Shown here piece after piece: positions 1 through 64,000 of a DNA stretch of 64,000 nucleotides; within the stretch, counting starts at the first letter, position 1; every line of letters starts with the position of its first letter. The notes below the pieces were generated by a model that did not search any database, was not told where the DNA came from, and saw only the letters and a list, made by a program, of their open reading frames with translations. The stretch comes from Dehalococcoidia bacterium (GTDB lineage Bacteria > Chloroflexota > Dehalococcoidia > UBA2979). The stretch covers positions 640,001 to 704,000 of the forward strand of contig OZ244720.1 in assembly GCA_965219085.1 (NCBI GenBank). The letters run 5' to 3'. The translations under genes were made by a program, and so were the position numbers.

Positions 1-3000
1 TGACGCTGACAGCCTCGGAGGGGGCGGACAGCGTCACCAGGCAAGTCAGCGTCAGCGTCAGCGACGAGAACGAGGCGGGCGTGGTCACCATCTCGCCGGT
101 GCGACCCCGCGTCGGAACGGCGCTGACCGCGACCCTGACCGACCCCGACGGCAGCACGTCGGGCGTTGCCTGGACCTGGCAGCGCTCGACCGGGCCCACG
201 ACCTGGGCCGCCATCGACGGGGCCAACTCGAACAGCTACACGCCGACCGCCGCCGACGCGGGACACTACCTGCGCGTCACGGCGACCTACAGCGATGACC
301 ACGGCGCCGGTCAGACCGCCGGGGCGGTGGCGCCGTACACGCCGCTGGCCCACCAGTTGAGTGCGCTCTCGGTCGCCGGTCCGGCGCGCGGCCCGTACCC
401 GGCCTTCGACCCGGACGTGCTCCACTACGCCATGGAGTGCGCCGCCGGCCAGACCATCACGCTGACGTTGTCCGCGGCGCAGTCGAGCACGCGGCTGGCG
501 GTCAACGGGGTGCAGCGGCCCAGCCGGAACGCGGTGGTGGAGTTGACGGGGCTCGACGGCCACAGCGACATCCCCATCACCCTCAGCGGCGGCCAGGGCG
601 GCGCCACGACGTACGTCCTGCACTGTTTCGAGGAGGACTTCCCGGACATCTCGACGGAGCAGGGGCCCGGCGCCACGGAAGAGCTGATTGGTTTCTCCCT
701 CAATACCAACCCACCCTCCGGCAGATATGCCTACATGATGATCGTCGACAACAACGGGGTTCCCCGGGTCCACCGCCGATTCGGCCACCGCGTGACCCAC
801 TTTCGGCCCCAGAACAGCGAGACGTATCCATTCTCCTATTCGGTGCCGGACGCAGACACGAAGCACGTGTGGGTCCTGGTCGACCGGGCTCTGAACGAGT
901 TGGGCCGCGTGATCACCGTCGCGCCCCTGCTGGAGACCGATAAGCACGACTTCATCATCCTCGACAACGGGGACTACCTGCTGCTGTCCTACGAGCCGGT
1001 GCTGCGCGACTTCAGCTACCTGGTTGACAGCGACGGCAATCCGGCGCCTCCGAATCCGGACAGATCCGATGGGCTGTACCCCGTTACGGACACGGCAATC
1101 CAGATCAGGACCGCGGCGGGGGCGGCGAAGCTCACCTGGTACTCATGGGACCACATGGCGGCGCAGGACTGCGGGGGGAACCCGTTCGTCGCAGGCGACT
1201 GGGCACACGGCAATTCACTCTGGTTGGCCGACGGCGTCATCGTCGCCTCGTTCCGGCAGTGCGGGAAAGTGCTGGCCATCGACGCGGCGACCGGAGACGT
1301 CGTGTGGCGGCTGGGCCGCAGCTACCGCTCGCCCGAGGAGTGGGGGAGCGACGAACTGAGCGGGCACGGCCGCGGCGCGGGCCCGGCGCCGATGACCATC
1401 CTCAACGACCGCTATGGGGGGTTCTGCGGACAACATTCCGCGCAAGTCCTGGACAACGGGCATCTCCTGCTCTACGACAACGGCTTTCCCTGCATCCGGG
1501 ATCCGGCAACGGGACTCAACTGGCGGACGAGCGGGGAGTTCAGCCGGGCGGTGGAGTACGCCATCGACTCCGGCAACGGCGAGGCCATCTTCCAGCGCCA
1601 TCATTCGCTCCACGGGGACTTCAACAGGGGGGCGTGGGCTGCCGGCCTCGTCGAACCGATGGACAACGGTGACTGGCTGGTCAGCTGGGGCTTCAACGAC
1701 GGTGAAAGGATCACGGCGCTGCCTCCCGACGAGTCAATGACGCAGGTGGATCCGGACACGGGCACTGAAAAGTTCTCGATCAATATCCAGATCGACCACA
1801 GCGGGGAAGAGAACATCAATGTCCGTGCCTACCCGCTCAGTCCAACCGTGCTGGCGGACGAGCCCCTCGCGCTCGAAGCTGCGCTTCCGGCCAGCAGCCA
1901 CTCGTTGCTGTTCAACCCCGGCGCTCCCCAGGTCGTGGTGGCGTTCAGCCGCCCCGTCGTGGACTTCGACGCCGACACGACGTCGGTCAGCATCACGGGC
2001 GCGACGGTCGCGAGCGCCGGCGCGCACGTCATGGCGGGCCAGCCGGCCAACGCCTACCGCTTCACCCTCACGCCCGATGCGATGGGCACGATCACCTTCC
2101 GCCTCGTCGCCGATCAGCCCTGCGCCGGCGGCGGCATCTGCACCGCGGATGGAACCGTGTTGTCGGCCGGTGTGACCGTCACCATCGACAGGCCGGAACA
2201 CCCCGAGAACAGCACGAGGACGTCCGTCGCCGTCTCCACGGCCGGCGTCACGCTCGCCGGACCCGACAGCGCCGCCTTCGAGATCCGCGGCGGCGCGCTC
2301 CAGTTCCGCACCGCGCCCGACTTCGAGTCCCCGGCGGACGATGGCGGGGACAACAGCTACCAGGTCATGATCGTGGATAGTGGGAACCCCACGAGCCTGC
2401 GGGCCGTGACCATCGCCGTCAGCGACGTGAACGAGGCGCCGGCCTTCCCGGCCGGCGAGAGCGGCGCCCGCAGCATCCCCGAGAACACGGCTGCCGGCCT
2501 GAACATCGGCGCGCCGGTGGCGGCCACGGACGACGACAACGACGCGCTGACCTACACGCTGGGCGGAACGGACGCCGCGTCCTTCAGCATCGGTGCCTCG
2601 ACGGGCCAACTGCGCACCGATGCTGCGCCGGATCACGAGACGAAGAGCACCTACACGGTCAGCGTCGGGGTCCGCGACAGCCGGGACGCCAGCGGCAACC
2701 CGGACACGGCCACGGACGCCACGATCACGGTCACGATCGCCATCACCGACGTGAACGAGCCGCCGGCCATCAGTGGCGAAGCGGCCATCGACTTCGCCGA
2801 GCACGGCACGGGGATCGTCGCCACCTACACCGCCACCGACCCGGAGGACCGCACGCTCATCTGGGAGCCGCTGGCGGGGCCGGACCGCGGCCACTTCACT
2901 TTCAGCGGCGGCGTGCTGGGCTTCGTCGCGCCGCCCGACTTCGAGTCGCCGGCGGACTCGGGCGAGAACAACGAGTACCTGGTGCGAGTGCGGATCTCCG

Positions 3001-6000
3001 ACGGCGTGAACGACGACACACTCGACGTGACGGTGACCGTCACGAACGAAGAGGAGGCGGGGACGCTCACGCTGTCCTCGCAGCAGCCGCTGGTGGGCAC
3101 CTTGCTGACCGCCACGCTCGACGACCCCGACGGCGACATCACGAGCCTGTCGTGGACATGGGAGCGCTCGCAGAACCGGAGCAACTGGAGCGAGATCGAC
3201 GGCGCCACGACCGAGAGCTACACGCCGGCGGGCGACGACCTCGACCACTACCTGCGGGTGACGGCCTCGTATGACGACGGCGAGGGCGCCGACAAGAGCG
3301 CGCAGGAGACCTCGGACGAGCGGACGCAGGCCGCGCCGGTGATGAACGAGCCCCCCGCGTTCGCCGCCCAGATCACGCCCCGCTCGATCGAGGAGAACTC
3401 GGCCGAAGGCACGCCCGTCGGCGACCCGGTCACGGCCACGGACCCCGACGCCGACACGCTGTGGTACACGCTCTCGGGCATCGGCATCGCTGCGGACCTC
3501 TTCAGCATCGAGGGCGGCAGCGGTCAGATTCGGGTCGGGCAGGGCGCCGTGCTGGACTACGAGGCGCTGGGCGACGGGACGGGAACGTCCTTCTTCTACA
3601 CCGTCGCCGTCACCGCCGCGGACCCCTCGAACGCCAGCGCCAGCATCCTCGTCACGATCACCGTCACCGACGTCAACGAGCCGCCCGAGGCGACTGGCGA
3701 CGACGCCACGACCGATGAGGACACGGCGACCACGATCGATGTGCTGTTCAACGACAGCGACCCCGAGGGCGACACCCTGACCGTCTCGGTGAGCACGCCG
3801 CCCGCAAGCGGTGCGGTGACGGTGGAAGCCGACAACAGCATCACGTACGCGCCCGACGCCGACTTCCACGGCGTGGACACGTTCACCTACCAGGCGTCCG
3901 ACGGCGTCCACTCGTCCGCCGAGGCCATGGTCGTCGTGACGGTGAACCCGGTGAACGACCCACCCGACTTCCCCGCCGCTACGGCCGAGCGCTCCGTGGC
4001 CGCCAACGCAGCGGGAGGCAGGGAAGTCGGTCTACCGGTCGAGGCCACGGACCGCGACGGCGACACGCTCACCTATGTGCTCGCCGGCGCCGCGGGCCTC
4101 TTCGACATCGACCCGGACACGGGCCAGATCACCGTGGGTGTGGGAACCGTGCTCGACGCCTCGGTCCAGGACTCCTACCTGGTGACCGTGACGGCCACTG
4201 ACCCCTCCAGCGAGGAGGCGAGCATCGAGGTCACGATCACCGTGTCCAGCGCCGGCCCCACCGGCCCCGGCCCCGGCGGTGGCGGTGGCGGCGGCGGCGG
4301 TGGGCCGTCGGGGCCCTCGCCGAGCGAGCTGGACTTCGAGTGGAACGTGAAGCGCGACCTCGAGGCGCTGGACGGCGGCCACGACACGCCTACCGGCGCC
4401 TGGTCGGACGGCACGGTCCTCTGGGTACTCGAGAACGGAGACGGCGCCGGCGACGCCGTCTACGCCTACGACCTGAACACGGGCGAACGCCTGGAGGAGC
4501 GCGAGTTCGAACTCGACGAGCGCAACCGCGCGCCGCGCGGCGTCTGGTCCGGCGGCACGGTCATCTGGGTCTCCGACAGCGGCCAGGACCGCCTCTTCGG
4601 CCATGACCTCGAGACGGGCGAGCGGCTGCCGGAGCGCGACCTCGAGCTCGACGAGGACAACGGCGCCGCCCGCGGCATCTGGTCGGATGGCGAGAGGATG
4701 TGGGTGCTCGACGGCGGCAAGGACAGCCTCTTCGCCTACGACCTCGGGAGCGGCGCGCTGGTGGCCGAGTACGCCCTCGACGACGCCAACGGCGACCCTC
4801 ACGGGATCTGGTCGGACGGGGTGACGATCTGGGTCTCGGACCACGGCGCGAAGCGGCTCTTCGCCTACCGCCTCGAGGATGGGGAGCTCGTACGCAACAG
4901 CGAGGAGGAGTTCACGGAGCTGAGCAAGGCCTCCAACAACAGCCCGCGCGGCATCTGGTCGGACGGCGAGGTGATCTACGTGGCCGACGAGAGCGACGAC
5001 AAGGTCTACAGCTACAACATGCCCGACGCGATCGACGCGCGCCTCGCCTCGCTGACGCTGAGCGGCATCGAGATCGGGGAGTTCTCGGGGGACCGCACGG
5101 AGTACGACGGCGTCGCCGCCGAGGGCGTGACGGAGACGACGGTCGAGGCGGAGGCGCTGCAGCGCCGCACGACCGTCCTCATCGAGCCGGCCGACGCCGG
5201 CGGCGACGACACGAACGGCCACCAGCTGGCGCTGGAGGGCATCGACGCGATCACGGTCATCGTGACCTCGGCCGACGGCAGCCGCACGCGCGTCTACCGC
5301 GTGCGGCTGGAAGGCGGCGCGGCACAGGAAGCGCCCTGGCCGGAGTGCCTGCGCGGCGACATCGCCGCGGGCTTCAGCACCGTCGTCTACGCAGGCGGCA
5401 GCGTCGAGGAGCTGGAGGCCTGCGTGCGGAGCCTGCACGTCACCGCCCTCTACGTGCTCGACGAGGGCGAGTTCGTCTCCTACATCCTCGGCGCGCCTGC
5501 GTTCGTGAACCAACCGTTCGTCGAGCTGTTCGCCGACGGCCTTCCGCCCGTCACGCCGCTGGTCGCCGCAAGCAAGGGGCCGCCGCCCGGGGCGGACACG
5601 GACGGCGCCGGCGCGCGCCTCGCCGCGCTCACGCTGAGCGGCGTCGCCATCGGCGAGTTCTCGGGCGAGCGCACGCAGTACGCCGGCGCCGCGGGCGAGG
5701 GCGTGACGCAGACGACGGTCGGGGCCGCAGCCGTGCAGCACACGGCGCGCGTCCTCATCGAGCCCGCCGACGGCGACGGCGACGCGGCGAACGGCCACCA
5801 GGTGGGTCTGGAGGAGGGCGCGGAGATCGTCGTCACCGTGACCTCTCAGGACGGCAGCCGCACCAGGGTCTACCGGGTGTGGGTCGGGAGCGCAGAGGAA
5901 GAGCGGGAGCCCGCGCCGGAGTGCCTGCGCGGCGGCATCGCCGCGGGCTTCAGCCTCGTCGTCTACGAGGGTGGCGGCGTCGGGCAGTTGGAGGCCTGCG

Positions 6001-6161
6001 CGCGGAGCCTGCACGTCAGCGCCCTCTACGTGCTCGACGAGGGCGTGTTCGTCTCCTACATCCTGGGCGCGCCTGAGTTCGTGAACCGGCCCTTCCACGA
6101 GCTGTTCCCGCACGGCGTTCCGCCCCTCACGCCGCTGGTCGCCGCAAGCGACGGGCCATAG
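1..6161 (+). CDS. Giant secreted mosaic protein G1 (5'-truncated by the window): Ig-like, beta-sandwich, aryl-sulfate sulfotransferase (ASST) domain, cadherin/Ig repeats, conserved C-terminal module
   Basis: Frame is open from position 3 (TLTASEGADSVTRQVSVSVSDENEAGVVTISP) into ORF 81..6161. ASST motifs DKHDF, WAHGNS, SFRQ, GQHSA and SRAVEY lie at ~680-1850. Cadherin motifs (DVNEAPAF, ATDDD, LDYE) follow. C-module starts at 4320. Confidence 0.9.
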   Translation, partial: TLTASEGADSVTRQVSVSVSDENEAGVVTISPVRPRVGTALTATLTDPDGSTSGVAWTWQRSTGPTTWAAIDGANSNSYTPTAADAGHYLRVTATYSDDHGAGQTAGAVAPYTPLAHQLSALSVAGPARGPYPAFDPDVLHYAMECAAGQTITLTLSAAQSSTRLAVNGVQRPSRNAVVELTGLDGHSDIPITLSGGQGGATTYVLHCFEEDFPDISTEQGPGATEELIGFSLNTNPPSGRYAYMMIVDNNGVPRVHRRFGHRVTHFRPQNSETYPFSYSVPDADTKHVWVLVDRALNELGRVITVAPLLETDKHDFIILDNGDYLLLSYEPVLRDFSYLVDSDGNPAPPNPDRSDGLYPVTDTAIQIRTAAGAAKLTWYSWDHMAAQDCGGNPFVAGDWAHGNSLWLADGVIVASFRQCGKVLAIDAATGDVVWRLGRSYRSPEEWGSDELSGHGRGAGPAPMTILNDRYGGFCGQHSAQVLDNGHLLLYDNGFPCIRDPATGLNWRTSGEFSRAVEYAIDSGNGEAIFQRHHSLHGDFNRGAWAAGLVEPMDNGDWLVSWGFNDGERITALPPDESMTQVDPDTGTEKFSINIQIDHSGEENINVRAYPLSPTVLADEPLALEAALPASSHSLLFNPGAPQVVVAFSRPVVDFDADTTSVSITGATVASAGAHVMAGQPANAYRFTLTPDAMGTITFRLVADQPCAGGGICTADGTVLSAGVTVTIDRPEHPENSTRTSVAVSTAGVTLAGPDSAAFEIRGGALQFRTAPDFESPADDGGDNSYQVMIVDSGNPTSLRAVTIAVSDVNEAPAFPAGESGARSIPENTAAGLNIGAPVAATDDDNDALTYTLGGTDAASFSIGASTGQLRTDAAPDHETKSTYTVSVGVRDSRDASGNPDTATDATITVTIAITDVNEPPAISGEAAIDFAEHGTGIVATYTATDPEDRTLIWEPLAGPDRGHFTFSGGVLGFVAPPDFESPADSGENNEYLVRVRISDGVNDDTLDVTVTVTNEEEAGTLTLSSQQPLVGTLLTATLDDPDGDITSLSWTWERSQNRSNWSEIDGATTESYTPAGDDLDHYLRVTASYDDGEGADKSAQETSDERTQAAPVMNEPPAFAAQITPRSIEENSAEGTPVGDPVTATDPDADTLWYTLSGIGIAADLFSIEGGSGQIRVGQGAVLDYEALGDGTGTSFFYTVAVTAADPSNASASILVTITVTDVNEPPEATGDDATTDEDTATTIDVLFNDSDPEGDTLTVSVSTPPASGAVTVEADNSITYAPDADFHGVDTFTYQASDGVHSSAEAMVVVTVNPVNDPPDFPAATAERSVAANAAGGREVGLPVEATDRDGDTLTYVLAGAAGLFDIDPDTGQITVGVGTVLDASVQDSYLVTVTATDPSSEEASIEVTITVSSAGPTGPGPGGGGGGGGGGPSGPSPSELDFEWNVKRDLEALDGGHDTPTGAWSDGTVLWVLENGDGAGDAVYAYDLNTGERLEEREFELDERNRAPRGVWSGGTVIWVSDSGQDRLFGHDLETGERLPERDLELDEDNGAARGIWSDGERMWVLDGGKDSLFAYDLGSGALVAEYALDDANGDPHGIWSDGVTIWVSDHGAKRLFAYRLEDGELVRNSEEEFTELSKASNNSPRGIWSDGEVIYVADESDDKVYSYNMPDAIDARLASLTLSGIEIGEFSGDRTEYDGVAAEGVTETTVEAEALQRRTTVLIEPADAGGDDTNGHQLALEGIDAITVIVTSADGSRTRVYRVRLEGGAAQEAPWPECLRGDIAAGFSTVVYAGGSVEELEACVRSLHVTALYVLDEGEFVSYILGAPAFVNQPFVELFADGLPPVTPLVAASKGPPPGADTDGAGARLAALTLSGVAIGEFSGERTQYAGAAGEGVTQTTVGAAAVQHTARVLIEPADGDGDAANGHQVGLEEGAEIVVTVTSQDGSRTRVYRVWVGSAEEEREPAPECLRGGIAAGFSLVVYEGGGVGQLEACARSLHVSALYVLDEGVFVSYILGAPEFVNRPFHELFPHGVPPLTPLVAASDGP
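4320..6161 (+). repeat. Conserved C-terminal module copy 1 (variant with an extra beta-sandwich between the two CLRG domains)
   Basis: Starts PSELDFEWNVKRD. DNA is near-identical to the copies at 11881, 21216, 36203, 48813 and 62622 through the propeller and first sandwich. Confidence 0.95.
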
Positions 6162-6289
6162 GCCCCCCTCGGAGCACGACACCGCTGCCACTGAGCGCGG
6201 CCGAGTTCGCTCCGCCTTCCGCGCAGAACGCTCTTGCCTGGCAAGCGGCGTGCGAGCTGCACTCCGCAGTGCGCCACCGCGTCGCTGGT

Positions 6290-6316
6290 TCTCAGGCAGT
6301 CGCTCATTGCCTGAGA
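6290..6316 (+). terminator. Conserved hairpin between upstream stop and downstream promoter (possible terminator, no U-tract)
   Basis: TCTCAGGCA-gtcgctcat-TGCCTGAGA is a perfect 9-bp inverted repeat. Repeated at 50500-50526 and degenerate at ~26050-26077. Confidence 0.5.
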
Positions 6317-6344
6317 GAGGCCACAAGGCCCTCAATCCATGGAC

Positions 6345-6421
6345 AGTCACGATATGTTCACACAATAAAGTCGTAAGTTCACGCCTCGTGCACTGACACC
6401 GAACCAACGAGCAGGAACAAT
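6345..6421 (+). promoter_or_regulatory. Putative activator-dependent promoter: two pairs of 11-bp-spaced direct repeats plus -35/-10
   Basis: AGTCAC(6345)-GTTCAC(6356)...GTTCAC(6377)-GTGCAC(6388), then CTGACA-N17-AACAAT. Same architecture occurs four times in the window. Confidence 0.65.
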
Positions 6422-6822
6422 TGCCCCGTTGAACCTGGGAGAGCGCAACACGCTCGCGCGAGGGGGCAACTGGTGCGTCGGACGGTCGCGAAGTCGAACG
6501 GGAACGCTCGGCAGGCAGGCGCAACTGCGCTGAACGAGCGCGCGTGTGGGTGTCGCGCCCGCGCTGCCAGAACGAACGTCCCCCCAAACTTGTTCCACCC
6601 GGATCGCGCCAGGCCGGTCCGGTTCCTTCGCCCGGCCCTAACGCTCTCGCCTCGCCGCACGCGCGGAGCGCACCCGTGCAGCAAGACGAACCACCGTCGC
6701 ACGTGATGCCCCAGAGATTGAGGGCCGTGGCGCCACCCCTCGCGAGCCGACGCTGCCGACGCGAGGAGGCCCAGCGGCGGCCACCCGCGCCGGGCGGGAG
6801 CACACACACCCGAGGCACAACG

Positions 6823-9800
6823 ATGACGCGCATCCGTAGGCCCGGCTTCCCCGTCCTGCTCGCCGCCCTCGCCCTGGGCGGCCTCATGCTGGCCCTGTCC
6901 CCGGCTGGCGCGCCGCCGGTGGACGCGCAGCAAGGCTCCGTCCCGGACCAGCCCACGGGACTCGTCACCACGGCGGTGCACGACTCCGTTGCGCTCAGCT
7001 GGAACGATCCGGGTGATACCAGCATCACCCACTACCAGGTATTGCGGCGCGACCGCGACGTCCACGCCGCCGGCGAGTTCGTCACCATCAAGGAGAACAC
7101 GGGCTCGCCGGCGACGAGCTACACCGACACGACGGTGGCGCCGGAGCGGCGCTACACCTACCGCGTCCAGGCGGTCAACCGGCACGGCGTCTCGCAGTGG
7201 TCGAGCTTCGCCCGGGCCGACACGCCGGCCGCGCCCGCGCCGCCGCCCGAGGACGAATCCTCGCCCGCCGATTTGGCGCCCAGCGGCCTCACCGCCGAAG
7301 CAGGCGCGGATGGCGGTGTTGCCCTGACCTGGACCGCCCCCGCCGCGGATGCCGCCGCGGTCACGGGCTACGAGCTGCTGCGTGCCGCGGGCAAGGCCGA
7401 GCCGGCCAGCCTCGCGCTGACAGCGGTTACCAGCACCGCCCACACCGACACGACTGCTACCCAAGCCGGCGAGACCTACAGCTATCAGGTCAAGGCCCTG
7501 CGAGACCAGGAGCAGAGCGAGGGCTCCAACCGGGCCAGCGTCACCTTGCCTCAACACACGCCAGGGCCCGGCGACGCCCAGGCCCGGCAGACGAAGCCCG
7601 GCACGCCCACGCTTGTCGAGGTCGGCGCGGGGGATACCAAGCTCCGGGTGATCTGGAAGGCCCCGCCACCAGAGTCCGGGGCCCCGATCAACACCTACGA
7701 CCTGCGCTACATCGAGACCAGCGCGGACGAGGCGATCGAAACCAACTGGACCGTGATCGAAACCATCTGGGACCGCCTGGGGATGGCCGGCCCCTACGAA
7801 TACACCCTCACCGCGTTGACCAACGGCACCGGCTACGACGTGCAGGTCCGGGCGCGCGCCGCGTCCGGTCCGGCCGGGACCGGCGACTGGTCGAACACCC
7901 TGTCGGACACGCCCGCCGCGGTGCCCGACGCCCCCGGCGCCCCCCAGGTGACCCGCAGCGATGGCATGCTCGACTTCACCTGGAGCGCCCCGGCGGACAA
8001 CGGCACGGGCGCCATCACCTCCTACGACCTGCGCTACCGCGCGGGCTCGGGCGACTGGACCGAGATCACCGGCGTCTGGACCGAGACCGACGGCGGGGCG
8101 CTGGCGGGCAACCTGCCCAACCTGACGAACGGCGTCACCTACCGCTTGCAGGTGCGGGCGGTGAACGCGAACGGCGGCGGCCTCTGGTCGGCCGGCGCGG
8201 AGGGCGTCCCCGCGACGCTGCCCGGCGTGCCCCGGTTCGTCACAAAATGGACCTCGGGGGACGGGTACCTCGGGGTGCTCTGGAGTAGCCCGGAATCCGA
8301 CGGCGGGGCGAATGTCACGCACTACGACCTGCGCTACATCGAGACCAGCGCGAACGCGATGATCGACGGCAACTGGACCGAGAAGCTGGACGTGTCCACC
8401 CGTGCCTCCAGCTACCGCCTCACGGGCCTGACCAACCTCGTCGAGTACCGCCTGCAGTTGCGCGCGGTCAACGACGTCGGCCCCGGCCCCTGGGACACCG
8501 GATTCAAGGACACGCCGCGGAAGCCTCCCGGGCCGCCCAGTATCGATCTCGTCACGTCCGCGGACGGGAGTCTGACGATCGCCTATTCGCCGCCGCCGGT
8601 AGTGGAGGGCGCCGGCGACATCGCGTCGTACAGGTTGAGTTGGATCCGCGGCCACACGGGCGGCCTCTGGAGCGTGGCGAACGACCTCCCGACGTCGGCG
8701 CCCTTGGAATACACCATCTCCGGGCTCAACAACGGCGCCAGATACACCCTCGAACTGCGGGTGTACGACGAGTTCGGAGATTACAACGACTCGGTTCGCG
8801 CCGTTGGTATCCCGGGCGCGCCGACGTCGCCCGCGGCGCCCACCATCGACGCGTTGACCGCGAGCAGCGGCGCCTTCAGCATCACCTGGGAAGCGCCCTA
8901 TAACGGCGGCGCCGCCATCACCTCCTACGACCTGCGCTACATCCGCAACGACGCCGCCAGCAAGGCCGACGCCAACTGGACGCTGGAGGAAGAGGTCTGG
9001 AGCGCCGGCGCCCTGTGGTACGCGCTGAGCGGTCTGACCGATTGGGTCGCCTACGACGTCCAGGTCCGGGCCGAGAACTCCGTGGGCGTGGGCGCTTGGT
9101 CCGCCACCAAGACCGGCACGCCCGGAACCGCGCCCTCCGCCCCCACCATCGACGAGGTCTACTACGTCGACGACGAGTTCAGGCGGATGCTGATGGAATG
9201 GACGGCTCCCACGAGCGACGGGGGGAGCACGATCACCAACTACCACGTGCGCTTCACGTACACGGCCAGCCAGCAGTCGGAGGTCTTCGACGACTTCTGG
9301 GATCCCAGTAAAGCGCTCGGCGTTGTGCTGCCGCTGAACCCCCACGACGTCGGGGTAGAGGTGGGCTTTGAGGTGCGAGCGGTCAACGTCGCGGCAGCCG
9401 GCCCCTGGTCCGCGATGACGACGTGGACGACGCCCGGCACGCCTGACGCTCCCACCGGTGTGACGGCCGTGGCCGCGGACCGGAAGATCATCGTCACCTG
9501 GGAGGCGGCTGTCACCGGCGACGCCGCGGTCATCGCCTACGACCTGCGCTACAGATGGATCATCCCGGGATCACCGAACAAGTTCTGGACCCTCATACGC
9601 GACGTTTGGACCCCTGGCTCGGGCGAGCTCCGATACACCCGGACGGGCGTGCCCAACCACCGCGAGCACGGCGTGCAGGTTCGGGCGAGGAATCACCTCA
9701 GCTTGATCGTCAGCGGGGAGGGGTGGTCCGCCACCGTGAGAGCGACACCCGTGCCCCTGCCGACGGTGCAGGGCGACGCCGCGGTGCTGTATGAGGAGAA

Positions 9801-12800
9801 CGGCTCGGCGGCGGTGCACGATTATCACGGAGACGTGTCGGAGGGGTCGGTCAGCTGGTCGCTCTCGGGCGACGACGCCGGGGCCTTCAGCGTCAACACC
9901 GATGGCCTGCTCAGGTTCAAGGCCTCGCCCGACTACGAGGACGAGGATGACCAGAACGCCGACAACGACTACCTAGTGACGGTCGAGGCCACCGTCGAGA
10001 CCGAGACGGACAGCTACACTGGGTCGCTGGAGGTGGTGGTGACCGTCACCGACGATGACGAAGCGCCGGTCGTCAGCGGCCGGACGAGCGTGAACTACCC
10101 GGAGAACAGCACGGCAGCGGTCGCCGACTACGACGCGGAGGACCCGGAGGGCGCCGCGATCACCTGGTCGCTGGCGGGCGACGACGACGGCGCCTTCCAT
10201 ATTGACAACGGCGGTGTGCTGACCTTCAGGATGTCGCCCGACTACGAGGCGCCCCCCGCCGCGAACCGCGACAACGTCTACAACGTCACCGTGCAGGCCT
10301 CCGACGGGAACGAGACCGGCACGCGCGCCGTGACCGTCACGGTCACCAACGACGACGAGCCGCCCGTCATCAGCGGCCCGGCGACCGTCGGCTACGACGA
10401 GGGCGACACGGGGCAGGTGGCGGACTACGACGCCCCGGACCCCGAGGGCGCCACCATCGTCTGGTCGCTCTCCGGAAGCGACGCCAATGACTTCAGCATC
10501 GACGCCAACGGTGTGCTGCGCTTCAACTCGCCACCCGATTTCGAGACCGGCGGCGGCTCGTACACGGTGACGGTGCGGGCCTCGGACGGGGCCAACCCGG
10601 TGACGCAGCCGGTGACCGTGACCGTCAACAACCTGGATGAGCAGGGGACGGTCACCCTGTCGTCGGCGCAGCCGCAGGTGGGGACGTTGCTGTTCGCGAC
10701 CTTCGACGATCCCGACGGCACGACCAGCAATGAGTCGTGGACGTGGGCGCGCTCGACGGACGGGAGCAGTTGGACCGACATCAGCGCCGTACTGTCTCGC
10801 TTCTACACGCCCGTGGCCGATGACGTGGGCAACTACCTGCGGGTGACGGTGTCGTACGACGACGGGCACGGGAGCGGCAAGAACGCGCAGGAGAGCACGG
10901 ACCGACAGGTGCGGGCGGCGCCGGTCAGCAACCAAGACCCGGTGTTCTCCGAGCAGACACCCGCACGCTCCGTGATGGAGAACTCCGGGCCGGGAACGCC
11001 CGTCGGCGCGCCGGTGACCGCCGACGACCCGGACGGCGACACGCTGACCTACGCGATCTCCGGCGGCCGTACGGACCTGTTCAGCGTCGAGGGCAACGGC
11101 CAGATCCGGGTCAAGCCGGGCGCGACGCTCGACTACGAGACGGGGACGACGTCCTACTCGATCACCCTGGAGGCTGCCGACCCCTCCGACGCCGTCGCCA
11201 GCGTCGACGTCAGCATCACCATCACCGATGTCGACGAGCCGCCCGTGGCGATCAACGACGAGGCCAGGACCTCCGAGGACACGGCGTGGGAGTTCGACGT
11301 GCTCGCGAACGACGAGGACCCGGAAGACCCGAGCGGGCAGAGCCTCACCATCTCGCTGCGCCAGTCGCCCGCCAACGGCGTCGTGAAGCTCGCTGACGAC
11401 AGCAAGAAGGTCAGCTATACGCCTCGGGACAACTTCAACGGCTTCGACACGTTCACCTACCGCGCGTTCGACGGCGCCAACTACTCCGCCGACGCCACGG
11501 TCGTCGTGACCGTCCTGGCCCTGAACGACGATCCCGTGTTCCCGGCCGGCCCGTTCGACTTCTCCGTCCAGGAGGGCGCGCCGGGCGCCACCCTCGTCGG
11601 CACGCCGGTGACGGCGACCGACATCGACGGCGAGACGCTGGAGTACACGCTCACCGGTTCGCCGCACTTCGAGATCGACCTCTACAGCGGGCAGATCAGC
11701 GTCGCCCCGGGCGCCGTCCTCGATGCCGAGGACACCCACACGGTGACCGTCAGGGCCGAAGACACCGGGATCTTGTTCGACGAGGTCGACGTGACGATCA
11801 CCGTGACGGAGAGCCGCCCCGTCCGCCGCACCACCGGCGGCGGAGGCGGTGGTGGTGGTGGTGGCCCGTCGGGGCCCTCGCCGAGCGAGCTGGACTTCGA
11901 GTGGAACGTGAAGCGCGACCTCGAAGCGCTGGACGGCGGCCACGACACGCCTACCGGCGCCTGGTCGGACGGCACAACCCTCTGGGTACTCGAGAACGGA
12001 GACGGCGCCGGCGACGCCATCTACGCCTACGACCTGAACACGGGCGAACGCCTGGAGGAGCGCGAGTTCGAACTCGACGAGCGCAACCGCGCGCCGCGCG
12101 GCGTCTGGTCCGGCGGCACGGTCATCTGGGTCTCCGACAGCGGCCAGGACCGCCTCTTCGGCCATGACCTCGAGACGGGCGAGCGGCTGCCGGAGCGCGA
12201 CCTCGAGCTCGACGAGGACAACGGCGCCGCCCGCGGCATCTGGTCGGATGGCGAGAGGATGTGGGTGCTCGACGGCGGCAAGGACAGCCTCTTCGCCTAC
12301 GACCTCGGGAGCGGCGCGCTGGTGGCCGAGTACGCCCTCGACGACGCCAACGGCGACCCTCACGGGATCTGGTCGGACGGGGTGACGATCTGGGTCTCGG
12401 ACCACGGCGCGAAGCGGCTCTTCGCCTACCGCCTCGAGGATGGGGAGCTCGTACGCAACAGCGAGGAGGAGTTCACGGAGCTGAGCAAGGCCTCCAACAA
12501 CAGCCCGCGCGGCATCTGGTCGGACGGCGAGGTGATCTACGTGGCCGACGAGAGCGACGACAAGGTCTACAGCTACAACATGCCCGACGCGATCGACGCG
12601 CGCCTCGCCTCGCTGACGCTGAGCGGCATCGAGATCGGGGAGTTCTCGGGGGACCGCACGGAGTACGACGGCGTCGCCGCCGAGGGCGTGACGGAGACGA
12701 CGGTCGAGGCGGAGGCGCTGCAGCGCCGCACGACCGTCCTCATCGAGCCGGCCGACGCCGGCGGCGACGACACGAACGGCCACCAGCTGGCGCTGGAGGG

Positions 12801-13452
12801 CATCGACGCGATCACGGTCACCGTGACCTCGGCCGACGGCAGCCGCACGCGCGTCTACCGCGTGCGCCTGGGAGACCCGGACCGGCAGGCGACGCCCGAT
12901 CCCTGGACGCACTGCTTGCGCGGCGACATCGCCGAGGGCTTCAGCCTCGTCGTCTATGAGGGTGGCAGCGTCGAGGAGCTGGTCACCTGCGCGGAGAGTC
13001 GCGATGTCGTGGCCCTCTACGCGCTGCACGGCGGCGTCTACGTCTCGTACATCCTTGGAGCGCCGGGGTTCGTGAACCAACCATTCGCCGAGCTGTTCGC
13101 CGATGGTGTCCCCCCGGTCATGCCGCTGGTCGCTGGGAGCAGCGGACCGCCATCAACGGACCCGAACCTCGGCGACGGCGCCCTGTTGCCGTGGCCGGAG
13201 TGCCTGCGCGGCGAGATCGCCGCGGGCTTCAGCCTCGTCATCTACGAGGGCGGTAGCGTCGATGATCTCGTGGCCTGCGCGGAGAGCCTGGACGTCACGG
13301 CCCTCTACGCCCTGCACGACGACCAGTGGGTCTCCTACATCCTCGGAGCGCCCGAGTTCGTGAACCGCCCCTTCCGTGAGCTGTTCACCGACGGCCTTCC
13401 CCCGCTCACGCCGCTGACCGCCAGGAGCGCGGGGCCTCCCGCAGCCAACTGA
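6823..13452 (+). CDS. Giant secreted protein G2 (2209 aa): signal peptide, ~9 FN3 domains, cadherin/Ig repeats, conserved C-terminal module
   Basis: ATG 6823 preferred over the ORF-track start 6544 because it gives signal peptide MTRIRRPGFPVLLAALALGGLMLALSPAGAPPVDA, nearly identical to the G6 start. FN3 motifs W..P..DGG..IT.YDLRY and YDVQVRA are present. Confidence 0.9.
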   Translation: MTRIRRPGFPVLLAALALGGLMLALSPAGAPPVDAQQGSVPDQPTGLVTTAVHDSVALSWNDPGDTSITHYQVLRRDRDVHAAGEFVTIKENTGSPATSYTDTTVAPERRYTYRVQAVNRHGVSQWSSFARADTPAAPAPPPEDESSPADLAPSGLTAEAGADGGVALTWTAPAADAAAVTGYELLRAAGKAEPASLALTAVTSTAHTDTTATQAGETYSYQVKALRDQEQSEGSNRASVTLPQHTPGPGDAQARQTKPGTPTLVEVGAGDTKLRVIWKAPPPESGAPINTYDLRYIETSADEAIETNWTVIETIWDRLGMAGPYEYTLTALTNGTGYDVQVRARAASGPAGTGDWSNTLSDTPAAVPDAPGAPQVTRSDGMLDFTWSAPADNGTGAITSYDLRYRAGSGDWTEITGVWTETDGGALAGNLPNLTNGVTYRLQVRAVNANGGGLWSAGAEGVPATLPGVPRFVTKWTSGDGYLGVLWSSPESDGGANVTHYDLRYIETSANAMIDGNWTEKLDVSTRASSYRLTGLTNLVEYRLQLRAVNDVGPGPWDTGFKDTPRKPPGPPSIDLVTSADGSLTIAYSPPPVVEGAGDIASYRLSWIRGHTGGLWSVANDLPTSAPLEYTISGLNNGARYTLELRVYDEFGDYNDSVRAVGIPGAPTSPAAPTIDALTASSGAFSITWEAPYNGGAAITSYDLRYIRNDAASKADANWTLEEEVWSAGALWYALSGLTDWVAYDVQVRAENSVGVGAWSATKTGTPGTAPSAPTIDEVYYVDDEFRRMLMEWTAPTSDGGSTITNYHVRFTYTASQQSEVFDDFWDPSKALGVVLPLNPHDVGVEVGFEVRAVNVAAAGPWSAMTTWTTPGTPDAPTGVTAVAADRKIIVTWEAAVTGDAAVIAYDLRYRWIIPGSPNKFWTLIRDVWTPGSGELRYTRTGVPNHREHGVQVRARNHLSLIVSGEGWSATVRATPVPLPTVQGDAAVLYEENGSAAVHDYHGDVSEGSVSWSLSGDDAGAFSVNTDGLLRFKASPDYEDEDDQNADNDYLVTVEATVETETDSYTGSLEVVVTVTDDDEAPVVSGRTSVNYPENSTAAVADYDAEDPEGAAITWSLAGDDDGAFHIDNGGVLTFRMSPDYEAPPAANRDNVYNVTVQASDGNETGTRAVTVTVTNDDEPPVISGPATVGYDEGDTGQVADYDAPDPEGATIVWSLSGSDANDFSIDANGVLRFNSPPDFETGGGSYTVTVRASDGANPVTQPVTVTVNNLDEQGTVTLSSAQPQVGTLLFATFDDPDGTTSNESWTWARSTDGSSWTDISAVLSRFYTPVADDVGNYLRVTVSYDDGHGSGKNAQESTDRQVRAAPVSNQDPVFSEQTPARSVMENSGPGTPVGAPVTADDPDGDTLTYAISGGRTDLFSVEGNGQIRVKPGATLDYETGTTSYSITLEAADPSDAVASVDVSITITDVDEPPVAINDEARTSEDTAWEFDVLANDEDPEDPSGQSLTISLRQSPANGVVKLADDSKKVSYTPRDNFNGFDTFTYRAFDGANYSADATVVVTVLALNDDPVFPAGPFDFSVQEGAPGATLVGTPVTATDIDGETLEYTLTGSPHFEIDLYSGQISVAPGAVLDAEDTHTVTVRAEDTGILFDEVDVTITVTESRPVRRTTGGGGGGGGGGPSGPSPSELDFEWNVKRDLEALDGGHDTPTGAWSDGTTLWVLENGDGAGDAIYAYDLNTGERLEEREFELDERNRAPRGVWSGGTVIWVSDSGQDRLFGHDLETGERLPERDLELDEDNGAARGIWSDGERMWVLDGGKDSLFAYDLGSGALVAEYALDDANGDPHGIWSDGVTIWVSDHGAKRLFAYRLEDGELVRNSEEEFTELSKASNNSPRGIWSDGEVIYVADESDDKVYSYNMPDAIDARLASLTLSGIEIGEFSGDRTEYDGVAAEGVTETTVEAEALQRRTTVLIEPADAGGDDTNGHQLALEGIDAITVTVTSADGSRTRVYRVRLGDPDRQATPDPWTHCLRGDIAEGFSLVVYEGGSVEELVTCAESRDVVALYALHGGVYVSYILGAPGFVNQPFAELFADGVPPVMPLVAGSSGPPSTDPNLGDGALLPWPECLRGEIAAGFSLVIYEGGSVDDLVACAESLDVTALYALHDDQWVSYILGAPEFVNRPFRELFTDGLPPLTPLTARSAGPPAAN
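11881..13452 (+). repeat. Conserved C-terminal module copy 2
   Basis: PSELDFEW...GPPAAN*. Shadow ORFs across this region translate identically to those over copy 1, indicating near-identical DNA. Confidence 0.95.
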
Positions 13453-13569
13453 TCTCCCCGCGCAACCTGCGTCTGCTGGGCGAGACGTGCGTCCGGGCCG
13501 TCGGGTTCGCCGGGCTCCGGGCCACGGGCTCGCGCTCCAGCTCGAGGGGCTCCTCGACCGTCGCGGGCG
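13453..13569 (+). repeat. Downstream intergenic repeat shared by G2 and G6
   Basis: TCTCCCCGCGCAACCTGCGTCTGCTGGGCGAGACG...TCGAGG-ggct-CCTCGA...CGCGGGCG recurs at 37793-37909. Confidence 0.85.
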
Positions 13570-13689
13570 AGACGCGGACTCGGTCGAGTCGGTCTTCGCG
13601 CGGGCGCGGCAGGTCGCGGGGCAGGCGGAGACGGTGCTGGTGGGTGCGGAGTGGCGCGCACCGCAACCACAAGTCGTCGTAGTTCACGC

Positions 13690-13880
13690 CAACGGCAACG
13701 GCGCGCGACGGCAATGGCGCGGCATCTGGTCTGATGGCGGAGCGAGATCGCCGTCACCGTCCCCTCGCAGGACGCCCACCCGCACGCGCGCCGACCGGGT
13801 GCGGCTCGCGATCGCGGAGCCCCTCGCCCGACTGCCTGCCCGGTCATCGCCACAGGCTTCTGTCTCGTCGTCTACGGAGG
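13690..13880 (+). pseudogene. Decayed, internally deleted relic of a C-terminal module
   Basis: Colinear fragments: CGCGGCATCTGGTCTGATGGCG (RGIWSDG), GAGATCGCCGTCACCGTCCCCTCGCAGGAC (EIxVTVxSQD), CGGGTGCGGCTC (RVRL), TGCCTG...ATCGCCACAGGCTTCTGTCTCGTCGTCTAC (CL..IAxGFxLVVY), with frameshifts. Confidence 0.75.
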
Positions 13881-13891
13881 CAATCTGCACT

Positions 13892-13969
13892 GTTCACGAC
13901 ACTTTCATATCTAATGATGCCCTAATTCACGCTGCATGCACTGACACCCGGCCAGTTAGCAGGAAGAAT
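13892..13969 (+). promoter_or_regulatory. Putative promoter copy (divergent) upstream of the prodomain-like ORF and protease G4
   Basis: GTTCAC(13892)-TTTCAT(13903)...ATTCAC(13925)-ATGCAC(13936), then CTGACA-N17-AAGAAT. Confidence 0.65.
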
Positions 13970-14058
13970 CGAACCGTGTCCGGCTGCGGAGGCGTAGCGC
14001 CGCCCGCGACAGGAGGTCCCTGCGTGGCCGATTCCTGCGATTCCGCACGAGCCAGGCG

Positions 14059-14304
14059 ATGACGCTGCCCGGCGGGGTGCTGCTGGTGCTGGACGCCGCG
14101 TGGGAGCGGGCGCAGGTCGCTGACTTCCTCGTCCGGAACACGATCGCGCAGAGCCGCGTATCGGAGCTGGGATTCGCTCCGAACGCCTTCCTCGTGGAGA
14201 CCGATCCCGGGTTCCCGTCGCTGGACCTGGCGAACGCCCTGGCCGGTCAGGACGGGGTGCTGAGCTCGAGCCCGAGCTGGCGCAGGGAAGTGGTCGCCAC
14301 GTGA
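14059..14304 (+). CDS. Small protein resembling a stand-alone S8 protease prodomain (81 aa, possibly 5'-truncated)
   Basis: C-terminal SLDLANALAGQDGVLSSSPSW resembles the 'LANxL...V..A.PN' end of subtilase propeptides. Its stop overlaps the GTG of G4 (GTGA). A partial copy precedes the other protease, G9. Confidence 0.55.
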   Translation: MTLPGGVLLVLDAAWERAQVADFLVRNTIAQSRVSELGFAPNAFLVETDPGFPSLDLANALAGQDGVLSSSPSWRREVVAT

Positions 14305-17300
14305 GGTGGCCGGCGCTGCTGGCTGCCTGCGTGCTCCTTGGCGTCATGGCCGCGCCCGGCCTCGCGCGCGCGCAGATGCCGCCGCCCGTCGCCGCCCCGA
14401 CCGTCGACTCGGTCACCCGCGGCGACGAGTCGCTGATCGTGCACTGGACGGCGCCCGCCGGCGTCGACGCGGCCGATATCAGCGCCTACGACCTGCGCTC
14501 GATCGAGAGCGACGCCCCGGACAAGGCCGCCGGCCTCTGGACCCCCGTGTTGGACGCCTGGAGCGCGGGCGACCTGCGCTACCTCCTCAGCGGCCTGACC
14601 AACGACACGCAGTACGACGTGCAGGTGCGCGCGGTCACGATGGATGGCGAGGGCTCTTGGTCGGCCACCGTCACCGGCACGCCTGCCGACCACAGCGGCG
14701 CGACCGCCGGCGCGACCGCGCTGGCGCTCGACTCCACGGCGACCGGCGTCATCGAGTCGGGCGACGACGAGGATTTCTTCAAGATCGTGCTGAGCAGCGC
14801 CGCCGACCTGTGGCTCTACACGACCAGCAATCTCGACAGCGTGGGCGTACTGTACGACTCCATCGGCGACGTCCTCGAATCCGACGATAACGGCTTGTGG
14901 CCGGACGGGCCGCAGGACTTCGAGATCCGCGCCGAGCTGGAAGCGGGAACCTACTATGTCAGCGTCGGCGGTAACCACTCGAAGGTCACCGGGCCGTACA
15001 CGCTGCATGCGCGAACGGCGACCGCCGCCGGCGGCTCCCTCGCCGACGCGACGGCCATCACCCTCGGGGCCCCGGCGCCGGGGCGGATCGACGCGGCGGA
15101 CGACCGGGACTTCTTCAAGATCGTGCTGACCAGCGCCGCCGATCTGTGGATCGTCTCCAGCAGCGACACTGATCTGGTCGGGAAGCTGCTCGATGCCCAC
15201 GGGGTTGTCATCGCCCAAAATGACGACAGCTACCTTTGGTTCAGCCGTGCCAACTTCGCGATCTGGCACGAGGTGGAGGCGGGCGCCTATTACATCGAGG
15301 TGCGCGCTTTTCAATCGAGGACCGGACCGTATACGCTCCACGCCCGAACGCTCACCCCACCCGGTGGCTCGATCGCCGCCGCCGCGGACATCGACCTGCT
15401 GCAAACGCCGGCGCGGCTGGACTCGGCGGCCGACGAGCACTACTTCGCCCTCACGATCGATGCCGACGAATACCTGTATATGGACGCGGTTGTCAGCCAT
15501 GCCTTATTCCGTCCCGACGACCCCGCGTCGCTGGCTGCGGAGGTCTTCGACCAGGATGGCAATCCGGTGGACATCTATCAGATCCCCCACAGCGCCTACA
15601 TCGAGGACGGGCGGTCGTCCATCAGTTTTTCGATCTTCGGCAAACTCAGCGCCGGCACGAACTACTTCAAGATCTCGTCTCCCTCTGGCAAGCCCGGACC
15701 TTACCTATTCACGATCTATGGCGATATCGCGTACACCAGATTCATCAATGAATGCATCGCCCTGGAGACCCCAGTCAGCGACCCCCTGTACGGATGTCAG
15801 TGGCACCTGCGCAACAGCGGGCAATACCCCGGAGGGGCGGAACAGGACATCAACGTCGAAGCCGCGTGGACCACGACCAAGGGCGCCGGCGTGAACGTCG
15901 CCGTGGTCGACGACGGGATGCACCTCGAGCACGAAGACCTGACGGGCAACGCCGACCCATCCCGCAACCGGAACTACTCCGCTCGCGCCGGCATATTCAA
16001 CCCCTTCGAGACCCACGGGACGCGCGTGGCCGGCCTGATCGCGGCGCGGGACAACAACATCGGCATGCGCGGCGTCGCGCCCCAGGCCACGATCTACGGC
16101 TACAACCTGTTGGCGGACTCCACGGACGCGAATACGGCGGACGCCATGTTCCGGATGGGCGAGGGGTCCACGACGGGGGACGAGGACACCGCCGTGTCCA
16201 GCAATAGCTGGGGACCACCAGGCAACTTCATCCCGCAGGCCGCACCCGCCGTCTGGGAGCTGGCCGTCCAGAAGGGGGTGACGATCGGCAACCACGGCAA
16301 GGGGGTCTTCTACGTCTTTGCCGCCGGCAACGGAGCGATCATCGACGGCGCCAATCTGAGCGAACACGCGAACTACTACGCCGTCACCGCCGTCTGTGCC
16401 GTCAACCACGACGATGTGAGAAGCGTCTACTCGGAAGTGGGCGCGAACCTGTGGGTATGCGCTCCATCCAGTGATAGTCATGATACTGGTCTGCCGTGGA
16501 TCGCGACGACCGATACCGGCCACCGCTACACGCCCAGCTTCGGGCGCACGTCCGCCGCCGCTCCCATGGTCTCCGGCGTGGCCGCGCTGCTGCGCAGCGC
16601 CAATCCCAGCCTGACCTGGCGGGACCTCAAGCTCATCCTCGCCGCGTCCGCACGCAAGAACGATGCCGACAACACGGGCTGGCAGGAGGGCGCCCTGAAG
16701 TACGGCTCTACCACAGACGACGACCGTTATTCGTTCAACCACGAGTACGGCTTTGGCGTGGTGGACGCCGGGGCCGCCGTCGCTCTGGCCGATGGCTGGA
16801 GCAACGTTCCGGCTCTGCGGGAGATCAGCGCGGAATCGGCCGACGAGGATCTGCAGATTCCCGACGCTCCGAGCCTCATGACCCCGGGCAACTCGGTCAC
16901 CAGCAGCGTGACCGTCGACCCCTATGTGGGATTTGTCGAGTTCGTCGGGATCAACGTCACGTTCGACCACACGTTCTTCCGCGATCTGGAGGTTCTGCTG
17001 ATATCCCCCTCCGGCGCCACGTCGCAGCTGACCCGCGCCTGGTCATTCGTGGGAAGAACAGTGAATTACGCCATCCGCTTCGGCTCGGCGCGGCATCTCG
17101 GCGAGAACGCCGCCGGCGAGTGGACGCTTCGCATCACGGACAAGTGGCCGGGTGGACAGGGAAAGCTCGTTGGGTGGAGCCTGACCGCCTACGGACATGG
17201 GTTCTCGCCCGGGCGCCCCGAAATCGGCATGGTGGCGCCCGGCCTCGGCGAGCTGACGGTTGACTGGAGCGCCCCCGGCGACATCGGCGGCTCGGCCGTC

Positions 17301-20300
17301 AGCGCCTACGACCTGCGCTCTATCGAGAGTGACGCCGCCGACAAGTCGGACGACAACTGGACCGTGGAGGCAGGCATCGGGACCGTGGGCGACCTGCAGT
17401 ACACGGTCTCCGGCCTGGACGCCGGCTCCGCCTACGACGTGCAGGTGCGGGCGGTCAACGCCGCCGGCGCGGGTCCCTGGTCGGCCACGCGAGTCGGGGC
17501 AACCGTTGCCACCGACGACGCCAGCCTCAGCGCCCTGGCGCTGAGCGAGGGCAGGCTGGCGCCGGCGTTCGCCGGCGGGGTGACGTCGTACACGGCATCG
17601 GTCGGGTACACGGTCACGCAGATCACCGTCGCCGCCACCGTGAACGACGCCGGCGCCGCGGTCGCGTTCCTCGACGGCAATGGCAACGCGCTCGCCGACG
17701 CCGACGGCAACGCGACCGGCCAGCAGGTCAACCTGTCGGTGGGCGACAACGCGATCAACGCGCAGGTGACGGCGCGTGACGGCGTCACTACGCAGACCTA
17801 CACCCTCACGGTCACGCGGACGCAGGAGGACACGTCGCTGACGCCACCTGCGAGCGACCCCGTCGTCGCGGTCGCGTCGTCGGCCGTCTACACGATCACG
17901 TTCCAGGGGAAGTGGACCAGCGCCGTCACGCCGGAGGGCCTGCCCGGCAACGCCCACTTCTCGCGCCTCATCGGCGCCGTCCACAACGCCGCCGTGACCT
18001 TTCTCGAGAGCGGCAGGACGGCCAGCGCCGGCGTCGAGTCGATGGCGGAGAACGGGTTGACGTCGGCCCTCTGGAGCGAAATCACCAACGCCGGGCCGAA
18101 CGCGACCGCCGTCCTCGAGGGGACCACGAACTCCATCGACCCAACCCTCTCAAGGACGCTCAGCGGCGTCACGCTCAGCACCGAGCACCCGCGGGTCACG
18201 CTGACGACGATGGTCGCCCCGAGCCCGGACTGGTTCGTCGGCGTCTCGGGGCTGCCCCTGCTCGACGGCATGGGTCGCTGGCTGCGCTCGCACGAGGTGA
18301 ACCTCTACCCGTGGGACGCCGGGACCGAGGACGGGACCGGGTTCTCGCTGTCGAACCCGGCGACCTCGCCGCAGGGCGTGATCACGAGCATCCGCGGGAC
18401 GGGCAAGTTCTCGACCGCGCGGATCGCGACCTTGACATTCACGCTCCAGTCGGTCTCCCCGTCCTTCCCCGCCGGCGAGAGCGGCGCCCGCAGCATCCCC
18501 GAGAACACGGCCGCCGGACAGAACGTCGGCGCGCCGGTCGCGGCCACGGACTCCGACGGCGAGACGCTCAGCTACACGCTGGGCGGGACCGACGCCGCGT
18601 CGTTCGACATCGTCGCCACGTCGGGCCAGCTGCGGACGCAGGCGGCTCTCGACTACGAGACCAAGTCCGGCTACGCGGTGACGGTCACGGTCACGGATCC
18701 CTCCGGCCTCAGCGCCGCGGTCGACGTGACCATCAGCGTCACGAACGTGAACGACCCTCCCCTGGTCACGGGCGATACCGAGGTGAGCTACGCCGAGAAC
18801 GACACGTCGGACGTGACCACCTACGGCGCCACGGACCCCGACGACGACACGATCACCTGGTCGCTCTTGGGGACGGACGGCGGCGACTTCGGCATCAGCG
18901 ACATCGGCGTGCTGCGCTTCGCCACCACGCCCGACTTCGAGACGCCGGTCGACGCCAATCGGGACAACGTCTACGAGGTGACCGTGCGTGCCGACGACGG
19001 CGCCGACCCCGTCACGCTCGGCCTGACCGTGACCGTGACCAACGACGGCCAGCCGCCGGAGTTTCCCTCCGCGACGGACACGCAGGGGGTCGCCGAGAAC
19101 AGCCCCACGTCGACGGTCGTCGCCACGGTCACGGCGACCGACCCCGACGGCGAGGCGCTCACCTACACGCTGGGCGGCGCCGACGCGGCGTCGTTCGACA
19201 TCGCCAATAGCGCCGTCGGGCAGTTGCGCGCCCAGGCGGCGCTCGACTACGAGGCCCAGAGTTCGTACCAGGTCGTCGTCACGGCCACGGACCCCTACGG
19301 CCTGAGCGACAGCATCACGCTGACCATCAGCGTCAGCGACGTGAACGAGGCGCCGGCCTTCCCGGCCGGCGAGAGCGGCGCCCGCAGCATCCCCGAGAAC
19401 ACGGGCGCCGGACAGAACATCGGCGCGCCGGTCGCGGCCGCGGACGACGACAACGACGCGCTGACCTACACCCTGGGCGGCACGGACGCCGCGTCCTTCC
19501 GCATCGGCGCCTCGTCGGGCCAACTGCGCACCGATGCGGCGCTGGATCGCGAGACGAAGAGCGCCTACACGGTCAGCGTCGGGGTCCGCGACAGCCGGGA
19601 CGCCGGCGGCAACCCGGACACGGCCACGGACGACACGATCACGGTCACGATCGCCATCACCGACGTGAACGAGCCGCCGGTCATCGACGGCCCGGCCAGC
19701 GTCAACTTCGCCGAGGGCGGCACGGGAACGGTCGCCACCTACACCGCCACGGACCCGGAGGGCGCCATCATCTGGGAGCCGCTTGCGGGGCCGGACCGCG
19801 ACCACTTCACTTTCAGCGGCGGCGTGCTGGGCTTCGTCGCGCCGCCCGACTTCGAGTCGCCCGTGGACAACGGCGGCAACAACGAGTACTCGGTCAGGGT
19901 GCGCGCCTCCGACGGCGCGAACCCGGCCACGCTCGACGTGACGGTGACCGTCGTCAACGAGGAGGAGCCGGGGACGCTCGGCCTCTCCTCGCAGCAGCCG
20001 CTGGTGGGGACCACGCTCGGGGCGACGCTGACGGATCCCGATCGCGTGCTCAGCGAGTCGTGGTCCTGGCGCCGCTCCCTGAACCGCAGCACCTGGAGCG
20101 AGATCACGGGGGCGACGTCAGCCAGCTACACCCCGCTCGCGGCCGACGACCTCAACCACTACCTGCAGGTCACGGTCGAGTACACCGACGGCCACGGCTC
20201 CGGCAAGCGCCTGACGCAGGCGACGGACGATGTGGTGGAGGAGCCACCGCCGGTGAACAACCCGCCGGCGTTCGCCGACCCGAGCACGTCGCGCTCCGTC

Positions 20301-22778
20301 GCCGAGAACTCGGCCGAAGGGACGCCCGTCGGTGCCCCGGTCACGGCCACCGACGCCGACGGCCATAGGCTGGGGTACACGCTCACCGGCGGCGACACGG
20401 ACATCTTCACCGTCGACAGCGGGAGCGGCCAGATTCGGGTCGCGCGGGGTGCGGCCCTCGACCACGAGGCGGGCATCTCCTACTCCGTCACGGTCACCGC
20501 CAGCGACCCCCTGACCGCCTCCGATAGCATCTCTGTCAGCATCAGTATCGACGACGTGAACGAGCGGCCACAGGCGGTCGACGACGCGCTCACGATCGAC
20601 GAGGACGCGCCGGGAACCCTCATCGAGGTGCTGTCCAACGACAGCGACCCCGAGGGCGACGCCCTGACCGCCACGGTGAGCACGCAGCCTGCCAACGGCG
20701 TCGCCGAGGTCGATGCCGCCAGCAACGAGATCACGTACACGCCCAAGGCCGACTACCACGGCGCGGACAGCTTCAGCTACGCCGTCTCCGACGGGAGCCT
20801 CTCCGCCGAGGCCACCGTCGCGGTGACCATCGACCCGCTCAACGACGACCCCGAGTTCGCGGGGGCCACGGCCGGGCGCTCGGTCTCCGAGAGCGCGCAG
20901 GAAGGGGACGACGTCGGCGCGCCGGTCACCGCCAGCGACGTGGACGGCGACGAGCTCACCTACCGGCTGACCGGCGCCGCTGCCTCGGACTTCGAGATCG
21001 AGGAGCACAGCGCCCAGGTCACCGTGCGCGACGGGGTCGTGCTGGACGCCGCGAACCGGCCCGCCTACGCGGGCACGGTGATCGCAGAGGACGGGAACGG
21101 CGGGACGGCGAGCATCGAGGTCACCATCACCGTGTCCAGCGCCGGCCCCACCGGCCCCGGCCCCGGCGGCGGGGGCGGCGGAGGCGGTGGTGGTGGTGGC
21201 CCGTCGGGGCCCTCGCCGAGCGAGCTGGACTTCGAGTGGAACGTGAAGCGCGACCTCGAAGCGCTGGACGGCGGCCACGACACGCCTACCGGCTCCTGGT
21301 CCGACGGCACGGTCCTCTGGATCGCCGAGAACGGCCCGGGCGCCGGCGACGCCGTCTACGCCTACGACCTCCAGACCGGCGAACGGGTGGAGGAGCGCGA
21401 GTTCGAACTCGACGAGCGCAACCGCGCACCGCGCGGCGTCTGGTCCGGCGGCACGGTCATCTGGGTCTCCGACAGCGGCCAGGACCGCCTCTTCGCCTAC
21501 GACCTCGAGACGGGCGAGCGGCTGCCGGAGCGCGACCTCGAGCTCGACGGGGACAACGGCGCCGCCCGCGGCATCTGGTCGGATGGCGAGAGGATGTGGG
21601 TGCTCGACGGCGGCAAGGACAGCCTCTTCGCCTACGACCTCGGGAGCGGCGCGCTGGTGGCCGAGTACGCCCTCGACGACGCCAACGGCGACCCTCACGG
21701 GATCTGGTCGGACGGGGTGACGATCTGGGTCTCCGACCACGGCGCGAAGCGGCTCTTCGCCTACCGCCTCGAGGATGGGGAGCTCGTACGCATCCGCGAG
21801 GAGGAGTTCACGGAGCTGAGCAAGGCCTCCAACAACAGCCCGCGCGGCATCTGGTCGGACGGCGAGGTGATCTACGTCGCCGACGAGAGCGACGACAAGG
21901 TCTACAGCTACAACATGCCCGACGCGATCGACGCCCGGCTGGCCGCGCTGACCCTGAGCGGCATCGAGATCGGGGAGTTCACGGGGGACCGCACGGAGTA
22001 CGAGGGCGTCGCCGCCGAGGGCGTGACGGAGACGACCGTCGAGGCCGCTACGGTGCAGCGCCGCACGACCGTCCTCATCGAGCCGGCCGACGCCGACGGC
22101 GACGACACGAACGGCCACCAGCTGGCGCTGGAGGGCATCGACGCGATCACCGTCACCGTGACCTCGGCGGACGGCAGCCGCACGCGCGTCTACCGCGTGC
22201 GGCTGGAAGGCGGCGCGGCGCAGGAAGCGCCGTGGACGCACTGCTTGCGCGGCGACGTCGCTGAGGGCTTCAGCCTCGTCGTCTATGAGGGCGGTGGCGT
22301 CGAGGACCTGGTCACCTGTGCGGAGAGCCGTGATGTCGTGGCCCTCTACGCGCTGCACGGCGGCGTCTACGTCTCGTACATCCTCGGAGCGCCGGGATTC
22401 GTGAACCAACCGTTCGTCGAGCTGTTCGCCGATGGCGTCCCCCCGGTCACGCCGCTGGTCGCTGGGAGCAGCGGACCGCCATCAGCGGACCCGAACCAAG
22501 GCGACGGCGCCCTGTTGCCGTGGCCGGAGTGCCTGCGCGGCGAGATCGCCGCGGGCTTCAGCCTCGTCATCTACGAGGGCGGCGTGGAGGAATTGGGGGC
22601 CTGCGCACAGAGCCGGCACGTTACGGCCCTCTACGCCCTACAGGACGGAGAGTGGATCCCCTACATCCTCGGCGCCCCGGAGTTCGTGAACCGCGAGTTC
22701 ACGGAGTTGTTCCCCGACGGCCTGCCTCCCATCACCCCGCTGGTCGCCAAGAGCGAGGGGGCCCCCGCAGCCAACTGA
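14301..22778 (+). CDS. Giant secreted protein G4 (2825 aa): FN3, PPC-like domains, kexin-like S8 serine peptidase with P-domain, FN3, beta-sandwich, spondin_N, cadherin repeats, C-terminal module
   Basis: Signal peptide present. S8 motifs VAVVDDG, THGTRVAG, FAAGNG and GRTSAAAP; P-domain DLEVLLISPSG...GENAAGEWTLRITD; spondin motifs HFSRLIGAVH, MVAPSPDWFVGVSG and PWDAGTE at ~17886-18446. Confidence 0.92.
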   Translation: MRWPALLAACVLLGVMAAPGLARAQMPPPVAAPTVDSVTRGDESLIVHWTAPAGVDAADISAYDLRSIESDAPDKAAGLWTPVLDAWSAGDLRYLLSGLTNDTQYDVQVRAVTMDGEGSWSATVTGTPADHSGATAGATALALDSTATGVIESGDDEDFFKIVLSSAADLWLYTTSNLDSVGVLYDSIGDVLESDDNGLWPDGPQDFEIRAELEAGTYYVSVGGNHSKVTGPYTLHARTATAAGGSLADATAITLGAPAPGRIDAADDRDFFKIVLTSAADLWIVSSSDTDLVGKLLDAHGVVIAQNDDSYLWFSRANFAIWHEVEAGAYYIEVRAFQSRTGPYTLHARTLTPPGGSIAAAADIDLLQTPARLDSAADEHYFALTIDADEYLYMDAVVSHALFRPDDPASLAAEVFDQDGNPVDIYQIPHSAYIEDGRSSISFSIFGKLSAGTNYFKISSPSGKPGPYLFTIYGDIAYTRFINECIALETPVSDPLYGCQWHLRNSGQYPGGAEQDINVEAAWTTTKGAGVNVAVVDDGMHLEHEDLTGNADPSRNRNYSARAGIFNPFETHGTRVAGLIAARDNNIGMRGVAPQATIYGYNLLADSTDANTADAMFRMGEGSTTGDEDTAVSSNSWGPPGNFIPQAAPAVWELAVQKGVTIGNHGKGVFYVFAAGNGAIIDGANLSEHANYYAVTAVCAVNHDDVRSVYSEVGANLWVCAPSSDSHDTGLPWIATTDTGHRYTPSFGRTSAAAPMVSGVAALLRSANPSLTWRDLKLILAASARKNDADNTGWQEGALKYGSTTDDDRYSFNHEYGFGVVDAGAAVALADGWSNVPALREISAESADEDLQIPDAPSLMTPGNSVTSSVTVDPYVGFVEFVGINVTFDHTFFRDLEVLLISPSGATSQLTRAWSFVGRTVNYAIRFGSARHLGENAAGEWTLRITDKWPGGQGKLVGWSLTAYGHGFSPGRPEIGMVAPGLGELTVDWSAPGDIGGSAVSAYDLRSIESDAADKSDDNWTVEAGIGTVGDLQYTVSGLDAGSAYDVQVRAVNAAGAGPWSATRVGATVATDDASLSALALSEGRLAPAFAGGVTSYTASVGYTVTQITVAATVNDAGAAVAFLDGNGNALADADGNATGQQVNLSVGDNAINAQVTARDGVTTQTYTLTVTRTQEDTSLTPPASDPVVAVASSAVYTITFQGKWTSAVTPEGLPGNAHFSRLIGAVHNAAVTFLESGRTASAGVESMAENGLTSALWSEITNAGPNATAVLEGTTNSIDPTLSRTLSGVTLSTEHPRVTLTTMVAPSPDWFVGVSGLPLLDGMGRWLRSHEVNLYPWDAGTEDGTGFSLSNPATSPQGVITSIRGTGKFSTARIATLTFTLQSVSPSFPAGESGARSIPENTAAGQNVGAPVAATDSDGETLSYTLGGTDAASFDIVATSGQLRTQAALDYETKSGYAVTVTVTDPSGLSAAVDVTISVTNVNDPPLVTGDTEVSYAENDTSDVTTYGATDPDDDTITWSLLGTDGGDFGISDIGVLRFATTPDFETPVDANRDNVYEVTVRADDGADPVTLGLTVTVTNDGQPPEFPSATDTQGVAENSPTSTVVATVTATDPDGEALTYTLGGADAASFDIANSAVGQLRAQAALDYEAQSSYQVVVTATDPYGLSDSITLTISVSDVNEAPAFPAGESGARSIPENTGAGQNIGAPVAAADDDNDALTYTLGGTDAASFRIGASSGQLRTDAALDRETKSAYTVSVGVRDSRDAGGNPDTATDDTITVTIAITDVNEPPVIDGPASVNFAEGGTGTVATYTATDPEGAIIWEPLAGPDRDHFTFSGGVLGFVAPPDFESPVDNGGNNEYSVRVRASDGANPATLDVTVTVVNEEEPGTLGLSSQQPLVGTTLGATLTDPDRVLSESWSWRRSLNRSTWSEITGATSASYTPLAADDLNHYLQVTVEYTDGHGSGKRLTQATDDVVEEPPPVNNPPAFADPSTSRSVAENSAEGTPVGAPVTATDADGHRLGYTLTGGDTDIFTVDSGSGQIRVARGAALDHEAGISYSVTVTASDPLTASDSISVSISIDDVNERPQAVDDALTIDEDAPGTLIEVLSNDSDPEGDALTATVSTQPANGVAEVDAASNEITYTPKADYHGADSFSYAVSDGSLSAEATVAVTIDPLNDDPEFAGATAGRSVSESAQEGDDVGAPVTASDVDGDELTYRLTGAAASDFEIEEHSAQVTVRDGVVLDAANRPAYAGTVIAEDGNGGTASIEVTITVSSAGPTGPGPGGGGGGGGGGGGPSGPSPSELDFEWNVKRDLEALDGGHDTPTGSWSDGTVLWIAENGPGAGDAVYAYDLQTGERVEEREFELDERNRAPRGVWSGGTVIWVSDSGQDRLFAYDLETGERLPERDLELDGDNGAARGIWSDGERMWVLDGGKDSLFAYDLGSGALVAEYALDDANGDPHGIWSDGVTIWVSDHGAKRLFAYRLEDGELVRIREEEFTELSKASNNSPRGIWSDGEVIYVADESDDKVYSYNMPDAIDARLAALTLSGIEIGEFTGDRTEYEGVAAEGVTETTVEAATVQRRTTVLIEPADADGDDTNGHQLALEGIDAITVTVTSADGSRTRVYRVRLEGGAAQEAPWTHCLRGDVAEGFSLVVYEGGGVEDLVTCAESRDVVALYALHGGVYVSYILGAPGFVNQPFVELFADGVPPVTPLVAGSSGPPSADPNQGDGALLPWPECLRGEIAAGFSLVIYEGGVEELGACAQSRHVTALYALQDGEWIPYILGAPEFVNREFTELFPDGLPPITPLVAKSEGAPAAN
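21216..22778 (+). repeat. Conserved C-terminal module copy 3
   Basis: PSELDFEW...GAPAAN*. Confidence 0.95.
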
Positions 22779-22975
22779 TCTCTCGCCTCCCGCCTGTATG
22801 TGCTTGTCGAGGACGGACTACTCCAGCCGCACGGCGCGGCGGGTGTCCTGGTCGGACCAACGTGCGATCCTCTGCACTCTCCCGCGAATGCCTTGACGCC
22901 CGAGTGCGTCGTCGAGCAAGACGGGTTGGTCAGTCATCTGGGACTCTCTTCCCCCGTCACGCAGCAGGACGATCA

Positions 22976-25456
22976 TCATTCCGCACGGGTGTGGGCGGGT
23001 CCATGGTCGGATGGCGTCCGAGAACCCTCGTGCCGGTTGACGACGCTGGCATGCGGCATGGTGTCGACTCCGGGACTTGCAGGCGGCTCCGTGTGCGGTT
23101 GCTCAGCCTTCGCCATGCGGTAGCCGACGCGAGGCTCGGTCACGACATACGTGGGGCTGTTCGCATCGTCGCCCAGCTTGCGGCGGAGTCTCTTCACGAC
23201 GGCGCGGACGAGCCGCGCGTCGCCGGAATTTGCCGGGCCCCAGACCCGGCGCAGCAGCTGATCGTGTGTCAGTACCCGGCCGGCGTTCACCGAAAGCTCG
23301 AAGAGCACCTGGTACTCGGTGGCGGTCAGCCGCACCGGACGGCCGGCCACGGACACGCTGCGTTCGAGGGGGTTGATAGTGAGATCCCCCAGCACATGGG
23401 GTTCGGACGGCTCGGCCCGGTCGAGCGCGGCTCGCTTGCGCAACGCCGCCTTGATTCTGGCCACCAGCTCCGTCGGCGAGAACGGCTTGACGACGAAATC
23501 GGCGGCTCCCATTTCGAAGGCCCGGGCAATGACCTGGTCGCTGCCGTACCCGGACAGGAAGATGACCGGCACATCGGCGACTGCGAGGATGTCTTGCATC
23601 AACTCCATGCCGTCGGCCCCAGGCAGCATCAGGTCGAGCAGGACCAAGTGGGGATGGCTCCTTTCCATGAGGAGAGCTACGTCCCGATCAGCGGTCACCG
23701 TCGGGCTGTAGCCCGCTTCCGAGAGCGTATCCCGAACGTGCCGCAGCGTCCGCGGGTCGCCGGCCACCGCCAGAATGCGCGGCTGCTCCCTCTCCGCCTG
23801 CCGTGGGGGAGCGGAGAGCGGGGTGGTGGCGGTTGCGGCCTCTTCCACCACTGGAATCGTGAACGTGAAGCGGGTGCCCAGGCCCTCTCCGTCGCTTTCG
23901 GCCCAGATGCGGCCCCCGTGGGCCTCCACGATTCCTTTGCAGATGGCCAGGCCCAATCCCGACCCCGCAATGTCGCGCCCACCGTCCTCGCCGTCGATCC
24001 GGGAGAACTTCCGGAACAGGTGAGGCAGGCGCTCGGCCGGCACGCCTCTGCCCTCGTCGGTGACGGAGACTGCGGCGTGGAAACCTTCCCGCGCGGCGGT
24101 CATCCGGATGGTGGACGACGGGGTCGAGTACCGGGACGCGTTGGCGAGGAGGTTGATCAGGACCTGGACGATACGGCGTCTGTCCGCCATGACCAGGGGC
24201 AGGTCCGGCGGGAGGTCGATGTGGAGGTCGTTGCGGCTCCCGCCGCTCAGGAACGTGTTCCTGGCCTCGTCCACGAGGCCGGCCACCTCCGCGGCTGCGG
24301 GGGTGACCGGCAGCGTACCGGTCTCGATACGCGCCACGTCGAGCAGATCGCTGATCAGGTCGCGCATGTGATCGGCCTGCTCGTCGATGATCCGGAAGAA
24401 CTGGAGCATCTCGGCGTGGTCCAGCTCGGACGAGGCGCCCAGCAAGGTAGCGACGGAGCCTTTGATGGAGGTCAGCGGCGCGCGGAGTTCGTGGCTCACC
24501 ATGCCCAGAAACTCGGCGCGCAGCCGCTCCAGCTCTTCCAGCGGTGTCATGTCCTGGAGGGTGACGACAACGGACTGGACCTCACCGCCTTCCGAGTAGA
24601 TGGGCGTGGCGTTGACCAGAGTGGTCACCGACCGGCCATCGGGGACCTGGATGACGATCTCCTCGGCGCGCACGGTCTCGCCGGTACTCAGGACCTGGCC
24701 CAGGGGGAATTCGTCCAGGGAGATCTCACGGCCGTCCGCGCGCCGGAAGGTCAGCACGTCAAGCAGCTGCGCTACGGAGCCGCCCGGCATCAGCAGATCC
24801 CCGACGATCCTGCCCGCCTCCCGGTTGAGCGACACCACCTCGCCCGTGCGTGCAGCGAAGACCACGACGCCCACTGGCGAGGTGTCGATCAGGGCCTCCA
24901 GGTCGGTCCTGGCCCGCCGTTCGTCGCGGTAGGCGCGGGCATTGGCGATGGCCATGGCCGCCTGGGAGGCGAACATCACCACGACCTCCTCGTCTTCCCC
25001 CGTGAACTCCCGCCCGCTCTCCTTGTCGGCGAGATAGAAGTTGCCGACATGCACGCCCTGATGGCGCATGGGCGTTCCCAGAAAGGTCTCCCCCAGCAGC
25101 GGGAGGTTGCCGGAAAAACCGAGCGACCTGAGGTAGCCGACGAGGTCCCTCAGCCTCAGCGGTTGCGGAATCTTGCTCAGGTGCTCGAAGAGCCTCGGCC
25201 CCTCGGGCATGTCCACGAACTGCTGGCGTTCTTCGGGAGTGAAGCCGGAGGTGATGAAGTCCTGGAGCTGCCCCGAGTCGTCGAGGGTCGTCATCCCGCT
25301 CCAGCGAGCGCCCGTGAGCGAGCGGGCGCCGTCCACGACCTCGCGTAGCACGGTATCGAGGTCGAGGCTCTGGCTGATGTGCAGGCTGGCCTCGCTCAGC
25401 CTGGAGAGGCGGTCTCGCAGCGCCTCGATTGCGTGCTCGCGCTCGTCGGCTTCCAT
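22976..25456 (-). CDS. Soluble hybrid sensor kinase/response regulator: GAF-PAS-HisKA-HATPase-REC-OmpR/PhoB wHTH (826 aa)
   Basis: H-box VSHELRAPLTSIKG, N-box NLLANA, G1 DEGRG, F-box LFRKF, G2 GSGLGLAI, REC LLDLMLP...KPF, wHTH LTATEYQVL...EPRVGYR. No TM segment seen. Confidence 0.93.
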   Translation of the reverse strand: MEADEREHAIEALRDRLSRLSEASLHISQSLDLDTVLREVVDGARSLTGARWSGMTTLDDSGQLQDFITSGFTPEERQQFVDMPEGPRLFEHLSKIPQPLRLRDLVGYLRSLGFSGNLPLLGETFLGTPMRHQGVHVGNFYLADKESGREFTGEDEEVVVMFASQAAMAIANARAYRDERRARTDLEALIDTSPVGVVVFAARTGEVVSLNREAGRIVGDLLMPGGSVAQLLDVLTFRRADGREISLDEFPLGQVLSTGETVRAEEIVIQVPDGRSVTTLVNATPIYSEGGEVQSVVVTLQDMTPLEELERLRAEFLGMVSHELRAPLTSIKGSVATLLGASSELDHAEMLQFFRIIDEQADHMRDLISDLLDVARIETGTLPVTPAAAEVAGLVDEARNTFLSGGSRNDLHIDLPPDLPLVMADRRRIVQVLINLLANASRYSTPSSTIRMTAAREGFHAAVSVTDEGRGVPAERLPHLFRKFSRIDGEDGGRDIAGSGLGLAICKGIVEAHGGRIWAESDGEGLGTRFTFTIPVVEEAATATTPLSAPPRQAEREQPRILAVAGDPRTLRHVRDTLSEAGYSPTVTADRDVALLMERSHPHLVLLDLMLPGADGMELMQDILAVADVPVIFLSGYGSDQVIARAFEMGAADFVVKPFSPTELVARIKAALRKRAALDRAEPSEPHVLGDLTINPLERSVSVAGRPVRLTATEYQVLFELSVNAGRVLTHDQLLRRVWGPANSGDARLVRAVVKRLRRKLGDDANSPTYVVTEPRVGYRMAKAEQPHTEPPASPGVDTMPHASVVNRHEGSRTPSDHGPAHTRAE

Positions 25457-25524
25457 CAGCGCCCCACCCCGGTTGCACGGGCTCGTCCCGGCCCGAATCG
25501 TACCAGTTCCGTTCGAAGCAACAA

Positions 25525-25574
25525 TGTCACACGATGATCACGAATTCGTCGGCTGATTGTCACGCTGGTGTCAC
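25525..25574. promoter_or_regulatory. Direct-repeat array upstream of the hybrid regulator (possible autoregulatory site)
   Basis: TGTCAC(25525)-GATCAC(25536)...TGTCAC(25558)-TGTCAC(25569), the same 11/22/11 spacing as the adhesin promoter boxes. Confidence 0.55.
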
Positions 25575-25601
25575 ATCGCTCGTCCAACGTACGCGCCATG
25601 A

Positions 25602-25865
25602 GTTGCAGCGGACGCCAACGACGCGGACCGCACGCACCGGCTGGAGAAGGGCGCGGAGATCGTCGTCTACGAGGGTGGCGGCGTCGGGCAGCTGGAGGCC
25701 CGTGCGCGGAGCCCGCACGTCACCGTCCTCTACGTGCTCGACGGCGGCGCGTTCGTCTCCTACATCCTGGGCGCGCCCGACTTCGTGAACCGGTCCTTCC
25801 ACGAGCTGTTCCCCCACGGCCTTCCGCCCGTCACGCCGCTGATCGCCGCAAGCAACGGGCCATAG
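25602..25865 (+). pseudogene. Orphan 3' end of a giant-protein gene (terminal CLRG-type domain relic)
   Basis: Reads LEKGAEIVVYEGGGVGQLEA...YILGAPDFVNRSFHELFPHGLPPVTPLIAASNGP*, matching the G1 end. In-frame TGA at 25599 immediately upstream; N-terminal part of the gene is absent. Confidence 0.85.
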
Positions 25866-26105
25866 CCCGCCTCGGAACGCGACGCCGCGGACCCCGCTGC
25901 CACTGAGCGATGGCGCTCGCTCCGCCTTTCGCGCACAACGCTCGGGCCCCGCTCCCGCCGACGGGGCGATCCGACGGAGTGCACGGGCTCGCCGCGATCT
26001 CCCTGACGAAGGAGCCGATGCAGGCCCTGGACCCGGTCGACCCGCTGGTTCCCAAGGCAGTCGCTCATTGCCTGAGACAGAGGCGACACCACCTCAATCC
26101 ATGAT

Positions 26106-26182
26106 ATTCACGATAAGTTCACATATAAACGTGGAAGATTCACGTTTCGTACACTGACACCAAGCCAACGAGCAGGAAGAAT
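26106..26182 (+). promoter_or_regulatory. Putative promoter copy upstream of G6
   Basis: ATTCAC(26106)-GTTCAC(26117)...ATTCAC(26138)-GTACAC(26149), then CTGACA-N17-AAGAAT. Confidence 0.65.
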
Positions 26183-26341
26183 TACCCCACTCACCCGAGG
26201 AGCGCACAACACGCGCGCGAGGGGGCATTGGTGCGTCCAACCGTCGCGAAGTCGAACGGGAACGCGCGGCAGGCAAGCGCAGCGGCGCTGCTGACCGCGT
26301 CCGGCGCTGTCTGCGCGCACGGCGCTCCTAGAACAAATGTA

Positions 26342-26358
26342 CCCCCCCCCCCCCCCCC
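26342..26358 (+). repeat. Poly-C tract (C17) in the G6 leader
   Basis: Direct read. The homologous site is C6 at 6580-6585 and C22 at 50794-50815. Confidence 0.9.
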
Positions 26359-26596
26359 GATTTTTGTTCACCCGGATCGCGCCAAGCCGGTCCGGTTCCT
26401 TCGCTCGGACCCAACCCTCTCGTCTTGCCCCATGCACGGAGCGCACCCGTGCAGCAAGACGAACCACCGCCGCACGTGATGCCCCAGAGATTGACGGCCG
26501 TGGGCGCCACCCCTCCCGAGCCGACGCTGCTGACACGAGGAGGCCCAGCGGCGGCCACCCGCGCCGGGCGGGAACACACGCACCGGGGGCACAACG

Positions 26597-29500
26597 ATGA
26601 CGCGCATCCGTAGGCCCGGCTTCCCCATCCTGCTCGCCGCCCTCGCCCTGGGCGGCCTGATGCTGGCCCTGTCCCCGGCCGGCGCGCCGCCGGTGGGCGC
26701 GCAGCAAGGCGCGGTCCCCGCGCGGCCGGCCGGCCTGACGGTCAGCGCGGTCACGCACGACTCGGTCAGCCTCGGCTGGCACGACCCCGGCGACACCAGC
26801 ATCACGCACTACCAGGTGCTGCGGCGCGACCGCGACCACGACGCCCTGGGCGCGTTCACGATGATCGAGGAGAACACGGGCTCGCCCGCGACGAGCTATA
26901 CCGACACGACGGTGGCGCCCGAGCGGCGCTACGCCTACCGCGTCCAGGCGGTCAACCGGCACGGCGCCGGCCAGCGGTCGAGCTTCGCAAAGGCCGACAC
27001 GCCGGCCGCGCCCGCGGCGCCGCCCGCGGAGCAGCAGGTGCGGGCTACCGGCGACGCCACGGGCACGATCTCGATCAGCGGGACCGTGCAGGTCGGCGAG
27101 CGGCTGACCCTGTCCGGTAGCTCGACCATCAGCGACCCCGACGGCGTCCCGAGCGACGTCACGCAGCAGCTCGACTACCAGTGGATTCTTAACGACGGAA
27201 CCACCGACGCCGACATTACCGGCGCGACGGAGGAGAGCTACGCGCCGGTGCTGGCCGACCTCGGCAAGTTCATCAAGCTGCGAGTCAGCTTCCAGGACAA
27301 CGCGAGCAACGCCGAGTCGCTGACCAGCGCCGCCACCGTCGCGGTGATCGCCTCAACCTACGGGAATGTCATCTATTCGGCCGTAATGACCGTGGGCACG
27401 GACGAGGCCATCCCCTTCACCGATCTTTACTACCGCGGGTATAACGAAAATCACATCGGCAGCCTCGAACCCCTGGTGTTCAGCTTCGACGGCACTGACT
27501 ACACGGTGACCCAAATCTCCACGAACGATCTGGCACAGTCGCTGGGGGTGCATTTCGATCGGGATCCCGAGCCGTATCCCGGTCTGGAAGGCGGCCCCGT
27601 TGGGCCGGGATTCAAGCTTTATCTTGACGGTACGAAATTCAATCTCACTCCCGAGAGGATCAACAACTTCTTCAGCCATAGCCTGAGCTGGAGCGACGGC
27701 CAGACCGTGCAGGTGCGGCTGGTACCCAACCAGGCGCCGGTGGGGGCGCCCACGATCAGCGGCAACCCCGCGGTGGGCCAGACGCTCACGGCGGACACCT
27801 CCGCCATCTCGGACCCCGACGGCCCGGCCAGCCTGACGTTCAGCTACCAGTGGGTCGCCGACGCGGGCGGCGCCGACGAGAGCGAGATCGCCGGCGCGAC
27901 CGGCGCCACCTACACGGCGACGGTGGCCGACCTGGGCACAACGATCTCGGTGCGCGTCGACTACACCGACGCTGAAGATTTCGCGGAGTCGCTGACCAGC
28001 GCCGCCGTGGCGGTCGTTCCGGCGGGGCTGTGGCTGTACGCAACCCTGACCGCGGGACAGATCATGGACGCCGGCAACCCGAACGGAGAGATCGGGTATG
28101 TCGGCGCCCCCACGGGGACGGTGAGCGGGGGATCGTTGTCCCCGACCATGTTCACCGCCGCGGGCACCTCGCACACCGTGGAGACGCTCGTTTTCGATCC
28201 CGATCTCGGCAGCGGCGGCGGCTTGGCGCTCCAGGTCACTGGGGAGCCACCGGCTGGCTTCTCCCTGGGCGTCGGGTCGGAGCGCTTCGCGGAGGCCGAC
28301 AGCACCTCACTGAACTTGGGTATTGTCTCCCTATACTCCTGGCCGCCCACACCGGCTGTTTCGGGCTGGTCCGTCGGCGACGAAATCGCTGTGTGGCTGG
28401 CGCCCCCGAACACCCCGGCCACCGGCCTGCCCACGATCGGCGGCACGGTCCAGGTGGGTGAGCCGCTCACCGCCGGAACCTCGGCGATCGTGGACAGCAA
28501 CGGCCTCGGCGGGCCGTTCAGCTACCAGTGGATCCGCAGCGACGGAACGACCGACACCGAGATCGAGGGGGCGACCGCCGCGACCTACACTCCCGTGTTC
28601 GCCGGCGAGGGCCAGTTCCTCAAGGTGCGGGTCAGCTTCACCGACAACGGCGGCAATGCCGAGGCGCTGACCAGCGCCGCCACCGTTGCAGTGGCCGCCT
28701 CTCCCTACGGCGCGGTGATCTGGGCGGGCACGATGACCGTTGAGCTCTGGCAGGGCGGCGACAGCGACATCCTCGGCTGGGGGCGCGTTCCGTTCAGCAC
28801 CCCGCGCGGCGATCTCGACCAGCACACGTTCGTCTACGACGGCGTCACCCACCGTTGGCATCTGATCTATCACAAGGTCGCCGGAGCCAACGCAGGGCTG
28901 CGGCTCATCTGGGAGGGCTCCTTCGCGGCGGTCACGACCGGCCGCTTCAACTTCTGGGCCCACGACGACACTGCGTTTACGTTCGATCGGGCGACGGTGA
29001 CCGGGAGCGACATCCTTCTCCCGGTCATGACCGGGGAGATCGACTGGTACAACTTCGTCACCCGACCGCTGCAGTTGCGGCTGACGGTGGACCGGGTGGG
29101 GGCGGGCGACGTCCAAGTCAGCGGTACGGTCGCAGTCGATGCGACGGTGGCCGCTGATGTCTCTGGCCTGACCGACCCCGACGGCCTGCCGCCGGCCAGC
29201 GAGATGAGCTACCAGTGGCTGTACGGCACCGGCGCCGATCCCACGACCTACGCCGTCAGCACCGGCGAAACCGGCTCCACCTACACCGTGGAGGCAGTAC
29301 ATGCACAATTCTCGCGCCGCCTTGCGGTGCGGGTGAGCTTCACCGACGGTGCGGGATTTGAACACACCGTCTACAGCGCCCGCACGGGCATAGTCGCCGA
29401 TGCCGCCGTGACCAACGCGGCGCCCACGTTCACGGACGGCGCATCGACGACGCGGGCGATGGCGGAGAACACGGGCGCGTCGATGAGCGTGGGCGCCGTC

Positions 29501-32500
29501 GTGGCGGCCACCGACACCGACAACGACACCCTGTCCTACTCGCTGGCGGGGACCGACGCCGGCTCGTTCGGCATCGTCTCGGGGACCGGTCAGATCCAGA
29601 CCGCGTCGGGCGTGACCTACGACCACGAGGCCAAGCCGAGCTATGTGGTGACGGTCTCGGTGAGCGACGGCAACGGCGGCACGGACACCATCACCGTCAC
29701 CATCAGCATCACGGACCTGAACGAGCCGCCGTCGGTGCCGGCGGCGCCGGCGATCAGCGACGTCTCGGGCTTCAACGACCGGCTGCAGGTGAGCTGGACG
29801 GCGCCGTCCAACACGGGCAAGCCGGCCATCGACGACTACGACGTCCAGTACCGCACGGGCACGGGGTCGTGGAGTTCCTGGCCCCACACGGGCGCGGCCA
29901 CGACGGCGACGATCACTGGGCTCGAGGCGGGCGCGACGTACGAGGTGCAGGTGCGGGCGCACAACGATGAGGGCATGAGCGCCTGGTCGGCCACGGGCAC
30001 GAAGGGGACCAACACGCCGCCCACGTTCACGGACGGCGCATCGACGACGCGGACCGTGGCGGAGAACACGGGCGCGTCGATGAGCGTGGGCGCGGTCGTG
30101 GCGGCCACCGACACGGACACTCTGACCTACTCGCTGGAGGGGATCGACGCGAGCAGCTTCGCGATCGTCTCGACGAGCGGTCAGATCCGGACCGCGTCGG
30201 GCGTGACCTACGACTTCGAGGCCAAGCCGAGCTACTCGGTGACGGTTAAGGCCGACGACGGCAACGGCGGCATGGACACCATCGCGGTGACCATCAACAT
30301 CAGCGACATGGACGAACCGCCGTCGGCGCCGGCGGCGCCGACGATCAGCGGCGTGTCGGGCTTCAACGACCGGCTGCTGGTGAGTTGGACGGCGCCCTCC
30401 AACACGGGCAAGCCGTCGATCACGGACTACGACGTGCAGTACCGCGAGAGCGGCGTCGGCGCCTGGAGCGACTGGAGTCACACGGGCACGGCCACGACGA
30501 CGACGATCACGGGGCTCGATGCGGGTGCGACGTACCAGGTGCAGGTGCGGGCCGAGAACGATGAGGGCGAGGGCGCGTGGTCGGCCTCGGGCACGCAGGC
30601 GACCAACGCGCCGCCCGCGTTCGCCGGGTCGACGACAACGCGGGCCGTGGAGGAGAACACGGCGGCGGGGATGGGCGTGGGCGCGGTCGTGACGGCCACC
30701 GACGCGGACAACGACACCCTGACCTACTCGCTGGAGGGGACCGACGCGAGCAGCTTCGTGATCGTCGCGAACAGCGGGGGGATCCTGACCAAGTCGAACG
30801 TGACCTACGACCACGAGGCCAAGTCGACCTACTCGGTGACGGTCCGGGCCAAGGACGGGCAGGGCGGCGACGCCACGATCAGCGTGACGATCACGATCAC
30901 GGACGTCGACGAGCCGCCGTCGGCGCCGGCGGCGCCGGGGGTCGCGTTCACCTCGGGCACGACCGACGGCCTGGACGTGAGCTGGGACGCGCCGGTCGAC
31001 ACGGGCAAGCCGCCTCTCACGAGCTTCGAGGTGCAGTACCGCAAGACCAGCGCCAGCACCTGGGCCACTTGGCTTTTCGTCGGCCCGGGCGCGACGGCGA
31101 AGATCAAGGGCCTGGATGCCGGTACGGAGTACGAGGTCCAGGTGCGGGCCAACAACGACGAAGGCATGAGCGCCTGGTCGGCCTCGGGCATGGCGGAGAC
31201 GGACGCCGCCCCGGCCTTCGCGTCGGGCGACTGCCAGTACAACAGCTGCACGGTCACGTTCGGCGAGAGCCTCGACAGCACGTCGGGCAACACGCCGCCG
31301 GTGGGCGCCTTCACGCTCACGGCCGGTGGCGCCAGCCTGACGATCGGCGGCGTCAGCGTCAGCGGCACGACCGTGACGCTGTCGTCCGTGTCCCCCTTCA
31401 TCAGGCAGGGCCAAGCGATCACGCTGGCCTACGCCGACCCCAGCACCAACAACGACACCGCGGCTCTGCAGGACGCCCTGGGCAACGATGTCGCCTCGTT
31501 CAGCGAGACGCTGACCAACAGCTCCCCCTACGACTTCCCCTCGGAGCCGACGCAGCTGAGTGCGCTCCAGAACGGCCGCAACCAGATCGACGTCGAGTGG
31601 ACGGCGCCGACCGACAACGGCGGCGATGCGAACTTCAGCTACCGGTTGGAGGTGTCGACCGACGCTGGCGCGAATTGGACCACGCAGGTCGCCAGTCAGA
31701 CCGCCACCACGTACAACCACACGGGCCTGATGGCGGGCGACACGCGGCACTACCGGGTCTTCACGGTCAACATCATCGGCGACAGCCGGGCCTCCAGCAC
31801 GGCCAGCGCCACCACCAACCGTCCGCCGACGGGCGCGCTGGTGATCGACGGCACGGCCCAGGTGGCCGAGAAGCTGACGGCGAACACGTCCAACATCTCC
31901 GACGCCGACGGCCTGCCCGCGGACGATCAATTCAACTTCCAGTGGCTCCGGGTCGCCGGCGGCAACGAGTTCAGCATCCCCGGGGCCACGCAGTCCAGCT
32001 ACCGGCCGGTCCCGGCCGACCTGGGCCAGACGCTGCGGGTGCGGCTCGACTACGACGACAACGCCGAGTTCGTCGAGACGCTGACCAGCGCGGCGACGGC
32101 GGCGGTGCAAGAGTCCCCCTACGGGGAGATCGTCTGGGCCGCCACGCTCACGGCGGGGCAGGCGGGCACGACCCTCGGCTTCAACAGCACCGGCCCGGTC
32201 GGCTCCTTGGAGGCGAAAACGTTCGCGCCCGGCGCCATCACGGTGAGCCAGCTCACCTACGACGGCGGCGCGGGGACGTTCGCCGTCACGGGCTTGGGTT
32301 CGGGCGACTACATCCTCTATCTCGGCAGCGGGCCGCAAGGCGCGCACGCGCTGATCGTGGATCCGGCGTCGGACGCCGACGACGTCTTCGACTTCTCCAG
32401 CACCGGGCTGAGCTGGAGCGCCGGTCAAGCGGTGGAAGTGCGGCTGACGCTGAACCGCGAGCCCGTGGGCGTGCCCTTGATCAGCGGCGCGGCCGTCGAG

Positions 32501-35500
32501 GGGACAACCCTGACGGCCGGGATCGAGAACGTCACGGACGCCGACGGCCTGCCCGCCTCCGATCAGTTCCGCTACCAGTGGATCGTGACCGACGGGGGGA
32601 CCGAGTCCGAGATCACGGGGGCGACCGGCACGACCTATACGCCGGAGCTGACCGACCTCGGCAAGACCTACACGGTGCGGGTCGACTACACCGACAACGC
32701 CAACTTCCCCGAGTCGCTGACCAGCGCGCCCACGGATCCGATCGAGGTACGCGGGCAGGTCATCTGGTCGGCGGAGCTGACCGTCGAGGGCTGGGGCCCG
32801 ACAGACTCCAGATCGTCGGGTTTCGATGCATCATCCGCGCCCGTCCGTGGGGCGCTGCAGCCGGAGAGCATCACCTACAACAACGTCACCTACCAGGTCG
32901 AATCCCTGTTCTACTTCGGCTTGCGGAACCCGCAGACCGGCAACGTGCTCCGCAAGACGATGTTCTTCTCGACGACCGCCGAGCTGCCGGCGGGCGACTA
33001 TGCCCTCTGGGTGGTGGATGACGACGGCGACGACGATCTGGGCGATCTTCCGTTCATCTTCCCGGCAGCCGATTCGGATGGATTCACTCAGACGCCCACC
33101 GAGCTCGACTGGGAACACGATGACACGGTGGACGTGCGGCTCACGGTCAACCGCCTGCCCGGCGGCGCGCTCACGATCAGCGGCCAGGCCAAGGTGGGCA
33201 CCACGGCGACGGCGGACGTCTCGGGCGTCACCGACGCCGACGGCCTGCCCGCCAGCGGCGAGTTCCAGTACCAGTGGTTCACCGTTGACAGCGGCTCCAA
33301 CACGTTGATCGGCGGTGCGACGGATCAGAACTACACGCCGGTGAGCGCCGATCTCGGGAAGTCGATCAGGGTGCGGCTGCGCTACACCGACGACGCCTTC
33401 TTCACCAACACCGTGTTCAGCGCCGCGGCGGTGGTGGCCTCGGGCACGGGCAACCACCCGCCGCAGTTTTCCACCACCTCCACGTCGCGGCCGTTGACCG
33501 AGAACACGGGGGCGGGCGTGAACGTCGGCGCGGCCGTCAGCGCCAGCGACGCCGACAGCGGCGACAGCCTGACCTACACGCTGGAGGGGACGGACGCCGG
33601 CTCGTTCGACATCGTCTCGACGAGCGGGCAGATCCAGACCAAGACGGGCGTGACCTACGACTTCGAGACGCAGTCGAGCTACTCCGTGACGGTCAAGGCC
33701 GACGACGGCAACGGTGGCACGGACACCGTCGCGGTGACCATCAACGTCGTGAACGTCAACGAGCCGCCGGTGATCAGCGGGGTGTCCAGTGTGAGCTACG
33801 CCGAGGGAGGCACGGCAGAGGTCGCCAGCTACAGCGCGACGGACGAGGAGGGGGCCACGATCACATGGTCGCTCTCGGGCACGGACGCCGGCGACTTCGA
33901 GATCGGCGCCAACAGCGGTGTGCTGACCTTCAAGACCTCGCCGGACCACGACAACCCCGCGGATGGGAACCGCGACAACGACTACGTCATCAGGGTGCAG
34001 GCCTCGGACGGGGCGAACCTGGTTCCGTTCGACGTGACCGTGACCGTCACCGGGGTGGACGAACTCCCGACCATCCCCAGCGGTCCGGCCAGCGTGGACT
34101 ACGCCGAGAACGGCACGGCGGCGGTCGCGACCTACAGCGCGACGGACCCGGAGGGCGACACGATCAGCTGGGCGCTGATAGGCCCCGACGCCGGCGCCTT
34201 CGCGATCGACGCCGGCGGCGTGCTGACGTTCGCCGCTACGCCCGACTACGAGAACCCCAGCGACCAGGGCGGCCAGTCCGGCGACAACGAGTACAGCCTG
34301 CTCGTCGTGGCCTCGGACGCCGGGAACAACACCGCCACGCTGGCCGTGACCGTGACCGTCACGCCCGTGGACGAGACTCCCGTGGTCGGCGGCCAGGCGA
34401 ACGTGAACTACGCAGAGAACGGCACGGCGGCCGTCGCGACCTACAGCGCGGCGGACCCGGAGGGCGACCCGATCACGTGGTCGCTGGCGGGCGCCGACGC
34501 CGGCGCCTTCGAGATCGACGCCACCGGCGTGCTGACGTTCGCCGCCCCGCCCGACTTCGAGAACCCCAGCGACCAGGGCGGCGACAACGAGTACGTCGTG
34601 ACGGTGCAGGCCTTCGACGGGACGAACATGGGCACGCGCGACGTGACCGTGACGGTCACCGACGCCAATGAGGATCCGGTCCTGAGCGGGCCGGCCGGCG
34701 TCGGCCACGACGAGCACGACATGGGCGACGTCGCGGTCTACGACGCGAGCGACCCCGAGGGCGCCATCATCATCTGGACGCTGGCGGGGACGGACAGCGG
34801 GTTCTTCTCCCTCAGCGGCGGCGTGCTGACGTTCAACACGCCGCCCAACTTCGAGCTCCCACAGGACGCGAACTTCAGCAACGACTACGAGATCACGATC
34901 GGGGCCTCCGACGGGGCCAACCCGGTGAGCCGGGCGGTGACCGTCACGGTGGTCGACCTCGAGGAGCCGGGGACGATCAGCCTCTCCTCGCCGCAGCCGC
35001 AGGTCGGGACCGGGCTGACGTCCACGCTCGATGAGCTCGACGCGATTGTCGGCGCCCCCGCCCGGACGTGGCATCGCTCGCCGGACGGGAGCACCGCCTG
35101 GAGCCTCATCACGGGGGCCACGGCGAGCAGCTACACGCCCGTGCAAGGCGATCTGAACTATTACCTGCGGGTGACGGTGTCGTACACCGACACGCACGGC
35201 CCCAAGACGCTGGAGGCCGTCTCGGCGAACGCGGTGCGGCCGGTGCCGACCGGCGCCAACAGTCGTCCCGAGTTCGACGAGGGCTTCAGCACGACCCGAT
35301 CCGTCGCCGAGAACTCGGCCGGCGACACGCTCATCGGCGACCCGGTGGAAGCTACCGACGCCGACCCCGACGACGTCGACGCACTGACCTACTCGTTCTC
35401 GGTCTCGGACCTCTTCACGGTCGACCCCGCCACGGGGCAGATCTCGGTCGCGGAGGGCGCGGTGCTCGACCACGAGGCGCAGCCTTCGCACACGGTCACG

Positions 35501-37792
35501 CTGACCGTCGCTGATCCCGGCCTCCTGGAAGACACCATCGCCGTCACCATCACCATCACCGACGTGAACGAAGCGCCCGTGGCGGTGCGCGACGTCGCCA
35601 CGACCGTCGAGGACACGCCGGTCACGATCGACGTGCTCACCAACGACAGCGACCCCGAGGATGACGCCCTGACCGTCACGGTGAGCACCCCGCCGAGCGA
35701 CGGCCTCGCCGAGGTCGATGCCGCCACCAACGAGATCACCTACAGGCCCAATACCGACTTCGAGGGTACGGACTCGTTCGGCTACCAGGTGACCGACGGC
35801 ATGTTCTTCTCCGCCGAGGCCACGGTCGTCGTGACCGTCACCGCGGTGAACGACGCGCCGGCGTTCCCGGAAGGTTCGGGCGAGCGCGAGGTCTACACGG
35901 GCGCCGCGGTGGACACGAAGGTGGGCGACCCGGTGGAGGCCACCGACCCGGATGTCGGCGACACGCTGACGTACGCACTCTCGGGCATCGACGCGAGCAG
36001 CTTCGAGATCGACGGGGACACGGGCCAGATCACTGTCGGCGCGGACACCGACATCGACCCCGAGGTCCAGGACACCTACGTGGTGACGGTCACCGCCTCC
36101 GACGGCACGCTCATGACGCCGATCGAGGTCACCATCACCGTCACGGAGCGCCCGGCGATCACCACCGGTGGCGGTGGCGGCGGTGGCGGCGGCGGGCCAT
36201 CGCCGAGCGAGTTGGACTTCGAGTGGAACGTGAAGCGCGACCTCGAGGCGCTGGACGGCGGCCACGACACGCCGACCGGCTCCTGGTCCGACGGCACAAC
36301 CCTCTGGGTACTCGAAAACGGCTCCGGCGCCGACGATGCCATCTACGCCTACGACCTGAAGACGGGCGAACGCCTGGAGGAGCGCGAGTTCGAACTCGAC
36401 GAGCGCAACCGTGCGCCGCGCGGCGTCTGGTCCGACGGCACGGTCATCTGGGTCTCCGACAGCGGCCAGGACCGCCTCTTCGCCTACGACCTCGAGACGG
36501 GCGAGCGGCTGCCGGAGCGCGACCTCGAGCTCGATGAGGACAACGGCGCCGCCCGCGGCATCTGGTCCGACGGCGTCACGATGTGGGTGCTCGACAGCCT
36601 CTTCGCCTACGACCTCGGGAGCGGCGAGCTACTCGCCGAGTACGCCCTCGACGACGCTAACGGCGACCCCTACGGGATCTGGTCCGACGGCGTCACCCTC
36701 TGGGTCTCCGACCACGGGGCGAAGCGGCTCTTCGCGTACCGGCTGCCGGAGGCGCCCGGCGGCTCGGTGGCCGACGACGCCGAGGTCACCTCGCTCGTGC
36801 GCATCCGCGAGGAGGAGTTCACGGAGCTGAGCAAGGCCTCCAACAACAGCCCGCGCGGTATCTGGTCGGACGGCGAGGTGATCTACGTGGCCGACGAGAG
36901 CGACGACAAGGTCTACAGCTACAACATGCCCGACGCGATCGACGCGCGCCTCGCCTCGCTCACGCTCAGCGGCATCGAGATCGGGGAGTTCACGGGGGAC
37001 CGCACGGAGTACGAAGGCGTCGCCGCCGAGGGGGTGACGGAGACGACCGTCGAGGCGGAGGCGCTGCAGCGCCGCACGACCGTCCTCATCGAGCCGGCCG
37101 ACGCCGACGGCGACGACACGAACGGCCACCAGCTGGCGCTGGAGGGGGTCACGGAGATCACGGTGACGGTGACCTCGGCGGACGGCAGCCGCACGCGCGT
37201 CTACGGCGTGCGGCTTGAGGGCGGCGCGGCGCAGGAAACGCCCTGGACGCACTGCTTGCGCGGCGACATCGCCGAGGGCTTCAGCCTCGTCGTCTATGAG
37301 GGCGGCAGCGTCGAGGACCTGGCCCTGTGCGCGGAGAGCCGCGATGTCGCGGCCCTCTACGCGCTGCACGGCGGCGTCTACGTCTCGTACATCCTCGGAG
37401 CGCCGGAGTTCGTGAACCAACCGTTCGCCGAGCTGTTCGCCGATGGCGTCCCCCCGGTCATGCCGCTGGTCGCTGGGAGCAGCGGACCGCCATCAGCGGA
37501 CCCGAACCTCGGCGACGGCGCCCTGTTGCCGTGGCCGGAGTGCCTGCGCGGCGAGATCGCCGAGGGCTTCAGCCTCGTCATCTACGAGGGCGGAAGCGTC
37601 GATGATCTCGTGGCCTGCGCGGAGAGCCTGGACGTCACGGCCCTCTACGCCCTGCACGACGACCAGTGGGTCTCCTACATCCTCGGAGCGCCGGAGTTCG
37701 TGAACCGCCCCTTCCGTGAGCTGTTCACTGAGGGCCTGCCCGCCATCGCAGCACTGGTCGCCAGGAGCGAGGGGGCTCCCGCAGCCAACTGA
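26597..37792 (+). CDS. Giant secreted protein G6 (3731 aa): FN3, alternating Ig-like and variable domains, cadherin-FN3 repeats, SwmB-like domain, cadherin repeats, C-terminal module
   Basis: Signal peptide as in G2. Repeats G.PTISGT.QVG.TLTA...YQW...GAT..TY; SwmB-like VTFGESLD...ITLAYADP...LQDALGNDVASFS at ~31207-31520. Confidence 0.92.
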   Translation: MTRIRRPGFPILLAALALGGLMLALSPAGAPPVGAQQGAVPARPAGLTVSAVTHDSVSLGWHDPGDTSITHYQVLRRDRDHDALGAFTMIEENTGSPATSYTDTTVAPERRYAYRVQAVNRHGAGQRSSFAKADTPAAPAAPPAEQQVRATGDATGTISISGTVQVGERLTLSGSSTISDPDGVPSDVTQQLDYQWILNDGTTDADITGATEESYAPVLADLGKFIKLRVSFQDNASNAESLTSAATVAVIASTYGNVIYSAVMTVGTDEAIPFTDLYYRGYNENHIGSLEPLVFSFDGTDYTVTQISTNDLAQSLGVHFDRDPEPYPGLEGGPVGPGFKLYLDGTKFNLTPERINNFFSHSLSWSDGQTVQVRLVPNQAPVGAPTISGNPAVGQTLTADTSAISDPDGPASLTFSYQWVADAGGADESEIAGATGATYTATVADLGTTISVRVDYTDAEDFAESLTSAAVAVVPAGLWLYATLTAGQIMDAGNPNGEIGYVGAPTGTVSGGSLSPTMFTAAGTSHTVETLVFDPDLGSGGGLALQVTGEPPAGFSLGVGSERFAEADSTSLNLGIVSLYSWPPTPAVSGWSVGDEIAVWLAPPNTPATGLPTIGGTVQVGEPLTAGTSAIVDSNGLGGPFSYQWIRSDGTTDTEIEGATAATYTPVFAGEGQFLKVRVSFTDNGGNAEALTSAATVAVAASPYGAVIWAGTMTVELWQGGDSDILGWGRVPFSTPRGDLDQHTFVYDGVTHRWHLIYHKVAGANAGLRLIWEGSFAAVTTGRFNFWAHDDTAFTFDRATVTGSDILLPVMTGEIDWYNFVTRPLQLRLTVDRVGAGDVQVSGTVAVDATVAADVSGLTDPDGLPPASEMSYQWLYGTGADPTTYAVSTGETGSTYTVEAVHAQFSRRLAVRVSFTDGAGFEHTVYSARTGIVADAAVTNAAPTFTDGASTTRAMAENTGASMSVGAVVAATDTDNDTLSYSLAGTDAGSFGIVSGTGQIQTASGVTYDHEAKPSYVVTVSVSDGNGGTDTITVTISITDLNEPPSVPAAPAISDVSGFNDRLQVSWTAPSNTGKPAIDDYDVQYRTGTGSWSSWPHTGAATTATITGLEAGATYEVQVRAHNDEGMSAWSATGTKGTNTPPTFTDGASTTRTVAENTGASMSVGAVVAATDTDTLTYSLEGIDASSFAIVSTSGQIRTASGVTYDFEAKPSYSVTVKADDGNGGMDTIAVTINISDMDEPPSAPAAPTISGVSGFNDRLLVSWTAPSNTGKPSITDYDVQYRESGVGAWSDWSHTGTATTTTITGLDAGATYQVQVRAENDEGEGAWSASGTQATNAPPAFAGSTTTRAVEENTAAGMGVGAVVTATDADNDTLTYSLEGTDASSFVIVANSGGILTKSNVTYDHEAKSTYSVTVRAKDGQGGDATISVTITITDVDEPPSAPAAPGVAFTSGTTDGLDVSWDAPVDTGKPPLTSFEVQYRKTSASTWATWLFVGPGATAKIKGLDAGTEYEVQVRANNDEGMSAWSASGMAETDAAPAFASGDCQYNSCTVTFGESLDSTSGNTPPVGAFTLTAGGASLTIGGVSVSGTTVTLSSVSPFIRQGQAITLAYADPSTNNDTAALQDALGNDVASFSETLTNSSPYDFPSEPTQLSALQNGRNQIDVEWTAPTDNGGDANFSYRLEVSTDAGANWTTQVASQTATTYNHTGLMAGDTRHYRVFTVNIIGDSRASSTASATTNRPPTGALVIDGTAQVAEKLTANTSNISDADGLPADDQFNFQWLRVAGGNEFSIPGATQSSYRPVPADLGQTLRVRLDYDDNAEFVETLTSAATAAVQESPYGEIVWAATLTAGQAGTTLGFNSTGPVGSLEAKTFAPGAITVSQLTYDGGAGTFAVTGLGSGDYILYLGSGPQGAHALIVDPASDADDVFDFSSTGLSWSAGQAVEVRLTLNREPVGVPLISGAAVEGTTLTAGIENVTDADGLPASDQFRYQWIVTDGGTESEITGATGTTYTPELTDLGKTYTVRVDYTDNANFPESLTSAPTDPIEVRGQVIWSAELTVEGWGPTDSRSSGFDASSAPVRGALQPESITYNNVTYQVESLFYFGLRNPQTGNVLRKTMFFSTTAELPAGDYALWVVDDDGDDDLGDLPFIFPAADSDGFTQTPTELDWEHDDTVDVRLTVNRLPGGALTISGQAKVGTTATADVSGVTDADGLPASGEFQYQWFTVDSGSNTLIGGATDQNYTPVSADLGKSIRVRLRYTDDAFFTNTVFSAAAVVASGTGNHPPQFSTTSTSRPLTENTGAGVNVGAAVSASDADSGDSLTYTLEGTDAGSFDIVSTSGQIQTKTGVTYDFETQSSYSVTVKADDGNGGTDTVAVTINVVNVNEPPVISGVSSVSYAEGGTAEVASYSATDEEGATITWSLSGTDAGDFEIGANSGVLTFKTSPDHDNPADGNRDNDYVIRVQASDGANLVPFDVTVTVTGVDELPTIPSGPASVDYAENGTAAVATYSATDPEGDTISWALIGPDAGAFAIDAGGVLTFAATPDYENPSDQGGQSGDNEYSLLVVASDAGNNTATLAVTVTVTPVDETPVVGGQANVNYAENGTAAVATYSAADPEGDPITWSLAGADAGAFEIDATGVLTFAAPPDFENPSDQGGDNEYVVTVQAFDGTNMGTRDVTVTVTDANEDPVLSGPAGVGHDEHDMGDVAVYDASDPEGAIIIWTLAGTDSGFFSLSGGVLTFNTPPNFELPQDANFSNDYEITIGASDGANPVSRAVTVTVVDLEEPGTISLSSPQPQVGTGLTSTLDELDAIVGAPARTWHRSPDGSTAWSLITGATASSYTPVQGDLNYYLRVTVSYTDTHGPKTLEAVSANAVRPVPTGANSRPEFDEGFSTTRSVAENSAGDTLIGDPVEATDADPDDVDALTYSFSVSDLFTVDPATGQISVAEGAVLDHEAQPSHTVTLTVADPGLLEDTIAVTITITDVNEAPVAVRDVATTVEDTPVTIDVLTNDSDPEDDALTVTVSTPPSDGLAEVDAATNEITYRPNTDFEGTDSFGYQVTDGMFFSAEATVVVTVTAVNDAPAFPEGSGEREVYTGAAVDTKVGDPVEATDPDVGDTLTYALSGIDASSFEIDGDTGQITVGADTDIDPEVQDTYVVTVTASDGTLMTPIEVTITVTERPAITTGGGGGGGGGGPSPSELDFEWNVKRDLEALDGGHDTPTGSWSDGTTLWVLENGSGADDAIYAYDLKTGERLEEREFELDERNRAPRGVWSDGTVIWVSDSGQDRLFAYDLETGERLPERDLELDEDNGAARGIWSDGVTMWVLDSLFAYDLGSGELLAEYALDDANGDPYGIWSDGVTLWVSDHGAKRLFAYRLPEAPGGSVADDAEVTSLVRIREEEFTELSKASNNSPRGIWSDGEVIYVADESDDKVYSYNMPDAIDARLASLTLSGIEIGEFTGDRTEYEGVAAEGVTETTVEAEALQRRTTVLIEPADADGDDTNGHQLALEGVTEITVTVTSADGSRTRVYGVRLEGGAAQETPWTHCLRGDIAEGFSLVVYEGGSVEDLALCAESRDVAALYALHGGVYVSYILGAPEFVNQPFAELFADGVPPVMPLVAGSSGPPSADPNLGDGALLPWPECLRGEIAEGFSLVIYEGGSVDDLVACAESLDVTALYALHDDQWVSYILGAPEFVNRPFRELFTEGLPAIAALVARSEGAPAAN
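36203..37792 (+). repeat. Conserved C-terminal module copy 4
   Basis: PSELDFEW...GAPAAN*, with a 12-bp deletion (MWVLD----SLFAY) and a loop insertion (RLPEAPGGSVADDAEVTSLVR). Confidence 0.95.
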
Positions 37793-38034
37793 TCTCCCCG
37801 CGCAACCTGCGTCTGCTGGGCGAGACGTGCGTCCGTGCCGTCGGGTTCGTCGGGCTCCGGGCCACGGGCTCGCGCTCCAGCTCGAGGGGCTCCTCGACCG
37901 TCGCGGGCGGGAAGAAGCGCTGCTGCGGACCGGTGCCCAGCTCCGCCAGACGATGCGGGCGGCTGTCCGCGGGCGACCCCGTTGGACGGAGGCCCGGCGA
38001 CGGCCATGCGCAACACACACCAGGAGGGGACACG

Positions 38035-38121
38035 ATGACTCGCACAGCCAGACCCAGGCTCGCCATCCTGTTCGTCGCCCTGGCCGCGCTGCTCGCACTG
38101 TCCCGCAGGACTACAACGTGA
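38035..38121 (+). pseudogene. Truncated 5' end (RBS plus signal peptide) of a G10-like gene
   Basis: MTRTARPRLAILFVALAALLALS matches the G10 start MAHTARPRLAILFAALAALLALS. Leader similarity 37978-38104 vs 51007-51135 ends abruptly. Confidence 0.8.
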
Positions 38122-40055
38122 CGACAAACAGTGAGGGTGAGGTACTGCGAGAGCGCCAGTCCCGATGGCGCGAGGTCACTCTTCGCATCTACCGAAACCT
38201 CGATCTCGATGCTGTTCAGCGCGAGATCGCCTCAGGCGCACGCGTGCTCACAGGCGCCCGGTACAGTGGGATTACGACGCTCGACGACTCAGGGCAGCTG
38301 CAGGACTTCATTATTTCCGGTTTGACCCCAGACGACCGCCGGCGGTTCCTGAGTCAGCCCGGTGTTCAGGCATTCATTGATCACCTGAGCAAGATTTCGG
38401 AACCGGTGCGGGTCGAGGATCTCGGTAGCTACGTCCGCTCGGTCGGCGTGCCCGGCATTCAACTGCCCGCGAGTACCTTTCTGTCCGTACCGATCCATCA
38501 GCAGCGCAAGCCCATCGCCGGCATCCACCTCGCTCGGGAGAGGAGCGGTGACGCGTTCAGTGAGGAAGACGAAGAGAACGTGCGCCTGTTCACCGCGCAT
38601 GCTGCACAGGCCATCGCCAACGCCGCTCGCTTCGCGGCAACCAGCAAGACCCCGCAGGAGGACTTGACACGGCCCGAAGAGGTGGAGCGGCTGCGTGCAC
38701 AGCTCCTCGGCGGGGTCTACTACGACCTGAGCGTCCCGTTGACCTCGATCAAGGGATCCGTCGCCACCTTGCTGGACGGCTTCTCCGCCGACCTGGACCC
38801 TGCCGACATGCTTCCGTTTCTCCGGATTATCGACACGCACGCCAACCACATGCGCGGCCTACTCAGCAACCTGGTCGACAAGCCGGGGACGCTGCCGCTC
38901 TCTGCCGAACGGACGCAGGTGGCCAGCCTGGTGGACGAGGCCAGGACCCTGTTCCTCAGCAGAGGCGTCGGGAACAACATCCGGATCGACCTCGAGCCGG
39001 ACCTGCCCGCGGTCACGGTCGACAGGTGGCGCGTCATCCAGGTGTTGGACATCCTCCTGGTCAAAGCATCCAGGTACTCGCACGATTCGTCGGTCATCCG
39101 CGTGACCGCCGTACGAGACGCCGCTCACGTGACGTTGTCCATCACGAGCGAAGGCGAGGAGCGGGCACGTGACACTGTGCAAGACTCGGGTGGCCTGGCC
39201 TTCTGCAGAGGCGTCGTGGAGGCGCACGGCGGCCGCCTGTCGGCCGGGAGCGCGGGCCCCGGCCGCGGTGTGCAGTTCAGCGTCGTCATCCCCCTGATCG
39301 AGGCGGCCGGGGCGGGCCCCGCCGTAAGCTCCGCCCGGAGTTCTGACCCAGACCCGACGGCGCGCGAGCGAACTCGCATTCTCGTGATAGACAGCAACCC
39401 GCAGACACAGCCGTCCCTTCAGGACACGCTCACGAACGCGGGCTTCATGCCGATCATGACCGCCGAACCGGAGGAAGTTCCTGCTCTATTGAAGACGCAC
39501 GAACCGCACCTGGCATTGCTCGACGTGGTGCTACCCGCGACCGACGGAATCGACCTGATGCAGGAGATCCTCGCGATCGCCCGCATCCCGGTCATCTTCT
39601 TGTCCAGCTACCGCAGAGATCAGATTGTCGCAGAGGCCTTCGAACTGGGCGCCGCCGACTACATCCTCAAGCCCGCCTTGCCGCTCGAGTTGGTGGCGAG
39701 GATCAAGGCGGCGTTGCGCGAGCCCGTGGGGCGCGAGCAGGCCGAGCCGCCCGAACCCTATCTGCTCAAGGACCTCACCATCGACTACGCCCAACGCCGC
39801 GTGACGGTGGCTGGCCGTCCTGTGCGCCTGTCCGCCCTCGAGTACGAATTGCTCTTCGAGCTGAGCTCGCACGCCGGCCTCGTCATGACCCATGCCCAGC
39901 TGCTGAAACGCGTCTGGGCGGAGCGCAATACCCACGACCCGCGGACGGTCCGCACCGCCGTGAGGAGGCTCCGCCGCAAGCTGGGTGACGACGGCAAGAG
40001 CCGAACCTACATCTCGACCGAACCTCAAGTGGGCTACCGTATGGCGAAGCCCTAG
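38118..40055 (+). CDS. Degenerate hybrid sensor kinase/response regulator paralog: GAF, pseudo-HisKA, degenerate HATPase, REC, OmpR wHTH (~645 aa)
   Basis: GTG 38118 with AGGA 7 nt upstream. Colinear with the 22976-25456 paralog but has H-box VYYDLS, N-box ILLVKA, G1 SEGEE, and lacks the F-box and PAS. wHTH is intact (LSALEYELL...EPQVGYR). Confidence 0.85.
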   Translation: MTTNSEGEVLRERQSRWREVTLRIYRNLDLDAVQREIASGARVLTGARYSGITTLDDSGQLQDFIISGLTPDDRRRFLSQPGVQAFIDHLSKISEPVRVEDLGSYVRSVGVPGIQLPASTFLSVPIHQQRKPIAGIHLARERSGDAFSEEDEENVRLFTAHAAQAIANAARFAATSKTPQEDLTRPEEVERLRAQLLGGVYYDLSVPLTSIKGSVATLLDGFSADLDPADMLPFLRIIDTHANHMRGLLSNLVDKPGTLPLSAERTQVASLVDEARTLFLSRGVGNNIRIDLEPDLPAVTVDRWRVIQVLDILLVKASRYSHDSSVIRVTAVRDAAHVTLSITSEGEERARDTVQDSGGLAFCRGVVEAHGGRLSAGSAGPGRGVQFSVVIPLIEAAGAGPAVSSARSSDPDPTARERTRILVIDSNPQTQPSLQDTLTNAGFMPIMTAEPEEVPALLKTHEPHLALLDVVLPATDGIDLMQEILAIARIPVIFLSSYRRDQIVAEAFELGAADYILKPALPLELVARIKAALREPVGREQAEPPEPYLLKDLTIDYAQRRVTVAGRPVRLSALEYELLFELSSHAGLVMTHAQLLKRVWAERNTHDPRTVRTAVRRLRRKLGDDGKSRTYISTEPQVGYRMAKP

Positions 40056-40796
40056 CAGCCCCGCCGGCAACGCAATCGCAGCCAACGCGGGCGCGGCCGG
40101 CCTGCGGTTCCACCAGGGTCTCGAACTCGATGCGGCGCCGGGCGTGGTCACCGCGCTCGTGCAGGATGCAGCTGGACTCGGTTGCGCCCAGGCCCGCGAT
40201 GTCCTGCCGCGACAGGGCCTTGTGGAGGTCCCGTCGGGCGGAGACCGGCCCTGGCCGGCCCGCCTTTCTCCCGACCCGCGTGGGAGTCCATCCCGACTCC
40301 CTCGTCACGGTGCGCTCCGCTGGCCTCGCGCAGCGTGGTGGTGGGCTCATCGAGGCCGGGTTTGGCGCCCCGGCAACGAGGAGGCATGCAGCTGCGGTGG
40401 ATGGACTTGCGAGAGGCGTTGTCACACCTGGCGCCCGCGCTGACCGGTTCCTGCTCCCGCTCCTGATCCAGTCTGAGCGCCCGGCGGCTACGCGGCCTGT
40501 TCCCCCCGGCGTCCAGAGTTCCTCAAACCAGGCTTTCGGCGACCGCTTCGCCGTGGGGCCACTGGGCGGGCGCGGCTCGCCGGGCGCGAGCCGGGCGCTC
40601 GCAAGACCTGAGGCGGGGGCGCGAACTGGCGAGCTGAGCGGCCGCCGTCCAGAGGGCGGGGACGCCGTCCAGAAGCCGTGGCCGGACGACGATCCCGGCC
40701 CCGTCGAGGCATTGGCTGATGCGTGGTCCGGGCGCGTTCGGCTGGGCTGTACGCCCGAGAATCTGACGCAACATTGGTACGCGTCGTGGGCTTGAA

Positions 40797-40813
40797 TGTC
40801 ACACCCGTGCCAC
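40797..40813 (+). promoter_or_regulatory. Possible direct-repeat pair upstream of G8
   Basis: TGTCAC-N5-TGCCAC with 11-bp period, resembling the site at 25525-25574. Confidence 0.35.
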
Positions 40814-40864
40814 ATCGGTCGTACACCATTGTCCTCTGTCGCAACACGCAGCGGAGGCACGACG

Positions 40865-43495
40865 ATGACGCTCAGCACTAGGTTGTCCTGGTTCTCGCTC
40901 CTGTTCACGGTCCTGGCCGTGCTCGCCACGCTGGCGCTGTTGGCCGGTGGCGGCCGCCCCGCGGGGGCCCAGCAAGGCGCCGTCCCCGCCCCGCCCACCG
41001 GTCTCACGGCGACCCAGGTCACGCATGACTCGGTCTCGCTCAGCTGGGACGACCCCGGCGACTCCAGCATCACCGGCTACGAGGTGCTGCAGCGCGACCG
41101 CGACGTGCACCGCGCCGGCCTGTTCATCCCGGTCCAGGCCAACACCGGCTCGGCCGCGACGAGCTACACCGACGACCAGGTCGTGGCCGGCGCGCGCTAC
41201 ATCTACCGGATCAAGGCGATCAACGCCCACGGCGTCAGCACCTGGTCGGCGCCCGCCCGGGCCAACACCCTCGCCGTACCGGCGCCTGGCTCCACCCCGA
41301 CTCCGGCGCCGGAGCCGGCGCCTGGCTCCACCCCGACCCCGGCGCCGGAGCCGGCGCCTGAGTTGGTCGAGGACAGCTCCGTTCCCGATCAGCCCACGGG
41401 ACTGGCCAGTGAAGCGTCCCACGACTCGGTCAGCCTGACCTGGGACGATCCCGGCGACGCCGGCATCAGCCACTACCAGATCCTGAGGCGGGACCGCGAC
41501 ATCCACGCCTCAGGTGAGTTCGTCACCATCAACTCCAACACCAACTCGGCGGCGAGGAGCTACACGGACGACAGCGCGGAGCCGGAGCAGCGCTACGTGT
41601 ACCGGGTCCAGGCGGTCAACCAGCACGGGGCCAGCAAGTGGTCGAGCTTCGCCAGAGCCAACACCCCAGCGGCGCCCACCCCGGCTGCGGGACCGACGCC
41701 GACACCGACCCCGGAGCCCACTCCAGCGCCCACGCCTGAGACGGACGGCGACGCGGCGGGCGGGACGGACGCGGGCGAGCGCCGGTGCAGCGCCACCGGT
41801 CCCTGCACCGGGCTCGACGAGAGTCCCGGCGTGACCCACGTGCCGGCGCTCGAGCTGACCAACGTGAGCCACGATTCGGTGACGCTGGAGTGGACCGCGC
41901 CCGCGGGCGCGCCGCCGCTGGGCTACGTCATCGTGCGCACCGAGGACGGGGCTGCGCCCACGCTGTCGTCGATCATCGTGGGCAACACCGAGTCGCAGCA
42001 GACGAGCTACACCGACCGCGGCATCGAGCCGCGGACGCTCTACACGTACTGGGTCTCGGCGCTGCGCGACACGGGCGTCTCGGCGTTCAAGCATGCGCCC
42101 AGCGCCTCGGCAACGACGGCGGCCGCGCCGGACAGCGTGACTGAGCCCGCGCCGGCGGTAGTGCCCTATGCCGGTTCGCCGCTGGCCCCCAGCGGGCTCA
42201 GCGCCGTGCTGGTGACCGACGGCGCCGTGCCGCCCACGCTCGGGGGCGTGCAGCTCGACTGGGGCGCCCCGGCCGAGGACGCCAGGTCGGTGACCGGCTA
42301 TCAGATCCGCCGCGGCCCCGTGGGCGACCAGCACACCGTGGTGCTCGTCGACGACACCGCCACCGCGGACACCGCCTACCTCGACGCCAGCGCCACCGAT
42401 CAGAGCTACTACTTCTACGAAGTCGTCGCACTGCGCGGCGCCGAGCCCAGCGAGCCCTCCGAGACCGTGTATGTGTCGCTGCCCACGGTCATCCCCCCGC
42501 CCCCGCTCGAGACCGCCCCCGCCAGCGGACATGTCTCCTGCGGCAGCAGCGACCCCGTAATCCCAGGCTTGGAGATCGAGCACCGGCTGCGCCACGTCAG
42601 CCACATCAATGGCGGCAAGCCCTTCGTCGACGCCAGAGTCGTGCTGACCGACGTGGACGGGGCCGACACCTGGAACCTGAGCGACAACGTGCGGTTCCTG
42701 CGGATCGGTTACAACTGGGACAGCAACCGCTGGCACAGTGTCTACCCGGTGTTCTGGCACACCGTGGAGGCCGACGAGATCGGCGACTGGAAGGCACTGC
42801 GCCAGGTGCCCTACGGCGACGAGGTAGAACTGTTCGCCTACGTCGTCCGCGACTCCGACAGCACGATCGTGCCCGTCCACACGAACGGCAAGGCACTCCG
42901 CAAGTGCTTCACGGTGCGCAGAAGCGACACCGTCGGCGACCCCCAGCCGCCGCAACCAGCTGCTGGGGCGGCATTCGACGAAAGCACCGTCGTCTACTTC
43001 GCCGGCCCCACCGTGGAGGTCGACGTTTCCGGCTGGTTCACCGACCCCCAGGGGCTGTCGATGAACTACTACCTGTGCGACCAATGCGACTTCTACTCCT
43101 GGAGGAGCGCAACCTCCGACAACGGTCGAGACTACTACCTCTTCCCGACGGGGAAACCGTTGGCGTGGAGCTGGATCAGCGGCAGCACGTTGCACATTCG
43201 GCCCACGAACAATCTCTCCATGTTCGGCCGCAGCGGAGGGCTCTGGGGGCCGACGGACTACGGCAACATATACAACAAGGGCAAGGGATTCGTCACGGTC
43301 GCAGCGATCAACAGCGCCGGGGCGGTCGGCGTCCTCGACATCTGCTTCACGCTGGAGTACGACGCCGCAGAAGCCAACAGGTCAACCGTCAAGTGGGCGG
43401 TAAACAAGCGGTGGCCACAAACCGGAACCCTCACACCCTGCAGTACAACTTTCCTGAAGGTTGCGGAGGGGATAGCACTTGGTCAGCAGCCATAA
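40865..43495 (+). CDS. Secreted FN3-repeat protein G8 (876 aa) with Pro/Thr linkers and a unique C-terminal region; lacks the conserved C-module
   Basis: GGAGG RBS, ATG 40865, signal peptide ending PAGA|QQ, four FN3 domains (two of the array-conserved RRDRDVH type), then an unassigned region. Confidence 0.88.
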   Translation: MTLSTRLSWFSLLFTVLAVLATLALLAGGGRPAGAQQGAVPAPPTGLTATQVTHDSVSLSWDDPGDSSITGYEVLQRDRDVHRAGLFIPVQANTGSAATSYTDDQVVAGARYIYRIKAINAHGVSTWSAPARANTLAVPAPGSTPTPAPEPAPGSTPTPAPEPAPELVEDSSVPDQPTGLASEASHDSVSLTWDDPGDAGISHYQILRRDRDIHASGEFVTINSNTNSAARSYTDDSAEPEQRYVYRVQAVNQHGASKWSSFARANTPAAPTPAAGPTPTPTPEPTPAPTPETDGDAAGGTDAGERRCSATGPCTGLDESPGVTHVPALELTNVSHDSVTLEWTAPAGAPPLGYVIVRTEDGAAPTLSSIIVGNTESQQTSYTDRGIEPRTLYTYWVSALRDTGVSAFKHAPSASATTAAAPDSVTEPAPAVVPYAGSPLAPSGLSAVLVTDGAVPPTLGGVQLDWGAPAEDARSVTGYQIRRGPVGDQHTVVLVDDTATADTAYLDASATDQSYYFYEVVALRGAEPSEPSETVYVSLPTVIPPPPLETAPASGHVSCGSSDPVIPGLEIEHRLRHVSHINGGKPFVDARVVLTDVDGADTWNLSDNVRFLRIGYNWDSNRWHSVYPVFWHTVEADEIGDWKALRQVPYGDEVELFAYVVRDSDSTIVPVHTNGKALRKCFTVRRSDTVGDPQPPQPAAGAAFDESTVVYFAGPTVEVDVSGWFTDPQGLSMNYYLCDQCDFYSWRSATSDNGRDYYLFPTGKPLAWSWISGSTLHIRPTNNLSMFGRSGGLWGPTDYGNIYNKGKGFVTVAAINSAGAVGVLDICFTLEYDAAEANRSTVKWAVNKRWPQTGTLTPCSTTFLKVAEGIALGQQP

Positions 43496-43628
43496 GGTGG
43501 TGGTCCGTGGCGCTCGCCGTGCGGGCTCGTTGACACGCAGGTCGGTCCCAGTCGCCAACTCAACACATGACGCAGGCCGAGACTAGAACCCATGCCATCA
43601 CAAGGAGGCAAAAGCATGGGTCAAGCAC

Positions 43629-43752
43629 GTGTATCGGGTCAAGGCGATCAACGCGGCGGGCGTGGTCGCTGGACCTGGCGAACGCCCTGGCCGGTCAGGA
43701 CGGGGTGCTGAGCTCGAGCCCGAACTGGCGCAGGGAAGTGGTCGCCAGGTGA
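43629..43752 (+). pseudogene. Fusion scar: FN3 fragment joined to the 3' end of the prodomain-like gene
   Basis: GTGTATCGGGTCAAGGCGATCAACGCGGCGGGCGTG (VYRVKAINAAGV) is directly followed, in another frame, by SLDLANALAGQDGVLSSSPNWRREVVAR*, near-identical to 14218-14304. Confidence 0.75.
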
Positions 43753-46700
43753 GGTGGCCGGCGCTGCTGGCTGCCTGCGTCCTCCTTGGCGTCATGGCCG
43801 CGCCCGGCCTCGCGCGAGCGCAGAGACCGCCGCCCGTCGCCGCCCCGACCATCGACTCGGTCACCCGCGGCGACGAATCGCTGATCGTGGACTGGACGGC
43901 GCCCGCCAGCGTCGACGCGGCCGATATCAGCGCCTACGACCTGCGCTCCATCGAGAGCGACGCCCCGGACAAGGCCGCCGGCCTCTGGACCGTCGTGTTG
44001 GACGCCTGGAGCGCGGGCGACCTGCGCTACCTCCTCAGCGGCCTGACCAACGACACGCAGTACGACGTGCAGGTGCGCGCGGTCACGATGGGTCGCCTGG
44101 GCGACTGGTCGGCCACCGCCACCGGCGCGCCTGCCGACCACAGCGGCGCGACCGCCGGCGCGACCGCGCTGGCGCTGGACTCCACGGCGACCGGCGTCAT
44201 CGAGTCGGGCGACGACGAGGATTTCTTCAAGATCGTGCTGACCAGCGCCGCCGACCTGTGGCTCTACACGACCAGCAATCTCGACACCAAGGGCGCACTG
44301 TACGACTCCGGCGGCGGCCACCTCAAGACCCACAAAGGCGGCGGCGGGTGGCCCGGCCAGCTGTGGGACTTCGAGATCCGCGCCGAGCTGGAGGCGGGAA
44401 CCTACTATGTCAGCGTCGGCGTTAACCACTCGAAGGTCACCGGGCCGTACACGCTGCATGCGCGAACGGCGACCGCCCCCGGCGGCTCCCTCGCCGACGC
44501 GACGGCCATCACCCTCGGGGCCCCGGCGCCGGGGCGGATCGACGCGGCGGACGACCGCGACGTCTTCAAGATCGTGCTGACCAGCGCCGCCGATCTGTGG
44601 ATCGTCTCCAGCGGCAGTATGGATCTCGTCGGGCAGCTGCTCGATGCCGACGGGGTTGTCATCGCCGAAAATGACGACAGCTCCCTCGCGTACAGCCGCT
44701 ACAACTTCGGGATCTGGCGCGAGGTGGAGGCGGGAACCTATTACATCAGGGTGCGCGCGCTCCTTTATGGATGGGGGATAGAAACGTACACGCTCCACGC
44801 CCGAACGGTCACGCCACCGGGTGGGTCGATCGCCGGCGCCGTGGACATCGACCTGCTGCAAACTGCGGCGCGGCTGAACGCGGCGACCGACGAGCACTAC
44901 TTCGCCCTCACGATCGCCGCCACCGAATACATTTACATGCATGCCAGGGTCAGCCATACCTTATTCCGTCCCAACGACCCCGCGTCGCTGGCTGCGGAGG
45001 TCTTCGACCAGGCTGGCAACCCGGTGGACATCTATTGGATCCCCCACAGCGCCTTCATCGAGGATGGCCGTTCGTTTTTCAGCTTTGCGATCTTCGGCAA
45101 GCTCAGCGCCGGCACGAACTACCTCAAAATCTCGTCTCCCTCCGGCAAGCCCGGACCGTACCTACTCACGATCCTTGACGATACCGCGTACACCAGCTTC
45201 ATCAATGAATGCACCGCCAAGGAGACCCCCGTCAGCGACCCCCTGTACGGATGTCAGTGGCACCTGCGCAACAGCGGTCAGTACCCCGGAGGGGCAGGAC
45301 AGGACATCAACGTCGAAGACGTCTGGAAGACCAACATGGGAGCCGGCGTGAACGTCACCGTGGTCGACGACGGGATGCACTTCGAGCACGAAGACCTGAC
45401 GGACAACGCCGACCCATCCCGCAACCGGAACTACTCCACTCGCGCCAGCATATTCAACCCCTTCGAGACCCACGGGACGCGCGTGGCCGGCCTGATCGCG
45501 GCGCGGGACAACAATATCGGCATGCGCGGCGTCGCGCCCCAAGCCACGATCTACGGCTACAACCTGTTGGCGGACTCTACGGCTGCGAATGCGGCGGACG
45601 CCATGTTCAGGATCGGCGAGGGGTCCACGACGGGCGACGAGGACACCGCCGTGTCCAACAACAGCTGGGGACCATCACACCTCTTCGGCCCGGCCCCCGC
45701 GTCCGCCGCCTGGGAGCTGGCCGTCCAGAACGGGGTGACGAGCGGCAACCACGGCAAGGGAGTCTTCTACGTTTTCTCCGCCGGCAATGGAGGGACCTTC
45801 ACCAGCGCCAACCTCAACGGATACGCGAACTACTACGCCGTCACCGCCGTCTGTGCCGTCAACTACGACGATCTAAGAAGCAGCTACTCGGAATTGGGCG
45901 CGAACCTGTGGGTATGCGCTCCATCCAATGAGGTCGTCGCAGATCTGCCCGCGATCGCGACGACCGATAACGGCGACCAATATACGCCCAACTTCGGCGG
46001 CACGTCCGCGGCCGCTCCGATCGTCTCCGGCGTGGCCGCGCTGCTGCGCAGCGCAGACGACAGTCTGACCTGGCGCGACCTGAAGCTCATCCTCGCGGCG
46101 TCCGCGCGCAAGAACAATCCGCGGAACACCGGCTGGGCGCAGGGCGCGCTGGAATACGGATCCGACAGCGAGCGCTACTTCTTCAACCACAAGTACGGCT
46201 TTGGCATGGTGGACGCCGGGGCCGCCGTCGCTCTGGCCGGCGACTGGACCAAGGTGCCGGCGCTGCGCGAGATCAGCGCGGAATCGGCCGACAAGAACTT
46301 GGAGATTCCCGACCGTCCCTCCGGTGGCGCCCCGATCACGGTCCGCAGCCGCGTGACCGTCGACAACCATGTGGGATTCGTCGAGTTCGTCGAGATCAAC
46401 GTCACGTTCGACCACGCGTCCTTCAATGATCTCGAGGTGCAGCTGGTATCCCCCTCCGGCGCCAGATCCAGGCTCACCTATGCCAACGGCCACTCTCGCG
46501 TGCCCGTGGAGCAGACCATCCGCTTCGGCTCGGCCCGGCACCTCGGTGAGAACGCCGCCGGCACGTGGACGCTTCACATCACCGACCACAGGCCCACGCG
46601 GACGGGAACGCTCGATGGGTGGAGTCTGACCGTCTACGGACATGGATTCTCGCCCGGTCGCCCCGACATCGGCATGGTGGTTCCCGGCATCCGCGCGCTC

Positions 46701-49700
46701 ACGGTTGACTGGACCGCCCCCGCCGACACCGGCGGCTCGGCCGTCACCGCCTACGACCTGCGCTATATCGAGAGCGCCGCCGCCGAAAGGTCAGGCGACA
46801 ACTGGAGCGTGGCGGAAAGCATCGGGACCGTCGGCAACCTGCAATACACCGTCACTGGTGTCACCGGAGGTGTCGGGTACGACCTGCAGCTGCGGGCGGT
46901 CAACGAGGACGGCCCCGGCCCCTGGTCCGCCGCGACCACGGGAGTGCCCATGATGAACGCGCGGCCCTGGTTCCCGGGGGGGGCGAACATATTTCGGTCC
47001 GTGGCCAAGAACTCTCGCGGGGGGGCACCCGTCGGCGCGCCGGTCACGGCCAGCGACCCCGAGGGCGACACCTTGATCTACACGGTCTCGGGCTTCCACG
47101 CGGACCTGTTCGCTATCGAGAGCCGGAGCGGGCAGATCCGGGTTGCGCCGGACACGACGGTAGGCAACGAGCCAGGGACGGTATACATCGTTGAGGCGAC
47201 TGCCGCCGACCCCTTTGGCCTCGGGGACCCCACCTTAGTCATCATCGCCGTCACCGACGAGAACGAGGCGCCGGTCGTGAGTGGTCTCGCCCGCGTGGAC
47301 TACGCCGAGCAGGGCACGGCCGACGTGGCGATCTACAGCGCGGAGGATCCAGAGCACGCCACGATCGCCTGGTCGTTGGAGGGGACGGACAGCGATCAGT
47401 TCCGCATTAGCGACAACGGCGTGCTGGGCTTCGTCGCGCCGCCCGACTTCGAGTCGCCGGCGGACGCGGGCGGGAACAACGAGTACCTGGTGCGAGTGCG
47501 GGTCTCCGACGGCCAGCAGAGCGACGCCCTGGATGTGACGGTGACCGTCACCAACGAAGAGGAGGCGGGGACGCTCACGCTGTCCTCGCAGCAGCCGCTG
47601 GTGGGCACCTTGCTGACCGCCACGCTCGACGACCCCGACGGCGACATCACGAGCCTGTCGTGGACATGGGAGCGCTCGCAGAACCGGAGCAACTGGAGCG
47701 AGATCGACGGCGCCACGACCGAGAGCTACACGCCCGCCGACGCCGACCTGGACCACTACCTGCGGGTGACGGCCTCGTATGACGACGGCGAGGGCGCCGG
47801 CAAGAGCGCGCAGGAGACCTCGGACGAGCCGACGCAGGCCGCGCCGGTGATGAACGAGCCCCCCGCGTTCGTCGCCCAGACCACGCCCCGCTCGATCGAG
47901 GAGAACTCGGCCGAAGGCACGCCCGTCGGCGACCCGGTCACGGCCACGGACCCCGACGCCGACACGCTGGCCTACACGCTCTCGGGCATCGATGCGGCCC
48001 TCTTCACCATCGAGGGCGGCAGCGGTCAGATTCGGGTCGGGCAGGGCGCCGTGCTGGACTACGAAGACTCCAACTCCTACTCCGTGACCGTCACCGCCGC
48101 CGACCCATCCACGGCCAGCGACAGCATCGCTGTCGACATCACCGTCAGGAACGTGAACGAGGCGCCGGAGGCGACCGGCGACACGGTCACGACCGACGAG
48201 GACACGCCGGTGACGATCGATGTCCTCATCAACGACAGCGACCCCGAGGGTGACGCCCTGACCGTCTCGGTGAGCACGCAGCCTGCCAACGGCGTCGCCG
48301 AGGTCGATGCCGCCAGCAACGAGATCACGTACACGCCCAAGGCCGACTACCACGGCGCGGACAGCTTCAGCTACGCCGTCTCCGACGGGAGCCTCTCCGC
48401 CGAGGCCACCGTCGCGGTGACCATCGACCCGCTCAACGACGCCCCCGAGTTCGCGGGGGCCACGGCCGGGCGCTCGGTCTCCGAGAGCGCGCAGGAAGGG
48501 GACGACGTCGGCGCGCCGGTCACCGCCAGCGACGTGGACGGCGACGAGCTCACCTACCGGCTGACCGGCGCCGCTGCCTCGGACTTCGAGATCGAGGAGC
48601 ACACTGCCCAGGTCACCGTGCGCGACGGGGTCGTGCTGGACGCCGCGAACCGGCCCGCCTACGCGGGCACGGTGATCGCAGAGGACGGGAACGGCGGGAC
48701 GGCGAGCATCGAGGTCACCATCACCGTGTCCAGCGCCGGCCCCACCGGCCCCGGCCCCGGCGGCGGGGGCGGCGGAGGCGGTGGTGGTGGTGGTGGCCCG
48801 TCGGGGCCCTCGCCGAGCGAGCTGGACTTCGAGTGGAACGTGAAGCGCGACCTCGAAGCGCTGGACGGCGGCCACGACACGCCGACCGGCGCCTGGTCGG
48901 ACGGCACAACCCTCTGGGTACTCGAGAACGGAGACGGCGCCGGCGACGCCATCTACGCCTACGACCTGAACACGGGCGAACGCCTGGAGGAGCGCGAGTT
49001 CGAACTCGACGAGCGCAACCGCGCACCGCGCGGCGTCTGGTCCGGCGGCACGGTCATCTGGGTCTCCGACAGCGGCCAGGACCGCCTGTTCGGCCATGAC
49101 CTCGAGACGGGCGAGCGCCTGCCGGAGCGCGACCTCGAGTTCGACGAGGACAACGGCGCCGCCCGCGGCATCTGGTCGGATGGCGAGAGGATGTGGGTGC
49201 TGGACCGGGACGAGGACAGCGTCTTCGTCTACGACCTCGGGAGCGGCGAGCTGGTGGCCGAGTACGCCCTCGACGACGCCAACGGGAGTCCCCACGGGAT
49301 CTGGTCGGACGGGGTGACGATCTGGGTCTCGGACCACGGCGCGAAGCGGCTCTTCGCCTACCGCCTCGAGGATGGGGCGCTCGTACGCAACAGCGAGGAG
49401 GAGTTCACGGAGCTGAGCAAGGCCTCCAACAACAGCCCGCGCGGCATCTGGTCGGACGGCGAGGTGATCTACGTGGCCGACGAGAGCGACGACAAGGTCT
49501 ACAGCTACAACATGCCCGACGCGATCGACGCGCGCCTCGCCTCACTGTCGCTGAGCGGCATCGAGATCGGGGAGTTCTCGGGGGACCGCACGGAGTACGA
49601 CGGCGTCGCCGCCGAGGGCGTGACGGAGACGACGGTCGAGGCGGAGGCGCTGCAGCGCCGCACGACCGTCCTCATCGAGCCGGCCGACGCCGGCGGCGAC

Positions 49701-50372
49701 GACACGAACGGCCACCAGCTGGCGCTGGAGGGCATCGACGCGATCACGGTCACCGTGACCTCGGCGGACGGCAGCCGCACGCGTGTCTACCGCGTGCGCC
49801 TGGGAGACCCGGACCGGCAGGCGACGCCCGATCCCTGGACGCACTGCTTGCGCGGCGACGTCGCCGAGGGCTTCAGCCTCGTCGTCTATGAGGGTGGCAG
49901 CGTCGAGGAGCTGGTCACCTGCGCGGAGAGTCGCGATGTCGTGGCCCTCTACGCGCTGCACGGCGGCGTCTACGTCTCGTACATCCTTGGAGCGCCGGGG
50001 TTCGTGAACCAACCATTCGCCGAGCTGTTCGCCGATGGTGTCCCCCCGGTCATGCCGCTGGTCGCTGGGAGCAGCGGACCGCCATCAGCGGACCCGAACC
50101 AAGGCGACGGCGCCCTGTTGCCGTGGCCGGAGTGCCTGCGCGGCGAGATCGCCGCGGGCTTCAGCCTCGTCATCTACGAGGGCGGTAGCGTCGATGATCT
50201 CGTGGCCTGCGCGCAGAGCCTGGCCGTCACGGCCCTCTACACGCTCGACGAGGGCGAGTTCGTCTCCTACATCCTCGGAGCGCCCGAGTTCGTGAACCGC
50301 AAGTTCAGGGAGTTGTTCCCGCACGGCGTTCCGCCCCTCACGCCGCTGGTCGCCGCAAGCGACGGGCGGTAG
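43749..50372 (+). CDS. Giant secreted protein G9 (2207 aa): FN3, PPC-like domains, kexin-like S8 peptidase with P-domain, FN3, cadherin repeats, C-terminal module
   Basis: GTG 43749 by homology to the G4 start. Motifs VTVVDDG, THGTRVAG, FSAGNG and GGTSAAAP; paralog of G4 lacking the spondin domain. Confidence 0.92.
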   Translation: MRWPALLAACVLLGVMAAPGLARAQRPPPVAAPTIDSVTRGDESLIVDWTAPASVDAADISAYDLRSIESDAPDKAAGLWTVVLDAWSAGDLRYLLSGLTNDTQYDVQVRAVTMGRLGDWSATATGAPADHSGATAGATALALDSTATGVIESGDDEDFFKIVLTSAADLWLYTTSNLDTKGALYDSGGGHLKTHKGGGGWPGQLWDFEIRAELEAGTYYVSVGVNHSKVTGPYTLHARTATAPGGSLADATAITLGAPAPGRIDAADDRDVFKIVLTSAADLWIVSSGSMDLVGQLLDADGVVIAENDDSSLAYSRYNFGIWREVEAGTYYIRVRALLYGWGIETYTLHARTVTPPGGSIAGAVDIDLLQTAARLNAATDEHYFALTIAATEYIYMHARVSHTLFRPNDPASLAAEVFDQAGNPVDIYWIPHSAFIEDGRSFFSFAIFGKLSAGTNYLKISSPSGKPGPYLLTILDDTAYTSFINECTAKETPVSDPLYGCQWHLRNSGQYPGGAGQDINVEDVWKTNMGAGVNVTVVDDGMHFEHEDLTDNADPSRNRNYSTRASIFNPFETHGTRVAGLIAARDNNIGMRGVAPQATIYGYNLLADSTAANAADAMFRIGEGSTTGDEDTAVSNNSWGPSHLFGPAPASAAWELAVQNGVTSGNHGKGVFYVFSAGNGGTFTSANLNGYANYYAVTAVCAVNYDDLRSSYSELGANLWVCAPSNEVVADLPAIATTDNGDQYTPNFGGTSAAAPIVSGVAALLRSADDSLTWRDLKLILAASARKNNPRNTGWAQGALEYGSDSERYFFNHKYGFGMVDAGAAVALAGDWTKVPALREISAESADKNLEIPDRPSGGAPITVRSRVTVDNHVGFVEFVEINVTFDHASFNDLEVQLVSPSGARSRLTYANGHSRVPVEQTIRFGSARHLGENAAGTWTLHITDHRPTRTGTLDGWSLTVYGHGFSPGRPDIGMVVPGIRALTVDWTAPADTGGSAVTAYDLRYIESAAAERSGDNWSVAESIGTVGNLQYTVTGVTGGVGYDLQLRAVNEDGPGPWSAATTGVPMMNARPWFPGGANIFRSVAKNSRGGAPVGAPVTASDPEGDTLIYTVSGFHADLFAIESRSGQIRVAPDTTVGNEPGTVYIVEATAADPFGLGDPTLVIIAVTDENEAPVVSGLARVDYAEQGTADVAIYSAEDPEHATIAWSLEGTDSDQFRISDNGVLGFVAPPDFESPADAGGNNEYLVRVRVSDGQQSDALDVTVTVTNEEEAGTLTLSSQQPLVGTLLTATLDDPDGDITSLSWTWERSQNRSNWSEIDGATTESYTPADADLDHYLRVTASYDDGEGAGKSAQETSDEPTQAAPVMNEPPAFVAQTTPRSIEENSAEGTPVGDPVTATDPDADTLAYTLSGIDAALFTIEGGSGQIRVGQGAVLDYEDSNSYSVTVTAADPSTASDSIAVDITVRNVNEAPEATGDTVTTDEDTPVTIDVLINDSDPEGDALTVSVSTQPANGVAEVDAASNEITYTPKADYHGADSFSYAVSDGSLSAEATVAVTIDPLNDAPEFAGATAGRSVSESAQEGDDVGAPVTASDVDGDELTYRLTGAAASDFEIEEHTAQVTVRDGVVLDAANRPAYAGTVIAEDGNGGTASIEVTITVSSAGPTGPGPGGGGGGGGGGGGGPSGPSPSELDFEWNVKRDLEALDGGHDTPTGAWSDGTTLWVLENGDGAGDAIYAYDLNTGERLEEREFELDERNRAPRGVWSGGTVIWVSDSGQDRLFGHDLETGERLPERDLEFDEDNGAARGIWSDGERMWVLDRDEDSVFVYDLGSGELVAEYALDDANGSPHGIWSDGVTIWVSDHGAKRLFAYRLEDGALVRNSEEEFTELSKASNNSPRGIWSDGEVIYVADESDDKVYSYNMPDAIDARLASLSLSGIEIGEFSGDRTEYDGVAAEGVTETTVEAEALQRRTTVLIEPADAGGDDTNGHQLALEGIDAITVTVTSADGSRTRVYRVRLGDPDRQATPDPWTHCLRGDVAEGFSLVVYEGGSVEELVTCAESRDVVALYALHGGVYVSYILGAPGFVNQPFAELFADGVPPVMPLVAGSSGPPSADPNQGDGALLPWPECLRGEIAAGFSLVIYEGGSVDDLVACAQSLAVTALYTLDEGEFVSYILGAPEFVNRKFRELFPHGVPPLTPLVAASDGR
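48813..50372 (+). repeat. Conserved C-terminal module copy 5 (chimeric: G2-type body, G1-type end)
   Basis: Ends FPHGVPPLTPLVAASDGR* like G1 and is followed by G1-type intergenic DNA. Confidence 0.95.
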
Positions 50373-50740
50373 GCCCCCTCGGAGCGCGACACCGCTGCCA
50401 CTGAGCGCGGCCGAGTTCGCTCCGCCTTCCGCGCAGAACGCTCTTGCCCGGCAAGCGGCGTGACGGCTGCACTCCGCAGCGCGCCACCGCGTCGCTGGTT
50501 CTCAGGCAGTCGCTCATTGCCTGAGAAGAGGCCACACGGCCCTCAATCCATGACATTCACGATATGTTCATAGAGCAGAGTCGTAAGTTCACGCCCCGTG
50601 CACTGACACCGAGCCAACGAACAGGAAGAATTGCCCCGTTGAACCCGGGAGAGCGCAACACGCTCGCGCGAGGGGGGCACTGGTGCGTCCGATGGTCGCG
50701 AAGTCGAACGGGAACGCGCGGCAGGCAAGCGCAACGGCGC
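50373..50740 (+). repeat. Intergenic unit (hairpin, promoter, leader) homologous to 6162-6530 and in part 25866-26290
   Basis: Direct alignment by eye. Hairpin at 50499-50527; boxes at 50555, 50566, 50587 and 50598; CTGACA(50603)-N17-AAGAAT(50626). Confidence 0.9.
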
Positions 50741-50793
50741 TGCTGACCGCGTCCGGCGCTGCCTGCGCGCATCGCGCTACTAGAACAAACGTA

Positions 50794-50815
50794 CCCCCCC
50801 CCCCCCCCCCCCCCC
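50794..50815 (+). repeat. Poly-C tract (C22) in the G10 leader
   Basis: Direct read. Confidence 0.9.
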
Positions 50816-51065
50816 ATTTTTCCGTCGGCGGCCCGTAGCCGGGCCTCGCTCGTTCGCTTCAACCGCCTCCGCCGCAGCGCCGCACGCCCGGAGCACACGC
50901 CCGTCCGCCGTCTCTCATCCGAACCGTCGCCGCCCCCGGCGCTCCAGTAGGGGCGCGCCCGTGCGTACCACGCCTCGTCTGCCGGCGTAGGCGCACGCCG
51001 CCGCCCCCGTTGGACGGAGGCTTGACGACGGGGGCCATGCGCAACACGCACCAGGAGGAGCAACG

Positions 51066-54000
51066 ATGGCCCACACAGCCAGACCCAGGCTCGCCATCCT
51101 CTTCGCCGCCCTGGCCGCGCTGCTCGCACTGTCCCTCTCCGGCGCGCCGGCCCAGGCCCAGGACGGCTCCGTTCCCGGGAAGCCCACGGGACTCTCCAGC
51201 GAGGCGTCCCACGACTCGGTCAGCCTGACCTGGGACGATCCCGGCGACGGCAGCATCACCCACTACCAGGTCTTCCGGCGCGACCGCGACGTCCACGCCG
51301 CCGGCGAGTTCGTCACCGTCACGGAGCACACGGGCTCGGCGGCAACGAGCTACACCGACGACACCGTGGAACCCGAGCGGCGCTACGTGTACCGGGTCAA
51401 GGCCGTCAACGCCCACGGCGCGAGCACGTGGTCGGGTCACCGCAGGGCCAGCACCCCGGCGGCCACTCCCACCCCGACGCCGGCACCTGAGCCGGAGCCG
51501 ACTCCGGACCCCGCAGACCTGGACCCCGCCGACCTGGCCCCCAGCGGCCTCGAGGCCAGCCTGGCGGAGAACCGGGTCACCCTCACCTGGACCGCCCCCG
51601 CCGAGGACGCCGCTTCCGTGACCGGGTACGAGGTCCTGCGCGCCCAGGGCAGCGCCGCGCTGACCACCCTGGCGGCCGACACCGGCAACACCGACACCAC
51701 CTACACCGACTCTGGCGTGACCGGAGACCTGGACGGCTACCGCTACCAAGTCAAGGCGCTGCGCGGCGGGGACGCCAGCCAGGGCTCCAACGTGGCCGGC
51801 GTCATCCCGTCCGCCCACGCCGGTGCCATCGTTCCGCTCGCCGACGTCACCCTGATCAGCAATCTAGTGCTGAACGACGGCACGAACGACCTGACCCTCA
51901 CGCCGACCTTCGCCACGGACACGACGAGCTACGCGGCCTCGGTCGGCGGCGCCGTCTCGCAGATCACGGTGACGCCGACGAAGAGCGACACGGACGCCTC
52001 GGTGGAGTATCTCGACGCGAAGGACGCGGCGATCGCCGACGCCGACGGGACGGCCACCGGCCAGCAGGTGGATCTCGCGGTGGGCACGACCACGATCAAG
52101 GTCGAGGTCACCGCCGGGGACGCGATGACGACCGAGACCTACACGGTCGTCGTGACCCGCGCGGCGACGAGGCCCGCTCCTCCATCGGGGAAGGCGTGGG
52201 TCGAAGTCTGGAGCGATGACTTCGACGGTGACGTTCTGGACGCCACGAAGTGGCTTCCACGACGCGAGTCGCAGAATCTGAAAACCAGGACACACCATGG
52301 AAACACGATCTACTACCGTCGGGAAACAGACAACATAAGTGTCGCAGACGGCAAACTGGTCTTGAAGAACACTCAGAGGCGTCTCAGCGACACATCGAGT
52401 GAAGTGTTGACCGCGTCGATCTACACCCAGGACACCTACCGAAGAAAGTACGGGTACTTCGAGGCCAGTCTGAGGATCGCTCCGACCGCGGATGGCATCC
52501 ATACGGGATTCTGGATGCAGAGCCTGCTTTCGGGTTCCCATTCCGAGAATGGCGGTGTCGAGGGAGCTGCCGACGGTGGGGAAATCGACATCCTGGAGTC
52601 CGCGCTTATCAGGGACAGATTCTATCATGCATTGCATTGGGATAATGGCGGGTCAAGAAGTCGCACAAGTGCGTCCAGGCGGGTCGATGTTACCTTGCAT
52701 GACGGCGAGTACCACGTCTACGCGGTGGAGTGGAGTGCGGGTCGGTACAGGTTCTATGTTGACGGAAAGTTGACCTGGACGTATACGGGGGAAGGCGTAT
52801 CCGACGGAGACGAGTACATCATATTGGCGACAAATGTGAGCTGGGCCGGCGGCAATGCGCACACGGGTGATTTCCCGGTCGAGGCTCTGGTCGATTGGGT
52901 CAGGGTATACGAGTTGCAGGACAGCACGTCCGTCGATGCGCAAGCGGCGGAGCCCGGCTTCGGGACCCTCGGGGGGAGTGTTGCGCCGTCTGTCGCCCCC
53001 CCGCGGCTTTCGGCGCCGCCGCCTGTCGTTCCCGGTACCGGGAACGCCTTGAGCCGTGGGTCCCGCCCGGCCATCTCGTCAGTGGAGTTCGCCTACGATC
53101 CTGACTACGCCAGCTACGATCCTCACTACGCCGGCCCGGACGACGACACTTATCCGCTGGCCTGGACGGTGAGCGTCGAGGTGAACTTCGATCAGGACAT
53201 CGATGTCCAGGATCTGGAGGACGGAGGCCCGCGCCTGGAACTGGACATCGGCGGCGTGCCGAAACAGGCCCTCTACTACAGCAAATCGTCCCGCGCGATT
53301 GTCTTCTTCTACAGAATCCAGGACGGCGACGAAGACATGGACGGCATTTCGATCGGCGCGGACAAGCTGGCTCTCAACGGCGCCAGCATCGTCGGGACAA
53401 CAGGCACGGACGCCGTCTTGGACCACGCCGCCGTGCCCGACGATGCCGGCCACAAGGTGGACGGCGTGCGGCCGGTCCTCCAAGCCGCCGAGACATCGAC
53501 GGACGGCGCGGCGATCGTCCTCACCTACGATGAGGCTCTTCAACCCACCATGAACCTGTCCAAGGAGCAGCAGCGCACGACGGCTACTCCGTATGACTAC
53601 ACGGTCAGTGTCGACGGCGTTCCCCGCGGGGTCAGCGACGTTTCAGCGAGTGGTAGCACCGTGACGCTGGAGCTCGAATCCGCGGTGACGGCCGGCCAGA
53701 CGGTCGCCGTGAGCTACCGCGAACCGAGCGTTCACGACGATACGAGGGCGGTGCAGAACCTGCGCGGCACCGACGCGGCGAGCTTCACGAACCGTACGGT
53801 GACCGTCGCCGACGACGACCCGCAGGTGACCGTCGGCTTCGAGCACTCGGCCTACAGCGTTGCCGAGGGCGCCAGCGTCGCGGTCAGCGTGGTGCTGAGC
53901 GCGGACCCCGAGCGCACCGTCACCATCCCGCTGACCAGCACCAACCAGGGCGGCGCGTCGGCTGCGGACTTCTCCGGAGTGCCCGCGAGTCTGGAGTTCT

Positions 54001-57000
54001 CGACAACGGCCATGTCGCGGACGTTTGCCTTCGCGGCTGCTGATGACGACGTCGATGACGACGGTGAGGGCGTCACGGTGGGCTTCGGGACGCTGCCTGC
54101 CGGGGTGAACGCGGGTACGCCCGCGACGGCTGCTGTGTCGATCATTGACGGTGATGTGCCGACGGTGTCGGTGAGCTTCGGGTCTGGTCCGTACTCGGTG
54201 GACGAGGGCGAAACGGTGACGGTGACGGTGTCGCTGGACGAGGATCCTGAGCGCACGGTGGTGATCCCGCTGACCACGACGCTGGCGGGCGGCGCGTCGG
54301 CTGCGGACTTCTCCGTGCCGGCGAACGTGACGTTCGCGGCGGGCGAGACGTCCAAGACGTTCGAGTTCGATGCTGCTGACGACGACGTCGATGACGACGG
54401 TGAGGGCGTCACGGTGGGCTTCGGGACGCTGCCCGCCGGGGTGAACGCGGGCACGCCCGCGATGGTTGCTTTCGAGATCGGCGACGATGACGTGCCGACG
54501 GTGTCGGTGAGCTTCGTGGCGTCGACGTACAGCGTCGCCGAGGGCGGCTCGGTGACGGTGACGGTGTCGTTGAGCGCTGATCCTGAACGCACCGTGGTGA
54601 TCCCGCTGACCACGACGCTGGGGGGCGGCGCGTCGGCTGCGGACTTCTCCGTGCCGGCGAACGTGACCTTCGACGCAGGCGACACGTCCCAGGCGTTCAC
54701 CTTCGCGGCTGCTGACGACGGGGAGGATGATGACGGTGAGGGCGTCACGGTGGGCTTCGGGACGCTGCCTGCCGGGGTGAACGCGGGTACGCCCGCGACG
54801 GCTGCTGTGTCGATCATTGACGGTGATGTGCCGATTGTGTCGGTGAGTTTCGGGTCTGGTTCGTACTCGGTGGACGAGGGCGGCTCGGTGACGGTGACGG
54901 TGTCGTTGAGCGCTGATCCTGAACGCACCGTGGTGATCCCGCTGACCACGACGCTGGGGGGCGGCGCGTCGGCTGCGGACTTCTCCGTGCCGGCGAACGT
55001 GACCTTCGACGCAGGCGACACGTCCCAGGCGTTCACCTTCGCGGCTGCTGACGACGGGGAGGATGATGACGGTGAGGGCGTCACGGTGGGCTTCGGGACG
55101 CTGCCTGCCGGGGTGAACGCGGGTACGCCCGCGACGGCTGCTGTGTCGATCATTGACGATGATGTGCCGATTGTGTCGGTGAGTTTCGGGTCTGGTTCGT
55201 ACTCGGTGGACGAGGGCGGCTCGGTGACGGTGACGGTGTCGTTGAGCGCTGATCCTGAACGCACCGTGGTGATCCCGCTGACCACGACGCTGGGGGGCGG
55301 CGCGTCGGCTGCGGACTTCTCCGTGCCGGCGAACGTGACGTTCGCGGCGGGCGAGACGTCCAAGACGTTCGAGTTCGATGCTGCTGACGACGGGGAGGAT
55401 GATGACGGTGAGGGCGTCACGGTGGGCTTCGGGACGCTGCCCGCCGGGGTGAACGCGGGTGCGCCCGCGATGGTTGCTTTCGAGATCGGCGACGATGACG
55501 TGCCGATTGTGTCCAACAGATCCCCGGCCTTCAGCGAGGGATCCTCGACGACGCGGGACGTGCCCGAGAACAGCAGCGCGGGTACCGCCCTCGGCACGGC
55601 GGTCGCCGCCTCGGACGCAGAGGGCGACACGCTGACCTACGCCCTCGGTGGGACGGACGCCGCCTCGTTCGACTTCAGCACGGCCACCGGGCAGATCTCG
55701 ACCGGGTCGGGCGTGACCTACGACCACGAGGCAAAGGCGACCTACACGGTCACGGTGACGGTGGACGACGGCAACGGCGGCGCCGCCGGCATCGACGTGA
55801 CCATCAACGTCACGGACGAGCCCGAGCCGCCGAACGCACCCGCCGCGCCAACGGTGTCAAGGACGGCGGACGCGAACGACAGCCTCGACGTGAGCTGGAC
55901 CGCGCCCGCCAACGACGGCAGGCCGGCCCTCAAGCACTACGACATCCAGTATCGGGAAGGCGGCGGCGCCTGGGAAACCGGGCCCCAGACCCAGACCGGC
56001 ACGACCGCGAAGATCACCTCCCTGAACGCGGGAACCTCGTACGAGGTGCAGGTGCGCGCCGCCAACGACGAAGGTAATGGCGCCTGGTCCCCGGCGGGAA
56101 CGGGTTCGACCAACGCCGCGCCGGTCTTCGACGACGGCGAGGAGACGACGCGTGAGGTGGCGGAGAACACGGCCTCGGGCGCGGACATCGGCGCGGCCGT
56201 CGCGGCCACGGACGCGGACAACGACACGCTCAGCTACTCGCTCGGCGGGACGGACGCAGCCTCGTTCGCCATCGTCTCGACCAGCGGCCAGATCCAAACG
56301 AAGGCGGCCCTCGACTACGAGGAGGACGACGAGTACTCGGTGACGGTCACGGTCACGGATGGCAGTGGCGGCGAAGCCAGCATCGACGTGACCATCGACG
56401 TCACGGACGAGGACGAGCCGCCGTCGAAGCCCGAGGCGCCGACGGTGACGGGAGCGGGCCCGAGCAGCGTCACGGCGACCTGGCTGGCGCCGGCCAACGC
56501 GGGCAAGCCGGACATCAGCGACTACGACGTGCAGTACCGGCAGCAGGGCGGCACCGCCTGGACCGACTGGACCCACACCAGCACGGACACCTCGGCGACG
56601 ATCACCGGCCTCAGCGCGAACACCTCCTACGAGGTGCAGGTGCGGGCCACCAACGACGAGGGCACGAGTAACTGGTCCGACTCGGACAGCGGGGCGACCT
56701 CGACCAAGCCGGTGGTGACCCTGTCGCTGTCGTCCCACTCGATCGTGGAAGGCGGAGTCACCACGGTGACGGGAACGGTCTCGCCCGCATCCGCGACGCC
56801 GTTCACGGTGACGGTCTCGGTGACGCCCGTGGCCCCGGCGGTGGCGGCCGACTTCACGCCGAGCGCGAACGCCAACCTGACCTTCGCCGCGAACGCGACC
56901 GCGAGCACCGGCGGCGTAACGATCACGGCGACGGCGAACACGGTACACACGGAGGACAAGACGCTGACGGTGTCGGGCGCGACCACGGCGGCGGCGGTGA

Positions 57001-60000
57001 CGGCGCCGGCCAACGTCACGCTGACGGTCGCAGACGACGACGCCCCGTCGTGGACCGTGGAGGTGGGCTCCGCCTCGATCGCAGAGGACGCGGGCTCCAC
57101 GACGCTGACCGTGAGCACGGGCGGCGTGAGCTTCGCCGACGACCAGACGATCACGCTCGATCTCGGGGGCACGGCCACGGTGACGGACGACTACACGGTC
57201 AGTCCCGCGACGCTCACGCTGAAGGCGGGCAACAGCTCGGCCATGACGACCATCACCGCGGTCGACGACGCACTGGACGACGAGGCCGAGACGATCGTGA
57301 TCGCGGCCATGCACGGCGGCGCCCAGGTGGGCGCCTCGCGGACCATCACGATCACCGACGACGATGCCGCCAACAGGGCGCCCACCTTCGCCGAAGGCGC
57401 CTCGACGACGCGCGACGTGGCGGAGAACACGGCGTCGGGCCAGAACGTGGGCGCTGCGGTCGCCGCGACGGACCCGGACAGCGACGCACTGACCTACACC
57501 CTCGGCGGCACGGACGCGGTGTCGTTCGACATCGATTCGGCGAGCGGCCAGCTCCAGACCGCGACCGGGACGGTCCTCGACTACGAGGCCAGGACGAGCT
57601 ACTCGGTGACGGTCACGGTCACGGACAGCAAGGGCGGCAGCGCCGCCATCGATGTGACCATCAACGTCACGGACGAGGACGAGCCGCCGTCCGCGCCCAC
57701 GGAGCTGAGCGGGCTAGTGCTGAACGACGGCGCGAACGACCTGACCCTCACGCCGACCTTCGCCACGGACACGACGAGCTACGCGGCCTCGGTCGGCGGC
57801 GCCGTCTCGCAGATCACGGTGACGCCGACGAAGAGCGACACGGACGCCTCGGTGGAGTATCTCGACGCGAGAGACGCGGCGATTACCGACGCCGACGGGA
57901 CGGCCACCGGCCAGCAGGTGGATCTCGCGGTGGGCACGACCACGATCAAGGTCAAGGTCACCGCCGGGGACGCGATGACGACCGAGACCTACACGGTCGT
58001 CGTGACCCGCGCGGCGACGAGGCCCGCTCCTCCATCCGGGAAGGCGTGGGTCGAAGTCTGGAGCGATGACTTCGACGGTGACGTTCTGGACGCCACGAAG
58101 TGGCGTCCACAACGCGAGTCGCAGGATCTGAGTACCAGGACACACCATGGAAACACGATCTACTACCGTGGGGAAACAGACAACGTAGGTGTCGCAGACG
58201 GCAAACTGGTCTTGAAGAACACTCAGAGGCGTCTCAGCGCCACATCGAGTGAAGTGTTGACCGCGCGGATCTCGACCATGGACATCTACCACAGAAAGTA
58301 CGGGTACTTCGAGGCCAGTGTGAGGATCGCTCCGACCGCGGATGGCATCGATACGGTATTCTGGATGCAGGGCCCGCTTACGCACCGCCATTCCGAGAAT
58401 GGCGGTGTCGAGGGAGCTGCCGACGGTGGGGAAATCGACATCCTGGAGTCCTCGTTTATCAGGGACGGATTCTATCATGCATTGCATTGGGATTATGGCG
58501 GGTCAAGAAGGCGCAAAAGTGCGTCCGAGTGGGTCGATGTTACCTTGCATGATGGCGAGTACCACGTCTACGCGGTGGAGTGGAGTGCGGATCGGTACAG
58601 GTTCTATATTGACGGAAAGTTAACCTGGACCTATACGGGGGAAGGCGTATCCGGCGGAGACGAGTACATCGTATTGTCGACAGGTGTGAGCTGGGCCGGC
58701 GGCAATGCGCACACGGGTGATTTCCCGGTCGAGGCTCTGTTCGATTGGGTCAGGGTATATGAGTTGCAGGACAGCACGTCCGTCGATGCGCAAGCGGCGG
58801 AGCTCGGCTTTGGGACCCTCGGGGGGAGTGTTGCGCCGTCTGTCGCCCCCCCGCTTTCGGCGCCGGCGCCTGTCGCCCCCCCGCTTTCGGCGCCGCCGCC
58901 TGTCGCCCCCTCCCGGCTTTCGGCGCCGCCGCCTGTCGTTCCCGGTACCGGGAACGCCTTGACCCATGAGTCCCCCCCGGCCATCTCGTCGGTGGAGTTC
59001 GCTTACGATCCTGACTACGACGGCGATCCTGACTTCGACGGCCCGGACGACGACACTTATCCGCTGGCCTGGACGGTGAGCGTCGAGGTGAAGTTCGATC
59101 GGGACATCCATGTCCAGGATCTGGAGAACGGAGGCCCGCGCCTGGAACTGGACATCGGCGGCGTGCCCAAACAGGCCCTCTATTACAGCAAATCGTCCCG
59201 CGCGATTGTCTTCTTCTACAGAATCCAGGACGGCGACGAAGACATGGACGGCATTTCGATCGGCGCGGACAAGCTGGATCTCAACGGCGCCAGCATCGTC
59301 GGGACAACAGGCACGGACGCCGTCTTGGGCCACGCCGCCGTGCCCGACGATGCCGGCCACAAGGTGGACGGCGTGCGGCCGGTCCTCCAAGCCGCCGAGA
59401 TATCGACGGACGGCGCGACGATCGTCCTCACCTACGACGAGGCTCTTCAGACCACCATCAACAACCCGTCTAACCCCAAGAAGCGGCGCACGACGGCTAC
59501 TCCGTATCGCTACACGGTCAGCGTCGACGGCGTTCCCCGCGGGGTCAGCGACGTTTCAGCGAGTGGCAGCACCGTGACGCTGGAGCTCGAATCCGCGGTG
59601 ACGGCCGGCCAGACGGTCGCCGTGAGCTACCGCGAACCGAGCGTTCACGACGATAGGAAGGCGGTGCAGAACCTGCGCGGCACCGACGCGGCGAGCTTCA
59701 CGAACCGTACGGTGACCGTCGCCGGCGACGACACGGCGGGGGTGGTGGTGGTCCCGACGGTGGTGTCGGTGGCCGAGGGCGGCGCGGCGGGCAGCTACAC
59801 GGTGGTGCTGGCCACGCAGCCGCCGGGGACGGTGACGGTGACGGTGGGCGGCGCCGGCGACGACGTCGCCGCGGAGCCCGCCGCGCTGACGTTCACGGCC
59901 TCGACGTGGGACACCGCGCAGACGGTGACGGTGACCGCGGTCGACGACAGCGTCGCCGAGGGCGAGGAGACGGCGACGCTGACCCACGCGGTGAGCGGCT

Positions 60001-63000
60001 ACGGGGCCGTCACCTCCGCCGACAGCGTGACGGTGTCCATCACCGACGACGACGGAAACACCCCGCCCACGGCCTCCGCGTCCGTCACGCCGGACGCCCC
60101 GGCCGAGTTGACACCCGAGATGAAGGTCGAGGTGCTCGGCGGCAACACGGTGTCGCTGGACGGCGGCGGGAACGACCCCGACGTTGGCGAAGTCCTGAGC
60201 TACGCCTGGACCAGCGACGGAGGCGGCACGTTCGCCGACGCGGCGGCGGCGGACACCACGTGGACCGCGCCGGCGGCCACGGCCGACGAGCAGACGGTTA
60301 CGCTCACCCTCACCGTCAGCGACAGCGCCTCGGCCACGGCCGAGGCGAGCGTCGAGGTAACGGTGGCGGACAACGTCCCGCTGACGGCCAGCTTCGACAC
60401 CATTCCCGTCATGCCGCACGCAGGGAACAACTTCGCCGTGAGGATCCTGTTCAGCGAACGGATCCGCGCAGGGCTGACCGACTTCAGGAATCACGCAGTC
60501 GAGGTGACGAACGGCACGGTGTACGACGGAAGACGAGTGGATGGCCGGCGCGACCTGCTGGAGCTCGAGATCGACCCGGACAGCGCCTCGGCGGACGTGA
60601 CCATCGTGCTCGCCCCGAGCCGGGCCTGCCCGCAGAGCAACTCGATCTGTACCTACGCCGGAAAGCAGCTCTCGGCCGAGCTGCGGGGGGTCGTCGAGTC
60701 CACCAACACCCCGGTCTTCAGCGAAGGGGCCACGGCCACGCGCGAGGTCGCCGAGAACACTGCGGCGGACACCGACATCGGGGGGGCGGTGACGGCCACC
60801 GACGTGGACAACGACACGCTCAGCTACTCGCTCGGCGGGACGGACGCAGCCTCGTTCGCCATCGTCTCGACCAGCGGCCAAGTCCAGACGAAGGCGGACC
60901 TCGACCACGAGACGAAGTCGAGCTACGCGGTCACGGTCACGGTCACGGATGGCAAGGGCGGCAGCGCCAGCATCGAGGTGACCATCAACGGCACGGACGA
61001 GGACGAGCCGCCGTCGAAGCCCGAGGCGCCGACGGTGACGGGAGCGGGCCCGAGCAGCGTCACGGCGACCTGGCTGGCGCCGGCCAACGCGGGCAAGCCG
61101 GACATCAGCGACTACGACGTGCAGTACCGGGAGGCAGGCACGACCGGGTCGTGGAGTGACGGGAGCCACACCGGCACGGACACCTCGGCGACGATCACGG
61201 GCCTCAGCGCGAACACCTCCTACGACGTGCAGGTGCGGGCCACCAACGACGAGGGCACGAGCGACTGGTCCGACTCGGGCAGCGGGGCGACCTCCACCAA
61301 GCCGGTGGTGACCCTGTCGCTGTGGTCCGACTCGATCGCGGAAGGCGGAGTCACCACGGTGAGGGGAACGGTCTCGCCCGCATCCGCGACGCAGTTCACG
61401 GTGACGGTCTCGGTGACGCCCGTGGCCCCGGCGGTGGCGGCCGACTTCACGCTGAGCGCGAACACCAACCTGACCTTCGCCGCGAACGCGACCGCGAGCA
61501 CCGGCATCGTAACGATCACGGCGACGGCGAACACGGTACACACGGAGGACAAGACGCTGACGGTGTCGGGCGCGACCACGGCGGCGGCGGTGACGGCGCC
61601 GGCCAACGTCACGCTGACGGTCGAAGACGACGACGCCCCGTCGTGGACCGTGGAGGTGGGCTCCGCCTCGATCGCAGAGGACGCGGGCTTCACGGCCGTG
61701 ACCGTGAGCACGGGCGGCGTGACCTTCGCCGACGACCAGACGATCACGCTCGATCTCTCGGGCACGGCCACGGAAACGGACGACTACACGGTCAGTCCCG
61801 CGACGCTCACGCTGACGGCGGGCAACAGCTCGGCCATGACGACCATCACCGCGGTCGACGACGCACTGGACGACGAGGCCGAGACGATCGTGATCGCGGC
61901 CATGCACGGCGGCGCCCAGATCGGCGCCTCGCGGACCATCACGATCACCGACGACGATGCCGCCAACAGGGCGCCCACCTTCGCCGAAGGCGCCTCGACC
62001 ACGCGCAAGGTGGCGGAGAACACGGCCTCGGGCGAGGACATCGGCGCGCCGGTCTCGGCCACGGACGCGGACAGCGACGCACTGACCTACACCCTCGGCG
62101 GCACGGACGCGGCGTCGTTCGACATCGATCCGGCGAGCGGCCAGCTCCAGACGAGTGCGGCCCTCGACCACGAGACGGCGCCGAGCCACACGGTGACCGT
62201 GACCGCGGACGACGACAAGGGCGGGACCGCCACCATCTCCGTGACCATCGAGGTCACGAACGAGACTGAGCCGCCGGAAGAGCCCGGCGCGCCCGACAAC
62301 GTGCGGGCATTGTCGGGCAACGCCGAGCTCGTCGTCACCTGGGGCGAACCCAACGACGGCGGCAGCGCCATCACCGAGTACACCCTGCAATGGAAGTCCG
62401 GCGGCGAGAGCTTCAGCTCGTCCCGGCAGAGGACGATTGCCGCGCCGTCACGCAGCGACACGATCCCGTCTCTGACCAACGGCACCGAGTACGCGGTGCG
62501 GGTTAAGGCCACGAACACCCACGGCGACAGCGACTGGTCCGTCGAGGCGACGGGCACCCCCCGTTCCAGCATCACCACCGGTGGCGGGGGCGGCGGTGGT
62601 GGTGGCCCGTCGGGGCCCTCGCCGAGCGAGTTGGACTTCGAGTGGAACGTGAAGCGCGACCTCGAAGCGCTGGACGGCGGCCACGACACGCCGACCGGCG
62701 CCTGGTCGGACGGCACCGTCCTCTGGGTACTCGAGAACGGAGACGGCGCCGGCGACGCCGTCTACGCCTACGACCTGAACACGGGCGAACGCCTGGAGGA
62801 GCGCGAGTTCGAACTCGACGAGCGCAACCGCGCGCCGCGCGGCGTCTGGTCCGGCGGCACGGTCATCTGGGTCTCCGACAGCGGCCAGGACCGCCTCTTC
62901 GGCCATGACCTCGAGACGGGCGAGCGGCTGCCGGAGCGCGACCTCGAGCTCGGCGAGCGCAACGGCGACGCCCGCGGGATCTGGTCCGATGGTGAGACGA

Positions 63001-64000
63001 TGTGGGTGCTCGATGGCGGCAAGGACAGCGTCTTCGCCTACGACCTCGGGAGCGGCGAGCTGGTGGCGGAGTACGCCCTCGACGACGCCAACGGCGACCC
63101 TCACGGGATCTGGTCGGACGGGGTGACGATCTGGGTCTCGGACCACGGCGCGAAGCGGCTCTTCGCCTACCGCCTCGAGGATGGGGAGCTCGTGCGCAAC
63201 AGCGAGGAGGAGTTCACGGAACTGAGCAAGGCGAGCAACAACAGTCCGCGGGGCATCTGGGGGAACGCCGACGTGATCTACGTGGCCGACGAGAGCGACG
63301 ACAAGGTCTACAGCTACAACATGCCCGACGCGATCGACGCGCGGCTCGCCTCGCTCACGCTCAGCGGCATCGAGATCGGGGAGTTCTCGGGGGACCGCAC
63401 GGAGTACGACGGCGTCGCCGCCGAGGGCGTGACGGAGACGACGGTCGAGGCGGAGGCGCTGCAGCGCCGCACGACCGTCCTCATCGAGCCGGCCGACGCC
63501 GGCGGCGACGACACGAACGGCCACCAGCTGGCGCTGGAGGGCATCGACGCGATCACGGTCACCGTGACCTCGGCCGACGGCAGCCGCACGCGTGTCTACC
63601 GCGTGCGCCTGGGAGACCCGGACCGGCAGGCGACGCCCGATCCCTGGACGCACTGCTTGCGCGGCGACGTCGCCGAGGGCTTCAGCCTCGTCGTCTATGA
63701 GGGTGGCAGCGTCGAGGAGCTGGTCACCTGCGCGGAGAGTCGCGATGTCGTGGCCCTCTACGCGCTGCACGGCGGCGTCTACGTCTCGTACATCCTTGGA
63801 GCGCCGGGGTTCGTGAACCAACCATTCGCCGAGCTGTTCGCCGATGGTGTCCCCCCGGTCATGCCGCTGGTCGCTGGGAGCAGCGGACCGCCATCAGCGG
63901 ACCCGAACCAAGGCGACGGCGCCCTGTTGCCGTGGCCGGAGTGCCTGCGCGGCGAGATCGCCGCGGGCTTCAGCCTCGTCATCTACGAGGGCGGTAGCGT
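51066..64000 (+). CDS. Giant secreted protein G10 (>4300 aa, runs off the window): FN3 x2, two [beta-sandwich-GH16-Ig-like-SwmB-like] blocks, Calx-beta-like repeats, cadherin/FN3, PKD-like, C-terminal module
   Basis: Absent from the ORF track because it has no stop in the window. AGGAGG RBS, ATG 51066 and a signal peptide. Frame checked at the GH16 (WSDDFDG, KYGYFEA, EIDILE at 52581 and 58431) and at the C-module (62622). Confidence 0.92.
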   Translation, partial: MAHTARPRLAILFAALAALLALSLSGAPAQAQDGSVPGKPTGLSSEASHDSVSLTWDDPGDGSITHYQVFRRDRDVHAAGEFVTVTEHTGSAATSYTDDTVEPERRYVYRVKAVNAHGASTWSGHRRASTPAATPTPTPAPEPEPTPDPADLDPADLAPSGLEASLAENRVTLTWTAPAEDAASVTGYEVLRAQGSAALTTLAADTGNTDTTYTDSGVTGDLDGYRYQVKALRGGDASQGSNVAGVIPSAHAGAIVPLADVTLISNLVLNDGTNDLTLTPTFATDTTSYAASVGGAVSQITVTPTKSDTDASVEYLDAKDAAIADADGTATGQQVDLAVGTTTIKVEVTAGDAMTTETYTVVVTRAATRPAPPSGKAWVEVWSDDFDGDVLDATKWLPRRESQNLKTRTHHGNTIYYRRETDNISVADGKLVLKNTQRRLSDTSSEVLTASIYTQDTYRRKYGYFEASLRIAPTADGIHTGFWMQSLLSGSHSENGGVEGAADGGEIDILESALIRDRFYHALHWDNGGSRSRTSASRRVDVTLHDGEYHVYAVEWSAGRYRFYVDGKLTWTYTGEGVSDGDEYIILATNVSWAGGNAHTGDFPVEALVDWVRVYELQDSTSVDAQAAEPGFGTLGGSVAPSVAPPRLSAPPPVVPGTGNALSRGSRPAISSVEFAYDPDYASYDPHYAGPDDDTYPLAWTVSVEVNFDQDIDVQDLEDGGPRLELDIGGVPKQALYYSKSSRAIVFFYRIQDGDEDMDGISIGADKLALNGASIVGTTGTDAVLDHAAVPDDAGHKVDGVRPVLQAAETSTDGAAIVLTYDEALQPTMNLSKEQQRTTATPYDYTVSVDGVPRGVSDVSASGSTVTLELESAVTAGQTVAVSYREPSVHDDTRAVQNLRGTDAASFTNRTVTVADDDPQVTVGFEHSAYSVAEGASVAVSVVLSADPERTVTIPLTSTNQGGASAADFSGVPASLEFSTTAMSRTFAFAAADDDVDDDGEGVTVGFGTLPAGVNAGTPATAAVSIIDGDVPTVSVSFGSGPYSVDEGETVTVTVSLDEDPERTVVIPLTTTLAGGASAADFSVPANVTFAAGETSKTFEFDAADDDVDDDGEGVTVGFGTLPAGVNAGTPAMVAFEIGDDDVPTVSVSFVASTYSVAEGGSVTVTVSLSADPERTVVIPLTTTLGGGASAADFSVPANVTFDAGDTSQAFTFAAADDGEDDDGEGVTVGFGTLPAGVNAGTPATAAVSIIDGDVPIVSVSFGSGSYSVDEGGSVTVTVSLSADPERTVVIPLTTTLGGGASAADFSVPANVTFDAGDTSQAFTFAAADDGEDDDGEGVTVGFGTLPAGVNAGTPATAAVSIIDDDVPIVSVSFGSGSYSVDEGGSVTVTVSLSADPERTVVIPLTTTLGGGASAADFSVPANVTFAAGETSKTFEFDAADDGEDDDGEGVTVGFGTLPAGVNAGAPAMVAFEIGDDDVPIVSNRSPAFSEGSSTTRDVPENSSAGTALGTAVAASDAEGDTLTYALGGTDAASFDFSTATGQISTGSGVTYDHEAKATYTVTVTVDDGNGGAAGIDVTINVTDEPEPPNAPAAPTVSRTADANDSLDVSWTAPANDGRPALKHYDIQYREGGGAWETGPQTQTGTTAKITSLNAGTSYEVQVRAANDEGNGAWSPAGTGSTNAAPVFDDGEETTREVAENTASGADIGAAVAATDADNDTLSYSLGGTDAASFAIVSTSGQIQTKAALDYEEDDEYSVTVTVTDGSGGEASIDVTIDVTDEDEPPSKPEAPTVTGAGPSSVTATWLAPANAGKPDISDYDVQYRQQGGTAWTDWTHTSTDTSATITGLSANTSYEVQVRATNDEGTSNWSDSDSGATSTKPVVTLSLSSHSIVEGGVTTVTGTVSPASATPFTVTVSVTPVAPAVAADFTPSANANLTFAANATASTGGVTITATANTVHTEDKTLTVSGATTAAAVTAPANVTLTVADDDAPSWTVEVGSASIAEDAGSTTLTVSTGGVSFADDQTITLDLGGTATVTDDYTVSPATLTLKAGNSSAMTTITAVDDALDDEAETIVIAAMHGGAQVGASRTITITDDDAANRAPTFAEGASTTRDVAENTASGQNVGAAVAATDPDSDALTYTLGGTDAVSFDIDSASGQLQTATGTVLDYEARTSYSVTVTVTDSKGGSAAIDVTINVTDEDEPPSAPTELSGLVLNDGANDLTLTPTFATDTTSYAASVGGAVSQITVTPTKSDTDASVEYLDARDAAITDADGTATGQQVDLAVGTTTIKVKVTAGDAMTTETYTVVVTRAATRPAPPSGKAWVEVWSDDFDGDVLDATKWRPQRESQDLSTRTHHGNTIYYRGETDNVGVADGKLVLKNTQRRLSATSSEVLTARISTMDIYHRKYGYFEASVRIAPTADGIDTVFWMQGPLTHRHSENGGVEGAADGGEIDILESSFIRDGFYHALHWDYGGSRRRKSASEWVDVTLHDGEYHVYAVEWSADRYRFYIDGKLTWTYTGEGVSGGDEYIVLSTGVSWAGGNAHTGDFPVEALFDWVRVYELQDSTSVDAQAAELGFGTLGGSVAPSVAPPLSAPAPVAPPLSAPPPVAPSRLSAPPPVVPGTGNALTHESPPAISSVEFAYDPDYDGDPDFDGPDDDTYPLAWTVSVEVKFDRDIHVQDLENGGPRLELDIGGVPKQALYYSKSSRAIVFFYRIQDGDEDMDGISIGADKLDLNGASIVGTTGTDAVLGHAAVPDDAGHKVDGVRPVLQAAEISTDGATIVLTYDEALQTTINNPSNPKKRRTTATPYRYTVSVDGVPRGVSDVSASGSTVTLELESAVTAGQTVAVSYREPSVHDDRKAVQNLRGTDAASFTNRTVTVAGDDTAGVVVVPTVVSVAEGGAAGSYTVVLATQPPGTVTVTVGGAGDDVAAEPAALTFTASTWDTAQTVTVTAVDDSVAEGEETATLTHAVSGYGAVTSADSVTVSITDDDGNTPPTASASVTPDAPAELTPEMKVEVLGGNTVSLDGGGNDPDVGEVLSYAWTSDGGGTFADAAAADTTWTAPAATADEQTVTLTLTVSDSASATAEASVEVTVADNVPLTASFDTIPVMPHAGNNFAVRILFSERIRAGLTDFRNHAVEVTNGTVYDGRRVDGRRDLLELEIDPDSASADVTIVLAPSRACPQSNSICTYAGKQLSAELRGVVESTNTPVFSEGATATREVAENTAADTDIGGAVTATDVDNDTLSYSLGGTDAASFAIVSTSGQVQTKADLDHETKSSYAVTVTVTDGKGGSASIEVTINGTDEDEPPSKPEAPTVTGAGPSSVTATWLAPANAGKPDISDYDVQYREAGTTGSWSDGSHTGTDTSATITGLSANTSYDVQVRATNDEGTSDWSDSGSGATSTKPVVTLSLWSDSIAEGGVTTVRGTVSPASATQFTVTVSVTPVAPAVAADFTLSANTNLTFAANATASTGIVTITATANTVHTEDKTLTVSGATTAAAVTAPANVTLTVEDDDAPSWTVEVGSASIAEDAGFTAVTVSTGGVTFADDQTITLDLSGTATETDDYTVSPATLTLTAGNSSAMTTITAVDDALDDEAETIVIAAMHGGAQIGASRTITITDDDAANRAPTFAEGASTTRKVAENTASGEDIGAPVSATDADSDALTYTLGGTDAASFDIDPASGQLQTSAALDHETAPSHTVTVTADDDKGGTATISVTIEVTNETEPPEEPGAPDNVRALSGNAELVVTWGEPNDGGSAITEYTLQWKSGGESFSSSRQRTIAAPSRSDTIPSLTNGTEYAVRVKATNTHGDSDWSVEATGTPRSSITTGGGGGGGGGPSGPSPSELDFEWNVKRDLEALDGGHDTPTGAWSDGTVLWVLENGDGAGDAVYAYDLNTGERLEEREFELDERNRAPRGVWSGGTVIWVSDSGQDRLFGHDLETGERLPERDLELGERNGDARGIWSDGETMWVLDGGKDSVFAYDLGSGELVAEYALDDANGDPHGIWSDGVTIWVSDHGAKRLFAYRLEDGELVRNSEEEFTELSKASNNSPRGIWGNADVIYVADESDDKVYSYNMPDAIDARLASLTLSGIEIGEFSGDRTEYDGVAAEGVTETTVEAEALQRRTTVLIEPADAGGDDTNGHQLALEGIDAITVTVTSADGSRTRVYRVRLGDPDRQATPDPWTHCLRGDVAEGFSLVVYEGGSVEELVTCAESRDVVALYALHGGVYVSYILGAPGFVNQPFAELFADGVPPVMPLVAGSSGPPSADPNQGDGALLPWPECLRGEIAAGFSLVIYEGGS
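51864..53810 (+). repeat. ~1.95-kb intragenic duplication (copy 2 at ~57714-59720) containing GH16
   Basis: Offset 5850 bp, rising to 5910 after a 30-bp repeat expansion. Confidence 0.95.
53812..55505 (+). repeat. Five tandem 336-bp (112-aa) Calx-beta-like repeats
   Basis: Anchor CGTCACGGTGGGCTTCGGGACGCTGCC at 54071, 54407, 54743, 55079 and 55415. Motifs VSF...YSV.EG and DD..DDDGE. Confidence 0.9.
56120..57560 (+). repeat. ~1.4-kb intragenic duplication (copy 2 at ~60710-62150): cadherin-FN3-Calx-like block
   Basis: Offset ~4590 bp, near-identical DNA. Confidence 0.9.
62622..64000 (+). repeat. Conserved C-terminal module copy 6 (truncated by window end)
   Basis: PSELDFEWNVKRD... to CLRGEIAAGFSLVIYEGGS at the window edge. 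Confidence 0.95.

Follow-up and report, generated by a model that had tools for sequence, protein, structure and literature searches.

The 64,000-nucleotide stretch of DNA analyzed here (the window) lies in a tandem array of genes for giant surface proteins. The members are paralogous and Sec exported, and an unnamed C-terminal module is common to all of them. The array is a paralog family in concerted evolution, an organization of a known kind built around a module that is itself new. On balance, we think that the constant module serves as a non-covalent anchor to the wall or S-layer and is homogenized by recombination. Neither the module nor the arrays were described in the open-access papers and bioRxiv preprints that we searched.

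The assembly is a single 3.3-Mb contig (92.7% complete, 69% G+C), and the window covers the central part of an array of 10 genes and 130 kb. Six giant open reading frames (A, B, C, E, H, and I) are all on the plus strand (Table 1). Their frames and domains agree with the first-pass annotation, which had described six giants with different cargo (ASST; FN3; S8 plus spondin; variable Ig-like domains; S8; and two GH16) that switch at a poly-Gly run of 9 to 13 residues into a common, near-identical module of about 520 residues. We found such a run ahead of the module in all six genes. The module itself is about 525 residues long, and its DNA is 85 to 100% identical among the six; the variable cargo upstream is often unalignable. 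Direct-repeat families of 300 nucleotides occur in six copies with 84 to 100% identity and constant spacing. Judging from the sequence, gene B probably starts at the Met codon at 6823, which would give it the same signal peptide as gene E. Likewise, the likely start of gene H is 43749, with the signal peptide of gene C.

Table 1. Array features in the window, numbered from its first nucleotide
Feature	Position	Strand	Description
Gene A, 3' part	3-6161	+	5' end open in window; 4735-aa open frame in genome; cargo ASST, cadherin, Big_9
Gene A poly-Gly	4275-4304	+	10 residues; 618 residues after
Class 1 intergenic unit	6162-6585		Candidate promoter region
Gene B	6544-13452	+	Cargo FN3 array (7 FN3 stretches) and cadherin
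Gene B poly-Gly	11836-11865	+	10 residues; 528 residues after
Gene B module	11866-13449	+	Propeller ~11866-12600, cadherin-like ~12601-12870, tail 1 ~12874-13161, tail 2 ~13162-13449
Gene C	14301-22778	+	Signal peptide, S8 protease and P-domain, Spondin_N, cadherins
Gene C poly-Gly	21165-21200	+	12 residues, then 525 residues; module to 22775
Regulator 1	22976-25456	-	One polypeptide: GAF-PAS-HisKA-HATPase-REC-OmpR-type DNA-binding (Trans_reg_C); divergent from gene E
Decayed module remnant	25641-25964	+	Last tail and 3' flank of A-type gene; in-frame TAG; repeat copy 25660-25871 within
Class 1 intergenic unit	26043-26596	+	Candidate promoter region
Gene E	26597-37792	+	Signal peptide; cargo FN3, cadherin, Ig-like
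Gene E poly-Gly	36167-36196	+	10 residues, then 531 residues; module to 37789
Regulator 2	37716-40055	+	GAF-HisKA-HATPase-REC-OmpR-type (Trans_reg_C); true start downstream of 37716
Gene G	40796-43495	+	Family-type signal peptide, 3 FN3, ~340 aa without family match; module absent
Gene H	43629-50372	+	Cargo S8 and P-domain
Short FN3 remnant	43629-43748	+	Ahead of gene H signal peptide
Gene H poly-Gly	48759-48797	+	13 residues, then 524 residues; module to 50369
Class 1 intergenic unit	50373-50810		Candidate promoter region
Gene I	51066-63998	+	3' end open in window; 4396-aa open frame in genome; signal peptide, 2 GH16 stretches, 7 Calx-beta, FN3, cadherin
Gene I poly-Gly	62580-62606	+	9 residues, then at least 464 residues (window end cuts module); module from 62607

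A 5-bladed beta-propeller opens the module, followed by a cadherin-like sandwich and then by a Cys-containing alpha/beta tail of ~85 residues that is present twice. Unlike this propeller-cadherin-tail-tail order, gene A has propeller-cadherin-like-tail-cadherin-like-tail. The propeller is made of five repeats of ~45 residues. An AF2 model of the propeller and sandwich (pLDDT 81) had the 5-bladed glutaminyl cyclases 3nol and 3mbr as its best Foldseek matches (E 5.7e-11; TM 0.75 and 0.74 on the target; rmsd 3.5 to 4.9). At the level of fold only, the modeled propeller belongs with the five-bladed propellers of the glutaminyl-cyclase/NHL/YVTN-like type. The sandwich matches PF12733 at module residues 247 to 333 (33.0 bits; gathering cut-off, 24.2). 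In a model of the tail pair (pLDDT 73), each tail runs strand-helix-strand-strand-helix-strand and has two invariant Cys residues. Scanned against Pfam at E ≤ 1, the module gave NCH3, Cadherin-like, Lactonase, and nothing else, and against NCBIfam it gave nothing significant. We rejected the match to NACHT C-terminal helical domain 3 (PF22729). It scored 40.5 against a cut-off of 27, yet profile positions 35 to 64 of 74 alone align, they fall on propeller beta strands in the model, and a NACHT domain is absent.

The tail had no Pfam or NCBIfam match. Foldseek against the PDB gave 0 matches at E ≤ 1e-3, phmmer against PDB sequences gave nothing at E ≤ 1, and the ESM Atlas gave no usable match. 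VIA-align against 48,161 chains had a best Z of 4.1, which is within noise and does not establish likeness of the modeled tail to known wall-binding folds; nor does a missing match make its fold new. The lack of a recognizable wall-binding fold in the Foldseek and VIA searches counts against an anchor. The dN/dS ratio of the module is 0.32 to 0.53, and therefore the module is under purifying selection. A ratio of 0.3 to 0.5 indicates relaxed constraint for a domain that binds a single fixed ligand, which also counts against an anchor.

The module is not special to the window array. The genome contains 33 open frames with propeller and tail, in at least eight genomic regions, and together they make up 273 kb, or 8.3% of its DNA. 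The tail ends no more than 13 residues from the stop codon in 29 of these 33 members, and 29 of 33 have a run of at least four Gly residues ahead of the module. A signal-peptide-like N terminus was found in 23 by a strict rule and in at least 3 more by eye, and the remainder look truncated. In public data, 5,450 cluster representatives matched at E ≤ 1e-3, revealing thousands of unnamed relatives. Among the best 150 of these, 89 have a tail within 25 residues of the C terminus, 9 have one elsewhere, and 52 have none. A C-terminal location of the module on signal-peptide proteins, which the first-pass annotation had suggested checking, is thus the rule for the tail (89 of 98 tail-bearing proteins among the best 150) but not without exception. 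Of these 89, 76 have a Gly run ahead of the module. However, 52 of the best 150 relatives contain propeller or propeller-sandwich units as internal tandem repeats, and such units are also found within some giants of the present genome. Therefore, the propeller part is a general extracellular building block and not an anchor as such. Short proteins barely larger than the module also exist (e.g., P0076, 521 residues).

The tail was restricted to one Dehalococcoidia family in a phylum-wide search, for which alignment A3 included propeller columns from three longer rows; the tail pair alone was searched at the order level. Two apparent outside carriers, G045 and G152, were rejected because their matches sit in the propeller columns of the search alignment and not in the tail. 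Species of the genus differ in copy number (0 to 34 matches). More than 20 independently assembled MAGs contain the same architecture, at 79 loci in all and with arrays of 4 to 7 neighbors among them, and a Gly run was found at 59 of 66 junctions in related MAGs.

Several observations indicate recombination between members. The identity of paired DNA sequences rises abruptly at the poly-Gly run, for instance from 47 to 56% before it to 95 to 100% after it for genes B and I. Blocks of 100% identity swap partner along the module. Of 45 pairs, 9 reached a global p ≤ 0.008 in a test for mosaic identity runs (500 permutations), some contrasts being inflated by gene A and a gene at 588 kb of the genome, which differ in module architecture. 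Therefore, gene conversion has occurred. There is also a 3-kb segmental duplicate comprising module, intergenic unit, and the 5' end of the next gene, and gene C has a 95.7% duplicate across 7.7 kb at 596 to 604 kb of the genome. On a module tree, the 10 array copies and one copy at 2616 kb form one clade (support, 100), and arrays in other genomes likewise form clades, although this clustering could partly reflect recent duplication instead of conversion. The family thus combines the within-array likeness, mosaic tracts with changing partners, and segmental duplicates of concerted evolution. This bears out the earlier proposal that the module is a homology block for recombination.

Long near-identical modules are hard to assemble, and in four runs the short-read unitigs end right where the poly-Gly run meets the module. 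Such a picture might come from a repeat that was collapsed or wrongly joined during metagenome assembly. However, the copies are not identical but 85 to 100% mosaics with distinct variants, the genome is in one contig, and the architecture recurs in the independent MAGs and thousands of public proteins described above. Also, short unitigs from all four runs of one study, which may include the source sample, contain the cargo of gene B up to the hinge with no differences. We regard the chance of an assembly artifact as negligible.

Gene conversion between copies, repeated upstream units, and a copy number that varies so widely within the genus might instead suggest programmed antigenic or phase variation. 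Here, silent cassettes would donate sequence to one or a few expressed genes, and the module would guide the recombination. However, each of the six genes in the window is complete and has a signal peptide and an upstream unit to itself, and their variable parts are entire different domain sets rather than allelic segments. We found no recombinase in the window, and no inverted repeat switch or frame-shifting homopolymer. Conversion makes the constant parts alike and brings no diversity to an expressed copy, and the sole partial copy is a decayed 3' end. Programmed variation is therefore very improbable. Frame-shifting phase variation at the poly-Gly run was rejected as well, because its codons are a mixture of GGC, GGT, GGA, and GGG and the run lengths differ by whole codons. 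The term cassette-like, used in the first-pass annotation, does not fit an array of complete same-strand genes, with neither silent partial cassettes nor a recombinase in the window.

At least three further decayed members had also been proposed. We confirmed a single clear decayed module copy in the window, the remnant downstream of regulator 1, whose DNA is 87 to 93% identical to the ends of gene A and the 588-kb gene. The others were not confirmed. The short FN3 remnant ahead of gene H is also present, and gene G starts like a family member, with its type of signal peptide and FN3, but has no module. For this analysis, intergenic DNA was compared by blastx with the giant proteins only; a version with all open reading frames was swamped by spurious antisense frames at this G+C content. 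Repeated upstream units do exist, in two intergenic classes that are candidate promoters. Class 1 has at least seven copies with 82 to 99% identity, upstream of B, E, and I and at four sites outside the window, and class 2 precedes genes A, C, and H as well as two others. The two regulators reported in the array are also present, with 51 to 55% mutual identity. Their paralogs adjoin module-bearing genes at 5 of 5 loci. These fused sensor-kinase/response-regulator genes beside the arrays probably control them.

What might the module do? It had been suggested to supply export or attachment. Export is the less likely of the two because export from a monoderm cell needs nothing beyond Sec, whereas attachment is plausible for these signal peptide-bearing proteins. 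We favor a wall or envelope anchor because a tail homologue occurs in an SH3b DD-carboxypeptidase and the genome is without sortase or SLH. The sortase profile PF04203 had 0 matches in the genome but did match in control genomes, and SLH (PF00395) was found neither in the module nor anywhere in the genome. In place of LPXTG-type ends, the proteins have a short, non-hydrophobic, Pro/Ala-rich C-terminal tail. The constant module had no Pfam match to CWB2, choline-binding, LysM, or SH3b domains (E ≤ 1). There was also no NCBIfam or Pfam match to T9SS Por CTD, PEP-CTERM, GlyGly-CTERM, or PGF-CTERM, and no C-terminal hydrophobic helix.

The tail homologue lies between the SH3b region and a DacB-type DD-carboxypeptidase domain (hhalign 96.7%, E 4e-10, 70 columns). 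This SH3b-tail-DD-carboxypeptidase architecture is kept in ~71 of 99 family genomes, including genera without giant-gene tails. However, the tail-like domain of this enzyme could serve in substrate or partner recognition and not in wall binding. The genome encodes three PBPs, and according to passages of PMC10284905, cultivated Tepidiforma is a monoderm with peptidoglycan and an S-layer. In the giant proteins, catalytic heads are toward the N terminus and the module is at the C terminus, which is the polarity of anchored fibrillar adhesins.

Alternatively, the proteins might be released, with the propeller/tail module, like a lectin or CBM, steering diverse enzymes and adhesins to a common habitat ligand such as a host or matrix polymer. 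The module would then be a target-binding unit. Its 5-bladed fold is in common with sugar- and ligand-binding propellers (NHL, YVTN, and glutaminyl-cyclase type), and the internal repetition of propeller-sandwich units in other proteins and a tail without a recognizable wall-binding fold are consistent with this. Also, GH16, S8, and ASST cargo acts on extracellular polymers. However, an enzyme set free from the cell would hardly need a stalk of 20 to 40 Ig-like domains. An anchor is also a better fit to the strictly C-terminal tail and the conserved hinge, and to the location of the tail homologue beside SH3b in a conserved peptidoglycan enzyme. Release would also leave 33 giant secreted proteins in a genome that has no other anchoring system of the sortase or SLH kind. 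We consider target binding unlikely.

The tail pair might also bind protein rather than a wall polymer, as an assembly module that plugs into a scaffold like a dockerin or inserts into the S-layer lattice. Its tandem duplication at the extreme C terminus of many different enzymes is reminiscent of cellulosomal dockerins, and the short proteins that are nearly module only, such as P0076, are compatible with it. So is the Tepidiforma S-layer, for which passages of PMC10284905 report unexplained protein complexes. However, there was no Pfam dockerin or cohesin match in the module, we identified no candidate partner or scaffold gene, and the DD-carboxypeptidase homologue suggests the wall zone and not a scaffold. 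An assembly role therefore seems distinctly improbable.

In the explanation that we favor, the organism is a monoderm member of the Chloroflexota (Dehalococcoidia; relatives are titled Tepidiformaceae) whose giant proteins follow one plan. After an N-terminal signal peptide comes a variable distal part with a protease, glycosidase, sulfotransferase, spondin, or LRR-type head. A long FN3/cadherin/Calx stalk, a Gly-rich hinge, and the constant module with one or two disulfide-type tails follow. If the module is an anchor, it would bind, chiefly through the tail pair, to the wall or S-layer of the producing cell and keep the protein there non-covalently, in place of the absent sortase and SLH systems, so that the enzymatic or adhesive head could stand tens of nanometers off the cell. 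Module DNA and repeated intergenic units are the substrate for unequal crossing-over and gene conversion. Such recombination homogenizes copies within an array, duplicates genes or gene parts, and leaves remnants. This turnover could put new cargo on a proven handle and might make gene content strongly different between species. More tentatively, the tail might be a new fold for binding peptidoglycan or a wall polymer, borrowed from the housekeeping DD-carboxypeptidase and fused behind the poly-Gly hinge. It would then be a portable handle, with module-guided recombination continually re-sorting dozens of giant host-interaction proteins. The hinge may double as a processing site that releases cargo.

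The claim that no named system has this organization was too strong, even though the module itself is unnamed. Several well-known paralog families join a variable passenger to a homogenized C-terminal anchor, including the CWB2 proteins of Clostridioides difficile and the bab/sab genes of Helicobacter pylori. The C. difficile Cwp family has ~30 paralogous surface proteins in which different functional domains are joined to a common, tandem-repeated, non-covalent CWB2 module, and many of the genes are clustered. The family described here is similarly monoderm, with many paralogs, varied domains on one common module, and a gene cluster, and its wall binding is putative. However, it has no CWB2 match (Pfam); its 525-residue propeller, sandwich, and two tails are C-terminal behind a poly-Gly hinge, and the proteins are 5 to 10 times larger. 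The H. pylori bab/sab/hop proteins (~700 residues) are anchored by an outer membrane beta-barrel in a diderm cell and are encoded at dispersed loci that undergo gene conversion and form chimeras. They too have a variable N-terminal part and a conserved C-terminal segment that conversion keeps near-identical in paralogs. In contrast, the Chloroflexota proteins have a soluble module in a monoderm, tandem arrays, and entire different domain sets as cargo. In cellulosomal enzymes, a small, internally duplicated C-terminal dockerin fixes different catalytic cargo to the cell surface. The likeness is in the many cargo types on an internally duplicated C-terminal module, but here the repeated unit is an ~85-residue alpha/beta tail with a Cys pair and not a Ca-binding EF-hand pair. 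Finally, giant LPXTG or SLH adhesins of monoderms share the signal peptide, distal head, Ig-like repeat stalk, and C-terminal anchor. Here there is no sortase gene, SLH domain, or hydrophobic C terminus, and therefore any anchoring would go via a folded domain.

Cadherin and FN3 domains are enriched in sponge-associated MAGs, are abundant in Chloroflexota, and have been read as attachment factors (PMC8163846, in part). These are the same cargo domain types as in our array. The passages concerned give domain counts and contain no account of a C-terminal module, hinge, arrays, or concerted evolution. The arrays account for the large differences in cadherin and FN3 counts among related MAGs and for the difficulty of assembling such genomes. 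They also provide a clean case of concerted evolution in nature, with the turnover of very large genes driven by a constant domain. With ~8% of one genome devoted to one display family, there is now a direct handle on surface retention in monoderm Chloroflexota free of sortase and SLH. The tail domain is small, unnamed, and easily expressed, and its homologue in a conserved wall enzyme provides a concrete binding hypothesis. If that hypothesis is true, the tail would define a sortase- and SLH-independent mode of surface display in monoderm Chloroflexota.

Each of the six giant genes in the window, which has a G+C content of 69%, encodes a single poly-Gly hinge followed by a constant C-terminal module (see table). 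Pfam reproduced the cargo types that the first-pass annotation had read for all six. Catalytic heads lie toward the N terminus, a stalk of FN3/cadherin/Calx-type domains is in the middle, and the module is C terminal. The same annotation had proposed a switch at the poly-Gly run into a near-identical module, and this was seen with two approaches. A repeat search of the window returned six-copy families of 300 nt with 84-100% identity and constant spacing. In a sliding identity profile, pairs with unrelated cargo went from unalignable to near-identical at the hinge (for B/I, from 47-56% to 95-100% DNA identity). The Gly codons are mixed, so changes in hinge length stay in frame.

Coordinates of array features in the window
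Feature	Position	Strand	Cargo or domains	Poly-Gly residues	Residues after poly-Gly
A	3-6161	+	Arylsulfotransferase (Pfam)	10	618
B	6544-13452	+	Seven FN3 stretches (Pfam)	10	528
C	14301-22778	+	S8 protease, P-domain, Spondin_N (Pfam)	12	525
Regulator 1	22976-25456	-	GAF(-PAS)-HisKA-HATPase-REC-OmpR type, one polypeptide		
Module remnant	~25641-25964				
E	26597-37792	+	FN3, cadherin, Ig-like domains (Pfam)	10	531
Regulator 2	37716-40055	+	GAF(-PAS)-HisKA-HATPase-REC-OmpR type, one polypeptide		
G	40796-43495		No module		
H	43629-50372	+	S8, P-domain (Pfam)	13	524
I	51066-63998	+	Two GH16 stretches, seven Calx-beta (Pfam)	9	at least 464

Public short reads were used to examine gene B. Four runs of one study, which may include the source sample, contained 93-95% of the sampled words of its cargo. 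Unitigs from all four covered 2,940 nt (8926-11865) without differences and stopped precisely where the final Gly codon of the hinge ends (11865/11866), and summed word depth was 10-35 times higher in module bins than in cargo bins. Therefore, the unitig ends and the rise in depth confirm the junction and the repeat status of the module, with the hinge as the exact repeat start in independent short-read graphs.

After the hinge come a short conserved Pro/Ser-rich motif, five propeller repeats of ~45 aa, a cadherin-like sandwich (PF12733 in Pfam), and two copies of an ~85-aa tail. An AlphaFold model of the repeats and the sandwich had a pLDDT of 81. The best Foldseek matches to the propeller part were the five-bladed glutaminyl cyclases 3nol and 3mbr (E 5.7e-11, TM 0.75/0.74 on the target), followed by NHL and YVTN propellers. 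Each tail is modeled as strand-helix-strand-strand-helix-strand (pLDDT 73) and has two invariant Cys residues. It had no match in Pfam, NCBIfam, or PDB sequences, nothing in Foldseek at E ≤ 1e-3, a best Z of only 4.1 among 48,161 chains (VIA), and no usable match in the ESM Atlas. The module, and its tail above all, is unnamed in the libraries searched. No description of the module was found in open-access papers. PF22729 ("NACHT C-terminal helical domain 3," NCH3) did match at 12208-12297 of the window and at the same place in every module. We consider this spurious, although it is above the gathering cutoff, because it spans just 30 of the 74 profile positions, on beta strands of the propeller model. 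There was no NACHT domain alongside it. Most public relatives carry a precomputed PF22729 match as well; the model looks to be catching propeller repeats, an annotation trap.

The source genome is a single 3.31-Mb contig, 92.7% complete, in which the window occupies positions 640001-704000 and the array around it comprises ten plus-strand giant genes at 588-719 kb. Genome-wide, 33 open frames encode propeller and tail; they are spread over at least eight regions and make up 273 kb (8.3% of the genome). In 29 of the 33, no more than 13 residues separate the tail from the stop, and 29 have a run of at least four Gly residues before the module. A strict rule identified a signal-peptide-like N terminus in 23 of 33, and inspection by eye showed one in at least three more; the remaining members look truncated. 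The module of gene A, like that of the gene at 588 kb, is a variant (propeller-sandwich-tail-sandwich-tail). An 8,473-aa open frame (contig positions 1867599-1893017, minus strand) has an internal module with four tails, followed by sandwich-tail-tail and propeller-sandwich units, and does not end in a tail; it resembles an in-frame fusion of several family genes.

Along the alignment of the window giants, blocks of identity switch partner. A and B are 100% identical over ~800 nt, C and H are 98-100% identical starting ~550 nt upstream of the hinge, and other stalk blocks are common to A/H and A/C. A Sawyer-type run test of the ten array modules (1,548 ungapped columns, 332 polymorphic sites, 500 permutations) gave a global p ≤ 0.008 in 9 of 45 pairs, with some contrasts inflated by the two variant-architecture genes. 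By blastn, the gene at 596 kb is a whole-gene duplicate of C (95.7% over 7.7 kb), and a 3-kb unit of module, intergenic DNA, and the next gene's 5' end is repeated at 94.7%. In a FastTree analysis of the propeller-sandwich part (105 rows: the 33 own copies and 72 of 79 loci from other genomes, 7 being left out because their propeller is incomplete), the ten array copies and a copy at 2616 kb formed one clade with support of 100. Copies from arrays in other genomes likewise grouped by array, while older paralog lineages were common to several genomes. dN/dS was 0.32-0.53.

The two regulators described earlier are present, each fusing a sensor kinase, a receiver, and an OmpR-type DNA-binding domain in one cytoplasmic polypeptide. 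All five regulator paralog loci in the genome adjoin module-bearing genes; those outside the window are at 628.9, 1911.3, and 379 kb, the last being fragmented. Repeated upstream intergenic DNA falls into two classes. Of the "at least three further decayed members" first proposed, one was confirmed as a clear module remnant; the window also contains an FN3 remnant ahead of H and the module-less gene G. The latter has the family signal peptide and three FN3 domains, beyond which its C-terminal ~340-400 aa (42296-43492) are without a Pfam match. More decayed sandwich and tail fragments lie outside the window at contig positions 627746-628427 (sharing 97% identity with the end of gene A) and 759169-759765. 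A 2.3-kb tract of tandem repeats also lies between array genes at 624531-626896; it matches itself at offsets of ~111 and ~340 nt with 85-88% identity.

The array joins variable passengers to a constant C-terminal handle, in clusters of paralogs that evolve in concert. This organization is of a known kind, as in CWB2 proteins, Helicobacter pylori bab/sab, and dockerin enzymes. The earlier view that no named system is organized this way is too strong; it is the module itself that is unnamed. By sequence-defined criteria, the array fell outside every known system tested.

When 1.84 billion cluster representatives were searched with the module (phmmer), 5,450 matched at E ≤ 1e-3 and 1,549 at E ≤ 1e-30. 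Among the best 150 of the 5,450, the tail was within 25 residues of the C terminus in 89 (76 with a Gly run ahead of the module), elsewhere in 9, and absent in 52; in place of a tail, those 52 had propeller or propeller-sandwich units repeated in tandem in their interior. Scanning species-representative genomes for the tail pair found 79 loci, all in Dehalococcoidia, Tepidiformaceae, or Chloroflexi metagenome-assembled genomes (MAGs), with arrays of 4-7 neighbors in several and a Gly run at 59 of 66 complete junctions. Among 300 genomes sampled across the phylum, the tail had no match outside the source genome; the search model also held propeller columns, where two outside matches fell. Within the window's order, a single family in the collection, the tail pair occurred in 54 of 99 genomes (17 of 18 within the genus), at 0 to 34 per genome, also among assemblies of 1-4 contigs. 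The tail pair has 695 longer relatives, all of them unnamed or "hypothetical," with LRR, S8, ASST, glucose/sorbosone dehydrogenase, PQQ, and Calx domains among their cargo. A published study reports that sponge MAGs are enriched in cadherin and FN3 domains (PMC8163846).

The genome, at 92.7% completeness, has no sortase or SLH domain, and it encodes three PBPs. Cultivated Tepidiforma is described as a monoderm with peptidoglycan and an S-layer (PMC10284905). Furthermore, a DacB-type DD-carboxypeptidase gene, L098 (contig positions 2057343-2059280, minus strand), encodes a tail homologue between an SH3b-like region and its S11 domain (hhalign with the giants' tail, 96.7%, E 4e-10, 70 columns). 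The carboxypeptidase assignment comes from Pfam S11 (E 7.5e-57) and PDB 3mfd (E 1.3e-43); among 14 public relatives, S11 was matched in 12 and SH3b (PF08239) in 6. L098-type matches including the tail-like part occurred in ~71 of 99 family genomes, some in genera without a strong giant-gene tail match, and in none of 300 other genomes of the phylum. The module might instead act in a lectin-like manner to target proteins that are released, which we consider improbable, or be a dockerin-like or S-layer-insertion module, which seems less probable still. The lack of sortase and SLH domains, the monoderm wall and S-layer, the tail homologue in a DD-carboxypeptidase, and the N-to-C order of head, stalk, and module together favor a role for the module as a non-covalent anchor in the cell envelope.

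Follow-up and report, generated by a model that had tools for sequence, protein, structure and literature searches.

Two GH16 domains duplicated within one giant secreted protein diverge mainly by amino-acid replacement

Two GH16 domains encoded in a single open reading frame of a Dehalococcoidia bacterium differ from each other almost entirely by amino-acid changes, which raises the question of whether selection has driven the copies apart or whether constraint on a redundant duplicate has been relaxed. The window analysed is a stretch of 64,000 nucleotides (contig OZ244720.1, positions 640,001 to 704,000), and the frame occupies positions 51066..63998 of its forward strand, on which all features described here lie, and runs past the window end. 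The list of open reading frames, the translation, Pfam matches and a match to the organism's own protein P0144 identified it as a giant secreted multidomain protein; P0144, the full-length form, has 4371 aa and its frame is intact throughout. From the N- to the C-terminus, Pfam and the translation placed a signal-like peptide (51066-51161), fn3, a cadherin-like beta-sandwich, two GH16 domains, an SWM repeat, seven Calx-beta domains, a cadherin domain, PKD and a conserved C-terminal region.

Both GH16 domains lie inside an internal duplication of about 2 kb that comprises a beta-sandwich, GH16 and SWM-repeat module. A blastn self-match and repeat families (D10, D11 and D18 in copy 1) delimited copy 1, made of beta-sandwich, GH16, linker and SWM-repeat region, at 51864..53822 and copy 2 at 57714..59735, with 91.65% identity over 2025 columns. 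The first-pass annotation had described the beta-sandwich next to GH16 as almost unchanged, and indeed the PF12733 domain of copy 1 (51864..52190) differs from its partner (57714-58040) at only 4 of 109 residues and 7 of 327 bases, with an omega of 0.49. It is followed by GH16 type 1 (52191..52922) and, in copy 2, by GH16 type 2 (58041..58772), each of 244 aa and differing at 36 residues. The Pro-rich linker and the downstream domains (SWM repeat, TIGR02059) were duplicated along with GH16; they span 52923..53822, and their partner segment (58773-59735) has 20 aa inserted into the linker at 58854-58913. GC3 is 0.70 in the type-1 GH16 domain versus 0.93 in the flanks.

The family assignment is that of an ordinary GH16 in a rare sub-clade. 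A search with the 4311-aa translation gave a PF00722 match of 79.5 bits (cut-off 22) in two stretches, and two more specific NCBIfam profiles stayed below threshold (kappa-carrageenase 42 bits, cut-off 350; BglS 28 bits, cut-off 300). The AF2 model of copy 1 (pLDDT 91.0, pTM 0.90) has a beta-jelly-roll fold, and the top PDB matches listed by Foldseek were all GH16 enzymes (TM 0.65-0.75). The translation shows the catalytic motif EIDILE, of the beta-bulge type ExDxxE, at 52581..52598 in copy 1 and at 58431..58448 in copy 2, in agreement with the earlier statement that it is intact in both (GEIDILE, 52578-52598 and 58428-58448). In an alignment of 53 GH16 sequences E131 and E136 never vary and D133 hardly does, and the two copies agree at all 19 columns that are invariant or nearly so. 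Because the catalytic motif and all family-invariant residues are kept, both copies are probably active, or at any rate folded.

Codon-wise alignment of 52191-52920 with 58041-58770, in the frame beginning at 51066, gave 36 non-synonymous, 4 synonymous-only and 203 identical codons out of 243, precisely the numbers that the first-pass annotation had offered as approximate. The multi-base contrasts it had picked out (SIYTQDTYR/RISTMDIYH, SLLSGSH/GPLTHRH, IILATN/IVLSTG and SRR/SEW) were all found in the translations, and its neutral expectation of roughly 3:1 proved about right, the computed ratio here being 566:163 sites, or 3.5:1. The 50 nucleotide differences fall 23, 18 and 9 times on first, second and third codon positions, and three of the third-position differences lie within codons that also bear replacements. 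Two or three bases are changed in 9 of the 40 altered codons, against 3.2 expected if 50 differences were placed at random (P = 0.0011). Replacements cluster at 52416..52442 (domain residues 76-84, SIYTQDTYR versus RISTMDIYH), where alternate residues are changed, and at 52500..52538, which includes H104D, G106V and residues 111-116. Over the whole domain, pairs of changed residues spaced i/i+2 are over-represented (12 versus 5.1 expected, P = 0.0014), no excess being seen at lags 1 and 3. Read on the sequence, this pattern indicates that one face of the beta-strands has been hit and the other spared, that is, that constraint continues on that other face. The severity of the replacements was the same as that of random non-synonymous mutations (mean BLOSUM62 -0.47 versus -0.46 expected), loops were not enriched (17 of the 36 lie in strands, as do 125 of all 244 residues, p = 0.72), and columns conserved in the sub-clade were avoided only weakly (8/36 versus 77/208, p = 0.09).

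Silent divergence is even along the module, and replacement divergence is highest in GH16. From the beta-sandwich through GH16 to the two downstream segments, dS was 0.034, 0.041, 0.055 and 0.031, and dN 0.017, 0.081, 0.042 and 0.033; the pooled flanks gave a dN of 0.045, a dS of 0.0445 and an omega of 0.6-1.0. Silent density was alike in GH16 and flanks (6/163 versus 14/316 sites, p = 0.81), in contrast to replacement density (44/566 versus 39/908 sites, p = 0.007). For the GH16 pair, omega was 1.98 by NG86 (bootstrap 95% range 0.98-6.7) and 2.2-2.3 by GY94 maximum likelihood, with a likelihood support interval of 1.0 to about 5; the likelihood ratio test against omega = 1 was borderline (p = 0.051 under F3x4, 0.038 under F61), and the region had been chosen post hoc, for looking extreme. 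The dN/dS check proposed in the first-pass annotation thus returned a value above 1 at borderline significance, and of its claim of strong diversifying selection the part that stands is a point estimate above 1 and above the flanks; with an interval that touches 1.0 and a region selected after the fact, the word strong was not justified. In a codon-event test the synonymous share of changed codons, 4/40, was low (P = 0.0066), and it was also low among single-hit codons (4/31 versus 27.5% expected, one-sided P = 0.046). Multi-nucleotide mutations are known to inflate omega. Compared directly with the co-duplicated flanks, GH16 had the higher omega (heterogeneity LRT 5.97, p = 0.015), the module as a whole giving 1.04-1.09 by maximum likelihood. 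When 12 paralogous segment pairs of the same island were scanned in 293 sliding windows, GH16 also ranked top; the six top windows all lay within the module, windows elsewhere in the island reached 1.75-1.85, and the 11 other segment pairs had omega values of 0.25-0.84.

The positions of the changes were placed by comparison with the GH16_3 laminarinases ZgLamC (4CRQ/4CTE), LamCAT (6JH5) and the Thermotoga enzymes (4DFS, 3AZX), which share the beta-jelly-roll (Foldseek TM 0.72-0.75, E down to 7e-21) and the beta-bulge ExDxxE motif. They are the best PDB sequence matches (E 3e-16), yet identity is only 24-30%, and laminarinases are small secreted enzymes, unlike the two domains here, which are built into one surface protein of 4371 aa. 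PMC6827312 gives the GH16_3 sequence pattern as WPA ... WXX ... WPX, and two of these three motifs are missing from the window copies. In the alignment to 4CRQ, WPA corresponds to H104-T105-G106, so that I-H-T-G (copy 1) or I-D-T-V (copy 2) stands in its place; WXX is present as W108-M-Q, with its Trp retained; and WPX, aligned with G125-A126-A127, is absent, the equivalent loop 111-130 being longer and modelled with low confidence (pLDDT <50 at 118-122). By the same pattern, the absence of WPA and WPX is common to the whole sub-clade. The strongly conserved His of GH16_3, which the paper places at His-155 of 4CTE within the His155-His163 loop, has its counterpart in H149, which is nearly invariant in the 53-sequence alignment; the numbering offset of 22 was taken from the position of E142S in the PDB alignment. 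According to that paper, active-site loops dictate GH16 specificity, and the cleft is bordered by the WPX and His155-His163 loops. Changes 104 and 106 (H104D, G106V) fall in the WPA-equivalent strand, changes 111-116 at the start of the WPX-equivalent loop, and changes 152, 157 and 159 in the loop equivalent to His155-His163, so that 10 of the 36 changes, placed by sequence alignment only, lie in the two cleft-bordering loops and this strand. Four more (138, 139, 143 and 205) closely follow the catalytic strand or belong to a segment that, going by the same paper, possibly shapes the cleft. The changed residues may line the cleft.

Relatives were compared at the protein level. The sub-clade is small (1.84 billion proteins yielded 23 cluster representatives at E <= 1e-30), and its members (P0114, P0118, P0125, P0128-P0130, P0146 and others) are 45-59% identical to the window copies over the whole domain. 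They share the motifs I-A-P-T-A-D-G-I-H-T-A-F-W and L-S-T-G and, like the window copies, occur together with SWM_repeat (PF13753) and Calx-beta, on SWM-repeat, Calx-beta or fn3 scaffolds. At sub-clade-conserved columns both window copies carry the derived residues W42Y, A130G and N230V; among columns with at least 90% conservation in this roughly 50%-identical sub-clade, H104D, A106V and V234F are specific to copy 2, and S213A and G215N to copy 1. Three distinct GH16 types (type 1, type 2 and that of P0001) are set in near-identical flanks: against P0001, copy 1 differs at 32/173 GH16 residues and 4/109 beta-sandwich residues, and copy 2 at 42/173 GH16 residues. Between copy 2 and P0145 GH16 differs at 5/244 residues (98% identical), versus 8/109 and 10/159 in the flanks (92.7-93.7% identical). 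Many type-1 residues recur in P0060 and P0001. The distant relative P0114 has an independent internal duplication in which, by its protein sequence, GH16 again appears as the fastest-diverging part (53/237 versus 13/186 differences downstream, p = 1e-5), although the sites changed there do not coincide with those in the window (9/35 versus 44/202, p = 0.66). In the sense that a catalytic domain outpaces its scaffold domains, and does so again in P0114, the earlier description of the pattern as unusual for a CAZyme can be kept, but only in that sense.

We consider selection-driven functional divergence of the GH16 copies the most likely reading, with a confidence slightly better than even. A three-domain module (cadherin-like beta-sandwich, GH16, SWM-repeat region) was recently duplicated, or re-homogenised, within one giant secreted surface protein. 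Silent divergence has since been equal along the module, and GH16 replacements have accumulated at about twice the silent rate, at about twice the overall replacement rate of the flanks and at almost five times the rate seen in the beta-sandwich. On this reading, selection would have retuned the cleft-bordering loops and the exposed faces of the strands in the GH16 types, presumably to suit different glycan substrates or ligands, on a near-identical scaffold. The copies may accordingly differ in specificity, and the replacement excess would reflect selection rather than relaxed constraint. The situation resembles neo- or subfunctionalisation of enzyme domains after duplication in that the duplicate is recent (dS about 0.04), replacements are in excess, catalytic residues are kept and both copies have changed. 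Unlike the usual case, the two copies belong to a single polypeptide, the scaffold duplicated with them provides an internal neutral or purifying control, and sister genes show signs of rampant conversion.

Relaxed purifying selection on a redundant young duplicate, with a true omega near 1 lifted to about 2 by noise and multi-nucleotide mutations, is rather unlikely in our judgement, even though much of the evidence fits it: the omega interval includes 1.0, the whole module is close to 1, the replacement spectrum matches random mutation, loops are not enriched and conserved columns are barely avoided, multi-hit codons are in excess, and other low-dS windows of the island reach omega 1.4-1.85. 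What it accommodates poorly is a GH16 omega above that of flanks duplicated with it, the sparing of every invariant and catalytic residue, the strand face still under constraint, a type-2 domain kept in P0145 better than its flanks, the recurrence of the pattern in P0114 and a frame unbroken over 4371 aa. Alternatively, the GH16 types could be old and their age hidden, conversion among modules having erased silent and flank differences while selection kept the type-defining replacements, so that dS is lowered and there was no recent burst. A dS mosaic of 0.019 to 0.544 along single paralog pairs of the island is typical of conversion, in P0145 and P0060 the flanks mix copy-1 with copy-2 states, the beta-sandwiches are closer within the protein than between copy 2 and P0145, though GH16 in the latter comparison is the closer part, and the third-position differences that share codons with replacements point the same way. 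This history is nevertheless distinctly unlikely, for the dS of GH16 equals that of the flanks, no island of high silent divergence was seen within GH16, and with replacement differences only about 20 bp apart on average the conversion tracts would need to be very short.

Clustered differences and multi-base codon changes might also suggest targeted hypermutation by a diversity-generating retroelement, whose targets are likewise surface proteins with a carbohydrate-binding type fold varying at exposed positions, or an artefact of assembling or sequencing repeated DNA; we regard either as very improbable. Adenine stands at 17 of the 50 differences in copy 1 (24% of the sequence is A) and at 10 of 50 in copy 2, so an adenine-specific pattern is missing; the differences span 730 bp rather than a variable region of about 100 bp; and Pfam found no reverse transcriptase in the 9 large open reading frames scanned. 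A retroelement target was rejected on these grounds. As to an artefact, the independent assembly P0145 reproduces the type-2 residues, and P0060 and P0001 many of type 1.

If the excess reflects relaxed constraint only, the GH16 pair is an ordinary young duplicate. If selection-driven divergence is instead correct, the pair would be a compact natural experiment, with about 4% silent divergence, 36 replacements and the co-duplicated scaffold as built-in controls, and could reveal specificity-setting residues in an uncharacterised sub-clade that lacks the WPA and WPX motifs of the laminarinases. The arms race with host glycans or phage and immunity that the first-pass annotation had proposed as the cause is pure speculation. 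A wider reading, which we put forward as unlikely but worth stating, is that GH16 domains serve as exchangeable, selection-diversified heads for glycan recognition or cleavage on recombining giant surface proteins, diversifying selection separating the types (type 1, type 2 and that of P0001) and conversion homogenising scaffold and silent sites; if true, this would be a surface-variation system on a CAZyme fold, paralleled independently in the distant lineage of P0114. An adaptive origin of the excess would mean that in giant modular surface proteins it is the enzyme heads, not the scaffolds, that evolve fast.

Both GH16 domains lie in one ORF on the + strand that runs from 51066 to beyond 63998, with 4311 aa inside the window; the same protein appears as a 4371-aa entry (P0144) of a protein collection, on a 3.3-Mb contig. 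Its N-terminus looks like a signal peptide, a call made by reading the sequence by eye and not with a predictor. Pfam assigned to this ORF five stretches of fn3, three of the cadherin-like beta-sandwich PF12733, two of Glyco_hydro_16 PF00722 (79.5 bits, cut-off 22), two of SWM_repeat, seven of Calx-beta, four of cadherin, and PKD. A module of ~2 kb is present in two copies (51864-53822 and 57714-59735; 91.65% identity over 2025 alignment columns), each consisting of a beta-sandwich (51864-52190 and 57714-58040), the GH16 domain (copy 1, 52191-52922; copy 2, 58041-58772) and, downstream of it, a Pro-rich linker with an SWM-repeat region. A tblastn search of the window turned up no third copy of GH16. 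Between the modules, at 53823-55582, five Calx-beta repeats follow one another in tandem, each 336 nt (112 aa) long and 62-81% identical to a reference copy; P0145, a relative known at the protein level, carries at least seven such repeats ahead of its GH16 module. The linker after GH16 copy 2 contains a 20-aa insertion (58854-58913) in which a unit like L-S-A-P-P-P-V-A-P is repeated, and because the P0145 linker holds more of these repeats, linker length is variable. GC3 is 0.70 in both GH16 domains, whereas adjoining parts of the giant ORF have 0.92-0.95 and the part of the module downstream of GH16 has 0.83; the atypical codon usage of GH16 could reflect a foreign origin of the domain or weaker codon selection.

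Codon-by-codon comparison of 52191-52920 with 58041-58770 gave 36 non-synonymous differences, 4 synonymous-only differences and 203 identical codons out of 243, exactly the counts of the first-pass annotation. The peptide contrasts that it quoted (SIYTQDTYR/RISTMDIYH, SLLSGSH/GPLTHRH, IILATN/IVLSTG and SRR/SEW) were all recovered, E-I-D-I-L-E was unbroken in both copies, and the adjacent beta-sandwich was indeed nearly unchanged (4 of 109 residues). Codon reading ruled out compensated frameshifts behind the peptide clusters, which are plain substitutions. Of the 50 differing bases, 23, 18 and 9 are at codon positions 1, 2 and 3, and multi-base changes, already remarked on from the sequence, are in excess, with two or three hits in 9 of the 40 changed codons where 3.2 were expected (P = 0.0011). 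Multi-nucleotide mutations inflate omega (dN/dS). When each changed codon was counted as one event to discount them, synonymous changes made up 4 of 40 changed codons as compared with 27.5% expected (one-sided P = 0.0066), and 4 of 31 single-hit codons (P = 0.046).

By the Nei-Gojobori method, the GH16 pair showed 6.5 synonymous differences over 163.0 sites and 43.5 non-synonymous differences over 566.0 sites, which corresponds to a dS of 0.041, a dN of 0.081 and an omega of 1.98 (binomial p = 0.049; bootstrap 95% 0.98-6.7). The same calculation yielded an omega of 1.00 for the 408 remaining codons of the module (dS 0.0445, dN 0.0446) and 0.49 for the beta-sandwich alone. Maximum-likelihood estimates were obtained with a pairwise GY94 model written for this analysis. 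GH16 omega was 2.22 with F3x4 (LRT against omega = 1, 3.80, p = 0.051), 2.32 with F61 (LRT 4.32, p = 0.038) and 2.79 when codon frequencies were set equal (p = 0.011); for the flanks, that is, the module minus GH16, it was 0.60-0.62, which does not depart from 1, and for the module in full 1.04-1.09. The likelihood profile extended from 1.0 to about 5 for GH16 and from 0.4 to 1.1 for the flanks, and a single omega shared by both was rejected (LRT 5.97, p = 0.015). Replacements were denser in GH16 than in the flanks (44/566 versus 39/908 sites, p = 0.007), and silent changes were equally dense (6/163 versus 14/316, p = 0.81). The first-pass annotation had proposed strong diversifying selection. 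This is partly supported: there is a replacement excess specific to GH16, and point estimates of omega for the pair run from 1.98 to 2.79, but the formal test of omega >1 is borderline (p 0.038-0.051), and because the region was chosen post hoc, p-values near 0.05 are not to be termed strong.

The rest of the window served as an internal control. Most of the window (3-63998) is a one-strand island of giant secreted multidomain proteins, with + strand ORFs at 3-6161, 6544-13452, 14301-22778, 26597-37792, 40796-43495, 43629-50372 and from 51066 to beyond 63998. These proteins have in common fn3, cadherin and Big_9 scaffolds and, except for 40796-43495, a C-terminal region under purifying selection (omega 0.25-0.36), and they bear differing enzyme or ligand heads: arylsulfotransferase, subtilase S8 with a P-domain (twice), Spondin_N and GH16 (twice). 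Several end in a repeated domain that spans some 80-96 aa and has a conserved pair of Cys (49833-50365; 63642-63886, running past the window end), possibly a module for anchoring or sorting; the copy in the GH16 protein had no Pfam or NCBIfam match, and the conserved C-terminal region had no usable match in the ESM Atlas. A hybrid sensor ORF (37716-40055; GAF, HATPase_c, response-regulator receiver and Trans_reg_C) sits mid-island and shares ~77 nt with the end of the giant ORF before it. Eleven other duplicated segment pairs of the island gave omega values of 0.25-0.84, compared with 1.35 for the GH16 module as a whole. In 243-codon sliding windows (n = 293), the top six (1.87-2.19) were all inside the module, and the 272 windows outside it had a median of 0.54, a 95th percentile of 1.22 and a maximum of 1.85; GH16 is thus the extreme of the island, by a margin that is not wide. 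Values above 1 at low dS were also seen for 14310-15158 versus 43758-44606, in the region on the N-terminal side of the subtilase domains (1.4-1.76), and for 56709-57437 versus 61302-62030, in a non-enzymatic part of the GH16-bearing ORF (1.85).

The AF2 model of copy 1 was of high quality (pLDDT 91.0, pTM 0.90), loop 118-122 alone falling below 50. Its best PDB matches by Foldseek were GH16 laminarinases, among them 4DFS (E 7e-21, TM 0.74) and 4CRQ (TM 0.75); a PDB sequence search agreed, returning 37 distinct chains with 6JH5 (3e-16) on top, and NCBIfam gave no equivalog-level match. According to excerpts of PMC6827312, GH16 specificity is dictated by active-site loops, GH16_3 enzymes show a WPA...WXX...WPX pattern whose WPX loop borders on the negative subsites, and the positive subsites are faced by another loop, His155-His163 in 4CTE numbering; an excerpt of PMC7961093 lists the ligand contacts of the laminarinase SCLam. 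We mapped these motifs by HMMER alignment to 4CRQ, with a numbering offset of 22 derived from the E142S position. WPA corresponds to H104-T105-G106 (D-T-V in copy 2), WXX to W108-M-Q, and the 4CTE loop to residues 149-160, and WPX is absent; the domain is therefore a GH16 but no typical GH16_3. As placed by this alignment, the WPA-equivalent strand and the two loops described there as cleft-bordering take in 10 of the 36 changes (104, 106, 111, 112, 114-116, 152, 157 and 159), and four more, at 138, 139, 143 and 205, lie just past the catalytic strand or in a segment that may shape the cleft according to the PMC6827312 excerpts.

In an alignment of 53 GH16 sequences, 19 positions are invariant or nearly so, and none of these is changed between the copies. 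Changed residues show an i/i+2 periodicity (12 pairs, 5.1 expected, P = 0.0014) not seen at lag 1 (6, 5.2 expected) or lag 3 (2, 5.1 expected), so that beta-strands have been replaced on one face and kept on the other. Polarisation with 24 domains of the GH16 sub-clade identified, at columns conserved in at least 90%, H104D, A106V and V234F as derived in copy 2, and S213A and G215N as derived in copy 1 and common to P0001, part of a third version of the domain. Three further tests did not favour selection: enrichment of changes in loops was not supported (17 of 36 in strands, to which 125 of the AF2 model's 244 residues belong; p = 0.72), columns conserved in the sub-clade were weakly avoided (8/36 versus 77/208, p = 0.09), and mean BLOSUM62 was uninformative (-0.47; -0.46 when non-synonymous mutations of this sequence are drawn at random).

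Relatives were compared as protein only, in differences per aligned residues. Between copies 1 and 2 these were 36/244 in GH16, 4/109 in the beta-sandwich and 15/159 downstream. The third version comprises two ORFs, P0060 and P0001, of one 9738-bp contig, apparently split by a frameshift, with an out-of-frame tail past residue ~33 of the GH16 domain; the cause is either a genuine frameshift, which may have inactivated the copy, or a sequencing error. It differs from copy 1 at 32/173, 4/109 and 10/145 residues, and from copy 2 at 42/173, 4/109 and 13/145. Within P0001 cover, at 28 sites where the copies differ, P0001 matches copy 1 at 15, copy 2 at 5 and neither at 8, and it departs from both at 19 of the 145 sites where they agree (p = 0.049). 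P0145 (3448 aa), with a domain order unlike that of the giant protein, has a GH16 that is clearly type 2, differing from copy 2 at 5/244 residues (beta-sandwich 8/109, downstream 10/159). The sub-clade is rare: among 1.84 billion proteins, 23 cluster representatives matched at E <= 1e-30, as compared with 7631 at E <= 0.001. Genome contigs scanned with the 653-aa module gave 31 pattern matches and no confirmed relative; an alignment query with very general patterns gave at least 80 loci at 27-36% identity, the matches listed including no 49%-identical relatives such as P0114.

Several processes could have produced this pattern. Along single island paralog pairs, dS ranged from 0.019 to 0.544 (28 non-overlapping 243-codon windows) and was uncorrelated with omega (rho = -0.06). 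Examples of this mosaic silent divergence are 10342-13435 versus 47250-50367 and 11829-13259 versus 62573-64000. The mosaic points to repeated exchange between the giant genes, by gene conversion or recombination, and the flanks of P0145 and P0060 are mixtures of copy-1 and copy-2 states; because of both, the low dS of the module may date its last homogenisation and not the origin of the types. Conversion combined with selection can raise dN/dS between paralogs. A conversion-masked history, in which selection would still be needed, draws on these two observations, but dS inside GH16 does not exceed that of the flanks, and we consider this history improbable.

Relaxed constraint on GH16 has in its favour the three tests that did not favour selection and against it the rejection of a common omega with the flanks; it is possible, though less likely than selection. 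Very recent lineages have inflated dN/dS. Hypermutation or artefact is highly improbable; adenine mutagenesis by a diversity-generating retroelement (DGR) was tried and rejected, since of the 50 differing positions 17 carry an A in copy 1 and 10 carry one in copy 2, in a sequence that is 24% A. Divergence of the GH16 types driven by selection in a recent burst is the explanation that we lean towards, by somewhat better than an even chance. The matches listed in a literature search held nothing specific on positive selection in GH16.

All in all, the replacement excess in the catalytic domain is genuine, domain-specific and replicated at the protein level. In P0114, a sub-clade relative (about 50% identical), an internal duplication differs at 53/237 residues in GH16 and 13/186 downstream (p = 1e-5), and in this distant lineage, too, GH16 diverges fastest of all parts of the duplicated module. 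The same loops seemed variable by eye; overlap of changed sites between the P0114 pair and the copy 1/copy 2 pair was unsupported (9/35 versus 44/202, p = 0.66). The overall picture is one of three distinct GH16 types carried in near-identical scaffolds, with one type kept across two proteins.
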